Shown here piece by piece: positions 1 to 64,000 of a stretch of DNA of 64,000 nt (positions are counted from its first letter, which is position 1; each line of letters opens with the position of its first letter). Both the position numbers and the translations under genes were made by a program. The stretch covers positions 268,584,001 to 268,648,000 of the forward strand of contig NC_091469.1 of assembly GCF_036971445.1 (NCBI RefSeq). The letters run 5' to 3'. Source of the DNA: Narcine bancroftii. Taxonomy: Eukaryota. The notes beneath the pieces were generated by a model. The model was not told the DNA's origin. It ran no database searches and worked only from the letters and a program-made list of their open reading frames with translations.

Positions 1-11887: not shown

Positions 11888-13664
11888 GGTGTTTACAGAT
11901 TCAGGCAGTCTGGCGGCCATTGGAGTCTTTGGGTCCATTGCAGGGTTGGCTCCTGGTCAAAGGTCAGCGAGGGCGTGGTTGCTGCCTGAGGGTTGGCTGG
12001 GTCCAGCATAGCTGTGGTGGGTGTCAATGTGGGCAGTGTGGTGTCTATCCGTACATCTGTCCGGGGCGAGGTGGCCAGGTGGGTGTGGTCCGCTAGAGGT
12101 GGGGCTCTCGTTGGGCTGGGTAGTCATGATGCTGGAGGCGTGGGGCCCCTGTTGGTGCCAGATTTCTGCTCGAGACAGTGTCCTCGTGGCCACGGGGAAC
12201 CTGATGTAGGTGTAGTTCTGGTTGGTGTGGAGGAGGAGCACCTGCTTTACCAGCGGGTCAGATGTGGGCCCACATGTGTTTGTGGAGGATCCCAGTCCTG
12301 GAGATGAGCCAAGCTGGGAGGGAGACCCCAGTCGCCGATTTCCTGGGGAATGAGAAAAGGCGCTCGTGAGGGGTCTGATTAGTAGCCATTGCACAAGAGC
12401 GACCTAATGGCATGGAATGCCTCAGGGAGGGCCTCTTTCTGGTAGTCAACGGACCAGCCTTTGGATCTCAGGGCCAGGAGGACTGCCTTCCAGATCACCC
12501 ATTTTCATGCTTCACCTGCCCATTGGACCTCAGGTTGTAGCTAGTTGTGCGACTAGGTGCAATGCCTCGCGCTACAAGGTACTGGCACAGGTCCTCACTC
12601 ATGAAACTGGACCCCAATCACTGGATGAATGCCAGGTATCCGAACATGGTGAAGATCTCTCTCAGTGCCCTGGTAACGGTGGCTGTGGAGGTGTCAAGGC
12701 AAGGAATTGTAAAGGGAAAATGGGAGTATTCCTCTACGACCGCAAGGAAGTAGATATTCTTGTTCATAGAAGGCAGGGGGCACTTGAAGTCTATGTTAAG
12801 CTGTTCAAAGGGCGAGTGGCCTTGATGACAAGGGCTTATGTTGGGCAAAAGGAGCGCGTTTGCACTCTGCACAGATCCTGCATGACTCGATCATGGTCCT
12901 GACTTGGACAGTGAAGGGAAGGTTCCGGGACTTGATGAAATGGTACAGGTGCGTGCTGCCTGGGCGACAAAGGGTGTCATGCATCGCCTACAGTTGGATG
13001 GACTGCACAATGGTGCAGGTCCGGGACAGGGTGTCAAGGAAATCGTTGAACTTCCCTGGTCTGTACTGGATGTTGTAGTTGAACGTGGCCAGCTCTCTTG
13101 ATTTTGCCTTTGTGGGTTGTGCTGAACATGAAAGCCACTGCGCATAGGTTGGTGGGTAGGGTGAACTTCTTGCCTGCCAGGTGGTGGCGCCAGTGGCAGA
13201 CCGCTTTCGTGATCACCTGGGCCTCCTTTTCAATGGCGGAGTGCCCGAGCTCTGAACCATGAAGAGTCCTGGAGATGAAGGCCATGGATCACTCCCCCCT
13301 TGGTTGAGAGTGGCCACAAGGGCAACATCAGAGGCATTGCACTCCACCTGGAATGGGATGTCCTCATCTATGGCGTGTATCTTGGCATCAGCGATGTCCT
13401 GTCTGATGTGAGCGAAAGTTGCTTGCGCCTTGGGGCGGGGTGAAAAAAGGTGGTGGCTTGGGCCAGTGGGCAGACCTTGTCTGAAAAATGGGGCAACCAC
13501 TGGGAGAAATAGAAAAGCCCAAGGCACCTGCAGAGGGCCTTGAATGTGTTGTGGAGGGGCAGTTCCATTAGTGGTGCATGCATTCTGGTTCAGGACCAAT
13601 GACACCATGTTCCATGATGTACCCAAGGATGGTGAGGCGGATGGTGCTGAATATGCACTTCTCT

Positions 13665-16600
13665 TTTTTTTAAAATTTTTTATTTTTCACACTATAAACC
13701 ACATTGATCAAGATACATACATTTTTCTTTTCAAATATATACAGTGTTGTTTTCTCCCCCTCCCTCTTCCCATCCCACCCTCCCTACCTCCCCTCCCATT
13801 CATTTAAAGTACAGAATCTAAGATACATTAAACCCTTCAAACAATGTTGTCACTCAATAAAAATAAACAAGAAATTCCACTGAGTCAATTCTTTTCATTT
13901 CATTCTCCTTCTGTCATTTTAGGTGGTAGATGTCCCCGGTAGGTTTTCTCTATTGTGTTTCATGTATGGCTCCCATATCTGTTCAAATATTGTAATATTA
14001 TTTCTTAAATTATATGTAATTTTTTCTAATGGAATACATTTATTCATTTCTATATACCATTGTTGTATTCTCAAGTTATCTTCTAATTTCCAGGCTGACA
14101 TAATACATTTTTTTGCTACAGCTAGGGCTATCCTAACAAATCTTTTTTGTGCACCATCCAAATCAAGTCCAAATTCTTTGTTTTTTATGTTACTTAGGAG
14201 GAAGATCTCTGGGTTTTTTGGTATATTGCTTTCTGTGATTTTATTTAATATCTGGTTTAGATCTTCCCAAATTTTTTTCACTTTCTCACATGTCCAGATT
14301 GCATGAATTGTTGTTCCCATTTCCTTTTTACAGCAAAAACATCTGTCAGATACTGTTGGGTCCCATTTATTTAACTTTTGAGGTGTAATGTATAGCCTGT
14401 GTATCCAGTTATATTGTATCATACGTAACTTCGTGTTTATTGTATTTCTCATAGTTCCAGAGCATAACTTCTCCCATGTTTCCTTCTTTATCTTTATGTT
14501 TAAATCTTGTTCCCATTTTTGTTTAGTTTTACCATTTGTTTCCTCATTTTCCTTTTTTTGCAGTTTAATATACATATTTGTTGTAAATTTTTTGATTATC
14601 ATTGTGTCTGTAATCACATATTCAAAATTACTTCCCTCTGGTAACCTCAGACTGCTTCCCAATTTGTCCTTCAAGTAGGATTTCAGTTGGTAGTATGCCA
14701 ACACTGTATTTTGAGTTATATTATGTTTATCCTTCATTTGTTCAAAGGATAGTAATTTATTTCCTGAAAAGCAATTTTCTATTCTTTTGATCCCTTTTTT
14801 CTCCCATTCTCTAAAGGAAAGGTTATCTATTGTAAAAGGGATTAACTGATTTTGTGTCAGTATTAGTTTTGGTAATTGGTAATTTGTTTTATTCCTTTCT
14901 ACATGAATCTTCTTCCAAATATTGAGCAGATGATGTAATAATGGAGAATTCCTACGTTGTACCAATTTTTCATCCCATTTATATAATATATGTTCAGGTA
15001 TCTTCTCCCCTATTTTATCTAGTTCTAATCTAGTCCAATCTGGCTTTTCCCTTGTTTGATAAAAATCTGATAGGTATCTTAATTGTGCGGCTCTATAATA
15101 ATTTTTAAAGTTTTGCAGTTGTAAGCCTCCTTGTTTATACCATTCTATTAATTTATCTAGTGCTATCCTTGGTTTCCCCCTTTCCATAAAAATTTCCTTA
15201 TTATTTTCTTTAACTCCTTGAAGAATTTCTCCGTCAAGTGTATTGGCAATGCCTGAAATAGGTATTGTATCCTTGGGAAAATGTTCATTTTAATACAGTT
15301 TATCCTTCCTATTAGTGTTAGTGGTAAGTCTTTCCAGTGCTCTAAGTCGTCCTGTAATTTTTTCATTAGTGGATAATAATTGAGTTTATATAGATGGCCG
15401 AGATTTTTATTTATTTGTATACCTAGGTATCGTATTGTTTGCATTTGCCATCTGAATGGTAATTCTTTCTTAAATTTTGAGAAATCCGCATTATTCATTG
15501 GCATTGCTTCACTTTTATTTGCGTTAATCTTGAAACCCGACACTTCTCCATATTCCTTCAATTTCTTATGTAATTCTTTTATTGATATTTCTGGTTCTGT
15601 TAAGTATACTATAACATCATCTGCAAATAAACTGATTTTATATTCCTTGCTTTTATTTTTATCCCTTTTATTTTATTTTCTGTTCTTATCAATTCTGCTA
15701 GTGGTTCTATAGCTAACGCGAACAATAAGCGTGATAGTGGGCATCCCTGCCTTGTTGATCTGCTTAAGTTAAATTGCTTTGATATATATCCATTTACTGT
15801 CACTTTTGCCAATGGCCCCTTATATAATGCTTTAATCCAATTAATATACTTCTCTGGTAAACTGAATTTTTGTAATACTTTGAATAAATAATTCCATTCT
15901 ACTCTGTCAAAGGCCTTCTCTGCATCTAAAGCAACTGCTACTGTTGGAGCTTTATTCCCTTCTACTGCATGAATTAAGTTAATAAATTTACAAATATTGT
16001 CTGTTGTTCGTCTTTTTTTAATAAATCCAGTTTGGTCTAGATTTACTATTTTTGGTACATAGTCGGCTAATCTGTTTGCTAATAGTTTAGCTATTATCTT
16101 ATAATCTGTGTTAAGTAAAGATATATGACGCTATATGACGCTGGTGCGAGTGGATCTTTCCCTGTCTTTGGTATTACTGTAATTATTGCTGATTGCATGA
16201 ATCTGGTAAGCTTTGTGTTTTATCAATCTGGTTGATTACTTCCAGGAGGGGAGGAATTAATAAATCTTTAAATGTTTTATAGAATTCTATTGGGAATCCA
16301 TCCTCTCCTGGTGTTTTATTATTTTGTAGTTTTTTTATTATCTCTTGTATTTCTACTATTTCAAATAGTTCTGTTAATTTATTTTGTTCCTCTGTTTGTA
16401 ATTTTGGTAGTTCAATTTTAGTTAAAAATTCATCTATTTTGTCTTCTTTCCCTTCGTTTTCAGTTTGGTGTAATTGTTCGTAGAATTCTCTGAAGTTTTC
16501 ATTAATCTCCGTTGGATTATATGTGATTTGTTTGTCTTTTTTCCTTGATGCCAATACCATTCTCTTAGTTTGTTCTGTCTTAAGCTGCCATGCTAGAATT

Positions 16601-19541
16601 TTGTGCGTTTTTTCTCCTAGTTCATAATATTTCTGTTTTGTCTTCATTATGTTCTTCTCCACCTTATATGTTTGTAGTATTTCATATTTTATTTTTTTAT
16701 CTGCCAATTCTCTTCTTTTAGTTGTGTCTTCCTTCATTGCTAATTCTTTTTCTATTTTTACTATTTCCCTTTCCAACTGCTGTTTCCTGATTGTAGTCTT
16801 TCTTCATCTTGCTTACATAGCTTATTATTTGCCCTCTGATGAACGCTTTCATTGCGTCCCATAGTATAAACTTATCTTTCACTAATCCGTATTTATTTCA
16901 AAGTACATTTTAATTTGTCTTTCAATGAATTCTCTAAAATCCTGCCTTTTAAGTAGCATGGAGTTTAATCTCCATCTATACATTCTTGGAGGGATGTCCT
17001 CTAACTCTATTGTCAATATCAGGGGTGAGTGGTCCGATAATATTCTAGCTTTATATTCTGTTTTTCTAACTCTGTCTTGCATGCGAGCTGATAACAGGAA
17101 TAGATCTATTCTTGAGTATGTTTTATGTCAACCCAATAATATGAATATTCCTTTTCCTTTGGGTGTTGTTTCCTCCATATATCCAAAAGTTGCATTTCTT
17201 GCATCGATTTAATTATAAATTTGGTTACTTTGTTCTTTCTGTTAATTTTTTACCCAGTTTTTATCCATGTTTGAATCCAAATCAAGGTTGAAATCCCCTC
17301 CTATTAGTATGTTCCCTCGCGTGTCTGCTATCTTCAAAAAAATATCTTGCATAAATTTTTGATCTTCTTCGTTAGGTGAATATACATTAAGTAAATTCCA
17401 AAACTCCGAATATATCTGACATTTTATCATTACATATCTCCCTGCTGGATCTATTATTTCCTCTTCTATTTTAATTGGTACATTTTTACTGATTAGTATA
17501 GCTACTCCTCTAGCTTTTGAATTATATGACGCTGCTGTTACATGTCCTACCCAATCTCTCTTTAATTTCTTGTGCTCCATTTCAGTTAAATGTGTTTCTT
17601 GCACGAATGCTATATCAATTTTTTTCTTTTTTTCAGTAAATTTAGCAGTTTCTTCCTTTTGATTTGGTTATGTATTCCATTAATATTTAAAGTTATATAG
17701 CTCAACGTAGCCATTTCATACTTTGTTTATCTTTCCTTTCCGTTTCCTCATCATCACCTTTCCTTCTTATCCATTTCTGCTTTCTTGTTTTGAACACTTT
17801 ATAAGACAACATTTCTAAAACATCAAACATTTCCCTTATTCTCCTATCTAAGATTTCTTTAACCCCACTATCCCCTCCCCTTCCTGAGTTGCCCTTTATC
17901 CCTTGTCGGGCAACCACATCTCCCCTCTCCATTTGGATTTGCGAATTCACTCGCAAGTGTCAACTGATTTCGCAGTGACCGTAACTCCTCCCCACCCAGC
18001 CCCCCCAGAAAAGATTTCAATTTTCATATATAACAAAGGTCACTCTTAATTCCCTCCTTACTTCCTCTCTTCCCTTTCTTTCCCTTATTAATTCTTATCT
18101 ATACTCTATATATTTTCCTTTAAATACGGATACACTCATGTACACACATATATACACACACACACACACATATATATATCCATATACACACATACATATA
18201 GTTCGTGGTCATTTTTGCTCTCGTTACATGTCTTCATCTCTCTGTCTGTCTTGTAGTTGTTCTGCAAATTTTCGTGCTTCCTCCGGATCCGAGAATAGTC
18301 TGTTTTGCTGCCCTGGAATAACTATTTTAAGTACCGCTGGGTACTTCAACATAAATTTATATCCTTTTTTCCATAGGATCGTTTTTGCTGTATAAAACTC
18401 CTTTCTCTTCTTCAGGAGTTCAAAACATATGTCTGGATAGAAAAAAAATTTTTGACCTTTGTATTCCAGTGGCTTTTTGTCTTCTCTTATTTTCTTCATT
18501 GCTTTCTCCAATATATTTTCTCTCGTATATCTTAGGAATTTTACTAAAATGGATCTTGGTTTTTGTTGTGGCTGTGGTTCAGGGGCTAGTGTTCTATGTG
18601 CCTTTTCTATTTCCATTTCTTCCTGTAATTCTGGTCTTCCTAGGACCCTGGGGATCCAATCTTTTATAAATTCTCTCATATTCTTGCCTTCTTCATCTTC
18701 CTTAAGGCCCACTATCTTTATATTATTTTTTCTATTATAATTTTCCATTATATCTATCTTCTGAGCTAACAGCTCTTGTGTCTCTTTAACTTTTTTATTA
18801 GATTCTTCTAATTTCTCTTTTAAGTCCTCTATTTCCATTTCTACGATTGTTTCTCATTCTTCCACATTGTTCACTCTTTTTCCTATATCTGACATGACCA
18901 TCTCTATTCTATTCATTTTTTCTTCTGCACTTTTAATTCTTTTTATTTCACTAAATTCTTGTAATTGCCATTCTTTTACTGATTCCATATATTCTTTAAA
19001 AAAATATATATCCATTGTCTTGCCTTTCCCTTCTTCCATTTCTCTATGTTCTTCTTCATCTTCCTCTGGGTTGGTCATCTGTTGTTTCCTTGTTTTCTTT
19101 TTATTCTCTTCTTTCTTGTTCTCTTTCTGTTGTTGTGTTGCAGCTGTCATCCTCAGCTGTGAAGATCGACTCCTCAGCTGGTCCCCCCTCCCGTCTGTTT
19201 TTTTTTTCATGCGCGGTTGTGCACTTTTACTTGGCTCCGCGAGCCATTTTTGTAGTCCCGAGCTCGGGACTTCCACTGACCTGAGGGAGCGGGCTTCTCT
19301 CTCCGCGGTGGGCCTCCTCGGACAGGTAAAGCCTTCACCTTCTTCGTCCGACGTTCTTTCTTCTTTTCTTCTTCCCGTTGCTTTCGACTTTTCTTTCTTC
19401 GCTGCCATTTTCTTCCCACCTTTACTTTCACTTTGTTTTAATTTTTATGTTTGTGCCTTTGTGTTTTGTGTATTTTTTTAAAACATTTCCGGAGAGAGCT
19501 GGAGTTCCCTGACCGGCCACTACTCCATCACGTGACTCCTC
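13665..19541 (-). mobile_element. Full-length (~5.9 kb) L1-clade LINE inserted in the Gypsy 1 RT region
   Basis: ORF1 pieces at 18224-19408 (coiled coil, NNIKIVGLKE, FFYPD, YPAVLKI). ORF2 pieces at 13919-17700 (QETHL, IGGDFN, SDHSP, KTPGEDGF, RQGCPLS, RYLGI, RCFCC..HAIWTC). Poly(A) tail and 15-bp TSD AATATGCACTTCTCT (13650-13664 and 19542-19556). Several frameshifts. Confidence 0.96.
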
Positions 19542-21735
19542 AATATGCACTTCTCTGTTGTAAGTGAGGTTCAGCTCCTTGGCCGTCCAGACAAATCTCT
19601 TCAGGTTGTCATGATGGTCCTGCTGGTGATGGCTGCAGATGGTGACATTGTTCAATTACGGAAAGGTCCCTCTTAGGTTGTGCCAGTCTACCATGTGGTC
19701 CATCTCCCACTGGAAAACAGAGATCCCTTTAGTGACACCAAATGGGACCTGGCAGAACTGGGAGAGGCACCTGCCTGCCTCGAAGGCGGTATATGGTTTA
19801 TCCCGGTTGTGGATTGGGAGCTGGTGGTAGGCTGACTTTACGTCATTTGTCAAGAAGACCTTATAGTGGGCTATCTTATTGACCATGTCGGCTATTCGGG
19901 GTAGGGGGTAGGCAGCCAGTTGGGAGTACCAGTTAATGGTCTGGCTATAATCGATTACCATTCTCAGTTTGCTACCCACTTTCACCACGAGGACTTGGGC
20001 TCTCCAAGGACTGGTGCTGGGCTCTATAACATCTTCCGCCAGAAGCCGCCTCACTTCAGCCATGCAATAGTGCCTGCTCTTGGCAGGTATGGGCTTTCAA
20101 TCTGATATAAGGTAGTTGAAGAAGTTGGAAGAAGTTATCCATAGCATGGAGAGGCTACAGGAGGACTGGGGGCAGTCGCTGGGCTGTGTGCTGTAGAGTT
20201 TGAGTGGGAGGAGAGCCCTGCCGAAGGCAAGGGTAAGGCTTTGGAGGTGGCACTGAAAGTCCAGCCCTAAGAGGACTGGAGCATGACCAGGAGTCTGAAT
20301 CCTTTGTATTCCCCCCACTTACCACTGTTAATTCCATTGTACAGCGCCCGAGGGCCATGATGGAGTGGTCCTAGGCAGCAAAAGAGTTGAAAAAGTTCAT
20401 AGGATAGATTTTGAGTATTAGTGTCCGGGCCATATTCGGGTGCACAAAGCTCTCAGTACTACCGCTATTAAACAGCCATTTTGTTACCTTCCCATTGACA
20501 GCGATGTCCATCACTGAGCACCCAAGTCCATGGGGAGTGTCCCTTTTTAAAGTGGTGGACGCTCGGACCATCTTAGGGTCCGAGTCACTGCTCCCCGATG
20601 GATGAGGTGAGTAGCGGCCAGCGGCTTCCTTCCAGGGTGTGGTGTGTGGCGGGTGGGCAATTGAGTACACACCCATGTTGACCATGTCGTCCCATCGATG
20701 TACAGTCGGGGCCTGGCAATGCCCAGTGGGCGCACATGGTGCAGTTGGGTGACCCGAACGGCAGCAAAGCGGGAAGTGACGTTATCTGAATTGGTGGAAG
20801 TGATGCTTTTGGTGCGGGCAGAAGTCATCCGGAGGAAGATGGCGGTGCCCGGGGTGAGCACAATGCGGGTTGGTGGCTGGGCCGGAAGTGATGTCAGCGG
20901 TGAGGGTGGAAGTGGTGGGGTGAGTAATAGCACTGCCCGGTCCTTGCATGTGGTGGCATTCGGGAGGGCTTCCAGCTAGTCGCGGAGGGCTGCAGCGCTC
21001 CTGACAGGCCTGGAAAGGTATACCTGGCGAAGTGGTTTTTCTTCCCGCATTGGGAGCAATGCGAGTTCTTCACTGTGCAGCCTTTGCAGGATTGCCTGTC
21101 TGACCCACACCAGGACCCACAGTACTTATAGGGGCGAGCTGCCCTAGCAGCTGCGATCATCTCCTCCACATAGGGCCCCTCAGCGACGGCGGTCATTTGC
21201 ATCTGTCAGGCCAAGGGTTGTGGGAGTCGGGCATCAAAGACCTCTGCATGATGAGCTGCAGCCTTCAGAGAGCGGACTACCTCCATTGTCCGGATAACTT
21301 CTGTCTGCACTCCTCGAGCGCAGCCCTTGCATGCAGGCATTCCAGATCAGTCGCACCACATCCCCTTTGGTCACCCCAGTCTCAGCCAGGCATGGGTGGA
21401 CTAGCTCACACAGGGCCCCCAGATAGGCATCTGTTGTCTCACCTGGCTTCTGCACCCTGATGCTGAGCAGGTACCGGGCATAGAGCACATTTGTCGGGGG
21501 CTTGTACATGCTCTCCAGGACGGCCATCACAGGTTCATAGTCCGTGCAGTCCTTGATGGCTTGGAAATCTCATGAGCCCAGGTTGGTGCGGAGCACCGTA
21601 AGAATTTTCTGGTTGGTGTTGATCGCCTCAATCATGTGCTTCCAGATCTGGAAGCGTGCCTGGGCATCCGGATGTTGGAGGTCGATCTCCAGGTTCCTGA
21701 TCGTCAGAAACTTCTCCATGGTCTCTCTTTAAAAA

Positions 21736-21750
21736 TTTTACTGGAATAAA
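21736..21750 (-). promoter_or_regulatory. Atypical primer-binding-site position of Gypsy 1, complementary to its own LTR
   Basis: Sense sequence TTTATTCCAGTAAAA starts 1 nt after the 5' LTR. It is the reverse complement of LTR sense TTTTACTGGAATAAA (10664-10678; 14 of 15 nt at 21810-21823). No TGG tRNA-type PBS is present. Confidence 0.75.
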
Positions 21751-21751
21751 T

Positions 21752-22080
21752 TGAGGTGCGCTGAGATAGCAGCCAACAAACACAAAACTCAGAAGACTGT
21801 ACAACAGGCTTTATTCCAGTAAAGGTCTGTGTGACTGGCTCAGGAGGGGCAAGCTCAGGTTTATATTCAGATCAGCTGATTAATAGCTCCTACAGGAGGA
21901 CTGGGGGCAGTCGCTGGGCTGTGTGCTGTGTGATTAATAGCTCCAGGTGGAGTCAGCCCCTTAGGTGGTCTATTCAGATCAGCTGATTGACAGTGGGCAG
22001 GTGGAGTCAGCCCCTTAGGTGGTCTTCCTGCAGGGTACAGATATCATCCCCTGCAGTAGGTTGATGGTCGTATCACCACA
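21752..22080 (-). repeat. 5' LTR of Gypsy element 1, with internal duplication and templated insertion
   Basis: TGAGGTG...CACCACA followed by TSD GTAGG. Homologous to 10614-10857. Confidence 0.9.
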
Positions 22081-22099
22081 GTAGGTTCAATATGGTGCC

Positions 22100-25000
22100 G
22101 TTCAAGCAATGAGGAGGAGAGAACTTTGATGGGAGTTATCCATTGGGATTGAAGTTATCCATTGGCCCCGATACGGGCAGAGAGTTGGAGGCGGCGGCCC
22201 CAGTCCGGGCACAGGGAGAGCTGCGGCGGCCTCGGCCCCGGTCCGGGCAGTATGGACCGACCTAGGAGGGGAGGCAGACCCCTCCAGCCCGGGTAATAAA
22301 CCTGCATAGGAGAAGGCCACTTCGATATAAAACCTACGACCCAAGGACCTCGCTGCCACGTCCCAGCTTGCTCGGCCACGGCACGAACCATGGGTGTAAA
22401 GGGTGGGGCCAGTACTGCGCGCACTGCACTCCACCTAAAAGCTCCTTTGCGCAGGCCCGAGGACAGATCCACGTCCTCCCCCTCCACGTCCTCCCCCTCC
22501 AAGTCCTCCCCCTCAAAAGAGGCTCACAAACTCAAGCTAGCATGCTGGAACATCAGAACCATGCTAGACAAGGCTGATAGCCACCGACCTGAACGTCGGT
22601 CTGCCCTCATCGCACATGAACTCCTCAGACTTGACATCGACATAGCCGCTCTCAGTGAAGTCCGCCTGGCAGATGTAGGCAGCCTCCAAGAACGCGGCGC
22701 GGGCTACACACTCTACTGGTCTGGCAAGCCTTCGGATGAACGACGCCTATCTGGTGTAGGCTTCATGGTCAAGAGCTTCATTGGCTCCAAACTTGAAAAC
22801 CTTCCGACAGGCCACTCGGACCGAATCATGTCCATGCGACTCCCCCTTCAAAACAAGCGTTGCATCACCCTCATCAGTGTCTATGCTCCAACCCTCCAGG
22901 CGGAACCAGCAGAAAAGGACAAGTTCTACACCGACCTGCGCAACCTCATCCCACGCACCCCTATAGCCGAAAAGGTTGTCATCCTTGACGACTTCAACGC
23001 TCGCGTCGGCAAAGACTCAGAAACCTGGCCAGGAATCCTGGGCAAGCATGGCGTAGGGAAGTGCAACGACAATGGGCGCCTCCTGTTGGAGCTCTGCGCA
23101 GAACAGCGGCTTGTCATTACAAACACCCTTTTTCAGCAGAGGGATAGCCTTAAGACCACCTGGATGCATCCCCGATCCAAACACTGGCACCTCCTGGACT
23201 ACATCCTGGTGCGAGAAAGTGACAAACGAGATGTGCTCCACACCAGGGTCATGCCCAGCGCGGAATGCCACACTGACCACTGGCTGGTTCGCTGCAAGCT
23301 CAACCTTCACTTCAAGCCAAAGCCCAGGAACAGTAAAGCCCCCAGAAAGAGGTTCAATGTTGGAAACCTGCCGTCAGACGAAGCGAGAGGAAACTTCCAG
23401 GCAAACCTCAAAGCAAAGCTCGACGATGCAACCCGCCTCACGGACCCGTCCCCTGAAACCCTCTGGGATCAGTTGAAGACTACCATACTGCAATCCACTG
23501 AAGAGCTACTGGGCTTCTCCTCCAGGAAAAACAAGGACTGGTTTGACGAAAACAGCCAGAAAATCCAGGAGAAGCTGGCAAAGAAGCGAGCTGCCCACCA
23601 GGCTCACCTTACAAAGCCGTCCTGTCCAGAGAAGAAACAAGCCTTCCATCGCGCATGCAGCCATCTTCAGCGCAAACTCCGGGAGATCCAAAATGAGTGG
23701 TGGACTAGCCTCGCCAAACGAACCCAGCTCAGCGCGAACATTGGCGACTTCAGGGGTTTCTACGTGGCTCTAAAGGCTGTGTACGGCCCCTCACCCCAAG
23801 TCCAAAGCCCGCTGCGCAGCTCAGACGGCAAAGTCCTCCTCAGCGACAAGATCTCCATCCTCAACCGATGGTCAGAACACTTCCAATCTCTTTTCAGTGC
23901 CAACCGCTCAGTCCAAGATTCCGCCCTGCTCCAGCTCCCTCAACAGCCCCTAAGGCTAGAGCTGGATGAGGTCCTCACCCAGGATGAGACATATAAGGCA
24001 ATCGAACAACTGAAAAGTGGCAAAGCAGCAGGTATGGATGGAATCCCCCCCCCAGAGGTCTGGAAGGCTGGCGGCAAAACTCTGCATGCCAAACTGCATT
24101 AGTTTTTCAAGCTTTGTTGGGACCAAGGAAAACTACCTCAGGACCTTCGTAATGCCACCATCATCACCCTGTACAAAAACAAAGGTGAGAAATCAGATTG
24201 CTCAAACTACAGGGGAATCACGCTGATCTCCATTGCAGGCAAAATCTTCGCTAGGATTCTACTAAATAGAATAATACCTAGTGTCGCCGAGAATATTCTC
24301 CCAGAATCACAGTGCGGCTTTCGCGCAAACAGAGGAACTACAGACAGCTCCAAGAAAAGTGCAGAGAACGAAACAAAGGACTCTACATCACCTTTGTTGA
24401 CCTCACCAAAGCCTTCGACACCGTGAGCAGGAAAGGGCTTTGGCAAATACTAGAGCGCATCGGATGTCCCCCAAAGTTCCTCAATGATTATCCAACTGCA
24501 CGAAAACCAACAAGGTCGGGTCAGATACAGCAATGAGCTCTCTGAACCCTTCTCCATTAACAATGGCGTGAACCAAGGCTGTGTTCTCGCACCAACCCTC
24601 TTTTCAATCTTCTTCAGCATGATGCTGAACCAAGCCATGAAAGACCCCAACAATGAAGACACTGTTTACATCCGGTACCGCACGGATGGTAGTCTCTTCA
24701 ATCTGAGGCGCCTGCAAGCTCACACCAAGACACAAGAGAAACTTGTCCGTGAACTACTCTTTGCAGACGATGCCGCTTTAGTTGCCCATTCAGAGCCAGC
24801 TCTTCAGCGCTTGACGTCCTGCTTTGCGGAAACTGCCAAAGTGTTTAGCCTGGAAGTCAGCCTGAAGAAAACTGAGGTCCTCCATCAGCCAGCTCCCCAC
24901 CATGACTACCAGCCCCCCCACATCTCCATCGGGCTCACAAAACTCAAAACGGTCAACCAGTTTACCTATCTCGGCTGCACCATATCATCAGATGCAAGGA

Positions 25001-25757
25001 TCGACAATGAGATAGACAACAGACTCGCCAAGGCAAATAGTGCCTTTGGAAGACTACACAAAAGAGTCTGGAAAAACAACCAACTGAAAAACCTCACAAA
25101 GATAAGCGTATACAGAGCCGTTGTCATTCCCACACTCCTGTTCGGCTCCGAATCATGGGTCCTCTACCGGCATCACCTACGGCTCCTAGAACGCTTCCAC
25201 CAGCGTTGTCTCCGCTCCATCCTCAACATCCATTGGAGCGCTTTCATCCCTAACGTCGAAGTACTCGAGATGGCAGAGGTCGACAGCATCGAGTCCACGC
25301 TGCTGAAGATCCAGCTGCGCTGGGTGGGTCACGTCTCCAGAATGGAGGACCATCGCCTTCCCAAGATCGTGTTATATGGCAAGCTCTCCACTGGCCACCG
25401 TGACAGAGGTGCACCAAAGAAAAGATACAAGGACTGCCTAAAGAAATCTCTTGGTGCCTGCCACATTGACCACCACCAGTGGGCTGATATCGCCTCAAAC
25501 CGTGCATCTTGGCGCCTCACAGTTCGGTGGGCAGCAACCTTCTTTGAAGAAGACCGCAGAGCCCACCTCACTGACAAAAGGCAAAGGAGGAAAAACCCAA
25601 CACCCAACCCCAACCAACCATTTTTCCCCTGCAGCCGCTGCAACCGTGTCTGCCTGTCCCGCATCGGACTTGTCAGCCACAAACGAGCCTGCAGCTGACG
25701 TGGACTTTTACCCCCTCCATAAATCTTCGTCCGCGAAGCCAAGCCAAAGAAGAAGAA
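22100..25757 (+). mobile_element. Near full-length RTE-clade LINE (APE endonuclease + RT), inactivated
   Basis: ORF 22390-24102 (LACWNIRT, AALSEVR, VYAPT, DFNARVG, LDYILV, TDH) and ORF 24484-25698 (QGCVLAP, LFADD, FTYLG, C-terminal CSRC). Premature stop at 24100 and frameshifts near 24340 and 24484. (AAGCC)n(AAG)n tail. 5' boundary approximate. Confidence 0.95.
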
Positions 25758-26099
25758 TGCAGGAGATCGCATCAAACAGGAAATTATGGAAGCATGTAAC
25801 GAGGCTTCGCCTAATGGTTGGGCTGCTTCCAGTCTGATGTGGCGGCCACCCAAGAAGTCTTCCACTCTGATGGACTCTGGAGATCGGCCCTTCTCTCTTG
25901 AGTTGGCCCCAAGGGATACATGGTCGTCAGGGACTGCACGACGTATGAGATGGCCATCAAAGGCCCGAAGACCCACTACATGAGGCTCCTGAATGACGTG
26001 CTGGGGAGTCACTGACTCTCACAATGTCAGCAATGACCGGGTGAATCGCTGGATGACTATGTCCTGGAACTATGGACACTAATGAGAAAGTGCTACTAT

Positions 26100-26205
26100 T
26101 TCTGATGTAATATTGTAATCATACCATTTTAATTTCTTAAAAATTTTCTTTAAATGTTATTCTCTATTGTATTCATGTTATAAAATTTTAAATAGTCTTC
26201 AAAAA
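26100..26205 (+). mobile_element. Short poly(A)-tailed (L1-type) insertion in Gypsy 2 gag
   Basis: AT-rich insert ending in an A-run, with 13-bp TSD AAAGTGCTACTAT (26087-26099 and 26206-26218). Confidence 0.8.
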
Positions 26206-28457
26206 AAAGTGCTACTATGAGGCGGTCTCAGCTCGGGTGAAGGAAGAAGAACAAGTCTGGGATACTCTCATGGCTGGAGGTACGTGAGGCAGCAACTATT
26301 GGAGTTGGGGAAGAAGGACCTTGCTAGTATCCGTGATCCAGCAAAATCCCTAGAAAAGGCCTAACTGGGAGTGGATCATCTCGCTAACGAAAGCAGTACT
26401 TTCTCAGAAAGCCAGGCCTGCAGAGCACAGCTGCCCCAGGTACTGACTACTATGTCCACACGTGACCAGGAGTGCAACTTCGGCAGACAGGCCAACATCC
26501 TAGCACCAGATGCCCCACGAGAGACTTCAGTGCTCAAGATGTTGTAAGAGGGGACACTGGGCAAAAGTCTGTTGGGGAAAGAGGAACCCCAGGAAGGTTA
26601 CCATGTGCACAACCCCCTGAACAGTTGTACACCCGGTGCCCAAGCACAGAAGTACAGGCCCATACCTCTCCAGGCTGCTTCCCACCACCATCTTGCTTTG
26701 CCTTGTGGCAGGAACTGCTACCAGAAGAGAAGCAATGGCAGTAACGGTGGCCATCATGCCGCTCCTTGTGGTTGACACCACTTCTCCAGCCTTCGAATCA
26801 AGACTATAGCGGCAGGTGGAGCGATGCAGCCTCCGGAGCAAAGGCATCAGTCGTCCTCAACCAAGCAAAACCCCATCAGCTGAGCAACTTGACGATGGAG
26901 GTGGAGGTGTACGGACATCTGATGGACTGTTTAATAGACCCTGGCTCAACGGAGAGCTTTATAAACTTTACAAATGCTCACCAGTACAAATTAAAGGTTT
27001 ACCCCTCGGGCTACCACATCTATCTAGCGTCGTAATCATATTCGGCAACTATTTAGGGGTATTGTACTGCTCACTTAACTGTAAAAGGGGGGAATTTTGC
27101 AAGTTCCAACTATGTATTGAAAGATTTGTGTGCTTCTGTGTTGTTGGGCCTCGAGTTCCTGTGTCACCTTAAAAGCGTGACCATGGAGGACTCAGGCCCA
27201 CTTCCCCCAATCACGGTATGGAAAGGAAGGTCCCAAAATCCAGAGACGACATGCAGTCTCTCCATACTGAATATTGACCTCCCCCCCACTCCTTGTTTCA
27301 GAACCTAACCCCTGACAGTAAGCCGATAGACACAAAGAGCAGGCGATACAGTGCTGGGGACAGAGAATTTATTAGAGCCAAAACACAGTGGCTGCTTAAG
27401 GAAAAAAAATAATTGAACCCAGCAACAGCCTGTGGAGAGCCCAGGTAGTAGTCGTTAAAGGAGGAGAAAAGCCCAGGCTAGTGATTGACTTTTGCCAAAC
27501 TCTTAATCACTTCACACTCCTGGATGCATACCCCCTCCCCTGAATATCGGACATGGTGAATGAAATTGCGCAGTACCGGGTCTGTTCGACCATCAACCTG
27601 AAAGCTGCATATCACCAGTTACCAATCCATTCCGAGGACTGTCCCTACACCACATTCAAGGCAGACAGATGGCTTTATCAGTTCCTGAGAGTCCCTTTTG
27701 CCATTACGAACGGGGTCTCAGTCTTCCAGAGTTTGATGGATGATATAGTAGATAAGTACGGGCTAAGGGCTACCTTCCCCTATCTCGACAACGTCACATT
27801 TGCAGACATAACCTGGAGGACCATGATGCAAATCTCCAGAAGTTTCTCCACATAGCTAAATCCCTGAACCTCACGTACAATGCCAGTAAGTACATGTTCA
27901 GCAACATAGTATGTTGGGGTATGTGGTGGAGAATGGTGTCATTGGCCCAGACCCCGAGCGTATGTATCCCCTTTTAGACCTCCCTATCCTGCAGACCATG
28001 AAGACACTACGTCCAGTGGGTACCTCATTACGCTGACAGGATCCACCCCCTCTTAAAATCTGTCTCCTTTCCATTGTCAGCTGAAGCCCAGGCGGCTTTT
28101 AACTATGTCAGGAGCTACATTGTGAAAGCCACCATGCTTGCGCTGGATGAAAACGCACCATTCCAGGTGGAGAGCGATGCTTCCGTCCTTAACCAGGTGG
28201 GCAGGCCAGTAGCTTTTATCACCCGCACCTTGCAAGGCCATGAGATCCGAAACCCATCTGTGGAGAAGGAGGCTCAAGCCATTGTGGAGGCCGTCAGGCA
28301 TTGGAGATACTATCTGGCTGGCAGGAAATTCACTCTGCTCACTGATCAGCGATCTGTAGCATTCATGTTCAATAATACAAACAGGATCAAAATAAAGAAT
28401 GACAAGATCGTGAGGTGGAGGACTGAACTCTCCACCTATAACTATGAGATAGTGTAT

Positions 28458-29120
28458 TGTTGTTTGGGTTTATGTGGGTCCCACTGGTTAAGAAGCAGAC
28501 CAAAGTTGAGGCACAAAGCACACGTTTATTTCAGGGATGCAAACGGGACAACAGGGTAGATATCTCAGGCAAACCTCCACACACACACACACGCAGTACA
28601 GAGGGGGTAAATATACACTTCAGATAACGAGGGAGAAACCGACAGAGACTGGGGGAAATTACATACACATTCAACAATCAAGATCAAGGTGATACTATGT
28701 GCCCCCACCCCTTGACTGGTACAGACACGGCTCTTGCTACCTGGCCTTGACTCACCCCAACACAGTGTGAGGAGTCCAGAGGCAGAACAAAGGGGTGTAT
28801 GGCCCTTTATAGTTCTGCAGGCAGTACTAGGGAGACCAATCACTCGGGGCAGTCTGGGCCCTGTTGGCTGCTATGGCCAATGGCTTGAAGCCAAGTGCAG
28901 GGGCTCAGCAGGGGTGATTCACCTGGGCCAATTGGGTGAAGGTCAGGGCTGAGTCTGGGCGGGCTGCCTGGACTTCAACACCTGGTGATTTAGGTGGGCC
29001 AATCGTAAGGGTCACCTTGATGGCTTGGGGTGAGTCTTTGACCTTGATTGACAGGTAGTGTGTCCTCCGAACAGGAGCGCAGCAGCACCACCAGGTGGTG
29101 GACTCTGCCTCTCCATTACA
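28458..29120 (-). mobile_element. Solo LTR (663 bp) inserted in Gypsy 2 pol
   Basis: TG...CA termini and TSD TGTAT/TATAT. It splits the peptide TYNYEIVY|RPG. TATA and AATAAA lie on the minus strand. Confidence 0.85.
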
Positions 29121-31328
29121 TATATAGGCCAGGTACGCTCAATGCCCTATCCCGAGGAAGCTGTGCTGCTGCACACACCAGCCAGCTGCAGTCACCTCAC
29201 AATGAGCTCTGCCACCCAGGCATCACCCGCATGTCCCACTTCGTCAAGGCACGCAACCTGCTCTTCTCTATTGAAGACATGTCAGATCTGCGCTGAGTGC
29301 AAATCTCACTTCTACTGCCCTGACAAAGCGCACCTGATAAAAGCTTCACGCCCCTTCAAAAGACACAGTGTTGGAAACGCATTCTTAGCGTTGTCAATGA
29401 GTGCTCGTGTTTTCTGTTCGCTATCCCCTGCCCAGATACCTCCACCACCGCATTCATCAGAGCGCTGCACTCCATTTTCACCATGTTTGGGTATTCCAGC
29501 TATATTCATAGCAACCGGGGCTCATCATTTATGAGCGAAGAGCTACACCAGTACCTGCTCGCAAGAGGCATTGCCGCAAGCAAAATGACTAGCTACAACC
29601 CAGGGGGGAAACGAGAAGTTGAAAAGGAGAATGCAACGGTCTGGAAGGCTATAAAACTGGCCCTCCAGTTTAAAGGCCTTCCAGGCTCACGCTGGCAAGA
29701 GGATCTGCCCACCGCTTCTCTGCACTGCAACCAATGCAAATCCTCACAAACTAATGTTTGCATTTCCGAGGAAATCCACGTCAGGGATCATTCTTTCAGC
29801 ATGGCTAATGACACCACAACTAGTTCTGCTGAAAAAGCATGTGAGGAGAAGCAAAACGGACCAACTGGTTGAGAAAGCGTGCCTACTGCATGCAAATCCG
29901 ATGTATGCCTATGTGGCATACCGGATGGCAGGGAGGACATGGTCTCAATCAGAGACCTGGCACCTTCAGGAACTGAGGTCCCGATAGCCACAATAGGCCT
30001 AGAACATCCAAACTCCCCGTGCAGGGTTCCGGATGATGTGGTTCCAATGGAGCTACCATGGGATTCAGGTCCCCAGAGTCCTCCTTCGAGTCCCACTACC
30101 CAAGAACCACAGGAGGCACAGATAGTTCTGGAAGAGCAAAGTTCACCAGTGCTAAGGCGCTTGACCAGAATAATCAGGCCCCCTGACAGACTCAACTTGT
30201 AAATAATTGTAAGAATTTTTTTTTGCTGAATGTGGTCTCTGTTTTCGCCCACAGGTTCTTTTTGAAGGAAGCGGATGAATGCAGTGAACTGGAATTCACT
30301 GTGTGTAGACAGCCAACCCCTCCTCTTGGCTCTGCCTGTTGGCCCCTGTTTTCCCGCCTTACCTCAGATTTACCTGAAGACCTCTGTAAATACTGGCCAT
30401 TAGTTGTAAGTTAATAAAAGCGTGTTTGTGCTCCACACAAGGCTCTGAGTACTATCGATCTCTTACACCAACAATATAAGATTTGAAGGGAAAAATGTAG
30501 GACTAGAATATTGGGAGTCAAATCATAGGCCAGGACAGGGAAACTCCCACCAATGTCACCAATGCAGCACTGATGGTATCAGTCCTTTAGCAAATAGGGC
30601 AGTCAAAGGGGCTCAGGACATGTTATCCTCCATTCAACATCATTGAATGAAGGCAGACAGCAACTTGGCCAAAGCCAGAGACTGGGTTGGACCTTAATTA
30701 TGCTTTTTCTGGAGATTGAGAAGATGGCAACATTGATTGTACTCTGTGGGCAAGGGAAGAGTCCTAACATTTGCATGTCGCTCTTTCTTGTCACGATTGC
30801 CCATGGATCCCAATGTTACATTTACATTCCCATCTATATGCGGATTTTCCAGCTTTTAATCCTGAAGGTAATGATAACAGCAAAATATAACAGTTAGGAA
30901 AAAAAATTATACAGTAAATCTTCTGGTATCTGGAATTCAAGCAACCATAAAATAATATAAATTTATCTGTTATCAGTGTCCGGGACCAACTGCATTCTAT
31001 GTAAAAGATCTGTTTGTAACCCTAACATTATAGTTTAATTCCTTTGATTATATATCCAAATATCTTTGACAAAAAAATGAAATATCTTCTCTGACTAAAG
31101 ATTTTTTGTAACATCTATTTCTGGTAATTCATTTCTTTGTGATTTTTACCCATTGCCTTGAATAATGTCTAAGCAGATTTGAATTAATAAAATTACATCT
31201 CAATCATTATCGACAGAAACTGGAAATGAACCTGAATTTAAAATAATCTTCCAGATCCCACTTTATGTGATATATTTTCATCACATCTAGATGGTAAAAC
31301 TTCTTTTATTCTAGTCTTCTGAAAATAT

Positions 31329-31620
31329 TGTAGTAGCCTGCTAACCAGGAGGCAACCCAAAACACAAAATGATGGATCTCACAAAGCCTGCGAGGGCTAA
31401 TGGCCTTTCTTCCCGGCCGACAGCATGCATTAATGGAAAACTGCGAACATTGGTGGGGAAACCGACCAATCAGCGGCTGGCACGCCAGAAACGTCTCTTC
31501 CACCAACAGTCAAGCCCAGTAGCAAGAGGCTGGGCCTATATAAGCAAGGGAAGACAGTCTTGACTGCAGTCACATTGAGTGTGTGTCACTCTTCTGCTCT
31601 CTGCTGTTGTGCTCACTCCA
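31329..31620 (+). mobile_element. Solo LTR related to 50250-50545
   Basis: TGTAGTAG...CACTCCA termini. Shares AACACAAAATG, a TATA-like element and CAGTCTTGACT with the 50250 LTR. Flanks ATAT/GTAT. Confidence 0.7.
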
Positions 31621-32539
31621 GTATTAAGGTTTCCTGATATAATTGACAAACTAAAGCATTGGGTGATATCTATTTTGCTCTTCTGCGGTGAATGTGATTT
31701 AAAAAAAACCCATTCTCTATCTTTCCTCTGGCCTCTAAACTGCAATGAGGTTAGGTCACTAAATTCTCAGCATCACAGATGCTCCAAAATGAATCCATGC
31801 ACAGCTCCAGTTCCAACATGTGGTCTGGCAGGAGCTGCAGCTGGATACACCATATAACCATATACGGAGCGGAAACAGGCCTTGTTGGCCTTTCGAGTCC
31901 ACACCGGTTCACTGAATTTGTGCGCCCTCTTCAGGCAATGGTCCCGGTAGATCACGTCGATGGAAAAATACAATAGTGGCTTTAAGTTGTTTAATATGTG
32001 AAAACACTTTTGCTTCTCTTAACCAGATGATTCAAACCTTTTACGACCAAACTAAGGAATTATGTAGAATTATCCATACTTTTTCGTAAATAATGTAAGT
32101 TGATTAGCACAAATAATATCCAGACACCAGGGTTCAGTCTTGAGGCAAAGATTTGAAACTGATACTAAATTGTAAATATTCCATACATAAAAAATGGAAA
32201 AGTTATGCTCTGGAACTATGAAGAATAGAATAAACACAAGGTTACGCATGATACAGTATAATTGGTTACACGCCCCAAAAGTTAAAAAAATGGGATCCAA
32301 CATTAGACACTGCCTTACTTTTCGTGCATAATTTTTTATACAGTAATGTTGTAAGATAGTTATATGAATGTTTACACTATGATACTGTTGCAAAACACAG
32401 AATTTCACGACTTGTTCATGACAATAAATTCTGATTTTAACGATATATACCGACAGCACACATCATCTTCAAGGCCAGTGGCAGCATCCGTGATTTCCCA
32501 CATTGTGTATGAGGAACCTGACCCAGGTCTGAGTTCACA

Positions 32540-33350
32540 AGCCTGAAACATCAATTATGCATCTTTATTTTTGCTATATAAGCAAGGGAAGACAGTCTGA
32601 CCTGCGGAGTTTCTCTAGCATTGTGTTTTTACTTCGACTGTGAACTCTGCAGACTTTTGTGTTTTACCCATGACAAAAAAAACACTGAGGCATATTCTAT
32701 ACTAAAATGTGCTGAATAAACTCAGCAGGTCATGCAGTATTCATGGGAAGTAAAGGGTAGCCAATGTTTCGGGCCTGGGCCCTTTGTCAAGAGTAAGTGG
32801 AGGAGAATTCTGTCACAAGGAGACCCAACAAAAGATTGAGAAACAGCATCTTATCTTCCACCTTGGAACACAATGCACACGAGTTCGAATCCAGCGCTGC
32901 CCGAAAGGTGTTGTACCTTCTCCCTGTGTGGGTTTCCTCTGGGCGCACTGGTTTCCCTCCCCCCCTTCGAAACACATGGGCTTGTCAGATGGGTGTAAGT
33001 GGGCAGCATGGGCCAGAGGGACCTGCCTTCCTGAATTTAAAATGTAAAAGTGCTTGTCGGAACTCAGTTGGTCACACAGCAACTTAGAGGAAGCAGAGGG
33101 GCAACCAACGTTTCAAGCCTGAGCCCTTCAACAAGATATGAACAAACAGGTGCTGGAGGGGCACAGGACAAGAGCCAAGAGGGCAGGGAGGGTTGTAGTC
33201 TTCCAGATTCAATCTTGAATTCAGCAATGACCCATCAAACAGGAGACTAAAGAAATACAGGGGTTATCTTCGCCTTTTATGAGTTTGTCCAGCATTTTTG
33301 TGTGTTTATTACAACCACAACAGCTGCAGACTCTGTTTGACAGTATTCAT
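32540..33350. mobile_element. Cluster of Penelope-like remnants and a tRNA-derived SINE fragment (~32880-33040)
   Basis: Peptide EKQHLIFHLGT (GIY-YIG C-terminal type), repeated GGGCYCAGGCYYGAAAC motifs, and a B-box-like GAGTTCGAATCC followed by a V-SINE-like body. Confidence 0.6.
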
Positions 33351-33539
33351 GTTCAATGTGGAGGGGCAGAGCTCCCTCTCCCCCTCTGTCTGAGCTCAGG
33401 GGCTGACAAATGAGGCGGAATTCTCCTCTATTGAGGAAGGGTGTTTTCTGCCACCCGAGGGATCATTTTCCCTGAGTGTCCTTTTTCCTGGGAGCTGACA
33501 CCTTCGCCCTCCCCCCACCCCCTTCTCTCTCTCTCCAGG

Positions 33540-33830
33540 CGCTGGGTGGACTCCGTCCCCTCGCGTCTCCGCGGGCCGCAGCTTTCCCCCGCCCATTTGA
33601 CGGCGAAATTGAAAGCAAGGCGGAAAGGGGAGGCCGGGCGTTGGCCCAAGACGGAAAAAGCCCTCGGCCCCGCGATCGGAGACCATGGGCCGCTGCCGGG
33701 CCGGGGACCGGCCGCGGCTTCTGCTGCTGTTGGTCCTGGCGGGGCTCTCAGGTAGGAAGCGGAGGGAAGGGCCGAACGTCCCCGGGGCCGGGCGGAAGTG
33801 CTGGGGGCACGTAGGGAGGTGGAGGGGGTG
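33540..33830 (+). promoter_or_regulatory. CpG-island promoter/first-exon region of gene 2
   Basis: Dense CpG/GC segment in AT-rich surroundings, with GC-box-like CCCCGCCC (~33587) and GGGCGG, surrounding a strong Kozak ATG (GAGACCATGG). Confidence 0.75.
33685..33751 (+). CDS. NCR3LG1: Gene 2 exon 1, signal peptide
   Basis: MGRCRAGDRPRLLLLLVLAGLS with Kozak ACCATGG and donor CAG|GTAGGA, phase 1. Too short for the ORF track. Confidence 0.85.
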
Positions 33831-36800
33831 TTGCTTGTTGGCTTCTTGCAGTGGTGATCGGTGACGGGCCGTGCATTGCAGCTTCTGTTTTAAATGACAA
33901 ATGTTTCATAATATATACAGGACATGCAGTCCACCTTACAAGGCAGCGACGTTTCCTTGTTAAGCACGACTGTTATATTGCACCCTACCTTCAAGTGTCC
34001 TGTCAAGAGGGTCTGGGTCGAGATGGTGTCAGGAAGGCCAACTGACAACTCTGAGAGGAGCTTCTGTCCTCGTGTGCAAATGGCCAAAAAGTCATTTTAA
34101 AAGGTGTCATATAGAATTTGTTCTTGGAATTCCCAAACTCTCCTCACTGAAACCCAGACCTACAGTGGTCTGCAGTGGAGGGATTCAAATAAAAAAAGGG
34201 TAGAATGATTGGAGTGCAGAAATCTATTGCAGGTTTCAGGAAAGGGTGGAACACTGATTAAGAAGGGGGGGGGGGGTGGGGGAAACATATAGAATTCGAG
34301 TGGAAACTTGCAGGGAACATAAAAACTGACAATAAAGGCTTCTATGGGGTTATAAAGAGACATCTAGCTGCTTTCAGGTGGCCAAAATACCCTGATGTAA
34401 AGCCGCTCATTCCACCCCAACGCGGCTGTCAGGAGGCCACCTGAAAGTGGAGAACCCGGCCAGGAGGAGCAGCTACCTGACCCTCCTCCTGTAGGTGTAA
34501 TCTCCGGCTCCGAGAATCCCCCGTGGCACCTGAAAGCAGCAGTGGGACGACGGCCGCAGTCCACAGGAGCCGGCGTTCACTCGGACCCGGCTCTCCTTCA
34601 TCTGGCACGTTCAGGTGGCAGAAAGGCGTCTTCTCTGCAGCCACCTGAACGTCTCAGTGCACTCCCCCAGCCGTGTCCGCTAGCGCATCATCTGCGTCCG
34701 AGCACCTGAAAGCGGCTATAAATAAGTCAAAGCAAATGTAGGTACCTCGCAGTCGGAATCGGGGAAATTCATAATGGAGAAGAAGGAAATAGCAGACAAA
34801 ATGAATAAATTCGTTGATTCTGACTTCACTTGGGAAGATAAAAATAACATTTTGGGAACTTTTGTCAGGGACTAGCATTGAGAATGAATTGATGGAAATT
34901 GTCGTCAGTTGTGAAATTGTGTTAGGTGAATTGGTGGCTTTAAAAGTTGATAAATCCCTAGGTCTGATAGTATGCATCCCAGAATACTCACGGAGACGCC
35001 CTAGACAGATATTCTCTAGATTCTGGATCTGTTCCTTTAGATTGGAGGGTTGCTAATTTCACACCACATTGTACTAATGGAGGGAGATAGAAACCAGCAA
35101 TTATAGATCAGTTTGCCTAACTTCGATAGTGAGGAAAAGATTTTGTCACTGCACATTTGGAGAAGCATGACACAATTAGTCCAATTTAGCATGGATTTAC
35201 AAAATCATGGTTGATAAATCTCAGGAATTTTTTAAGGATGTAACCAGTGGAATTAGTTAATGTGTATTTTTGATTTTCAAAATGCTTTTGATAGAGTCCT
35301 TTGCCAAGAGATTGGTGTGCAAAATTAGAGAACACGGTATAGAACAGGGGCAGACAACCTTTTACCATTCGCAGGCTAGATGGTGTGTCAGTAATTGAAT
35401 GGTGGGCTTGGAAGTGTGGTGGCGGCACTGGCGTGGCGGTGGTACTGGACAGGGGCAGGGGGTAGATAAATTTGGATCGTGGGCCAGGTGCACATAGTAA
35501 CTTTGCTTGGGTTCCAGGCTGGATAAATTTAGATCGCGGGCCGTAGGTTGCCAACCCCTGGCATAGAAGGTAATCCATTGATGTGATAGAAAATTGTTTG
35601 GCAGACATGAAGCAGAGAGTGCTAATAAAATAGGTTATTTTCAGATTGGCAGTGTTTATTACCACAAGATTCAGTGCTGGCACCTTAGCTATCTAGATGA
35701 AGGAATTCAATGTGATATATTTCTGAGTTTTCAGAAGACACTAAGCTAGGTGGAAGAGCAAGCTGTGAGGAAGATTTCAAAAGGCTACAAGGGTGAATTG
35801 GACAGATGAGGAGATTGGGCAAATGCATGGCAGATGCCCTACAGTTTAGACAACTGTGCGTTAATCCACTTTGGTGGCAATAACAGACAGGCAGATTATT
35901 ATCTGAATGGTGACAAATTGGGAAAAAGGGAAGTGCAGTGAGATGCAAGTGTCATGGTGCATTGGTCAATGTGGGTTGGAATGCAGGTACAGAATGAGGT
36001 GAAGAAAGAAAGTGGCATTTTGGCCTTCGTTGTGAAAGGTTTTGAATATAGAAACAGTGAGGTCTTATTGCAGTTGTGTGTAGCCTGGGTGAGGCCACAC
36101 CTTGAGCACCATGTACAGTTTTGGACTTGTAATCTGAGGAAGAACATTCTTGCTACTGAAGGAATACAGCAAAGGTTTACCTGACTGATTCCTGAGATGA
36201 CATCGCTGACATATCAAGCAAGATTGGATAGGCCAGAGTCATACTCATTGGAATTTAAACGAATGAGAGGTGATCTTATTGAGACATATAAAATTCTGAC
36301 TGGACTAAACAGGTTAGATGTTGGGGAAGTCTGGAACAAAGGGCCACAGTCTCAGGATACGGGATAAGCTATTTCACACAAAGATGAGGAAAAACTTCTT
36401 CACTCAGAGATTTGTGAAGTTGTGGAATTCCCTGCCACAGAATGTTGTTGAGGCCAGTTAATGAGATGCCTTCAAAAGGCAGTGGGATGTGGTCTTTATG
36501 GTTAAATGGATCAAGGGGTATGGTGAGAAAGCAGGAAGAGGGTCCTGAGGTTGCACGATGACCCATGTTAATATTAAATAATGGTGCAGGCTCAAAGGGG
36601 TGAATAGCCTTTTCCTGCACCTATATTCTATGATGTTAAAATAAGTTTTAAAATTTGAGTTTGTGAGCAATGGAGGTTAGTTAAGCACACTAGGGAAGTT
36701 GAATGAGAATGAATCAGAGTGGGTTAACATATAGGTGTTATAGTTTTGGGTGAACTGATTTATGAAGGATTGAAGAGTGGAGATTGTCTAGTGAATCAAT

Positions 36801-39800
36801 AGTATTTTTAATTAAAGCCCAATGGAGAAACAAATGAAAAAGAGATAGCAAAGAAAAGGTTTCATGATAGAACATGGGGGAATATTTGTGTGAAGGACTT
36901 CAATGAATAGACTATTTTTGAGTTATAGTTTTTTTATGTTAAACAAGATAAATATAAGAATTTTTTTATTATGCACTCTAATGTATATATATTTTTCCAT
37001 TTGTAGAGGGAACGTTGAAGTTGAGAACGAGCAAAGGTCCAGTGGAAGTATTGCTTAACGAAAATGGACTTCTCCATTGTGAAATTGATAAGCTTTACGG
37101 GCTTACATTGAGCTCAAATAATTTAGGCATTTCATGGGTTTTCATCCAGGGAACTGGAAAAAATAATATCTTCACTTATTCTAATGGAGAAATAACAAGT
37201 GTGTGGAAAGAAGCAGAGTTGTCAGAGAACTCCATTCTAAATGGAGACATGTCACTTATGCTAAAAAATGTTACGTTCAAACATTCTGGCAAGTATCAGT
37301 GTGAAGTTGTTATTCCACCAAATGAAAGGGACTCTCTTACAGTAAACCTCGAAGTTTTAGGTAAGGTAATTTTTTTCACACTACTTTGGATTATTTCATA
37401 TCATGGTTATCTTGTTTATGCATTATATTTCAGTGAAAATAGTTTCTGAAACACCATATTGCCAGCATAAAGCCTAAGCATGGAAGCAAAATTCTACATT
37501 TAGTGGGAATAGACCAGTTTCTATGCTGTGTGACCAGATGATTTGCTTTCATATAGTCCTTTTCAATCATTTCAAATGGTGCTGACAGCAGATAACAGAC
37601 CATTTGACTGCACTGATCTATGTTGGTGTTTATGTTCTCACAAACCTCCCATCCTTTTGAAATTTACCCCTGATGAACCATCCACTTATGCCAGTGCATG
37701 CACATCATCACACACTATAAAGCAAATCCAGGCAGATTAGTAACATTGAATCCCTCCTGGACAACCTCAGTGTATTCTACACTCACTTCAAGCAGGAGGT
37801 TGGCGAATTAGAGGTACTCTCCTTTCCTATCTTGAGCTCACCAGCACCCGTGATCACCAATGTACCTGTCAGATAGGCCTTCTGAAGATGTGTCCTCTTG
37901 TGATTGCGTGTTAATTAAACATCTGCTTCAATTTTCAGTTTCTGCAGATTTTCCCACAAGGCCTTTGCAGAAGGACACAATTTTACTTAAAATTATTCAA
38001 ATTATTCAAATTTTGAGTAAAAATTTCATTCCTACCACCAATGTCAAATTCACTGATTTATGTTTTTCAGGTCCTTTTCAATTCTTTTTCAAGTATAGGA
38101 GTCATATGTTCCACAGTCCCTTTTAATACAGTTTTTTCCTCCACGGTACTTCTTTCACCAGCTTCCCTATCAGCTTTAAATCATTGAGCCGATCCAAAAT
38201 ATTAATTTTTGAATACAGCCATTGTGACTTTAATACACCTTTTTTCTTTTGCAGCACAACCCACGGTGACTGTTGTTTCAGAAAAGATTGTGGAAGTTGG
38301 CACTGGTGGAGAGATGACCTTGCGTTGTCAGTTAACTGGCTATTATCCTTGTGAAAGCAATGTGGAATGGATTCAATTAACCCCATCACAAATTGAAACA
38401 AAGTTGGTAACTAATCTATGCATCTCCCCACCAATCAAAAATCCAGACAGAACATGTAATGCAATCGTTGAAGTTAGCTTGGAACCTCGTGTAAAAGACA
38501 TTGGCAGTAGTTATGAATGCCATGTGATGCACAAGACTTTGCCAGAGCCAAATATTGTGAATGCTGAAGTGATTTTGAAAGGTTAGTTGCAGAACTTTTT
38601 AATTTCTTTTTCTTAAAGTTCAAAGTTTTGAACTTTTGCTGGAGTTTTGTAGATTCTTGTTTCCTTTGGAGGGGTGAGTGAAAAAGATTTGGCTCCAGTT
38701 GGTTCTGTCACTCCTTGGGTGACCGATGAGCCAATCTGAGGCTTTAATTGGGGCAGAGGAACAATTTTTGGGGTCGATTTCTGGGAGTGTAAAATGAGAG
38801 GGGATGACATTATTTTCCATCATTTGTACTGAAATTGGATGTGCTCATGGTTCAAGTTTTCAGTGCTATCCAGAATGTTCTTTCTCCAGAATAGGTAATC
38901 AGGCAAAAGGTTCCAGGATTCTTCACGGATATTGCATATTTTCAAGGAGGCTTTGACAACATCTGTGAATCAATTCTGTTGTACAGTCAGAAACCTTGTT
39001 TCATGGCAGCATGAAATAGAATGTCTTTTTCTGGTACGAGGCCAGAATAGGCTTGGGGTGGGATTGTACTGTTTACTTAGGAAACAAGTATGTTCATTTT
39101 AGCAAAGAATAGTTTTGATATTAACATTTCAAAGGCTTTCCAAATGTTGATTAAATGGAGTATTCTTACATATTATTTCAATAGAGCTTTATGCTTGCAC
39201 CTATTCAAGAACTCCTTTCTGTGTGCGCAGATAAATCTAAATACATGTCTATTACTTGTAAGTACTCTGCTAAAGTATTTAGTAGTTTCTTTAAATGATA
39301 GTTGTTTCTATTATTCTATCATTTAATCTGGCATCTAGTACTTTTGATAATTGTGCGACTTTTTTTGAATATCTTATTTAAGTTTCCACATGCATTAATG
39401 TCTAGATACACAAAATATCCCTCATACATCTCAAATTAGAATTACTTAGTATTATATACCCACCACCCCTTCCCCCAAATAATAATAGCCCCAAAGAATG
39501 TAAAAAAACAAAAAGACAAAGGAAGAAACACATCTGATTACTAAAGTTTCAATACATCGTCAAATTTTGCCTTTATAATATTAAACATGTACTAATTCCA
39601 AGAAGTTGACAAGGTTCTTGAGGTTTAGGGGATATCATATAGTACCTACAATATGTAAATATAGGGTCCAAAATTTTAATAAAATACCGTGTTTATTTCT
39701 TAAATTATATGTAATTTTCTCAAGAGAAAATACGAATTTGATTTCCATGTCACTGCTATACATTTTCTTATGACAATGCAATTTGCACGAATTCCTTTTG

Positions 39801-42800
39801 AAACATATTAAGTTTCAGTTTTGGCCTTGTCCCAGATGTACTACCTAATAAGAAAAGCATTGGATCTTGAGGAAATTTAACTTTAATGACCCGTTCTAAA
39901 AATGCTCCCAATTGTTCTCATTATTTCATATAACCTTTTTTAATTTTAGAGGTATAACTTATTATTTGATCACTATATACACTTTTATCACATCCCATAA
40001 CAAATTTATTTGAAACTGAATTAGAGTTTCAAAAAAGATACTTCTTGGTCTTCTGATAAATTCACAAAAATCTTTCCTTTTTAATAACATAGAGTTAAAC
40101 CTCCATCTATAAACTGATTCTTCTCTGTCTATCATTGTTATTGCTAGTAACAAGGGAGAATGGTCAGATAAAATTCTTGCCTTATACTCTACTTGCTTTA
40201 TTCTACCTTGAAGTTGGGTAGATATTAAAAAGATATCAATTCTAGAATAAGAATCATGTGTACTAGAATAAAAAAGAGTAGTCTCTTTCTCTTGAATGAA
40301 GTCTTCTCCAAGCATTAGTGACAATGTAGCTTTAGCTGCTTTTGTCCTTTCTATAGCTCTTGTTGACCCTGCCTAAAATTGGATCTAAACAAAAATTAAA
40401 GTCCCCTCCTAGTAACATATTTTCATTAGCACTTGCCAAATTCAAAATAGTTTCTTGTATGAATTTATCATTATCTACATTCGGTGCATATTTATTCATA
40501 AGCATCCAATACTCTGCAAAAAAAATTGACATTGTACCTGTGGTGGTACACTGCTGGCCTACTGCAGGGGGAAACCTCTGTACCTGTAGAAGAGCATGGG
40601 ACAAGACAACACCTGGCCGGCTGTCAATCAGCCGACCTGAATGGACCAAGCCCCACCCGGTCGGGTGTCAATCACCCTCCGGGATATAAGCCTTCGAAGT
40701 CCCTCTCAGAGCTCACAGCAGCCCACTCACAGCTGGCTCTGTGGAGTTTTATATCAAATAAAGCCTGTTGTACAGTCTTTTGGTTTTATGTGTTTGCTTC
40801 TGACTGATAGCACACCATAGTATCGTAATATATCTGCTTGCAGGGTGTGTGATGACATTTTGTATTAAAGTAGCTACTCCCTTGCCTTTGAATTAAATGA
40901 AGAAGCTGCAACGTACCCTACCCAGTCCCTTTTTAACCTCTGATGTTCTTTTTGATTAAATGAGTTTCTTGTTTAAAAATAAGCTGTATCTACTTTCATT
41001 TTCTTAACATGTGCAAATATCCTTTTCCTCTTCACCACAGCACCTGCAAGGAAGGCCTTTCTTCTTGTCCTTGCTGTTTTCTTTGTTGTACTCCCGACAG
41101 GGCACCAACATATTTTATCCTTTTTGGGTGACATTTGTTAAATGCTCTTAAGAACAGTTTACAAAAAAATTAATTTCAGTTTCTTCACTTTTTTTTCCAC
41201 TTTTTAAAAAACTTTTTTTTACTCGGGAGATCCAAGTTCTTCCATCCTGGCTCTACATCTTCACATGATATCCCCTCTATTGTGTGACTCTTGAGGGTTA
41301 ATTGCACTTCTACTTTCATAAATCATGTATTTCCCTTCCTCAGTAAAAAGAAACTAATTTTTTTTCCTCTTTATTCCTTTGGGAACAACTTTTTATCAAT
41401 GGCCTTTAAAGTTCAAAGTTAGAATTTATTGTCTGAATACTTGCATGACATAAAGTTCTGAGATTTTTTGTGGGCGAGGCTGAATTCTAATTACTGAAAC
41501 TGTACTGAAGAAGAAAGAAATGCAAACAAAAGAAAGAAATGTAAATAAACTCACTGTGCAAATATTCAGTAATAAATAATGAGCAAAGTTTCTAAATCCA
41601 CGCTGAAGATCCAACTGCGCTGGGTAGGTCACGTCTCCAGAACGTAGGACCATTGCCTTCCCAAGATCGTGTTATATGGCGAGCTCTCCACTGGCCACCG
41701 AGACAGAGGTGCACCAAAGAAGAGGTACAAGGACTGCCTAAAGAAAGCTCTTGGTGCCTGCCACATTGACCATCGCCAGTGGGCTGATATCGCATCAAAC
41801 CGTGCATCTTGGCACCTCACAGTTCGGCGGGCAGCAACCTCCTTTGAAGAAGACCGCAGAGCCCACCTCACTGACAAAAGACAAAGGAGGAAAAACCCAA
41901 CACCCAACCCCAACCAACCAATTTTCCCTTGCAACCGTGTCTGCCTGTCCCGCATCAGTCTTGTCAGCCACAAACGAGCCTGCAGCTGACGTGGACATTA
42001 CCTCTCCCTAAATCTTCGTCCGCCAAGCCAAGCCAAAGAAAAGAAATGAGTCTGTTGTTTGGGAGTTTGATGGTGGAGGGGTAGCCACTGTTCCTGAACT
42101 TGGTGAATTGAGTCTTGCAGCACTTATATCTCTTTCCTGATAGCAGCAGGAAAAGAGCATGTCCTGGGTGGTGTGGATCCTTGATGGTTGCTGCTGCTCT
42201 CTGATGGCAACGTTCCACGTAGATGTTCACAATGGTGGGGAGAGTTTTTGCCTGTGATGTACTGGGCTGTGTTCACTCTCTTTTGCAGAGATTTCCACTC
42301 AGAAGTATTGATGCCCCATCTCAGGCTGTGATGCACCCAGTCAATACGCTGTGCATCTGTAGAAGTTTTCCATGGTTTCCAATGAGATGCCAAACCTTCA
42401 CAAACTCCCGAGAAAGTAAAAGCACTGATGTGCTTTCTTCATGATGGCATTCGTGTGTTGGGTCCAGGAACAATCTTCTGAGATAGTGACCTCAGGGTTT
42501 AAAATTTTCTCACACTGTCCACCTCTGATTTCCCCCAATAATCTCTGTATCATACACCTCTGGTTTTCATTTACTAAAGTCTACAATCAATTCCTTGGGT
42601 TTTGGTGACATTGAGTGGGAGGTTGTTGCTTGCACATCATTCATTCTCCCTCCTGTATGCTGGCTGATCACCCCCTTTTATACAGCCCACTACAGTGGTA
42701 TCAATTTGTTGTCTTACGGAGCCACACGGAAAAGCGAGTAAAGCAGAGGCTAAGTGTGTAGCCCTATGGTGCTCCAGTGTTGATGGAGATGATGAGTTAT

Positions 42801-45800
42801 TCTTGCCAATCCACACTGACTGGGTCTAGAGGTGAGAAAATCTAGGAACCAATGTGATATTAAACCTAAGAGTTCGCTGATTTGTTTTGAAAGCTTAACA
42901 GTAGTTGATAAAGAGCATCCTTATTTATCCTTTAAGTACCGGTAATCCTATGCGGAAAAAAAAATCTACCTTGGTCACTTTAAGTCTTTTCCCAAACAGG
43001 TTCAGTCTTTTCCTTTATATCAATACCATTTTAATAAATTTTTTTGCACTTTTTTTTTCTTATAACAGAAGCAGAAATACTTATTTCCACACAGTCGATA
43101 ATTGGAAGCATTATTGGAAGCATTTTTATCACTGTATTGTTAACAGCCACAGGAATTCTCATTTACATATGCTACTTTTATAAAGGTAACTCCTAGATAT
43201 ATCGAGAATGAATTTGTAGTGAAAGACTCAAAGGAAATTTAAATTATTTGGGCGGGAACAATAAAAACCTTGGCCTTTTTCAAATTTTATAAACTTCTGT
43301 TTAACTAGTACTGCTCAAAGCCTGTTGCGATTTTGTGATTTTTAAAAAAAAATTATTTCATTTGGAATTATAACATAAAATGTTTAATCTTTCCATTGAA
43401 ATTAATTGTGAATTGTCTAACTATCAAAGATTGTTCATCCCAACTGGGAATAATTTGGAATAATTCATCTTTAAATTTCTGATAATTTTCTTTTATTCTC
43501 AGTTCCACCCAAAGTATCAGATATTCAATTGCCTGATCGAATTGTACACCATGAAGTAGCAGATATTATTTGCCACGTGGCTGGATTCCGACCTGGTGAC
43601 ATTGATCTCAGCTGGTATTTGCAAAGGAATGGCAAGGACGAGCAATTAATTCATAAAGACAAAAAAGCATTTTTAGGTTCTATGCTTTGCAAACAAAATG
43701 AGCCAAGTGAAATGAGTACAAATGAGAATCATTGGAAAGTCCTCAGAAGTTTCCAGACATATGAAAATTTGACACACAGCTTTTCCAGCACTCTTAAGGT
43801 TTTTCCTGATGTTATGACAGACAATAACGCAAGAATCATATGCAGAGTGACGCATCCAGCAGGTTCTGAAGAAAGATGCAGCTTTTTAGCTGTCCATGGA
43901 AGTAAGTATTTTACAAATCAAAATAAGGACTTTACAGGGTTGGAAGACCATGTGGTCATTTCGTATTCCATTTGCCAAAATTTTTGATTTCCAGTCCCAT
44001 TTTTTGACTTGGATCATTTGTGCTGCAAATCCTTATGGTAAATCCTAGAAGTTACAATCTTGAGTTTTTAAGTGTATAGTGTTGAGAATTTTTACTTGGA
44101 CCAGCATATTATGCAAAGGACATATGATCCCCTCCATAATGTTTGGGATAAAGGCATTTTTTTTCTTTATTTTTTCCGGTTTTAAATTTGTAATCAAATA
44201 CTACACGTGATTAATGTGCACATTCCAGATTTTATTCAAGGTTATTTGTGTATATTTAGATTTGATCATATAGAAAATTGCAGCACTTTTTATACATAGT
44301 TCCCCCAATTCAGAGCACCATAATGTTTGGGACATTTGGCTTCTCGGGTATTTGTGATTACTCATTGCTTTATTGGTGCAGGCAAAGAAGAAAAGGGAGC
44401 TGGGCTTGCTTTTAAGCTTTTGATCACCTTTGGAATCTGCAATTGCCATTTCTCAAGAGTTGTTCCAATGAAAGTCAAATAAGCTATTATGAGGCTGAAA
44501 AACAAGAATAAAAGAGTAAAATACATTGCTTAAACCCTATACCAAAAGTAACAATTTGGAACTTCATTATGAAGAAAAAGCATACTGGTGAGCTCAGTGA
44601 TCACAAAGGAACTGGTAGGCCAAGGAAGACCTCCACTGGTGATGACAGAAAAATGAAGAAAAATCCCCACATGCCTGTCTGACAGATCAGAAACACTCTT
44701 CAGGAGGCAAGTGGGGATGTGTCAACGACTACCATCTGCAGAAGTCTTCATGAACAGAAATACAGAGGCTATACTGCAAGATGCAAACCACTAATTAGCC
44801 ACAGAAACAGGATGCCCACATTACAGTTGGCCAAGAACTGTTTAAAAGAGCTGCAGAATTCTGGAAAAAGGTCCTAAAGACAGATGAGACCAAGATTAAA
44901 CTGGATCAGAGTGATGGAAGAGCAGTGTGGAGGCATAAAGGAACTCCCCAAGATCCAAAGCATACTAGCTCCTTTGTGAAATGTGGTGGGGGTATTATGT
45001 CCTGGGCAAGAATAAGCTGCCACAGGTATGGGCATGCTTGTCTTCATTAATGAGTAACTGCTGATGGCAGTAGCAAAATGAATGATGAGGTGTATAGAAA
45101 CATCTGCTCAAGTTTGATCCAATGCCTCCAAACTCATTTTTGACAGTGCTTCATCCCACAGCAAAACAATGATCCCAAACACACTGCTAAAGCAACAAAG
45201 GGGTTTTTCAAAGCTAAAATTTTTGAATGGCCAAGCCAGTCACGCAATCTAAATCTAACTGACTATGTATTCCATATGCTGAAGAGAAAACTTAAGTGGA
45301 CGATCCCCTGTATGAAGCAGGAACTGAAGATGGCTGCAGTAGAGGCCTGGAAGAGCATCACCAGAGATGATACTCAGCATCTCAAATGTCTATGAATCAA
45401 AAACTTCAATCAGTCACTGCATGCAATGGATATGCAACAAGGATCTAAGCATGACAACTTCCATTGCTATGACATACCATTGCTATGTCCCAAATATTAT
45501 GGTGCCCTGAAATGAGGACACAAATATATAAAAAGTGCTGAAATTCCTAAGTGGTCAAGCCAAAAAGTATACTGTTACAGGCCATGTTAGAATAGTTATG
45601 GGTAAAATATGCCTTTAAAAGAGATAGATTGTGGGGGATTTAGTTTAGGCTTGTACTTCACAAACAGAGTAACACTTCAAAAAAGACATCTCATTTAACG
45701 TGCAAGAGCTTTGCTGAAGTGAGACATTGTGTCACCAGTGACTTTGCAGAGGCAATGGAACTGCTTTGGAAAGAACTTCACAAAGAGGTGCAAATGAAAC

Positions 45801-45915
45801 AAAGTCCAGACTTGGAAACTGAAAAGATCTTTCAAAGATTGGGTTTGGAGCTCTGTAAGAAATCGTATGGTTTTTACAAGCAAAGAGGAAAAACAGACAG
45901 ATGATTTCTTTTTTG

Positions 45916-45951
<36 letters not shown>

Positions 45952-48900
45952 CATTTTACAGTAGCAGTTGAGGCTGCAAAATGGCAAGCTGATAGGCTTG
46001 TTGAAAAAAACCATTTTGAAGACGGGTTGTGAGTTCTTGAGTTTGGCCTGTTCAAAATCCTTGTAGTCCTTACAAGAGGAAATGGCTGGCTAGAGTATTT
46101 CTCCTGAAATAAGAGAAACTCTGTGGTGACCTGGAAGAAGAGGTTATCATTTGGAAAACCCATGATGAGGCAAGTTTCTTCGGCAAGACACTCAGTTTGT
46201 ACGTATCCAATGAGCAACAAATTTCTCTCTGAAACCAACAAGAACCTTCCTGAATGGTAACCATTTAACTTTAAACGTCAGAGTCTGGTGAAGGTTCATA
46301 AATGTTAAATTTTGAATTGCCTGATACTGGTGAACTTGGAGAAGTGAAAAATGAATGATTGGACAGTGAAACAGAGAACTTTCCTGAACATATACACATT
46401 ACATACATGAGCGCTTAGAATTAGAAGGGGGTTAAGTTAGGTTAGATTAAGTTAATAGCAATAAGTTTAAGATTGATCTTGTTATTATGTTTAAAGAAAA
46501 TTTAAAGTAACTTTTGGTTAAGTAACCATTGTCTTGGTGAATTTCTATTGCTGCTGCGTTTTGGAGTCCTCTGGGCTCGTAACAATACAAATAATCTTGA
46601 ATAAAATCTGGAATGTTCTCTTTACACACATGTGAATTGTTTGATTACAATTTAAAACTGTGGAGCACAGGGGGAAAATAAAGGGGAAAAAGTATCTTTT
46701 GGTGGGCACTATATGTAAAATTATCTTTTTTAATTTAAAGTTTCCATAATGTATCATTGAGTTATATGAAGTAGATATTTTGCATAGTTTACCGTTCATT
46801 ATCTTATAGATGGGTTGGTTTTAGGTATATCCAATGGAGTAACATTTATTTAAGTGTATTCTTATGTAATTGTGGAACATGTTATAAGGGTTGAATAAAA
46901 GCCACCAAGAAATATTAACAGGAAAAACTGAGGGAACTATCTTTTGAAAAGTTTAGTATACAAAAGTAAATCTGCAATGAGGATTATAGGTTCTGAAGGA
47001 TTAGGAAGGAACTGTGGCAACATACCAGAAATCCTTGGAGCTCTTCCTCCCCCCCACCCCTACCCTCTTTTTTTTAAAAAAAGCTGCTGGTTTGCAAAGT
47101 TCAGCACAAGTTTTATGTGACATCTTTTACAAGACCTAAAGCACTTTACAGACAGAGGAAAAATTTTGAGATTTAGTCAGTTACAAAGTTGGGGACAGGC
47201 TGTGGAATGAAGGAAAATTAATGGAATTAAGATACAGTTAAGGTCAAGAATTATTTGAATGTGGGCTGACTGTTCAGTCTTGTGCCAATTTTATGACTCT
47301 CTTTGATGGGATTACCTTTCTGCTAATTCGTCCTGAAACATTGAGCTGGGCTATTGGATCAGAAAATTGTTGCAAGTGCAAGAGTAATTACGGATACTTC
47401 AAGAGTTAGGATGGGTTAAAATAAAGAGGATCAGACAAGTAACAAAGAGAATTGACATGCTTCAAACCTAATATATACCTTAATTTAATTGCTGAGTTGT
47501 AAATGACCATTCATTTTCCAGATAATGTATGATGAATATGCTATGTCATTTTTCTTGAGTTTGTGAATGTTTAAACTGATTTTACTTTTTTTCTCCCTCT
47601 TTAGTTGCTCCTAAGTTGGCTAAAATAATTAGACCCCCTGTTATACTTCATAACCGTTCTTTGATGCTGATATATCCAATAAAATTGTTCAAGCCAAATC
47701 TTCTAAATATCAAATGGTATAAAATAATAAATGGAGTAAAATCGCTTTTGGTGGAGTATAAAACAGGAAGTAAACTAGATTTCACTGTTGACCAGTATTC
47801 CCATTGTGTGGATGAGTTTAGTTCTGATAATGATACCTACAGTGTCAACAGCATGTTGATCTTTATCGCAACAATCAAAGAAGATGATGGCAAAGAATAT
47901 CTCTGTGAAGTGAATCACGATGCTATGGAAAATTCAGTGGAAGAGAAGGTTAAACTGGAAGTAAAAGGTAAATCAAACTCAGATTTCTTGATCGTGCAAT
48001 CTTCATGAAAATCGAGCCATTTCCCCCCTTTGTTCACATTTTATATTTCAATAAAATGACCTATTTTTGCTACTTTTAGTGACTCATCATTACCTAAGTA
48101 ATCATCAGGACTGATAGTTGGGTGGCTTCCCTGTATTATCAGCAGTTTTGGTCATCCAGCTGGCCATTCAGCTAGAAAAAGTTCAGAAAAGATCAAAGCA
48201 ATGTTATGGAGATGTAGGCTAGTGTAATCAGGAAAGGCTGGGACTTGTCTCCTCGGAGCATAGATCACCAAGGGAGAATCTTGTAGAGGTAAGGGGCATG
48301 AATAAAGTAAATAATCATTGTCTTTATGGCACTGCAGAGGAGTCTAAAACTAGAGGACAGATTTAAGGCAAGAATGGAAAGATTTGAAATGGATCTGTGG
48401 GTCTCCTATTTCACATAGAGGATGGTAGGTAGGTGGTATGAGCTGTCAGAAGAAGTGGTAGTGGCAATGACATTTGGAATGTTTAAAAGACATTTAGACA
48501 AGTAGGAACTATTGAGCAGGATAAGGGTGTAACATTGGCAAATTGGATGAGTTTAGATAGTCAACTTGGTTGCCTTGGACAAGTTGGGCTAAAGGATTTA
48601 TTTCTATGCGGACCAAGTTGACTATCTGAGCTCATCTCATTTGTGATGTGAACCCCTGTTGATTAAGAAATGTGTACCGATGATTACAGCTTCCACTGTG
48701 TGGAATTTTTGATGTTTTAAAAAAAGAGGAAACATTAATTCAATCTTTTAGGAGTGTATTTAAATTACATAAAAGGTACTAAATTTTGACTGAAACACAA
48801 AAGTCTGCAGAAACTGTGTTTGTAGTAAAAGCACAAAAAATGCTGGAGGAACTCGCAGGGTCCATAGGAAGTAAAGATATATAACCGACGTTTCAGACCT

Positions 48901-51900
48901 GAGCCCTTCTTCAAGGTATAAGTAAAAAGTAAGCAGGTGTCTGAATTGGTGAGGAGGTGAGAATTGACTTAGGTTGTTGTTTGGAGCTCTCTGGAAGCAG
49001 AGCAAGGGGAAAAGGAAGAGAGAGAGAGAACTAGGGAAAAAGAAGGAAAAGGGGGAGAGGGAGAGGAAAGGAGACAGAAGGAAAAGGGGAGAAAGGAAAG
49101 GAGATACAGGGAAAAATGGGGAAGGGGGGGGGGGCTAATGGAAACCAGAGAAATTGATGTTAATGCCATCTGGAGAGTGCCCAGATGGAATACAAGGTGC
49201 TGTTCCTCCAATTTGTTGGGTGGTCTCAGTCTGGCAAATTTGACAACAATCTGTCTAAAATTTCCATAATTCTATACACATATAGTTATATTGAACCTTA
49301 TGATTCAAATTCTTTTGATTCAGCAAATGAAACATAAACCAAATTGCCTTTTTATTTTTGTGACAAGCAAGTTTATTGAACTAAAAGTGATATTCATTAG
49401 TTTTATATCCTGCCAGTGTGATTCTGCATCTGAAACAAGAATGTATGATATTAAGACATGTTATCATTGAGAAAGTCCTGTTAAGCAGCACTCTCCACCT
49501 CAAAAGGCTATAATTAGTTCATAAGTTTTCTTGGAGGCAACTCCATCAGAACATGCAAAGATTTTGACTTCTGGACCTTCTTGCCTTAATTTTGTGTGAA
49601 CAACTGTTAAAATATGTTTTATTTCTAATCTTTTTTTTTCTGATGAAAGCACATTACATTTTCTGGGATTTTGTTCGATGTGCACAAATTGTTTCTGCAT
49701 TTTTGAAATTTAAATTTTAAAACATTTTATTTACAACATGGTAGTGGCCGATTCCGGCTATTGAAACCTGTGCAGCCCAATTACACCCAATTAACAAACA
49801 ATCCTGACATTTTGGAGGGTGGGAGGAAACCAGAGAACCTGGACAAAACCCAGACAAGGAGAATGTACAAACTCCTTACAGACAGCACCGGACTCAAACC
49901 CAAGTTGCTGGTGCTGTAACAGCATCCCACTAACTGCTACACTAGCCATGCCCCCTGTAGTAATGCAGTAAAATAATTGGTGTGAAAAACTTGTGGATAT
50001 TTTTTTCTTCCTCCTTTGTGTTTTGCTTTCCTGTTCCAATATAATCTTGTGCTGCATGCAGATTTGGATTGCCCAATATTTAGGGAAAATATTCATAGGA
50101 TATGTTAATTAGTACACTAAAATACTTTTGAACATCGTCATATTTTTACACAGCTTTGGCATTTTCTGTCCTTGGATTTAGATTCAAACTACATTCCAGA
50201 TTGATCCCTAAATTCAAGTAGAATATTAACAATGCATTGTTGGAGATGTTGTAGTGGTCCGCCCATTAGCAAGTGAACTGGAACACAAAATGGTGGACTA
50301 ACACGATGAGCATACACACTAACTGCCCTCACTGGCCAGAAGCCTGCTTGGCAGGAACCATGGTCAATCAAAGACCAGCATGCCAGTGACGTCATATCTG
50401 CCCGCAGTGGCAGGAATACCCGACCCAGTGGCGGGAAGCTGGGCTTATAGAAGCAGGGCTGGGGAGATCAATAAATCAGTCTTGACTTCACTTACACCCG
50501 TGTGTGCGTCGTTCTTCTCTTGCTCTACAGTAGTGCCTTGCTACAATGTCATATTTTGAGTATTGTAGTTGCACTAGGGATGCAGTAAGTGAAAGAACCA
50601 CACAGTTGAAAGAGTTGAACCAACTGACTTTAATAGAACTCTTGCACACGCTGAAATCCCTCGGAACCCGATGATACTTGTGACTGCCAGGGCATTTATG
50701 ACATCAGCCGCTAGGCAGTGGGCTTTCTCTTCACCCAGAGCTCTTACCCGCAACTCCATGAGCCGGTTCATTTGTTGCGTGGGCAGGCCAGCACAGTATG
50801 AAGTAAAATGGAGGATTGATTTCTGTGTTCAGGAGAATGTTAACAGTTCTCCAATGTATTCATGAATGGAATAAAGTGCTACATTTTTTTTTTATTTTGC
50901 AGCATCTCCTTCACTTGATACTATCCTGTGTGAACCAGTGAACCCTAAAATTGAAAAAGAATTGATTCTATCTTGTAAAGTTCATTCATTTTATCCAAAA
51001 AGCATTACTGTCCAATGGTTCAAAGATGAGGAACCTATAAAGGATTTCACAATATCTGACATAGTTCAGAATCACAAGGATAATTTGTTTGAATTAACCA
51101 CTACTTGCACAATAATTCCAACGTTATCAGACTTGCAGAGTAAATATCAATGTCGGGTTACACACAAGAGCCTGAGATCTCCAAGCTTTGTGGAATATGT
51201 TCTTGAAAATTTAGGTATGTTCACTCTCCAATATTATACTATAATTTAAAAATAAATATTTTTAGTATATAATTACATTGTTTTCTTATTTCATAATTTT
51301 TATTTACTCAACTTTCTTTTGTCATTCCTCTTAACCTGCGTGATTATGTTTGATTGTTTACTGTTTCTGGTCAGAAAAACATTGTTGGCCAGCGTCCTCC
51401 AGTCATTGCTGGAGAGGCTGTGGCTGGGGTTTCCACACGCAGTCATACTACAAGGAAGGCAACCAGAATGAAGGCAGGAACAGAAGATCCTTTGGTTATG
51501 CAGAAGAAGCAGGAATCTGTTGAGCCAGAATCTCTTCCAATTGAAAAGATTCTTGTGAATCTTGAATCTAAATTATCTTATACAATGCAGGGATTATCCA
51601 AGATTATGACTGAACTTGGTACTAGGTTTAATACCCTGGTGAAAATACATTCTCAACAGATGGCTGAGTTTGGAGCTTTTAAGCTTGAAGTGAGAGATAA
51701 ATTTAATTTGTGTGAAGAAGATATAGACGAAATACGGGATCAAGTTTTTGATGTGACCAAAATGGTTGAAGACTTACAAATTCAAAATAAAAATTTGGTG
51801 AAAAAGATTGATTATTTGGAAAACCAATCCAGATGGAACAATATAAAGATTATTGGTTTGCCGGAAGGTATGGAGGGACCAGACCCAAGAAAATTTTTTA

Positions 51901-54900
51901 CTGAATGGATTCCGCAGGCGCTGGGTCAAGAACATTTCCCGGAAGGTATAATACTGGAACGTGCTCACAGAGCTTTGCGTAGAAGACCTATTTCAGGTCA
52001 AAGTCCAAGACCTGTTTTGGTTCGTTGCTTGAATTATTACGACAGAGAAATAATTTTACGAGTGGCTATTAGAAATGCACAACAGAGAAAATCACCCTTG
52101 ATGATTCAAAATAATCGAGTTTTCTTCTATGCGGATTTGAGTCAAGAGGTTATGTTCCAACGATGGGAATTCAACCCTGCTAAAGAGTTGTTGTGGAAGA
52201 AAGGTTATAAGGCAACCTTTAGATATCCAGCTGTTTTGAAGGTTTTTCAAGATGGTTACCAACCAAAGTTCTTTGATTCTCCAAAGGAAGCTATAGCATT
52301 TGCTCAAGAGTTGCCAATCACTCAGTTTCAACAGAGATATAGTCCGCCGCGATCTCCAAGGAGACAAGAGATGGAAGAAAAGAGCCGTGCTCCAAGAAGG
52401 AATGGTCGTAATGGTGACTCGGCAGTTGGAGCTGATTAAAAGAAGAGTTGTCCTTTTTTTTCTAATGCTTTTTTTCCAAAAAAAGGGATATTAAATAATG
52501 ATGATGTTAGTTTAAGATGAAGTGAGAGTTGGGGGAGAGAACTGGATAGGCACTATTTTCTGAAAGTCATCTGCTACGTGTGAGTTATCTCACACCCATT
52601 TTTTTTTGGGGAGTTACCGCATTGCGCGGTTTAGACGGGATGGAGTATTTTTAACCTCCTACCCGTTTTTTTTTCTTTTTTTTTTGTATTATTAGATTAA
52701 AGAGTGAAGGGTTTTTTTTTGTTTAAATAATAAAAATTTATTTTATTTTTCCTTTTTTTTTCTTGCAAAAGATATTTGATATAAGTGGTTATTCTATATT
52801 TGTGTATTATCAGTTAAGATCTTTTGTAAAACAGGTATGCGGTCGTCAAATGGATTTACTGTCTGAAACTGATTTTGAGAAATATGTGCTCTCATTTCCA
52901 AAAAAGAGTTATATATCAGGTTTGTATCGTATTTTGTTGGAAAGTGAAAGTAAAATAGATTGGGATAAAGATAAAATGAAATGGGAAAAAGATTTAAGTT
53001 TAACAATAACTGAAGAAGATTGGTCTGAAATCTGCCGTAATAGTGTTCGAAAATTGATTAATGCTAGATTGGCGATGATTAATTATAGTTTTATACATCA
53101 ATTATATTTAACACCCGAAAAATTTAAAAAATTTGGTTTTAGTAAGTCAGATCTTTGTTTTCATTGTGATCAGGTTTCTGGTACTTTTTTACATGCTGTT
53201 TGGTTGTGTGATCGGTTACAACAATTTTGGAAAGGTATTCAATCTGTATTTAATAATCTATAGAATCTTCATATTGCATTAGACCCTGATATATTTTTAT
53301 TAGGGAATATGCAACCGTTGATTGATTTAGAATTAGATAATTACCAGATCTCTTTTATTTACTTAGCGCTGGCAGTGGCCAAGAAATGTATAGCGATTAC
53401 TTGGAAGAATAGAAATGTAATGTCTTTAGATAGGTGGTAATCAGAGATGAAGTTTTGTTTGGTTATGGAAAGAATATCTTTTTCTATACAAGATAAGATG
53501 TCTTTTTATGAGTTAAAGTCGACCCCATTTATTGATTATATACAATTTAAATAAGTTTGAATTAATCATTTTTTTTAAACTTTTTTTATTATATATTTTT
53601 TCTATATACAATGTTTTCTTTTTTTCTTTCTTTTTTCTTTTTTTTTTAGTTTTTTTTTATTAGTTGGTTTTTTTTGTTTAAGTTCTTTTTGTTTTTTCAT
53701 ATATATTCTTATATAATAAAAATTTTTTGGATTAATAATTAATACTTAATTAATATTTTTTTGATTTTTATATATAGCGATCTTTTTTTTTAAGATATAT
53801 ATTTTTAATTTTTTTAAAATTATACTAATAGTATTAATTCATCACTCTTTATCGTGGGGGTGAGGGTTTAGGGGTTAAAAATAGTTTTTTTTTAGTCTTA
53901 GTTTTTAGTTGTTAGGGGGAGATGCCGAGATTGGTATTGTATTAACTATGTTACTTTGTACTTGTATTATTTTATTTTGTATTTTTTCTGTATGTGAATT
54001 ACTTACTTTCTTTATATGTTAAAATTAATAAATAAAGTTTCAAAAAAAAAAGAAAAACATTGTTGAGTTTAAATGCTCCAGTCCTCATTCAATAAGTCAC
54101 ACAACCCCTTGGTGAAGATAGGAGCCAATGTTCAGCCAGTGGAGTGTCCCAGTTGTTCCCCGTCCACAGCAGCTGTTTGAATAAAGTTGTGTTTTAATAA
54201 AATGGTAGCGCCCAAGATGAAGAGTCAGCTGATGCTGCTGGGGTAACTCTCCCTAAAAGCCAGCAGTGAAAGGAAGTTGTGACCGGGATGTACTGTTAGT
54301 GACCGGGACTGCACTGTTAGTGACCGAGACTGCACTGTTAGTGACCGGGACTGCACTGTTAGTGTAATGACTAGCACAACACTGTTTCAGTGCCAGTTAC
54401 TGGAGTTCGAATTTAAATTTTGTAAGTTATGGGAATTACCTGATAAAAGTGAACTTTACATAATTAAATACAATATTGATTTAAAAAAAAATAAATTACA
54501 TTTTGCACTGTCTTTTAAACTGTGTATTCTTAATGCACATGTAGGCATTGAAACGGTGATTCCCAATCAACCAGAAAATTTGCATATGCGACATCCGTGA
54601 TCCCCATAGGTGGCGGTTTTACTGTACTTGCCAAGACTTAATTTACACCTGCAGATACTTTTAAACTACATATCATGATTTAGGAACTCTTGGAAGACTT
54701 TGGGTTACCTAGATTTTAGGGTCACTTTTGCAATGTAGAGACATGGAGATATAAAATGCCTGTAATCAGAATTAATTTTAGAGAACATCTATGTTTAATG
54801 CGAGTGGAAGAAGAGAGCATAATACAAATTGGATTTAATTGTAACTGATCACTTTCAGGTGGGTGGATTTGGTGAGAGAAGGAACTTCAAAAATATTATT

Positions 54901-57900
54901 TCCCAAAAGAATTATATTTACTAAATACTACCCAATTAAATAACAAGTCCTATACTTGTACCTTTTATATGGTGATGTGACAGACATTGAAGCATCCAAA
55001 TTATAATGGTATTTATTTCAATTATTTGAAATCAGATGAAAGTATCTTGAGCCATATCTGAAAATCCTAAAACAGCAATGCAATGGAAGTTCAAGTTTAA
55101 TGCACCATGATGGATTAATTATTTTATTTGAAGCTATATGAAGTTTATTTCATGGTGCCTTGATTTAGAAAGACTCTGCAGCTTAAAATGTAATATAATT
55201 GATTAAAAGAGGGATTTTGGGAACAAAGTTTTTTGTGGAGTTTATATTAAATGACAGGCTTAACAGGAGACCTGTATGCATCTTTGTGTGAATTTAAATT
55301 GAGGTCTAAATATTTATAGTTTATATTGTGGTATTTTGGTTACTTTATGAACATTGAATTCATATGGAACCAATTTTTTTGTGGAACATGTATCTGAAAC
55401 AAAATTTAAGCTTCATCTCAACTTTTTTTATTCCTCTTTATTACAGCATCTTCCCCCAAAATAAATGAAATTACATGTGATCCTGTCCAGCCTGAAATAG
55501 GGAAAGAATTGACTTTGACCTGTGAGATAAAGGAGTTTTATCCAGAGGATATTCAAATCCATTGGTTCAGAGATTGTGTGAGAATAGATGAAAATCAAAA
55601 TCTTGGAATCATCAGTGAAACATTAAGTATTGAACATGGTCTGTACCACAAAATCACCAAATTAACCTGGATTCCAAGCACTGATGATCAACAAGCTGAA
55701 TACAAAGTTGAGGTTTGCCATTCAAAGTCTTCTGCCAATCTACTGAAACAAAGCTTTCAGCTATTTCTTAAAGGTAAGTTAAAATGGAGTAGATTTTAAG
55801 ACCTGTACCATTGAGAATGATTGGAGTTTTATAATATTATACAGGTAACTCCACATCACAGGAGAAGTGTAGTGGTTCTGTTCTAGAAAATGCTTCATAT
55901 TGCAATTTTCTATAATGCAAAGCAGCATCAAATGTGCATGTGTCAAGAAACGAGAGTTGAAAGAATAATTTTATATTTATTTATTTATGTACTTTCACAT
56001 AAATTTGGTGATAGCAAATCTTACTCCTAATCTCCAGTTTTTGGGTAGAGAATTCTATGCAGGTACTTACCACCATCAAAAGTATGACCCATGTAAAAGT
56101 TGACACCCACCCCCCCTCAAAATTTGACATGAAAAATCAGTCCCAAAAACTCAATTATTGATGTGTATATACTGTAAGGTGGAAGCTGCATATTCTGCAG
56201 TGATGAGCCCATCTGACCCTGCAATATATCAACATCATCTGAAAGGCTTTACTTTGAGTATAATCAAATATTGTTAAATGGATGTACTAACACTCATCTA
56301 TTGGACAAGGATAAGACAGACAAGGCACCCAATACAAATATAAATTTCCTTCAACACCAGCTACCTGCAAGTGCTGCTTCCCATGTGAATAGCACACATA
56401 AAGTACCGTGATATGTTGAATGTATTTTAATATCACCTCCCAAACCTCAGTCACCGAGATTGACAACACCAGGTTCCCGGAGCATGTTGTGGTCATCTGA
56501 AATGGGCATCCACTGCAATTGTTTCATTCTATTGGGTTTGCCACAGGTGAATTCCACTCAGCTGCACCTGTCTGACATCCAACCGGGGCAGTGGGTTTCA
56601 TTCTGCATTTAGGTCTCAGGCTGGGTATCCTCAAAGCATAATCCCCGGGCATCTGACAGCCAGTGACAATTTGACAGATGTAAAAGTCCTTTAAATTTGT
56701 CCAAAATGTACATCAATTTTAAATAAATTGTAATGAAAAAAGTAAATCATTAAAACACACACTAAAACATGAACAAATAATATTAAAATAAAATGAAGTC
56801 CACAATTTTCTTTTTCACTGGATGGTTTATTTCAATTGAATGGGGTTGCCTCTTGTACATTGATTCTCCTGGCATACTTGAAGGTGAAATGAGAAGTATA
56901 TTGGATTTTATTTGCATCTTGTATTTCTCCACCATTTGAGTCAACTAGGTGCCCAGCAATAAAGCAGGTAATCATGTATGTTAGATTCAGGGCAGATTAG
57001 AAGTTCAGGACTTCTGGACAACTGACAGCCTGATTCCTGAAGTTCCCAATAGCCCAACCCTAACTGAGTCAAAATTTTGTCACCTTCTGCTTAACAGCAT
57101 GTGGGAGTGTGTTTATGCTTTACTTCAGTTGATCAAAGGTGAGTAAAGATTGATTAACTATCTCTGTCAACCATGTCCACTCTCTAAGGATAGTTCTCAA
57201 AAAACCTTGGAAATACACTACGGCTTAATTAAGTCTTTTATGGCTATTATTTTTTTTCATTATAGGCGCACCCAAATTTTCGGACTTCAAAATGGAGCCA
57301 AAGGTCCCATTGTATGGCCGTCCTTTATCTGTATCTTCTTCAGTCTATGATATCTTAAATAAAAATATTTCTGTTCAATGGTACAAGGGATCGCAGCTTA
57401 TAAAAAGTGGAGTAATGAATTCAGATTTAGTGCATACCCATGTGAACACTTACAAGATAAAGAGTTGCCTTCAATTTTTAGTGACTGCAGAAGACTTTGA
57501 AAGGGAGTTGATCCTTGTGTATAAAGATATTTCTAAAAACGAAGAATTCAGGAGACGTATTCAGCTGCCCCTGAGAGGTGAGTGTATGGCAGATATGCTT
57601 CTTTTAACTGTATATTAAGAATTTATTATTTAACGTTTGCATTGGAAATGCCAAAGATTTTGCAATGTGTACAAGAGAATGCCTTTTGTTCATCACTTTT
57701 CACTAGTTTTTAGAAGAAACTTCTCGTCTTTGGATGTCTAATTCAATGTGGGATTCTCTACAGGAGGACTCATATCTAATAACAGAAGAACCAACAGGGT
57801 AGTTCCTCAGCTAGTCAGATTGAATAGTATTCACACACACTCACTCATTCTGTAAAGAATAAACATTGGAGGTATTATGTAGAAAGCAAATAATAATTAG

Positions 57901-60299
57901 AGTCTTAGAGTTATACAGCCTAGACACAACTGGCCCTTCATCTGATCATGCCCCTGCTGTATTCACACTAATCTCATTTGGCCACATTAGGACCATATCC
58001 TTGTCTACTTGATTCCATGGCCTCTTTTGGCAGGACAACCCAGTTAACAACCACTCTCCTCTGTAGATTAGTTTATACATTGTGTATTAAGCAGAAAACA
58101 ATTAAAATTTTCCTTTTACAATCTTTTTATTGTTTAACACACAAAAAATCCATAAATATATAAAATGCGAGGTTATAGATTATAAATCAAATAAATATAC
58201 ATTATAAACAAACAGTAATTGATTCCCCATGGCTCTATTGTTAAAATAATAAAAACAGTCGAAGAAAAAAATCTTATCTATTCTAAACTATCTAACTAAC
58301 CTAAATTAAATTATCTAATCCCCTCACCTAATAGAAGTTGGGATGCCTTAAAACAATAAAATTCAGTAATAAACAAAAAAAATGCTCCTTTACATAAATG
58401 GAATTAGTTAACATGAAAGGGAAAAACAAAAATGAAACATTATATTAAAGCAGGCTTAAGAATCACGAAAACATTTGCCACATACTATCAAATTTAATAT
58501 CGGTATCAGTTATAGCACATCTAATTTCTAAATTTAAACAAGCTAAAGTTTGGCATAAAAAAAAACAATGAAAATTTTGCTGTATCATTTTTCAATTAGA
58601 AAGTTTTTAGGCTTCTCAAATGAACTTCTTAAGCCCAAAAAGGATGTTTAAAATGAACACAATCTTTTTAATGACTCAACTTGCAGCCATTTCAAATTGG
58701 GTAATTAGCTTGATTTTTGCAGCTGGATGGTTATATGAGCACAGACTTTATTGGCATCGTTAAAGGATATCACTGCAAAAACATTTAGAGTTCCGAGGTA
58801 TGAACGCCAGAGATTGCCGCCAGTTTAATATACCTACAGTAAATTCTCTGATACATGTGTGAAAAATCATTTATTGCTGGTTTTCAATGAATATTGCTTA
58901 TGAAAAATTAAAAATGATTTCATTTATACATTTATACATTGTTTTAGAACATAAACAAAGTACAGGTATACCCTGTATAACATGATTTTGAAAAGTGTGG
59001 GTTTTGATACAGTATGACACAGTTTGAAATATCTGACCCGCAGTTTAAAATTTGCAATGTTAAAGTTTTATTGTTGTTGCTACTTAAACCACCTCCTAAC
59101 ACTTTGCAAGGCTCTAGTTAAAAATATTTGAAATCTAGGCACTGAGCTGTGGAATTGAGAGAGTTAAGTGGCTGTGTTGAAAGTTATTGCTGTCCTCGGG
59201 GTGATCGGGCTTCCTGCATTATCCCACAGCACGCTGCCTTACACTGATAGGAATCTGTTTTTTCTTCATCTCTGCTCTGATGTGGCAGATCAGCGAGTTT
59301 GCAAGCAACTGAACAATGCCAGTTTGTATGGAGGGGAACCCCTGGAATTTGCTGTGGAATAGAGAGAGTTAAGTGGCTGTGTTTTAAGTTATTGCTGTCC
59401 CCGCTGTGATCAGGCTCCCTGCACTATCCCATGGTAGTACCAATTTAGTGAAAGTCTCATGTGGGCGATTTGACGCAAATCTACATTTTACCCCCTCCAT
59501 AAATCTTCGTCCGCGAAGCCAAGCCAAAGATATGAGACAAATACTTGCTTCAATTAAACTATGTTCACGTTGCCAATAAAGATCAATTTTATATATCCCT
59601 TTTATAGGATTGAACCATATCAAAGTGCATTGTAATAATGCTTTGAACAGTGTGACTTTCCATAGCACTGAACTTGTTTGGAATGCATTAACCATGTTAT
59701 ACAGTGTATGCCTGTACAGTAAAACCCATGTTATCCAGAATTCAAGCAACTTGCAAAAAAAAAAATCACAGAAAATAAATAAGTAAAAAAACATGAAAGT
59801 TTAAAATTGGCACGCTTTGCAATTAGTTTGTGCAGTTTCGAGCATCCGGAAAATTCACTTATCTAGCATCTATCAATCCCAATGGGAGCCAGACACCAGG
59901 GGTTTTACTACATTCAACTTAAACAGTTATTGATAAAATTCTTCAACAATTGATTACATTTAATGTTTGTGACTTCATTTTTCCACAGCGGTCACTCCCA
60001 AGGTATCAGAAATCAAGTCCAACCCTGTTCAGCCTGAAATAGATGGAAATGCCACTCTTTCTTGTAGAATTTCAGAGTTTGCTCCCATGGATATAAACGT
60101 TATTTGGAGCAAGGGATGTAAGATATACAAAGTTGAGGAAATCATCGTAGAAGTGCCGAAAATTGATGAAACTGGGCTGTACTCTACAATGACAAGACTG
60201 CCGATCATCATAAATGAGGATTCAGAAGAATATACTTGTGAAATTGAACATGAGAAGACCAATGATATTGTTGAGAAAAAATTTACCTTGAAGATTTAG
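33685..60299 (+). CDS. NCR3LG1: Gene 2: B7-H6 (NCR3LG1)-like receptor, leader-IgV-IgC1-TM-6x cytoplasmic IgC1, 10 exons, 962 aa
   Basis: join(33685-33751,37007-37360,38255-38581,43069-43185,43503-43901,47605-47967,50903-51214,55447-55773,57266-57577,59989-60299) = 2889 nt, open throughout, all introns GT-AG phase 1. The V/C1 pair resembles human B7-H6 as recalled (EGTLKL/EGDLKV, LGISW/MGITW, YQCEVVIPP/YRCEVVVTP, PPIKNPD/PTIKNMD). Confidence 0.85.
34365..34718. mobile_element. MITE with 16-bp terminal inverted repeats
   Basis: TAGCTGCTTTCAGGTG...CACCTGAAAGCGGCTA with internal repeats of CACCTGAA(AG). GC-rich insert inside the CR1. Confidence 0.7.
35345..35560. mobile_element. hAT-type MITE
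   Basis: CAGGGGCAGACAACC...GGTTGCCAACCCCTG termini with 8-bp TSD GTATAGAA/GCATAGAA. Confidence 0.85.
37007..37360 (+). CDS. NCR3LG1: Gene 2 exon 2, extracellular IgV domain (B7-H6-like)
   Basis: ttgtag acceptor and G|gtaagg donor. Motifs LLHCEI...LGISW...GDMSLMLKNV...SGKYQCEVVIPP. Confidence 0.93.
38255..38581 (+). CDS. NCR3LG1: Gene 2 exon 3, extracellular IgC1 domain
   Basis: gcag acceptor and G|gttagt donor. Motifs LRCQLTGYYP..VEW...IKNPDRTCN...SYECHVMHKTL. Confidence 0.93.
39361..41278 (-). mobile_element. Internally deleted L1 retaining both ends, with a nested solo LTR
   Basis: Endonuclease remnants (LGGDFNFCLDP, YSRIDIFL, ILSDHSP), an ORF2 C-terminal remnant, a T-run at the left end, and TSD ATTGTGCGACT/ATTGTGTGACT (39350-39360 and 41279-41289). 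Confidence 0.75.
40539..40819 (+). mobile_element. Solo LTR related to the Gypsy 1 LTRs
   Basis: TGTGGTG...CACCATA termini. Shares TCAATCAGCCGACCTGAAT and AATAAAGCCTGTTGTACAGTCTT with the Gypsy 1 LTR sense strand. TSD GTACC/GTATC. Confidence 0.85.
41598..42043 (+). mobile_element. RTE 3' fragment inserted into a Rex1/Babar-like LINE (about 41410-42920, minus)
   Basis: Matches 25295-25750 and ends in AAGCCAAGCCAAAGAAAAG. The host LINE continues on both sides (compare the uninterrupted junction at 6960-6990). Confidence 0.9.
43069..43185 (+). CDS. NCR3LG1: Gene 2 exon 4, transmembrane segment
   Basis: Long polypyrimidine tract with acag acceptor and AAG|gtaac donor, phase 1/1. Translates as EAEILISTQSIIGSIIGSIFITVLLTATGILIYICYFYK, a frame not shown in the ORF track. 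Confidence 0.9.
43503..43901 (+). CDS. Gene 2 exon 5, post-TM IgC1 domain 1
   Basis: ctcag acceptor and A|gtaagt donor. VPPKVSDI...IICHVAGFRPGDIDLSWY...IICRVTHP, with a long insertion after the C strand. Confidence 0.9.
44122..46713 (+). mobile_element. Decayed Tc1-family transposon with IR/DR-type ends; right end interrupted by a solo LTR
   Basis: Direct repeats CCATAATGTTTGGGA (~44135 and ~44318) are mirrored by ATGTCCCAAATATTATGG (~45485). Transposase remnants (TDETKI, QQNNDPKH, EWPSQS) at about 44460-45445. Ends approximate. Confidence 0.85.
45573..46584 (+). mobile_element. Solo LTR of about 1 kb
   Basis: TGTTAC...GTAACA inverted termini with 4-bp TSD ATAC and an internal (GA)n/G run. 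Confidence 0.88.
47605..47967 (+). CDS. Gene 2 exon 6, post-TM IgC1 domain 2 (first Cys replaced by Tyr)
   Basis: ttag acceptor and G|gtaaat donor. APKLAKI...LIYPIKLFKPNLLNIKWYK...TYSVNSML...EYLCEVNH. Confidence 0.9.
48130..48610 (+). mobile_element. Old CR1 3' fragment
   Basis: Degenerate CR1 3' region (CTAGAAAAAGTTCAGAAAAGAT..., TCTAAAACTAGAGG..., TTTAAAAGACATTTAGACAAG). Boundaries approximate. Confidence 0.6.
48790..49235 (-). mobile_element. Penelope-like element remnant with degenerate hammerhead motif
   Basis: Peptide EEQHLVFHLGTL, a pyrimidine-rich tract, then CCTTGAAGAAGGGCTCAGGTCTGAAACGTCGG on the minus strand. Confidence 0.65.
49720..49950 (-). mobile_element. tRNA-derived SINE (V-SINE/HE1-like)
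   Basis: GGGAGGAAACCAGAGAACCTGG..AAAACCC..GAGAATGTACAAACTCCTTACAGACAG core. B-box-like GGGTTTGAGTCC on the minus strand. Confidence 0.75.
50250..50545 (+). mobile_element. Solo LTR
   Basis: TGTAG...CTACA termini, TATA-like element and AATAAA, TSD ATGT. Confidence 0.85.
50564..50795 (-). mobile_element. Solo LTR adjacent to the previous one
   Basis: TGTAG...GCACA termini with TSD GTAT. Orientation inferred. Confidence 0.65.
50903..51214 (+). CDS. Gene 2 exon 7, post-TM IgC1 domain 3
   Basis: gcag acceptor and G|gtatgt donor. LSCKVHSFYPKSITVQWFK...KYQCRVTHKSL. Confidence 0.92.
51388..54050 (+). mobile_element. L1 derivative: open ORF1, spacer and only the C-terminal end of ORF2 (EN and RT missing)
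   Basis: ORF1 is open to 52439 (LENQSRWNNIKIIGLPEG, FFYADLS, RYPAVLK). ORF2 tail from 52763 (CFHCDQ..HAVWLC). AATAAA plus poly(A), and a 15-bp TSD AGAAAAACATTGTTG (51373-51387 and 54051-54065). Confidence 0.92.
54279..54364. repeat. Minisatellite, 4 x 21 bp
   Basis: GTGACCGGGACTGCACTGTTA repeated head to tail with minor variants. Confidence 0.92.
55447..55773 (+). CDS. Gene 2 exon 8, post-TM IgC1 domain 4 (second Cys replaced by Val)
   Basis: tacag acceptor and G|gtaagt donor. LTCEIKEFYPEDIQIHWF...GLYHKITKL...EYKVEVCH. Confidence 0.92.
57266..57577 (+). CDS. Gene 2 exon 9, post-TM Ig-like domain 5 (both canonical Cys lost)
   Basis: tatag acceptor and G|gtgagt donor. APKFSDFKMEPKVPLYG..LSVSSSVYD...SVQWYK...ELILVYK...IQLPLR, aligning with gene 1 exon C. 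Confidence 0.87.
59146..59432. repeat. Imperfect direct duplication of about 85 bp
   Basis: GCTGTGGAAT.GAGAGAGTTAAGTGGCTGTGTT..AAGTTATTGCTGTCC occurs at about 59146 and 59351. Confidence 0.85.
59486..59530 (+). mobile_element. RTE extreme 3'-end stub
   Basis: TTTTACCCCCTCCATAAATCTTCGTCCGCGAAGCCAAGCCAAAGA, identical to 25706-25750. Confidence 0.9.
59714..59910. mobile_element. Tc1/mariner-type MITE
   Basis: TACAGTAAAACCC...GGGGTTTTACTA termini. A related left end occurs at about 30910. Confidence 0.6.
59989..60299 (+). CDS. Gene 2 exon 10, terminal post-TM IgC1 domain 6 with stop codon
   Basis: cacag acceptor. VTPKVSEIK...LSCRISEFAPMDINVIW...GLYSTMTRL...YTCEIEH...VEKKFTLKI*. Confidence 0.92.
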
Positions 60300-61019
60300 T
60301 TTTGCTTTGTGATTTCACAACCTAACATAAATTTTAATTTCACTTGCCTGTGCAGAATTAATCCAATAGATGATGATGCAAAGCAGGAATGTGAATTTAG
60401 ATCAGAAATACTTGGAAGTGTTTTAAATTTAGAAGTGCAGCATAAGTGTTCTCCATTGTGAACATCACGACATTTACAAATGACTAACAGCTACATATTA
60501 CTTTATTTACATAGAGTGACGTTATGTACAGTCTGTTTTTCAGAGGATAACTGAGTATAATTCCATAAACTTCAGAAAGTAGCCAAATCCATTTGAAATA
60601 ATGACATTGAAAAAAGCAGTATTATTTTAAAATATTATGTCTTTGGCAATTGCAAGTAGCCTGTTTTTGTGGGCCTGGGATTGTTGTCAGCAGGCCAAGT
60701 AAAGATGGTAAATTTTCTTTTGTGAAAAACAATATTGAGCTGGATACAAAGGTTTTTAATTGTTTGTTAATTTCTTGATCAAAGCATGGTGGAATTTGAA
60801 TGTGTTTTCCAGATTTTTGCCCAGCATTTTCAATTACGAATCCAGACATTTAAATACTTCTCTATCTTTCCAGTGTTATCCAGATATTTCATCACAGGAA
60901 ATTATTGTATTTAAAAAAAAATATTTTAAAGTTTTCATCCACAATGCAGTCAATTATAAGGTTATATTTTAAAGTCACAGGCAAATTATGTACCTAACAT
61001 AATAGCATTTATTGTATTT

Positions 61020-62480
61020 TTTAAAAATATTTTAAAGTTTTCATCCACAATGCAGTCAATTATAAGGTTATAAATACATACTTTATATTAAACATGTATA
61101 CACTACATTGTGTTTGATTTCCCTCCACCCCCTCACCTCAAAAACCCTCAAAGAAAAAAAATGTAAGAAATAGAAAGATTAAAATAGATATAGGAAAAAA
61201 AGAAAAGAAAAGTGAGGATTTCCTTAGAAGTACTCTTCAGAACAAAATATCATATATGTATATAATATTTCTTAAGGAAAATCATATGGATAGACTCTAA
61301 ATTAACATTCTAAATTCAGGCACCCCTTTTACAAAGTAGTCTCATATTAATAAATTTTAAAAAATTATTGTTGCCATCAGTTAATGGAATCTTCCACTCT
61401 GCTGGGTAACAAAGTAGAAACATTTTTCTTAACCAAATTAAACTCTCTTCCTTAATTCATTAATCCACAAATTCTGCTGCTTGTTTACAATTCTTCTGCT
61501 GCTTGTTTACATTTGTAAAAAATTTCTTGTTGCCATCAGGTATGAAATCTTCAAAGTAGTTGAGTAATGAAGTACAAACTTATAACCCTTTTGCCAAATG
61601 GTTTTCTTAACTGAATTAAACCCCCTTCTTCCAGTCAACAATTGTGAACTGATATCTGGATAGAAGAAAATCTTTGATCCATGGTATTCAAGTGGGTTCT
61701 TTCTTATTCTTGCACTTCTAGATGCCAAGGCTAAGATTTTTTCTTTATCTTGATATTTTAAACATTTAACCACTATAGAACGAGGCTTTTTATCTTTGGT
61801 TGTGGTCGTGGCCTAAGGACTCTGTGCCCTTTCAGTTTCAATAGGTCTTTAAAATTTATTCACCCCAAGAACTTTAGGTATCAATCTTTGTAGGAATCGA
61901 ATTGTATCTTATTTGTCGTCTCCCTCTTTCAATCCAACAATTTTAATATTATTTCTTTTACTAAGGTTTTCCACATTATCAATTTTATCCAAATACTTCT
62001 TCCTTTCAACAGATTTCATTATAACTTAATTCTCCAATTTCCCTATTCTCTTCTGTACATTTTAAACCTTTGCTTCCATTTTATTAACCTTAAATTTATT
62101 TTACCCACATCTTGCATCTTTTCCATGTCAGCGTCATCTTAATAAACTTTGTATTCCTATGTTTTACTTCAGCCCTCAGATATAGTATTTCTTGATTCAT
62201 TTCTCTTACAACTCCCTCAAGTGGAGTCTCTTTAAATTTTCTCTTCCCTGTAGCCTTTTGTATAACCCCATACTTAACTTGCTCTTGAGATGCTGGTATA
62301 TCTTATTCTTCCTCCTTGTTCTGTATCTTCATCATTATCACTTTCTGGCTTCATCTCTTTTATTTCTTGTAAAAAATTAGCTTTTGTTAATTTTTTTTTA
62401 TCATCACTCCTCAAATGAACTGAGCATGCCTGCCAATTCGGGCATATGCGGTTACATACTTCCTTCTCATCCAACACCAT
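61020..62480 (-). mobile_element. Decayed L1 ORF1-containing remnant
   Basis: Peptide VKCLKYQDKEKIL...KIFFYPDIS...IWQKGYKF in ORF 61507-61773(-). Boundaries approximate. Confidence 0.75.
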
Positions 62481-64000
62481 TTTTCCCAGTCATCAGGAGG
62501 GGCACACCTACAGGCGTCCCCTTCATCTCCCCCTTCTGTCAGGACTTTGACACAACTCCAGGTCCAGGCTCCTTCTGCGATGGAGGCCTCCTTTCAAATT
62601 TTTTGGAGATGCTGCTAAACAATTCAACAATGGGGTTTCTCTTATTTGAATACATCTTAAAAGGTAAGTATGTTATTCTTACAATGTTTCTTACTATTTT
62701 TTACTATGCTTTACTTCATTTAAATATTATTTTTTTCCTATTTTCCTGGGAGGATCAGGGTCCCACATCCTACATCCTGTAGTCACATGACTATCCCCTG
62801 CATTTATTGTCTTGAGGAAGATTCAATACAGCAGAAGTGTCTCATGAATGTTGCATCAGCTGCGATAAATTCTGTTATATTTGTAGAGAGTATACACCTA
62901 AGGCTCAAAGATGCAGCATGTCTGCACATTAAGAATGGCTATGAGCTCTACTTCAGTTGTAAAATTAATGACCAAGACAAACCCTAGGTTTAGTGGCATA
63001 GCTAGGTAGGGGAACCACTCCCCCTGAGCACATTTGTTCAAAAGTGGCACCTTTTTGAACTGTGTGCTCACCAGTGGCGGATTAACCATTATCTTAGGCT
63101 GAGTAGGCTCAAGCCTGGGGCCCAGAAGGGAGGGAGGCCCGATTGGTTTAGCAATCGCTGATTGGTGACCAATGGTTTTTTAGACCTGTTATCATTTGGA
63201 GTCCCGGCTTTAAACATCGATTGTTCTTTTTCTCCCACTGTGTTCCTCTTGCAGATTGTGTTTGGCTTCAGATTATGACATCTACTGTCTCCTTGTATTT
63301 TTCCAGTCAGCTATTAGCTGGCACGGATTGGGGATTGCATGCCATGCATGCGTGATTTACTGCAAACCCAAGGCATGAAAAGATAGTCAATTTATGTTCG
63401 AAGTAAATCAGAGATCTGCGAGTAAAATGTTTTATTTAAAAACTAAATTAATTAGATGCAATTTGTGTCCCACAGTTCACGTAGGTCGAGGGGAGGGTTT
63501 GGAGTCGGGTGTCAGGAGCTCCAGTGTGCGGTAGGCTGAGGGCTGGTTTCAATTTCTTCAACCTACCCAAAATTAGCATTAAATGTAAAATTGTTAAATA
63601 ATACACATTTTTATTATGTTTTGATACAAATAACAATTATCTACTTCCATTAAAACTGTATCTTCCTTAAGTTCCTTGTGTTAAATACAAAAGAAAAATG
63701 CATAATAAACTTAGTTTTTGGTACGTGTCATGAATGTGTGCACATTAATTTCCTTGTGAGCTGGTTTGCAAATTGTGTGGGCACATGGACAGAGGCACAG
63801 CTTTGAGGGAATAGTGGCTTTTTTTTATGTGGTCATCCCCCCCCCCCCACTGTTAAAACCTGGCTACACCCTTGACTGGGCTACTCACATTTGTTACATT
63901 TGCTACTCACATTCAGCCTGAGTGCCTGTGACAGCATCATGTGATTAAACTTGCTAAGTTCAATAAAAGTTCATATAATGTTTCTCCAACTTCCTAGGTG

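What the first reader, a model, noticed from the sequence alone, without database searches (positions are those of the whole stretch)
33685..60299. B7-H6-like receptor with six C1-type Ig domains on the cytoplasmic side of the membrane
Seen: ten phase-1 exons splice into one open 962-aa frame ordered leader, IgV, IgC1, a single uncharged TM (43069-43185), then six IgC1-like exons (~675 aa) and a stop. There is no second TM and no conventional tail. Known: C1-set domains are essentially extracellular or luminal modules of adaptive immunity (Ig, TCR, MHC, tapasin, SIRP, B7-H6), and human B7-H6 instead has a Gag-like cytoplasmic region. I recall mention of intracellular Ig domains in non-mammalian B7-H6 but cannot verify it, so novelty needs checking; an array of six would still be extreme. 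Inference: an NKp30-ligand-type ectodomain is coupled to a large intracellular Ig scaffold or sensor, possibly linking cytosolic cues to surface display.
Basis: partly seen in the sequence, partly recalled or inferred. Interest (0 to 1): 0.9.

Follow-up and report, generated by a model that had tools for sequence, protein, structure and literature searches.

The report
B7-H6-like ligand with cytoplasmic Ig array
This electric-ray gene encodes a B7-H6-like surface protein whose whole predicted cytoplasmic part is six antibody-type (C1-set) Ig domains, a design kept since the common ancestor of sharks and amphibians and not described in any paper I could read.

Summary
Ten phase-1 exons at 33685-60299 have good splice sites. 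They match an NCBI model of Narcine bancroftii (XP_069754465.1, 962 aa, "uncharacterized protein").

- **Transcripts:** In four RNA assemblies, one contig per run joins C1 exon > TM exon > first post-TM Ig exon (38581>43069, 43185>43503) without a mismatch.
- **Ectodomain:** It is B7-H6-like. Human B7-H6 is the best solved relative (TM-score 0.88, 26-28% identity).
- **Conservation:** All 15 chondrichthyan orthologues keep V-C1-TM-6 Ig and the same C-terminus. Lungfish, bichir/reedfish and amphibians share the design. A domain tree shows position-by-position orthology, so the array is ancestral to jawed vertebrates.
- **Topology:** A cytosolic array is inferred, not shown. There is one hydrophobic segment, and net flank charge is -0.45 on the N side and +2.72 on the C side. 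The canonical Cys pair is kept in 88% of pre-TM domains, 100% of conventional extracellular relatives and 50% of post-TM domains. N-glycosylation sequons are enriched outside (observed/expected 1.8) and near chance behind the TM (1.17).
- **Function:** The sensor or scaffold role is speculation. A predicted TM-skipping (secreted) isoform in a caecilian is the main rival.
- **Novelty:** Nothing in the searchable literature describes this, but two key B7H6 papers were not readable.

Earlier scan notes were on this same window, not on other DNA.

The parts
33685..33751 (+). Exon 1: start codon and signal peptide (MGRCRAGDRPRLLLLLVLAGLS), phase-1 donor G|GTAGGA
   Evidence: Sequence read. It is identical to the N-terminus of P0184/P0177.
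37007..37360 (+). Exon 2: IgV domain, B7-H6-like
   Evidence: Pfam V-set 5e-10. The best solved relatives are human B7-H6 chains 6yjp_C, 3pv6_A and 4zso_E, E 7e-7 to 2e-6, covering the whole domain.
38255..38581 (+). Exon 3: extracellular IgC1 domain
   Evidence: Pfam C1-set 4e-9. PDB matches are UrIg2 C3, IgM Cmu4, B7-H6 C domain and MHC. The Cys pair is kept in 15/15 orthologues. Spliced to exon 4 in RNA contigs.
43069..43185 (+). Exon 4: connecting peptide, single transmembrane helix (Ser/Gly-rich face SIIGSIIGSIF...) and YFYK stop-transfer
   Evidence: Kyte-Doolittle peak at residues 268-286 of P0184, the only one in the protein. AF2 helix at 270-285. Junctions 38581>43069 and 43185>43503 are present in four runs. 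Mean identity among 15 orthologues is 0.62.
43503..43901 (+). Exon 5: post-TM Ig domain D1 (C1-set-like with a long C-D insertion), starting about 6 residues after the TM
   Evidence: Pfam C1-set 1.5e-5. 158 library proteins match at E<=1e-3, mostly the same family. Cys pair 15/15 and 14/15.
47605..47967 (+). Exon 6: post-TM Ig domain D2. In Narcine the B-strand Cys is Tyr.
   Evidence: Pfam C1-set 1.2e-3, 19.5 bits, below the cut-off of 21. B-strand Cys in 14/15 orthologues, with Tyr only here. AF2 pLDDT about 90.
50903..51214 (+). Exon 7: post-TM Ig domain D3, canonical C1-set
   Evidence: Pfam C1-set 3.8e-15. PDB matches are Ig CH/CL, SIRP C1, beta2-microglobulin and MHC-I alpha3, E down to 3e-16.
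55447..55773 (+). Exon 8: post-TM Ig domain D4. The canonical F-strand Cys is replaced by Val/Ile in all 15 orthologues.
   Evidence: Pfam C1-set 1.3e-9. Cys counts.
57266..57577 (+). Exon 9: post-TM Ig domain D5, with no canonical Cys pair. An internal alternative acceptor near 57481 gives isoform X2 (890 aa).
   Evidence: Pfam C1-set 2.8e-5. F-strand Cys 0/15 and B-strand Cys 5/15. Isoform X2 mapping.
59989..60299 (+). Exon 10: post-TM Ig domain D6 and stop codon directly after the last strand (..EKKFTLKI*)
   Evidence: Pfam C1-set 3.7e-8. The same C-terminus is found in all 15 orthologues. There is no phase-1 donor before the stop.
2068..8611 (+). Last four Ig exons (D3-D6) and stop of the upstream tandem paralogue (P0241, 941 aa, same V-C1-TM-6 Ig design)
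   Evidence: tblastn of P0241 gives 98-100% identity at 2068-2370, 3765-4094, 5814-6125 and 8297-8608. It is orthologous to Pristis P0004 and Hypanus P0178.

Best explanation
The locus is one gene of Narcine bancroftii that makes one mRNA for a type I membrane protein. A cleaved signal peptide puts an IgV-IgC1 ectodomain of the B7-H6 (NCR3LG1, NKp30-ligand) type outside the cell. A single conserved helix with a Ser/Gly face spans the membrane. The whole remainder, six tandem C1-set-type Ig folds ending at the last beta-strand, stays in the cytosol. The cytosolic array folds without needing its disulphides and has been under purifying selection since the ancestor of jawed vertebrates. Shown here: the exons, the splicing, the domain types and the conservation. 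Inferred: the topology. Speculative: the array is a protein-binding scaffold that couples the surface ligand to cytoplasmic partners (reverse or inside-out signalling, clustering, or cytoskeletal anchorage). In this it would resemble the B30.2 domain of butyrophilins or the FnIII repeats of integrin beta4.
For: Splicing: C1>TM>D1 junctions sit in one contig in each of four runs. Contig lengths fit the full exon set, which is an inference. Three skate transcript contigs of 3.1-3.9 kb encode the whole 949-aa ORF including the TM. The NCBI model is identical to the exons.

B7-H6 type: the V exon's best PDB hits are human B7-H6. The AF2 ectodomain superposes on 3pv7_A with TMt 0.88, rmsd 2.2 A and 26% identity. 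NCBI names the Amblyraja orthologue NCR3LG1.

Fold: all 8 Ig domains have pLDDT 85-95, including the Cys-less D4 and D5.

Conservation: 15 orthologues of 941-974 aa are colinear with the same end. Per-domain identity of D2-D6 (0.58-0.63) is about that of V (0.61); D1 is lowest at 0.49. D1, D2, D5 and the ecto-C1 each form a clade uniting chondrichthyan and bony-vertebrate genes; the D6 clade lacks the gene-A and reedfish copies, and D3 and D4 are more weakly supported.

Topology: 92 of 150 cluster representatives have one internal TM followed by 2-14 Ig domains. Net flank charge is N side -0.45 and C side +2.72, with C>N in 78/92. The Cys pair is kept in 97/110 pre-TM domains, 242/484 post-TM domains and 86/86 domains of relatives with a C-terminal TM (Fisher 1e-14 and 1e-23). 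Sequon observed/expected is 1.76 pre-TM, 1.83 in conventional ectodomains and 1.17 post-TM.
Against: No experiment shows the topology. I had only a hydropathy scan, not SignalP or TMHMM. D3 and D6 keep the canonical Cys pair in 15/15 orthologues, and D1 and D2 in 14/15, over more than 400 My. That is more than expected if disulphides never form. Sequons behind the TM are still slightly above chance (1.17). Gnomon predicts a caecilian isoform that skips exactly the TM exon. All exons are phase 1, so a secreted 8-Ig form is possible. The statistics use 50%-identity representatives, which are still related to each other. Nothing tested here bears on the proposed scaffold or sensor role. NKp30 binding is untested.
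Confidence: 0.72

Rival explanations
1. The working product is a secreted 8-Ig protein made by skipping the TM exon. The Ig array then acts outside the cell, like UrIg-type multi-C1 proteins. The TM-containing form would be a minor or regulatory isoform.
For: The caecilian isoform X3 (P0153, 916 aa) lacks exactly the 37-aa TM exon, and other isoforms skip single Ig exons. All exons are phase 1. Cys pairs are kept in D1, D2, D3 and D6 of the orthologues. The nearest conventional relatives carry the same domain type outside the cell.
Against: The TM exon is included in the single contig found in each of four Narcine runs. No C1>D1 joint is among the listed joints, although 93 weaker joints were not shown. 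It is also included in three independent skate transcript contigs. The TM exon is as conserved as the V domain. The post-TM domains show family-wide Cys-pair loss and no sequon enrichment, unlike truly extracellular relatives. Isoform X3 is a prediction only.
Confidence: 0.15
2. The Ig array reaches the lumen or cell surface by unusual processing, as in IGSF1. There an internal hydrophobic linker is cleaved and re-initiates translocation, so Ig domains on both sides of it are luminal.
For: IGSF1 is a precedent for Ig loops on both sides of an internal hydrophobic linker (my own knowledge; the abstract PMC6552037 was listed). Retained Cys pairs in four of six domains.
Against: Here there is only one segment of about 25-29 residues, and D1 starts about 6 residues after it. 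The charge pattern points to C-in. The Cys and sequon signatures differ from luminal domains.
Confidence: 0.05
3. The model is an artefact: read-through or chimeric assembly of a short B7-H6 gene (leader-V-C1-TM) with a separate downstream multi-C1 gene.
For: The assembler's caution that a contig across two genes does not prove one transcript. Exon shuffling from a multi-C1 gene is a plausible origin for the array.
Against: The 117-nt TM exon is joined on both sides within one contig in four runs. The same fused ORF is seen in skate transcripts and in models of 15 chondrichthyans, lungfish, bichir and amphibians. D1 has no leader or start of its own, and all junctions are in phase.
Confidence: 0.03

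Closest known systems
Human B7-H6 (NCR3LG1), ligand of NKp30
   Same: Leader, IgV, IgC1 (C1-set rather than the C2-type domain that I recall for other B7 members; not checked here) and a single TM. Best sequence match of the V exon and best two-domain structural match. NCBI gives this name to the skate orthologue.
   Different: From my own knowledge, the human protein has a cytoplasmic tail of about 170 aa described as Gag-like with ITIM/SH2/SH3 motifs. Here the tail is six C1-set Ig folds (674 aa). Orthology and NKp30 binding were not tested.
Butyrophilins (e.g. BTN3A1/BTN2A1)
   Same: B7-related IgV-IgC ectodomain, single TM, and a folded beta-sandwich module in the cytosol that in butyrophilins senses an intracellular ligand and changes what is seen outside (my own knowledge). 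This is the functional analogy for inside-out signalling.
   Different: The butyrophilin cytosolic module is a single B30.2 (PRY/SPRY) domain, not Ig. Pfam found no SPRY match here.
Integrin beta4
   Same: A membrane receptor that uses tandem 'extracellular-type' beta-sandwich modules in the cytoplasm as a docking scaffold (my own knowledge).
   Different: Those are FnIII repeats, the ectodomain is unrelated, and it is not an immune ligand.
UrIg2 / 'titin-like' multi-C1 receptors of cartilaginous fish
   Same: Long tandem arrays of C1-set domains encoded by phase-1 exons. The ecto-C1 exon's best PDB hit is UrIg2 C3. Relatives with 5-17 C1-like domains appear among the hits for D1. UrIg2 is described in PMC12227049.
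   Different: In UrIg2 the whole array is extracellular, the V is a VJ type, and the TM is at the C-terminus. Those relatives keep the Cys pair in 86/86 domains.
IGSF1
   Same: Ig domains on both sides of an internal hydrophobic region.
   Different: IGSF1 has C2-type loops. Here there is a single hydrophobic segment and no C-terminal TM.
Cytosolic Ig domains of titin, obscurin and MyBP-C
   Same: Ig folds that work in the reducing cytosol without disulphides. Titin I65-I70 is the top overall Foldseek hit for the whole model.
   Different: Those are I-set domains of soluble sarcomeric proteins. Here the domains are C1-set by Pfam and carry the FYP...W...YxCxVxH signature.

Membership tests
B7-H6 / NCR3LG1 | IgV followed by a C1-set IgC in the ectodomain | tested here: met
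   Pfam V-set 5e-10 and C1-set 4e-9. The AF2 model superposes on 3pv7_A with TMt 0.88, rmsd 2.2 A over 224 columns.
B7-H6 / NCR3LG1 | Closer in sequence to B7-H6 than to other B7 members | tested here: met
   The V exon scores B7-H6 at E 7e-7 and CD276 (B7-H3) at 3e-3. No other B7 member is listed. This compares solved structures only, and no phylogeny was built.
B7-H6 / NCR3LG1 | Orthology by synteny with NCR3LG1 or linkage to NKp30/MHC | not tested
The window holds only this gene, its tandem paralogue and transposons.
B7-H6 / NCR3LG1 | Binds NKp30 | not testable with these tools
It needs a binding assay.
B7-H6 / NCR3LG1 | Gag-like cytoplasmic tail (human form) | tested here: not met
   The tail is six C1-set-type Ig domains. 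This is the point of difference, so I file the gene as B7-H6-like, not as a proven orthologue.
C1-set Ig domain (for D1-D6) | Sequence profile and signature (B-strand Cys, C-strand Trp, YxCxVxH) | tested here: met
   C1-set is the best Pfam family for all six; D2 is below the cut-off. The seven C1-like domains align with the signature. D3 hits Ig C, SIRP C1, beta2-microglobulin and MHC alpha3 down to 3e-16. Trp is kept in 447/484 family domains.
C1-set Ig domain (for D1-D6) | Intradomain disulphide conserved | tested here: inconclusive
   Kept in D1, D2, D3 and D6 of the orthologues (14-15 of 15) and absent in D4 and D5 in all 15. Family-wide the pair is kept in only 50% of post-TM domains.
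C1-set Ig domain (for D1-D6) | Extracellular or luminal location | tested here: not met
   By prediction only: a single TM, positive-inside charge, and Cys and sequon signatures. It needs an experiment.
UrIg / UrIg2 | VJ-type V domain and TM at the C-terminus (or secreted) | tested here: not met
   The V exon ends ..SLTVNLEVL without an FGxG J motif. The TM lies between C1 and D1, and the stop follows directly after D6.
IGSF1-type internal linker | Two hydrophobic segments (stop-transfer plus internal signal) and a C-terminal TM | tested here: not met
   P0184 and its orthologues have one hydrophobic peak only.
Butyrophilin | Cytoplasmic B30.2 (PRY/SPRY) domain | tested here: not met
   No SPRY or PRY match in any exon.

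The most novel reading that the evidence does not exclude
Classical C1-set domains, the hallmark module of Ig, TCR and MHC, have worked inside the cytosol since the origin of jawed vertebrates. They would form the signalling or sensing tail of the ancestral NKp30 ligand. On this reading the ancestral B7-H6 was an inside-out device (cytosolic Ig array > TM > V-C1 display), and mammals later replaced the array with a Gag-like tail. This would not have been described before.
Probability: 0.2. Interest if true: 0.9.

Novelty: new variant of a known kind. Interest (0 to 1): 0.72.

Why it matters
C1-set domains are treated as strictly extracellular or luminal parts of adaptive immunity. Here is a family, conserved for more than 400 million years in sharks, rays, chimaeras, bichirs, lungfish and amphibians, that places 2-14 of them behind a transmembrane helix.

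If the topology holds, it would be the first cytosolic use of this domain type that I know of. It would also give a B7 ligand a large folded intracellular module, as butyrophilins have. That bears on how NK-cell ligands are controlled from inside the cell and on what the ancestral B7-H6 looked like.

The genes are all annotated as "uncharacterized protein", so the point is easy to test with tags, glycosylation mapping and pull-downs.

Tried and rejected
- **Homodimer test:** Complex prediction on residues 543-962 of P0184, two copies, gave no verdict. This is no evidence either way.
- **Literature:** Eight searches gave hits or none and one call failed on a format error. I also read into five papers. 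None describes Ig domains behind the TM of B7-H6 or a related protein. The two most relevant papers are not held: Flajnik et al. 2012, Immunogenetics 64:571, and Ohta & Flajnik 2015, Immunol Rev 267:6.
- **Profile search:** A search with alignment A1 added only the Narcine paralogue.
- **UrIg2-type reading (TM exon spurious, real TM downstream):** rejected. The TM exon is spliced in, and both paralogues and all orthologues stop right after D6.
- **Decaying pseudo-exons:** rejected. Conservation equals that of the V domain, and AF2 confidence is above 90.
- No phylogeny against other B7, tapasin or SIRP sequences was made, because no such sequences were available by reference.

Full report
**What is in the sequence.**
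The region 33685-60299 holds ten plus-strand exons. Each internal exon has a polypyrimidine-AG acceptor and a G|GT donor, and all are in phase 1.

- E1 33685-33751 (leader)
- E2 37007-37360
- E3 38255-38581
- E4 43069-43185
- E5 43503-43901
- E6 47605-47967
- E7 50903-51214
- E8 55447-55773
- E9 57266-57577
- E10 59989-60299, ending in a stop with no usable donor before it

Pfam calls E2 a V-set domain (5e-10). C1-set is the best family for E3 and for each of E5-E10, with E7 at 3.8e-15 and E6 just under the curated cut-off. E4 has no family. It encodes AEILISTQSIIGSIIGSIFITVLLTATGILIYICYFYK. There are no N runs in the window.

**Identity of the gene.**
Exon-by-exon comparison with proteins returned by the searches shows 100% identity to two NCBI models of the lesser electric ray, Narcine bancroftii:

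- XP_069754465.1, isoform X1, 962 aa (P0184)
- XP_069754472.1, isoform X2, 890 aa (P0177)

Isoform X2 uses an acceptor inside E9 near 57481. Both are named "uncharacterized protein". All whole-protein work used P0184.

**Is it one transcript with the TM exon in the middle?**
Four runs hold the stretch (four samples, one study, kept as assembled contigs). In each run a single contig of 2343-4148 nt carries E3, E4 and E5 joined at 38581>43069 and 43185>43503. Both joints have GT..AG ends and no mismatches, while the introns have almost no unique coverage. The spliced form shows that these contigs come from RNA.

The parts of the contigs beyond the laid stretch could not be inspected. Their lengths fit the model, which is an inference:

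- The X1 contig continues 1002 nt after E5, which equals E6+E7+E8 exactly. It stops where the X1/X2 isoforms branch.
- The X3 and X4 contigs continue 2925 and 2272 nt, against 1625 nt for E6-E10, leaving room for a 3' UTR.

Independent support comes from the skate orthologue. It is present as three transcript-sized contigs (3140-3886 nt) that each encode the complete 949-aa ORF including the TM. A direct E3>E5 joint is not among the listed joints, though 93 weaker joints were not shown.

**The ectodomain.**
The V exon's best solved relatives are three chains of human B7-H6 (E 7e-7 to 2e-6, full domain). The next B7 member, CD276, scores 3e-3. The C1 exon matches UrIg2 C3, IgM Cmu4, MHC and the B7-H6 C domain.

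An AlphaFold2 model of P0184 built on a 37-sequence alignment has mean pLDDT 84.5. Its V-C1 part superposes on B7-H6 (3pv7_A) with TM-score 0.88, rmsd 2.2 A and 26% identity. NCBI names the Amblyraja orthologue "natural cytotoxicity triggering receptor 3 ligand 1". This supports "B7-H6-like". Orthology and NKp30 binding are untested.

**The part behind the TM.**
The six domains align with each other and with the ecto-C1 domain. They share the C1-set signature: B-strand Cys, FYP..I.V.W, and YxCxVxH. D3 alone hits Ig constant domains, SIRP C1, beta2-microglobulin and MHC-I alpha3 down to 3e-16. AF2 folds all six as Ig sandwiches at pLDDT about 85-95, including D4 and D5, which lack the disulphide. 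It places a helix at 270-285. D1 begins about six residues after the hydrophobic segment, and the protein ends at the last strand of D6.

**Conservation.**
A full-library HMMER search with D1 found only 158 proteins at E<=1e-3, so this is a distinct domain type and not generic Ig.

One-to-one orthologues of 941-974 aa exist in 15 chondrichthyans, from Callorhinchus to sharks, skates and rays. All are colinear and all end in EKxFxLQ[IV]. Mean pairwise identity by domain:

| Domain | Identity |
|---|---|
| V | 0.61 |
| C1 | 0.72 |
| TM | 0.62 |
| D1 | 0.49 |
| D2 | 0.58 |
| D3 | 0.63 |
| D4 | 0.62 |
| D5 | 0.58 |
| D6 | 0.58 |

The array is therefore under purifying selection like the ectodomain.

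The same design occurs in Polypterus and Erpetoichthys, Protopterus, caecilians, salamanders and frogs, and all are unnamed. No amniote or teleost protein with an internal TM turned up, within the limits of the searches.

A maximum-likelihood tree of 67 single domains groups them by position, not by species:

- D1 94/83
- D2 100/96
- D5 99/91
- D6 100/97 (gene-B type, lungfish and amphibians only)
- ecto-C1 99/99
- D3 and D4 more weakly supported

Most clades unite chondrichthyan and bony-vertebrate genes, so the six-domain array predates their split. The window also holds the last four exons of a tandem paralogue (P0241, 941 aa, same design) at 2068-8611. Earlier notes of this scan on this same window said as much.

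**Which side of the membrane?**
Nothing here is an experiment. Four indirect lines agree.

1. *Hydrophobic segments.* P0184 and nearly all relatives have one hydrophobic segment besides the leader. 92 of 150 cluster representatives show one internal TM followed by 2-14 Ig domains.
2. *Flank charge.* In the 12 flanking residues the net charge is -0.45 on the N side and +2.72 on the C side. The C side is higher in 78 of 92 proteins, as expected for a C-terminus in the cytosol.
3. *Cys pair.* The canonical B-F pair is kept in 97/110 pre-TM C1 domains and in 86/86 domains of related proteins with a conventional C-terminal TM. It is kept in only 242/484 post-TM domains, of which 117 have lost both Cys. 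The structural Trp is kept in 447/484 (Fisher 1e-14 and 1e-23). Within the 15 orthologues, D4 and D5 lack the pair in every species. D1 lost it in Rhinoraja and D2 in Narcine.
4. *Sequons.* N-x-S/T sequons are enriched over shuffled expectation in the pre-TM part (1.76) and in conventional ectodomains (1.83). They are near chance behind the TM (1.17), at half the density.

The representatives are still related to each other, so the p-values overstate independence. The contrast with the extracellular relatives is nevertheless large.

**What speaks against it.**
D3 and D6 keep their Cys pair in all 15 orthologues, and D1 and D2 in 14 of 15. Gnomon predicts a caecilian isoform that skips exactly the TM exon, and others that skip single Ig exons. 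Every exon is phase 1, so a secreted 8-Ig form is mechanically easy. It would explain retained cysteines. I rate this rival at about 0.15, because the TM exon is included in every transcript contig seen in two species and is itself well conserved.

An IGSF1-like route to the lumen needs a second hydrophobic segment, which is absent. A two-gene artefact is excluded by the junctions and by conservation.

**How it probably works.**
- *Shown:* one mRNA, a B7-H6-type V-C1, a single TM, six conserved C1-set folds, and no other tail.
- *Inferred (about 0.7-0.8):* type I topology with the array in the cytosol.
- *Speculative (about 0.3):* the array is a docking scaffold or sensor that links the ligand to cytoplasmic partners. 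The analogies are butyrophilin B30.2 and integrin beta4 FnIII repeats. The conserved Ser/Gly face of the TM (SIVGSVIASIIIS) may mediate helix-helix association.

A homodimer test of D3-D6 gave no verdict.

**Novelty.**
The gene models are public, and one orthologue carries the NCR3LG1 name, so the gene is not new. I could not find its peculiar architecture described. The two key B7H6 evolution papers were not available. I therefore rate it a new variant of a known kind, with high but not maximal interest.

Noticed in passing
window 2068-8611 (+): Last four Ig exons and stop of a tandem paralogue (P0241, Narcine, 941 aa, 30% identical, same V-C1-TM-6 Ig design). In the domain tree this 'gene A' type groups with reedfish. 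The studied 'gene B' type groups with lungfish and amphibians, so the duplication may predate the split of cartilaginous and bony vertebrates.
   Followed up: partly
window 57481 (inside exon 9): An alternative acceptor used by annotated isoform X2 (890 aa) leaves only the last 33 residues of domain D5. The X1 RNA contig stops exactly at the end of exon 8, where the two forms branch.
   Followed up: partly
window 41498-42273 (intron 3) and 10797-11940: Two copies of the 3' part of a LINE: reverse-transcriptase C-terminus ORFs ending ..RRKNPTPNPNQPIFPC..SHKRACS. The intron copy collects huge summed contig depth in the RNA runs (up to about 1.6 million), so the element family is very abundant in these libraries.
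   Followed up: no
window 51354-52439 and 52763-53263 (intron 7); 13919-15187 (-): Long intact-looking transposon ORFs that I took for LINE ORF1/ORF2-like by eye (361, 166 and 422 aa) lie inside and between the two Ig genes.
   Followed up: no
window 47605-47967 (exon 6), residue 445 of P0184: Narcine alone among 15 orthologues has Tyr in place of the B-strand Cys of D2, leaving the F-strand Cys unpaired. Rhinoraja alone has Phe for the F-strand Cys of D1.
   Followed up: yes
Proteins P0001, P0009, P0033 (frogs): Frog relatives are very long (1566-2158 aa). In Dendropsophus the TM is at 328-346 and is followed by about 1800 aa of repeated C1-like domains. This is a lineage-specific expansion of the post-TM array.
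   Followed up: partly
Proteins P0021, P0147, P0117, P0141: Relatives with 5-17 C1-like domains and a conventional C-terminal TM occur in white shark and manta ('titin-like'), gar and sea turtles. They keep every Cys pair and may be UrIg2-type genes, which could be the source of the array by exon shuffling.
   Followed up: partly

What the first reader, a model, noticed from the sequence alone, without database searches (positions are those of the whole stretch)
43503..60299. Disulphide cysteines are lost only in post-TM domains, consistent with a cytosolic location
Seen: both pre-TM domains keep the B- and F-strand Cys. Post-TM domains of gene 2 read C/C, Y/C, C/C, C/V, S/L, C/C, and gene 1 reads C/C, C/V, C/F, V/C. 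The core Trp is kept in all ten, the F/Y-x-P motif in most, and reading frames stay intact. Inference: selection on the disulphide is relaxed in a reducing compartment while the fold is maintained. This supports the topology independently and offers natural disulphide-free C1 scaffolds.
Basis: partly seen in the sequence, partly recalled or inferred. Interest (0 to 1): 0.7.

Follow-up and report, generated by a model that had tools for sequence, protein, structure and literature searches.

The report
B7-H6 tail domains shed disulphide cysteines
In this ray immune gene, a relative of the killer-cell ligand B7-H6, half of the antibody-type domains that follow the membrane anchor have swapped the cysteines of their disulphide bridge for oily core residues in a fixed, ancient pattern, which likely marks them as folded domains working inside the cell.

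Summary
Observation confirmed residue by residue; TM-to-D5 splicing is seen in four contig sets. The gene is one of three tandem signal-V-C1-TM-(C1)x6-7 B7-H6 co-orthologues beside KCNJ11. Replacements are hydrophobic, frames are intact from chimaera to rays, and the cysteine-free D5 models as a C1 fold (pLDDT 95), so this is not decay. Corrections: loss is not 'only' post-TM (about 5% of pre-TM C1 domains, including a paralogue in this genome); it is mostly a few ancient position-specific events (D2/D3 keep both cysteines, D4 never does); tree-corrected event rate is only about 3-fold higher; gene 1 has six post-TM domains. Sequon depletion, extra free cysteines and positive-inside charge agree with a cytosolic tail, untested experimentally. 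This scan already noted the architecture in a skate and a shark; cysteine loss in cytosolic Ig folds is known from titin. dN/dS could not be run.

The parts
33685..33751 (+). Gene 2 leader (signal peptide) coding exon, phase 1
   Evidence: Sequence, donor at 33752, N-terminus of P0001/P0170; signal peptide judged by eye, no predictor run
37007..37360 (+). Gene 2 V-set exon, pre-TM, C/C (codons 37078, 37300)
38255..38581 (+). Gene 2 C1-set exon, pre-TM, C/C (38326, 38518) plus three extra cysteines invariant in 14/14 orthologues
43069..43185 (+). Gene 2 single transmembrane exon
   Evidence: hydropathy scan; spliced to D1 in 4/4 runs; present in all 14 orthologues
43503..43901 (+). Post-TM C1 domain D1, C/C (43571, 43841), long variable insertion
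47605..47967 (+). Post-TM C1 domain D2, Y/C (TAT at 47673); Cys in the other 16 of 17 aligned proteins
50903..51214 (+). Post-TM C1 domain D3, C/C in 17/17
55447..55773 (+). Post-TM C1 domain D4, C/V; F-strand Cys absent in 17/17, B-strand Cys kept in 17/17
57266..57577 (+). Post-TM C1 domain D5, S/L (both canonical Cys gone); predicted C1 fold
59989..60299 (+). Post-TM C1 domain D6, C/C, ends at the stop codon
2069..2371 (+). Gene 1 post-TM D3, C/C
3766..4089 (+). Gene 1 post-TM D4, C/V
5815..6123 (+). Gene 1 post-TM D5, C/F
8298..8611 (+). Gene 1 post-TM D6, V/C, ends at the stop codon

Best explanation
The gene encodes a B7-H6-type single-pass membrane protein whose six post-TM C1 domains likely sit in the cytosol, where the B-F disulphide would not be needed, so the two cysteine positions behave as ordinary buried core residues and have been replaced by Val, Ile, Leu, Phe, Tyr or Ser in a position-specific, mostly ancient pattern while the fold is kept. 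Shown: exon order, splicing TM to D5, the cysteine pattern, its family-wide asymmetry, hydrophobic replacement, long-term conservation. Inferred: cytosolic location, absence of disulphides in the domains that keep both cysteines (kept for packing against the core Trp), and function as a monomeric beads-on-a-string scaffold that couples engagement of the V domain by an NKp30-type receptor to unknown cytosolic partners.
For: Topology: leader, V, C1, one TM, then C1 x6; TM-D1-D2-D3-D4-D5 joints in 4/4 runs; TM present in 23 of 25 cluster members, the other two being fragments that start after it. Cysteines: pre-TM 125/132 vs post-TM 239/474 C/C in 109 50%-identity representatives; V domains 111/113; other C1 exons of this genome 45/46 vs cluster post-TM 7/19, p=1.4e-7; two TM-last arrays keep 10/10 and 15/15. 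Parsimony events per unit tree length 0.045 (V+C1) vs 0.133, p=0.005. Independent compartment marks: sequons 1.69x shuffled expectation pre-TM vs 1.09x post-TM; non-canonical Cys 0.58 vs 1.83 per domain; net charge -0.5 before vs +2.4 after the TM, higher after in 86/109. Fold kept: 252/338 replacements are V/L/I/M, which need two base changes from a Cys codon, 3/338 from the polar set D,E,K,R,N,Q,H,P,G; D4/D5 tree lengths 3.0/3.7 vs V 3.3, C1 2.6; D5 model pLDDT 95.5, best folds MHC C1 domains, TM about 0.8. D4 keeps an unpartnered B-Cys in 17/17 and 22/23, showing a Cys can be conserved here without its partner. Outward ABED-face positions are polar (0.63 vs 2.3 hydrophobic of 5). Titin Ig domains carry CysB and CysF in 43% and 42% (PMC5766482, passages).
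Against: No experiment places the domains. Half of post-TM domains keep both cysteines, D2/D3 almost invariantly. C1-only tree test is borderline (4 vs 37 events, p=0.053) and trees of 100-residue repeats are noisy. Pre-TM losses occur: 7/132, mostly B-Cys to Ser/Ala/Gly, plus an S/C pre-TM C1 on contig C22 of this genome. A sequon in D2 is shared by 11/14 orthologues, as often as the best pre-TM sequons. Raw counts share ancestry, so the tiny Fisher p-values overstate. AlphaFold confidence says nothing on stability. The ABED-face test uses five hand-picked columns and a baseline rich in Ig domains.
Confidence: 0.8

Rival explanations
1. Cytosolic, but the pairs kept in D2 and D3 are redox-active: they form or break a buried disulphide under oxidative or mechanical stress, as in titin, so the barcode separates sensor domains from inert spacers.
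For: D2 33/35 and D3 32/33 C/C in distant relatives against D4 0/23 and D1 1/47; a third Cys on the D3 E strand in 11/14 orthologues; frog-type arrays alternate L/V and C/C domains; titin precedent.
Against: This ray has D2 Cys-to-Tyr in an intact, spliced gene; D4 conserves a lone B-Cys, so packing alone can explain retention; no redox data.
Confidence: 0.12
2. The post-TM domains are partly or wholly luminal/extracellular (TM-skipped secreted form, or reversed insertion) and cysteine loss is of the tolerated kind seen in some extracellular Ig domains.
For: All exons are phase 1, so TM skipping would stay in frame; D2 sequon in 11/14; pre-TM C1 domains also lose a Cys at 5%.
Against: No TM-less form among 23 members spanning C1-D1; TM-D1 joint in 4/4 runs; positive-inside bias, sequon and free-Cys asymmetry; reversed insertion would put the invariant V/C1 disulphide pairs in the cytosol.
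Confidence: 0.05
3. The cysteine-less exons are decaying.
For: D1 evolves fastest (tree length 5.75) and D5's B position toggles among S, Y, C, H, T, Q; a RefSeq isoform drops part of D5.
Against: Open frames and 45-53% identity to chimaera in D4/D5, similar to V (50%); core columns 95-100% hydrophobic at ten of twelve columns checked; replacements dominated by aliphatic residues.
Confidence: 0.03

Closest known systems
Human B7-H6 (NCR3LG1), ligand of NKp30
   Same: Leader-V-C1-TM type I layout (PMC11476788 passage); best PDB match to residues 24-241 (E 5e-19, 6yjp/4zso/3pv6); KCNJ11 tail-to-tail 11 kb past the window (human neighbourhood recalled); a skate orthologue is named NCR3LG1 by NCBI.
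   Different: Human tail is a Gag-like region with ITIM-like and SH2/SH3 motifs; here it is six or seven C1-set domains, and the gene is a tandem triplet plus a distant paralogue.
Titin intracellular Ig (I-set) domains
   Same: Cytosolic tandem Ig array with partial retention of B- and F-strand cysteines (43%, 42%) versus 72% and 60% here.
   Different: I-set, not C1-set; soluble filament, not the tail of a receptor ligand; titin has a B/F/G triad with demonstrated disulphides.
Extracellular C1-set domains (Ig/TCR constant, MHC, beta2-microglobulin, tapasin, HFE)
   Same: Pfam C1-set match, F/Y-x-P, core Trp, predicted fold.
   Different: They keep the pair (45/46 in this genome) and HFE C282Y, a Cys-to-Tyr change, blocks surface expression (PMC5477599 passage; that it lies in the C1 alpha3 domain is recalled); here Cys-to-Tyr sits in an intact gene, and the Ig-type dimer face is polar.

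Membership tests
B7-H6 / NCR3LG1 | Leader-V-C1-TM ectodomain most similar to B7-H6 | tested here: met
B7-H6 / NCR3LG1 | Synteny with KCNJ11 | tested here: met
   Kir6.2-best gene on the minus strand 11 kb past the window; human arrangement recalled; upstream neighbour not checked
B7-H6 / NCR3LG1 | Gag-like cytoplasmic tail (human form) | tested here: not met
   post-TM part is wholly C1 domains up to the stop
B7-H6 / NCR3LG1 | Binds NKp30 | not tested
   no ray NKp30 was fetched and no complex job was run
C1-set Ig domain | Profile match and ABED/GFC fold | tested here: met
   PF07654 best hit for all ten post-TM exons, 9/10 over cut-off; D5 model matches MHC C1 domains; full-length orthologue model shows all-beta domains
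C1-set Ig domain | B-F cysteine pair | tested here: not met
   absent in 6 of 10 post-TM domains in the window, 12 of 19 in the cluster
C1-set Ig domain | Core C-strand Trp | tested here: met
   10/10 in the window; 92% post-TM, 94% pre-TM family-wide; often lost in D1 of relatives
Cytosolic Ig arrays (titin-like) | Demonstrated cytosolic location | not testable with these tools
   only indirect marks: one TM, charge, sequons, free Cys

The most novel reading that the evidence does not exclude
Ancestral B7-H6 carries the first known cytosolic array of C1-set domains, with a cysteine barcode (x, CC, CC, Cx, Cx, xC) conserved across jawed vertebrates in which D2/D3 act as a redox switch on an immune ligand's tail and D1, D4 and D5 are naturally repacked, disulphide-free antibody-constant-type domains (including a Cys-to-Trp/Trp-to-Leu core swap) usable as intracellular scaffolds.
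Probability: 0.15. Interest if true: 0.75.

Novelty: new variant of a known kind. Interest (0 to 1): 0.45.

Why it matters
C1-set domains are the building blocks of antibodies, T-cell receptors and MHC and are treated as secretory-pathway folds that depend on their disulphide. A natural series of several hundred C1 domains, half of them repacked without it, is a ready-made dataset on how the fold survives without the bridge (relevant to intracellular antibody design) and makes the topology and signalling of ancestral B7-H6 directly testable. The principle (cytosolic Ig domains lose cysteines) is known from titin, and the architecture was already noted twice by this scan, which limits the surprise.

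Tried and rejected
dN/dS per exon: not run, no orthologous DNA is reachable with these tools; protein-level rates used instead. A TM-like open stretch at 41041-41127 was rejected as the TM exon: weak donor, absent from the annotated protein and orthologues. The gene counts typed into two Fisher tests were wrong (8/11); corrected to 7/12, which is what is reported. One pre-TM 'loss' (P0106) looks like a fused gene model; it is left in the 7/132. Rows dropped before family counts: proteins without exactly one predicted TM or without domains on both sides (41 of 150 representatives), and domains with a gap at either column (41 post, 2 pre); one stop-broken exon dropped from the 47 baseline exons; 301 of 462 domains could not be assigned to D1-D6. 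No complex job was sent because no binding claim is made. Nine literature searches listed no paper on C1 domains in a B7-H6 tail; the two likeliest papers (PMC3709836, PMC4594805) are not held, so absence from print is not established. PMC12227049, PMC13262535, PMC6514059, PMC3964593, PMC10751288 and PMC2542381 were seen as term passages only and said nothing on this; no supplements were read.

Full report
Observation. The six exons at 43503-60299 have AG/GT ends, are all phase 1 and read open to a stop at the end of the sixth. Pfam C1-set is the best family for all ten post-TM exons in the window, nine over the curated cut-off. Contigs of four runs (one study, guessed RNA) join TM-D1-D2-D3-D4-D5 at GT..AG and show no other letters in the listed exon pieces.

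What the locus is. The TM exon is 43069-43185. My spliced model equals the annotated 962-residue protein of Narcine bancroftii after its leader. Two paralogues lie upstream in tandem: gene 1 (six post-TM domains: C/L, C/C, C/C, C/V, C/F, V/C; the first two are outside the window) and a third gene 61-90 kb before the window (seven: W/I, C/C, C/C, C/M, C/F, V/C, C/V). The V-C1 part matches human B7-H6 best in the PDB, a Kir6.2/KCNJ11 gene lies tail-to-tail just downstream (the human arrangement is recalled), and NCBI names a skate orthologue NCR3LG1. Human B7-H6 has a Gag-like tail instead (PMC11476788, passage). Two earlier notes of this scan describe the same architecture in a skate and a shark.

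Is the asymmetry real? Among 17 cartilaginous-fish proteins (14 gene-2 orthologues, 3 paralogues) V and C1 are C/C in 34 of 34. In the cluster 7 of 19 post-TM domains are C/C versus 6 of 6 pre-TM (p=0.01) and versus 45 of 46 non-redundant C1 exons elsewhere in this genome (p=1.4e-7); the same genome search detected the cluster's own cysteine-less domains, so it is not blind to them. In 109 of 150 representatives at 50% identity with one TM and domains on both sides, 125/132 pre-TM and 239/474 post-TM C1 domains are C/C; 97 proteins have a post-TM loss, 7 a pre-TM loss; V domains are 111/113. Two arrays with a C-terminal TM keep 10/10 and 15/15.

Results against the simple reading. First, 'only' fails: the one baseline exception is the pre-TM C1 (S/C) of a fourth V-C1-TM-C1 paralogue on contig C22, and several frog-type proteins replace the first C1's B-Cys by Ser, Ala or Gly. 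Second, losses share ancestry. Parsimony on trees built without the cysteine columns gives 4 events on pre-TM C1 and 37 on post-TM domains, 0.055 vs 0.133 per unit length, p=0.053; adding V domains gives 0.045 vs 0.133, p=0.005. The enrichment in events is about three-fold and the trees are noisy. Third, loss is position-specific. In distant relatives not used for training, C/C is found in D1 1/47, D2 33/35, D3 32/33, D4 0/23, D5 4/16, D6 0/7 (161 of 462 domains classified). D4-F and D5-F were lost before the three paralogues split; only D2-B here, D1-F in one skate and the labile D5-B are recent. Fourth, a D2 sequon is shared by 11/14 orthologues.

Fold kept, not decay. D4 and D5 are 53% and 45% identical to chimaera, against 50% for V and C1; per-domain tree lengths are 3.0 and 3.7 against 3.3 and 2.6. 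Of 338 replacements 252 are V/L/I/M and 3 fall in the polar set; both cysteine columns are 97-100% hydrophobic after the TM. Where Trp replaces the B-Cys, the C-strand Trp is itself replaced in 15 of 18 domains (7 of 9 proteins), a likely compensating repack. D5, with neither cysteine, models at pLDDT 95.5 and matches MHC C1 domains; a full-length orthologue model gives all-beta post-TM domains at about 70-90. These are predictions, not stability measurements. dN/dS could not be computed.

Compartment marks independent of the disulphide. Sequons are 1.69 times the shuffled expectation before the TM and 1.09 times after it; non-canonical cysteines number 0.58 vs 1.83 per domain; net charge is higher after the TM in 86/109 proteins; none of 23 cluster members spanning C1-D1 lacks the TM.

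Mechanism. Shown: structure, splicing, pattern, asymmetry, conservation. Inferred (about 0.8): a type I protein whose C1 array is cytosolic; without an oxidising compartment each cysteine is selected only as a buried residue. That explains unpartnered conservation (D4 B-Cys 17/17), lability once the partner is gone (D5 B), aliphatic replacement, and tolerance of Cys-to-Tyr in D2, a change type that blocks surface expression of HFE (PMC5477599, passage). The polar ABED face (0.63 vs 2.3 hydrophobic of five positions) suggests monomeric beads rather than Fc-like dimers, i.e. a scaffold for unknown partners. The main open rival is that D2/D3 pairs are redox-active as in titin, where CysB and CysF occur in 43% and 42% of Ig domains and can form buried disulphides (PMC5766482, passages).

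Novelty. Cysteine loss in cytosolic Ig folds is known and Ig domains are regarded as multilocale (PMC2542381, passage). Nine searches found no paper on a C1 array in a B7-H6 tail, but the two most relevant papers are not held. The contribution here is a quantified, conserved cysteine barcode in a C1-set array. Verdict: real, interpretation partly supported, a new variant of a known kind, interest 0.45.

Noticed in passing
G000:C1:268494000-268523100 (61-90 kb upstream of the window): Third tandem paralogue with seven post-TM C1 exons; its D1 has Trp at the B-Cys position and Leu at the core-Trp position.
   Followed up: yes
G000:C22:88537300-88547050 (L097-L098): Fourth, unlinked paralogue V-C1-TM-C1 whose pre-TM C1 reads S/C and whose single detected post-TM domain reads C/F; expression not checked.
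   Followed up: partly
L018:390-1658 (-): KCNJ11 (Kir6.2) gene tail-to-tail with gene 2.
   Followed up: yes
window 38255-38581: Pre-TM C1 has three extra cysteines invariant in 14/14 orthologues (five in all): possible second disulphide and an interchain bond.
   Followed up: no
window 47605-47967: N-x-S/T near the start of D2 is shared by 11/14 orthologues although the domain is predicted cytosolic; not shared by the paralogues.
   Followed up: partly
proteins P0016-P0019, P0064: Frog relatives carry 10-12 post-TM domains alternating cysteine-free (L/V) and C/C; P0064 has seven near-identical W/I repeats.
   Followed up: partly
window 43503-43901 and 59989-60299: Gene-2 orthologues have C/C in D1 (13/14) and D6 (14/14) whereas distant relatives almost never do (1/47, 0/7): retention or regain of cysteines in this lineage is unresolved.
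   Followed up: no
window 57266-57577: RefSeq isoform X2 (P0001) omits the first two-thirds of D5; the contigs support the full exon.
   Followed up: partly
window 41041-41127: Intronic TM-like open stretch with a good acceptor; not part of the annotated protein.
   Followed up: partly
window 10800-30400 and 51350-53560: LINE-like and LTR-retrotransposon-like reading frames fill the intergenic region and one intron (class recognised from recall of the ORF list, not searched).
   Followed up: no
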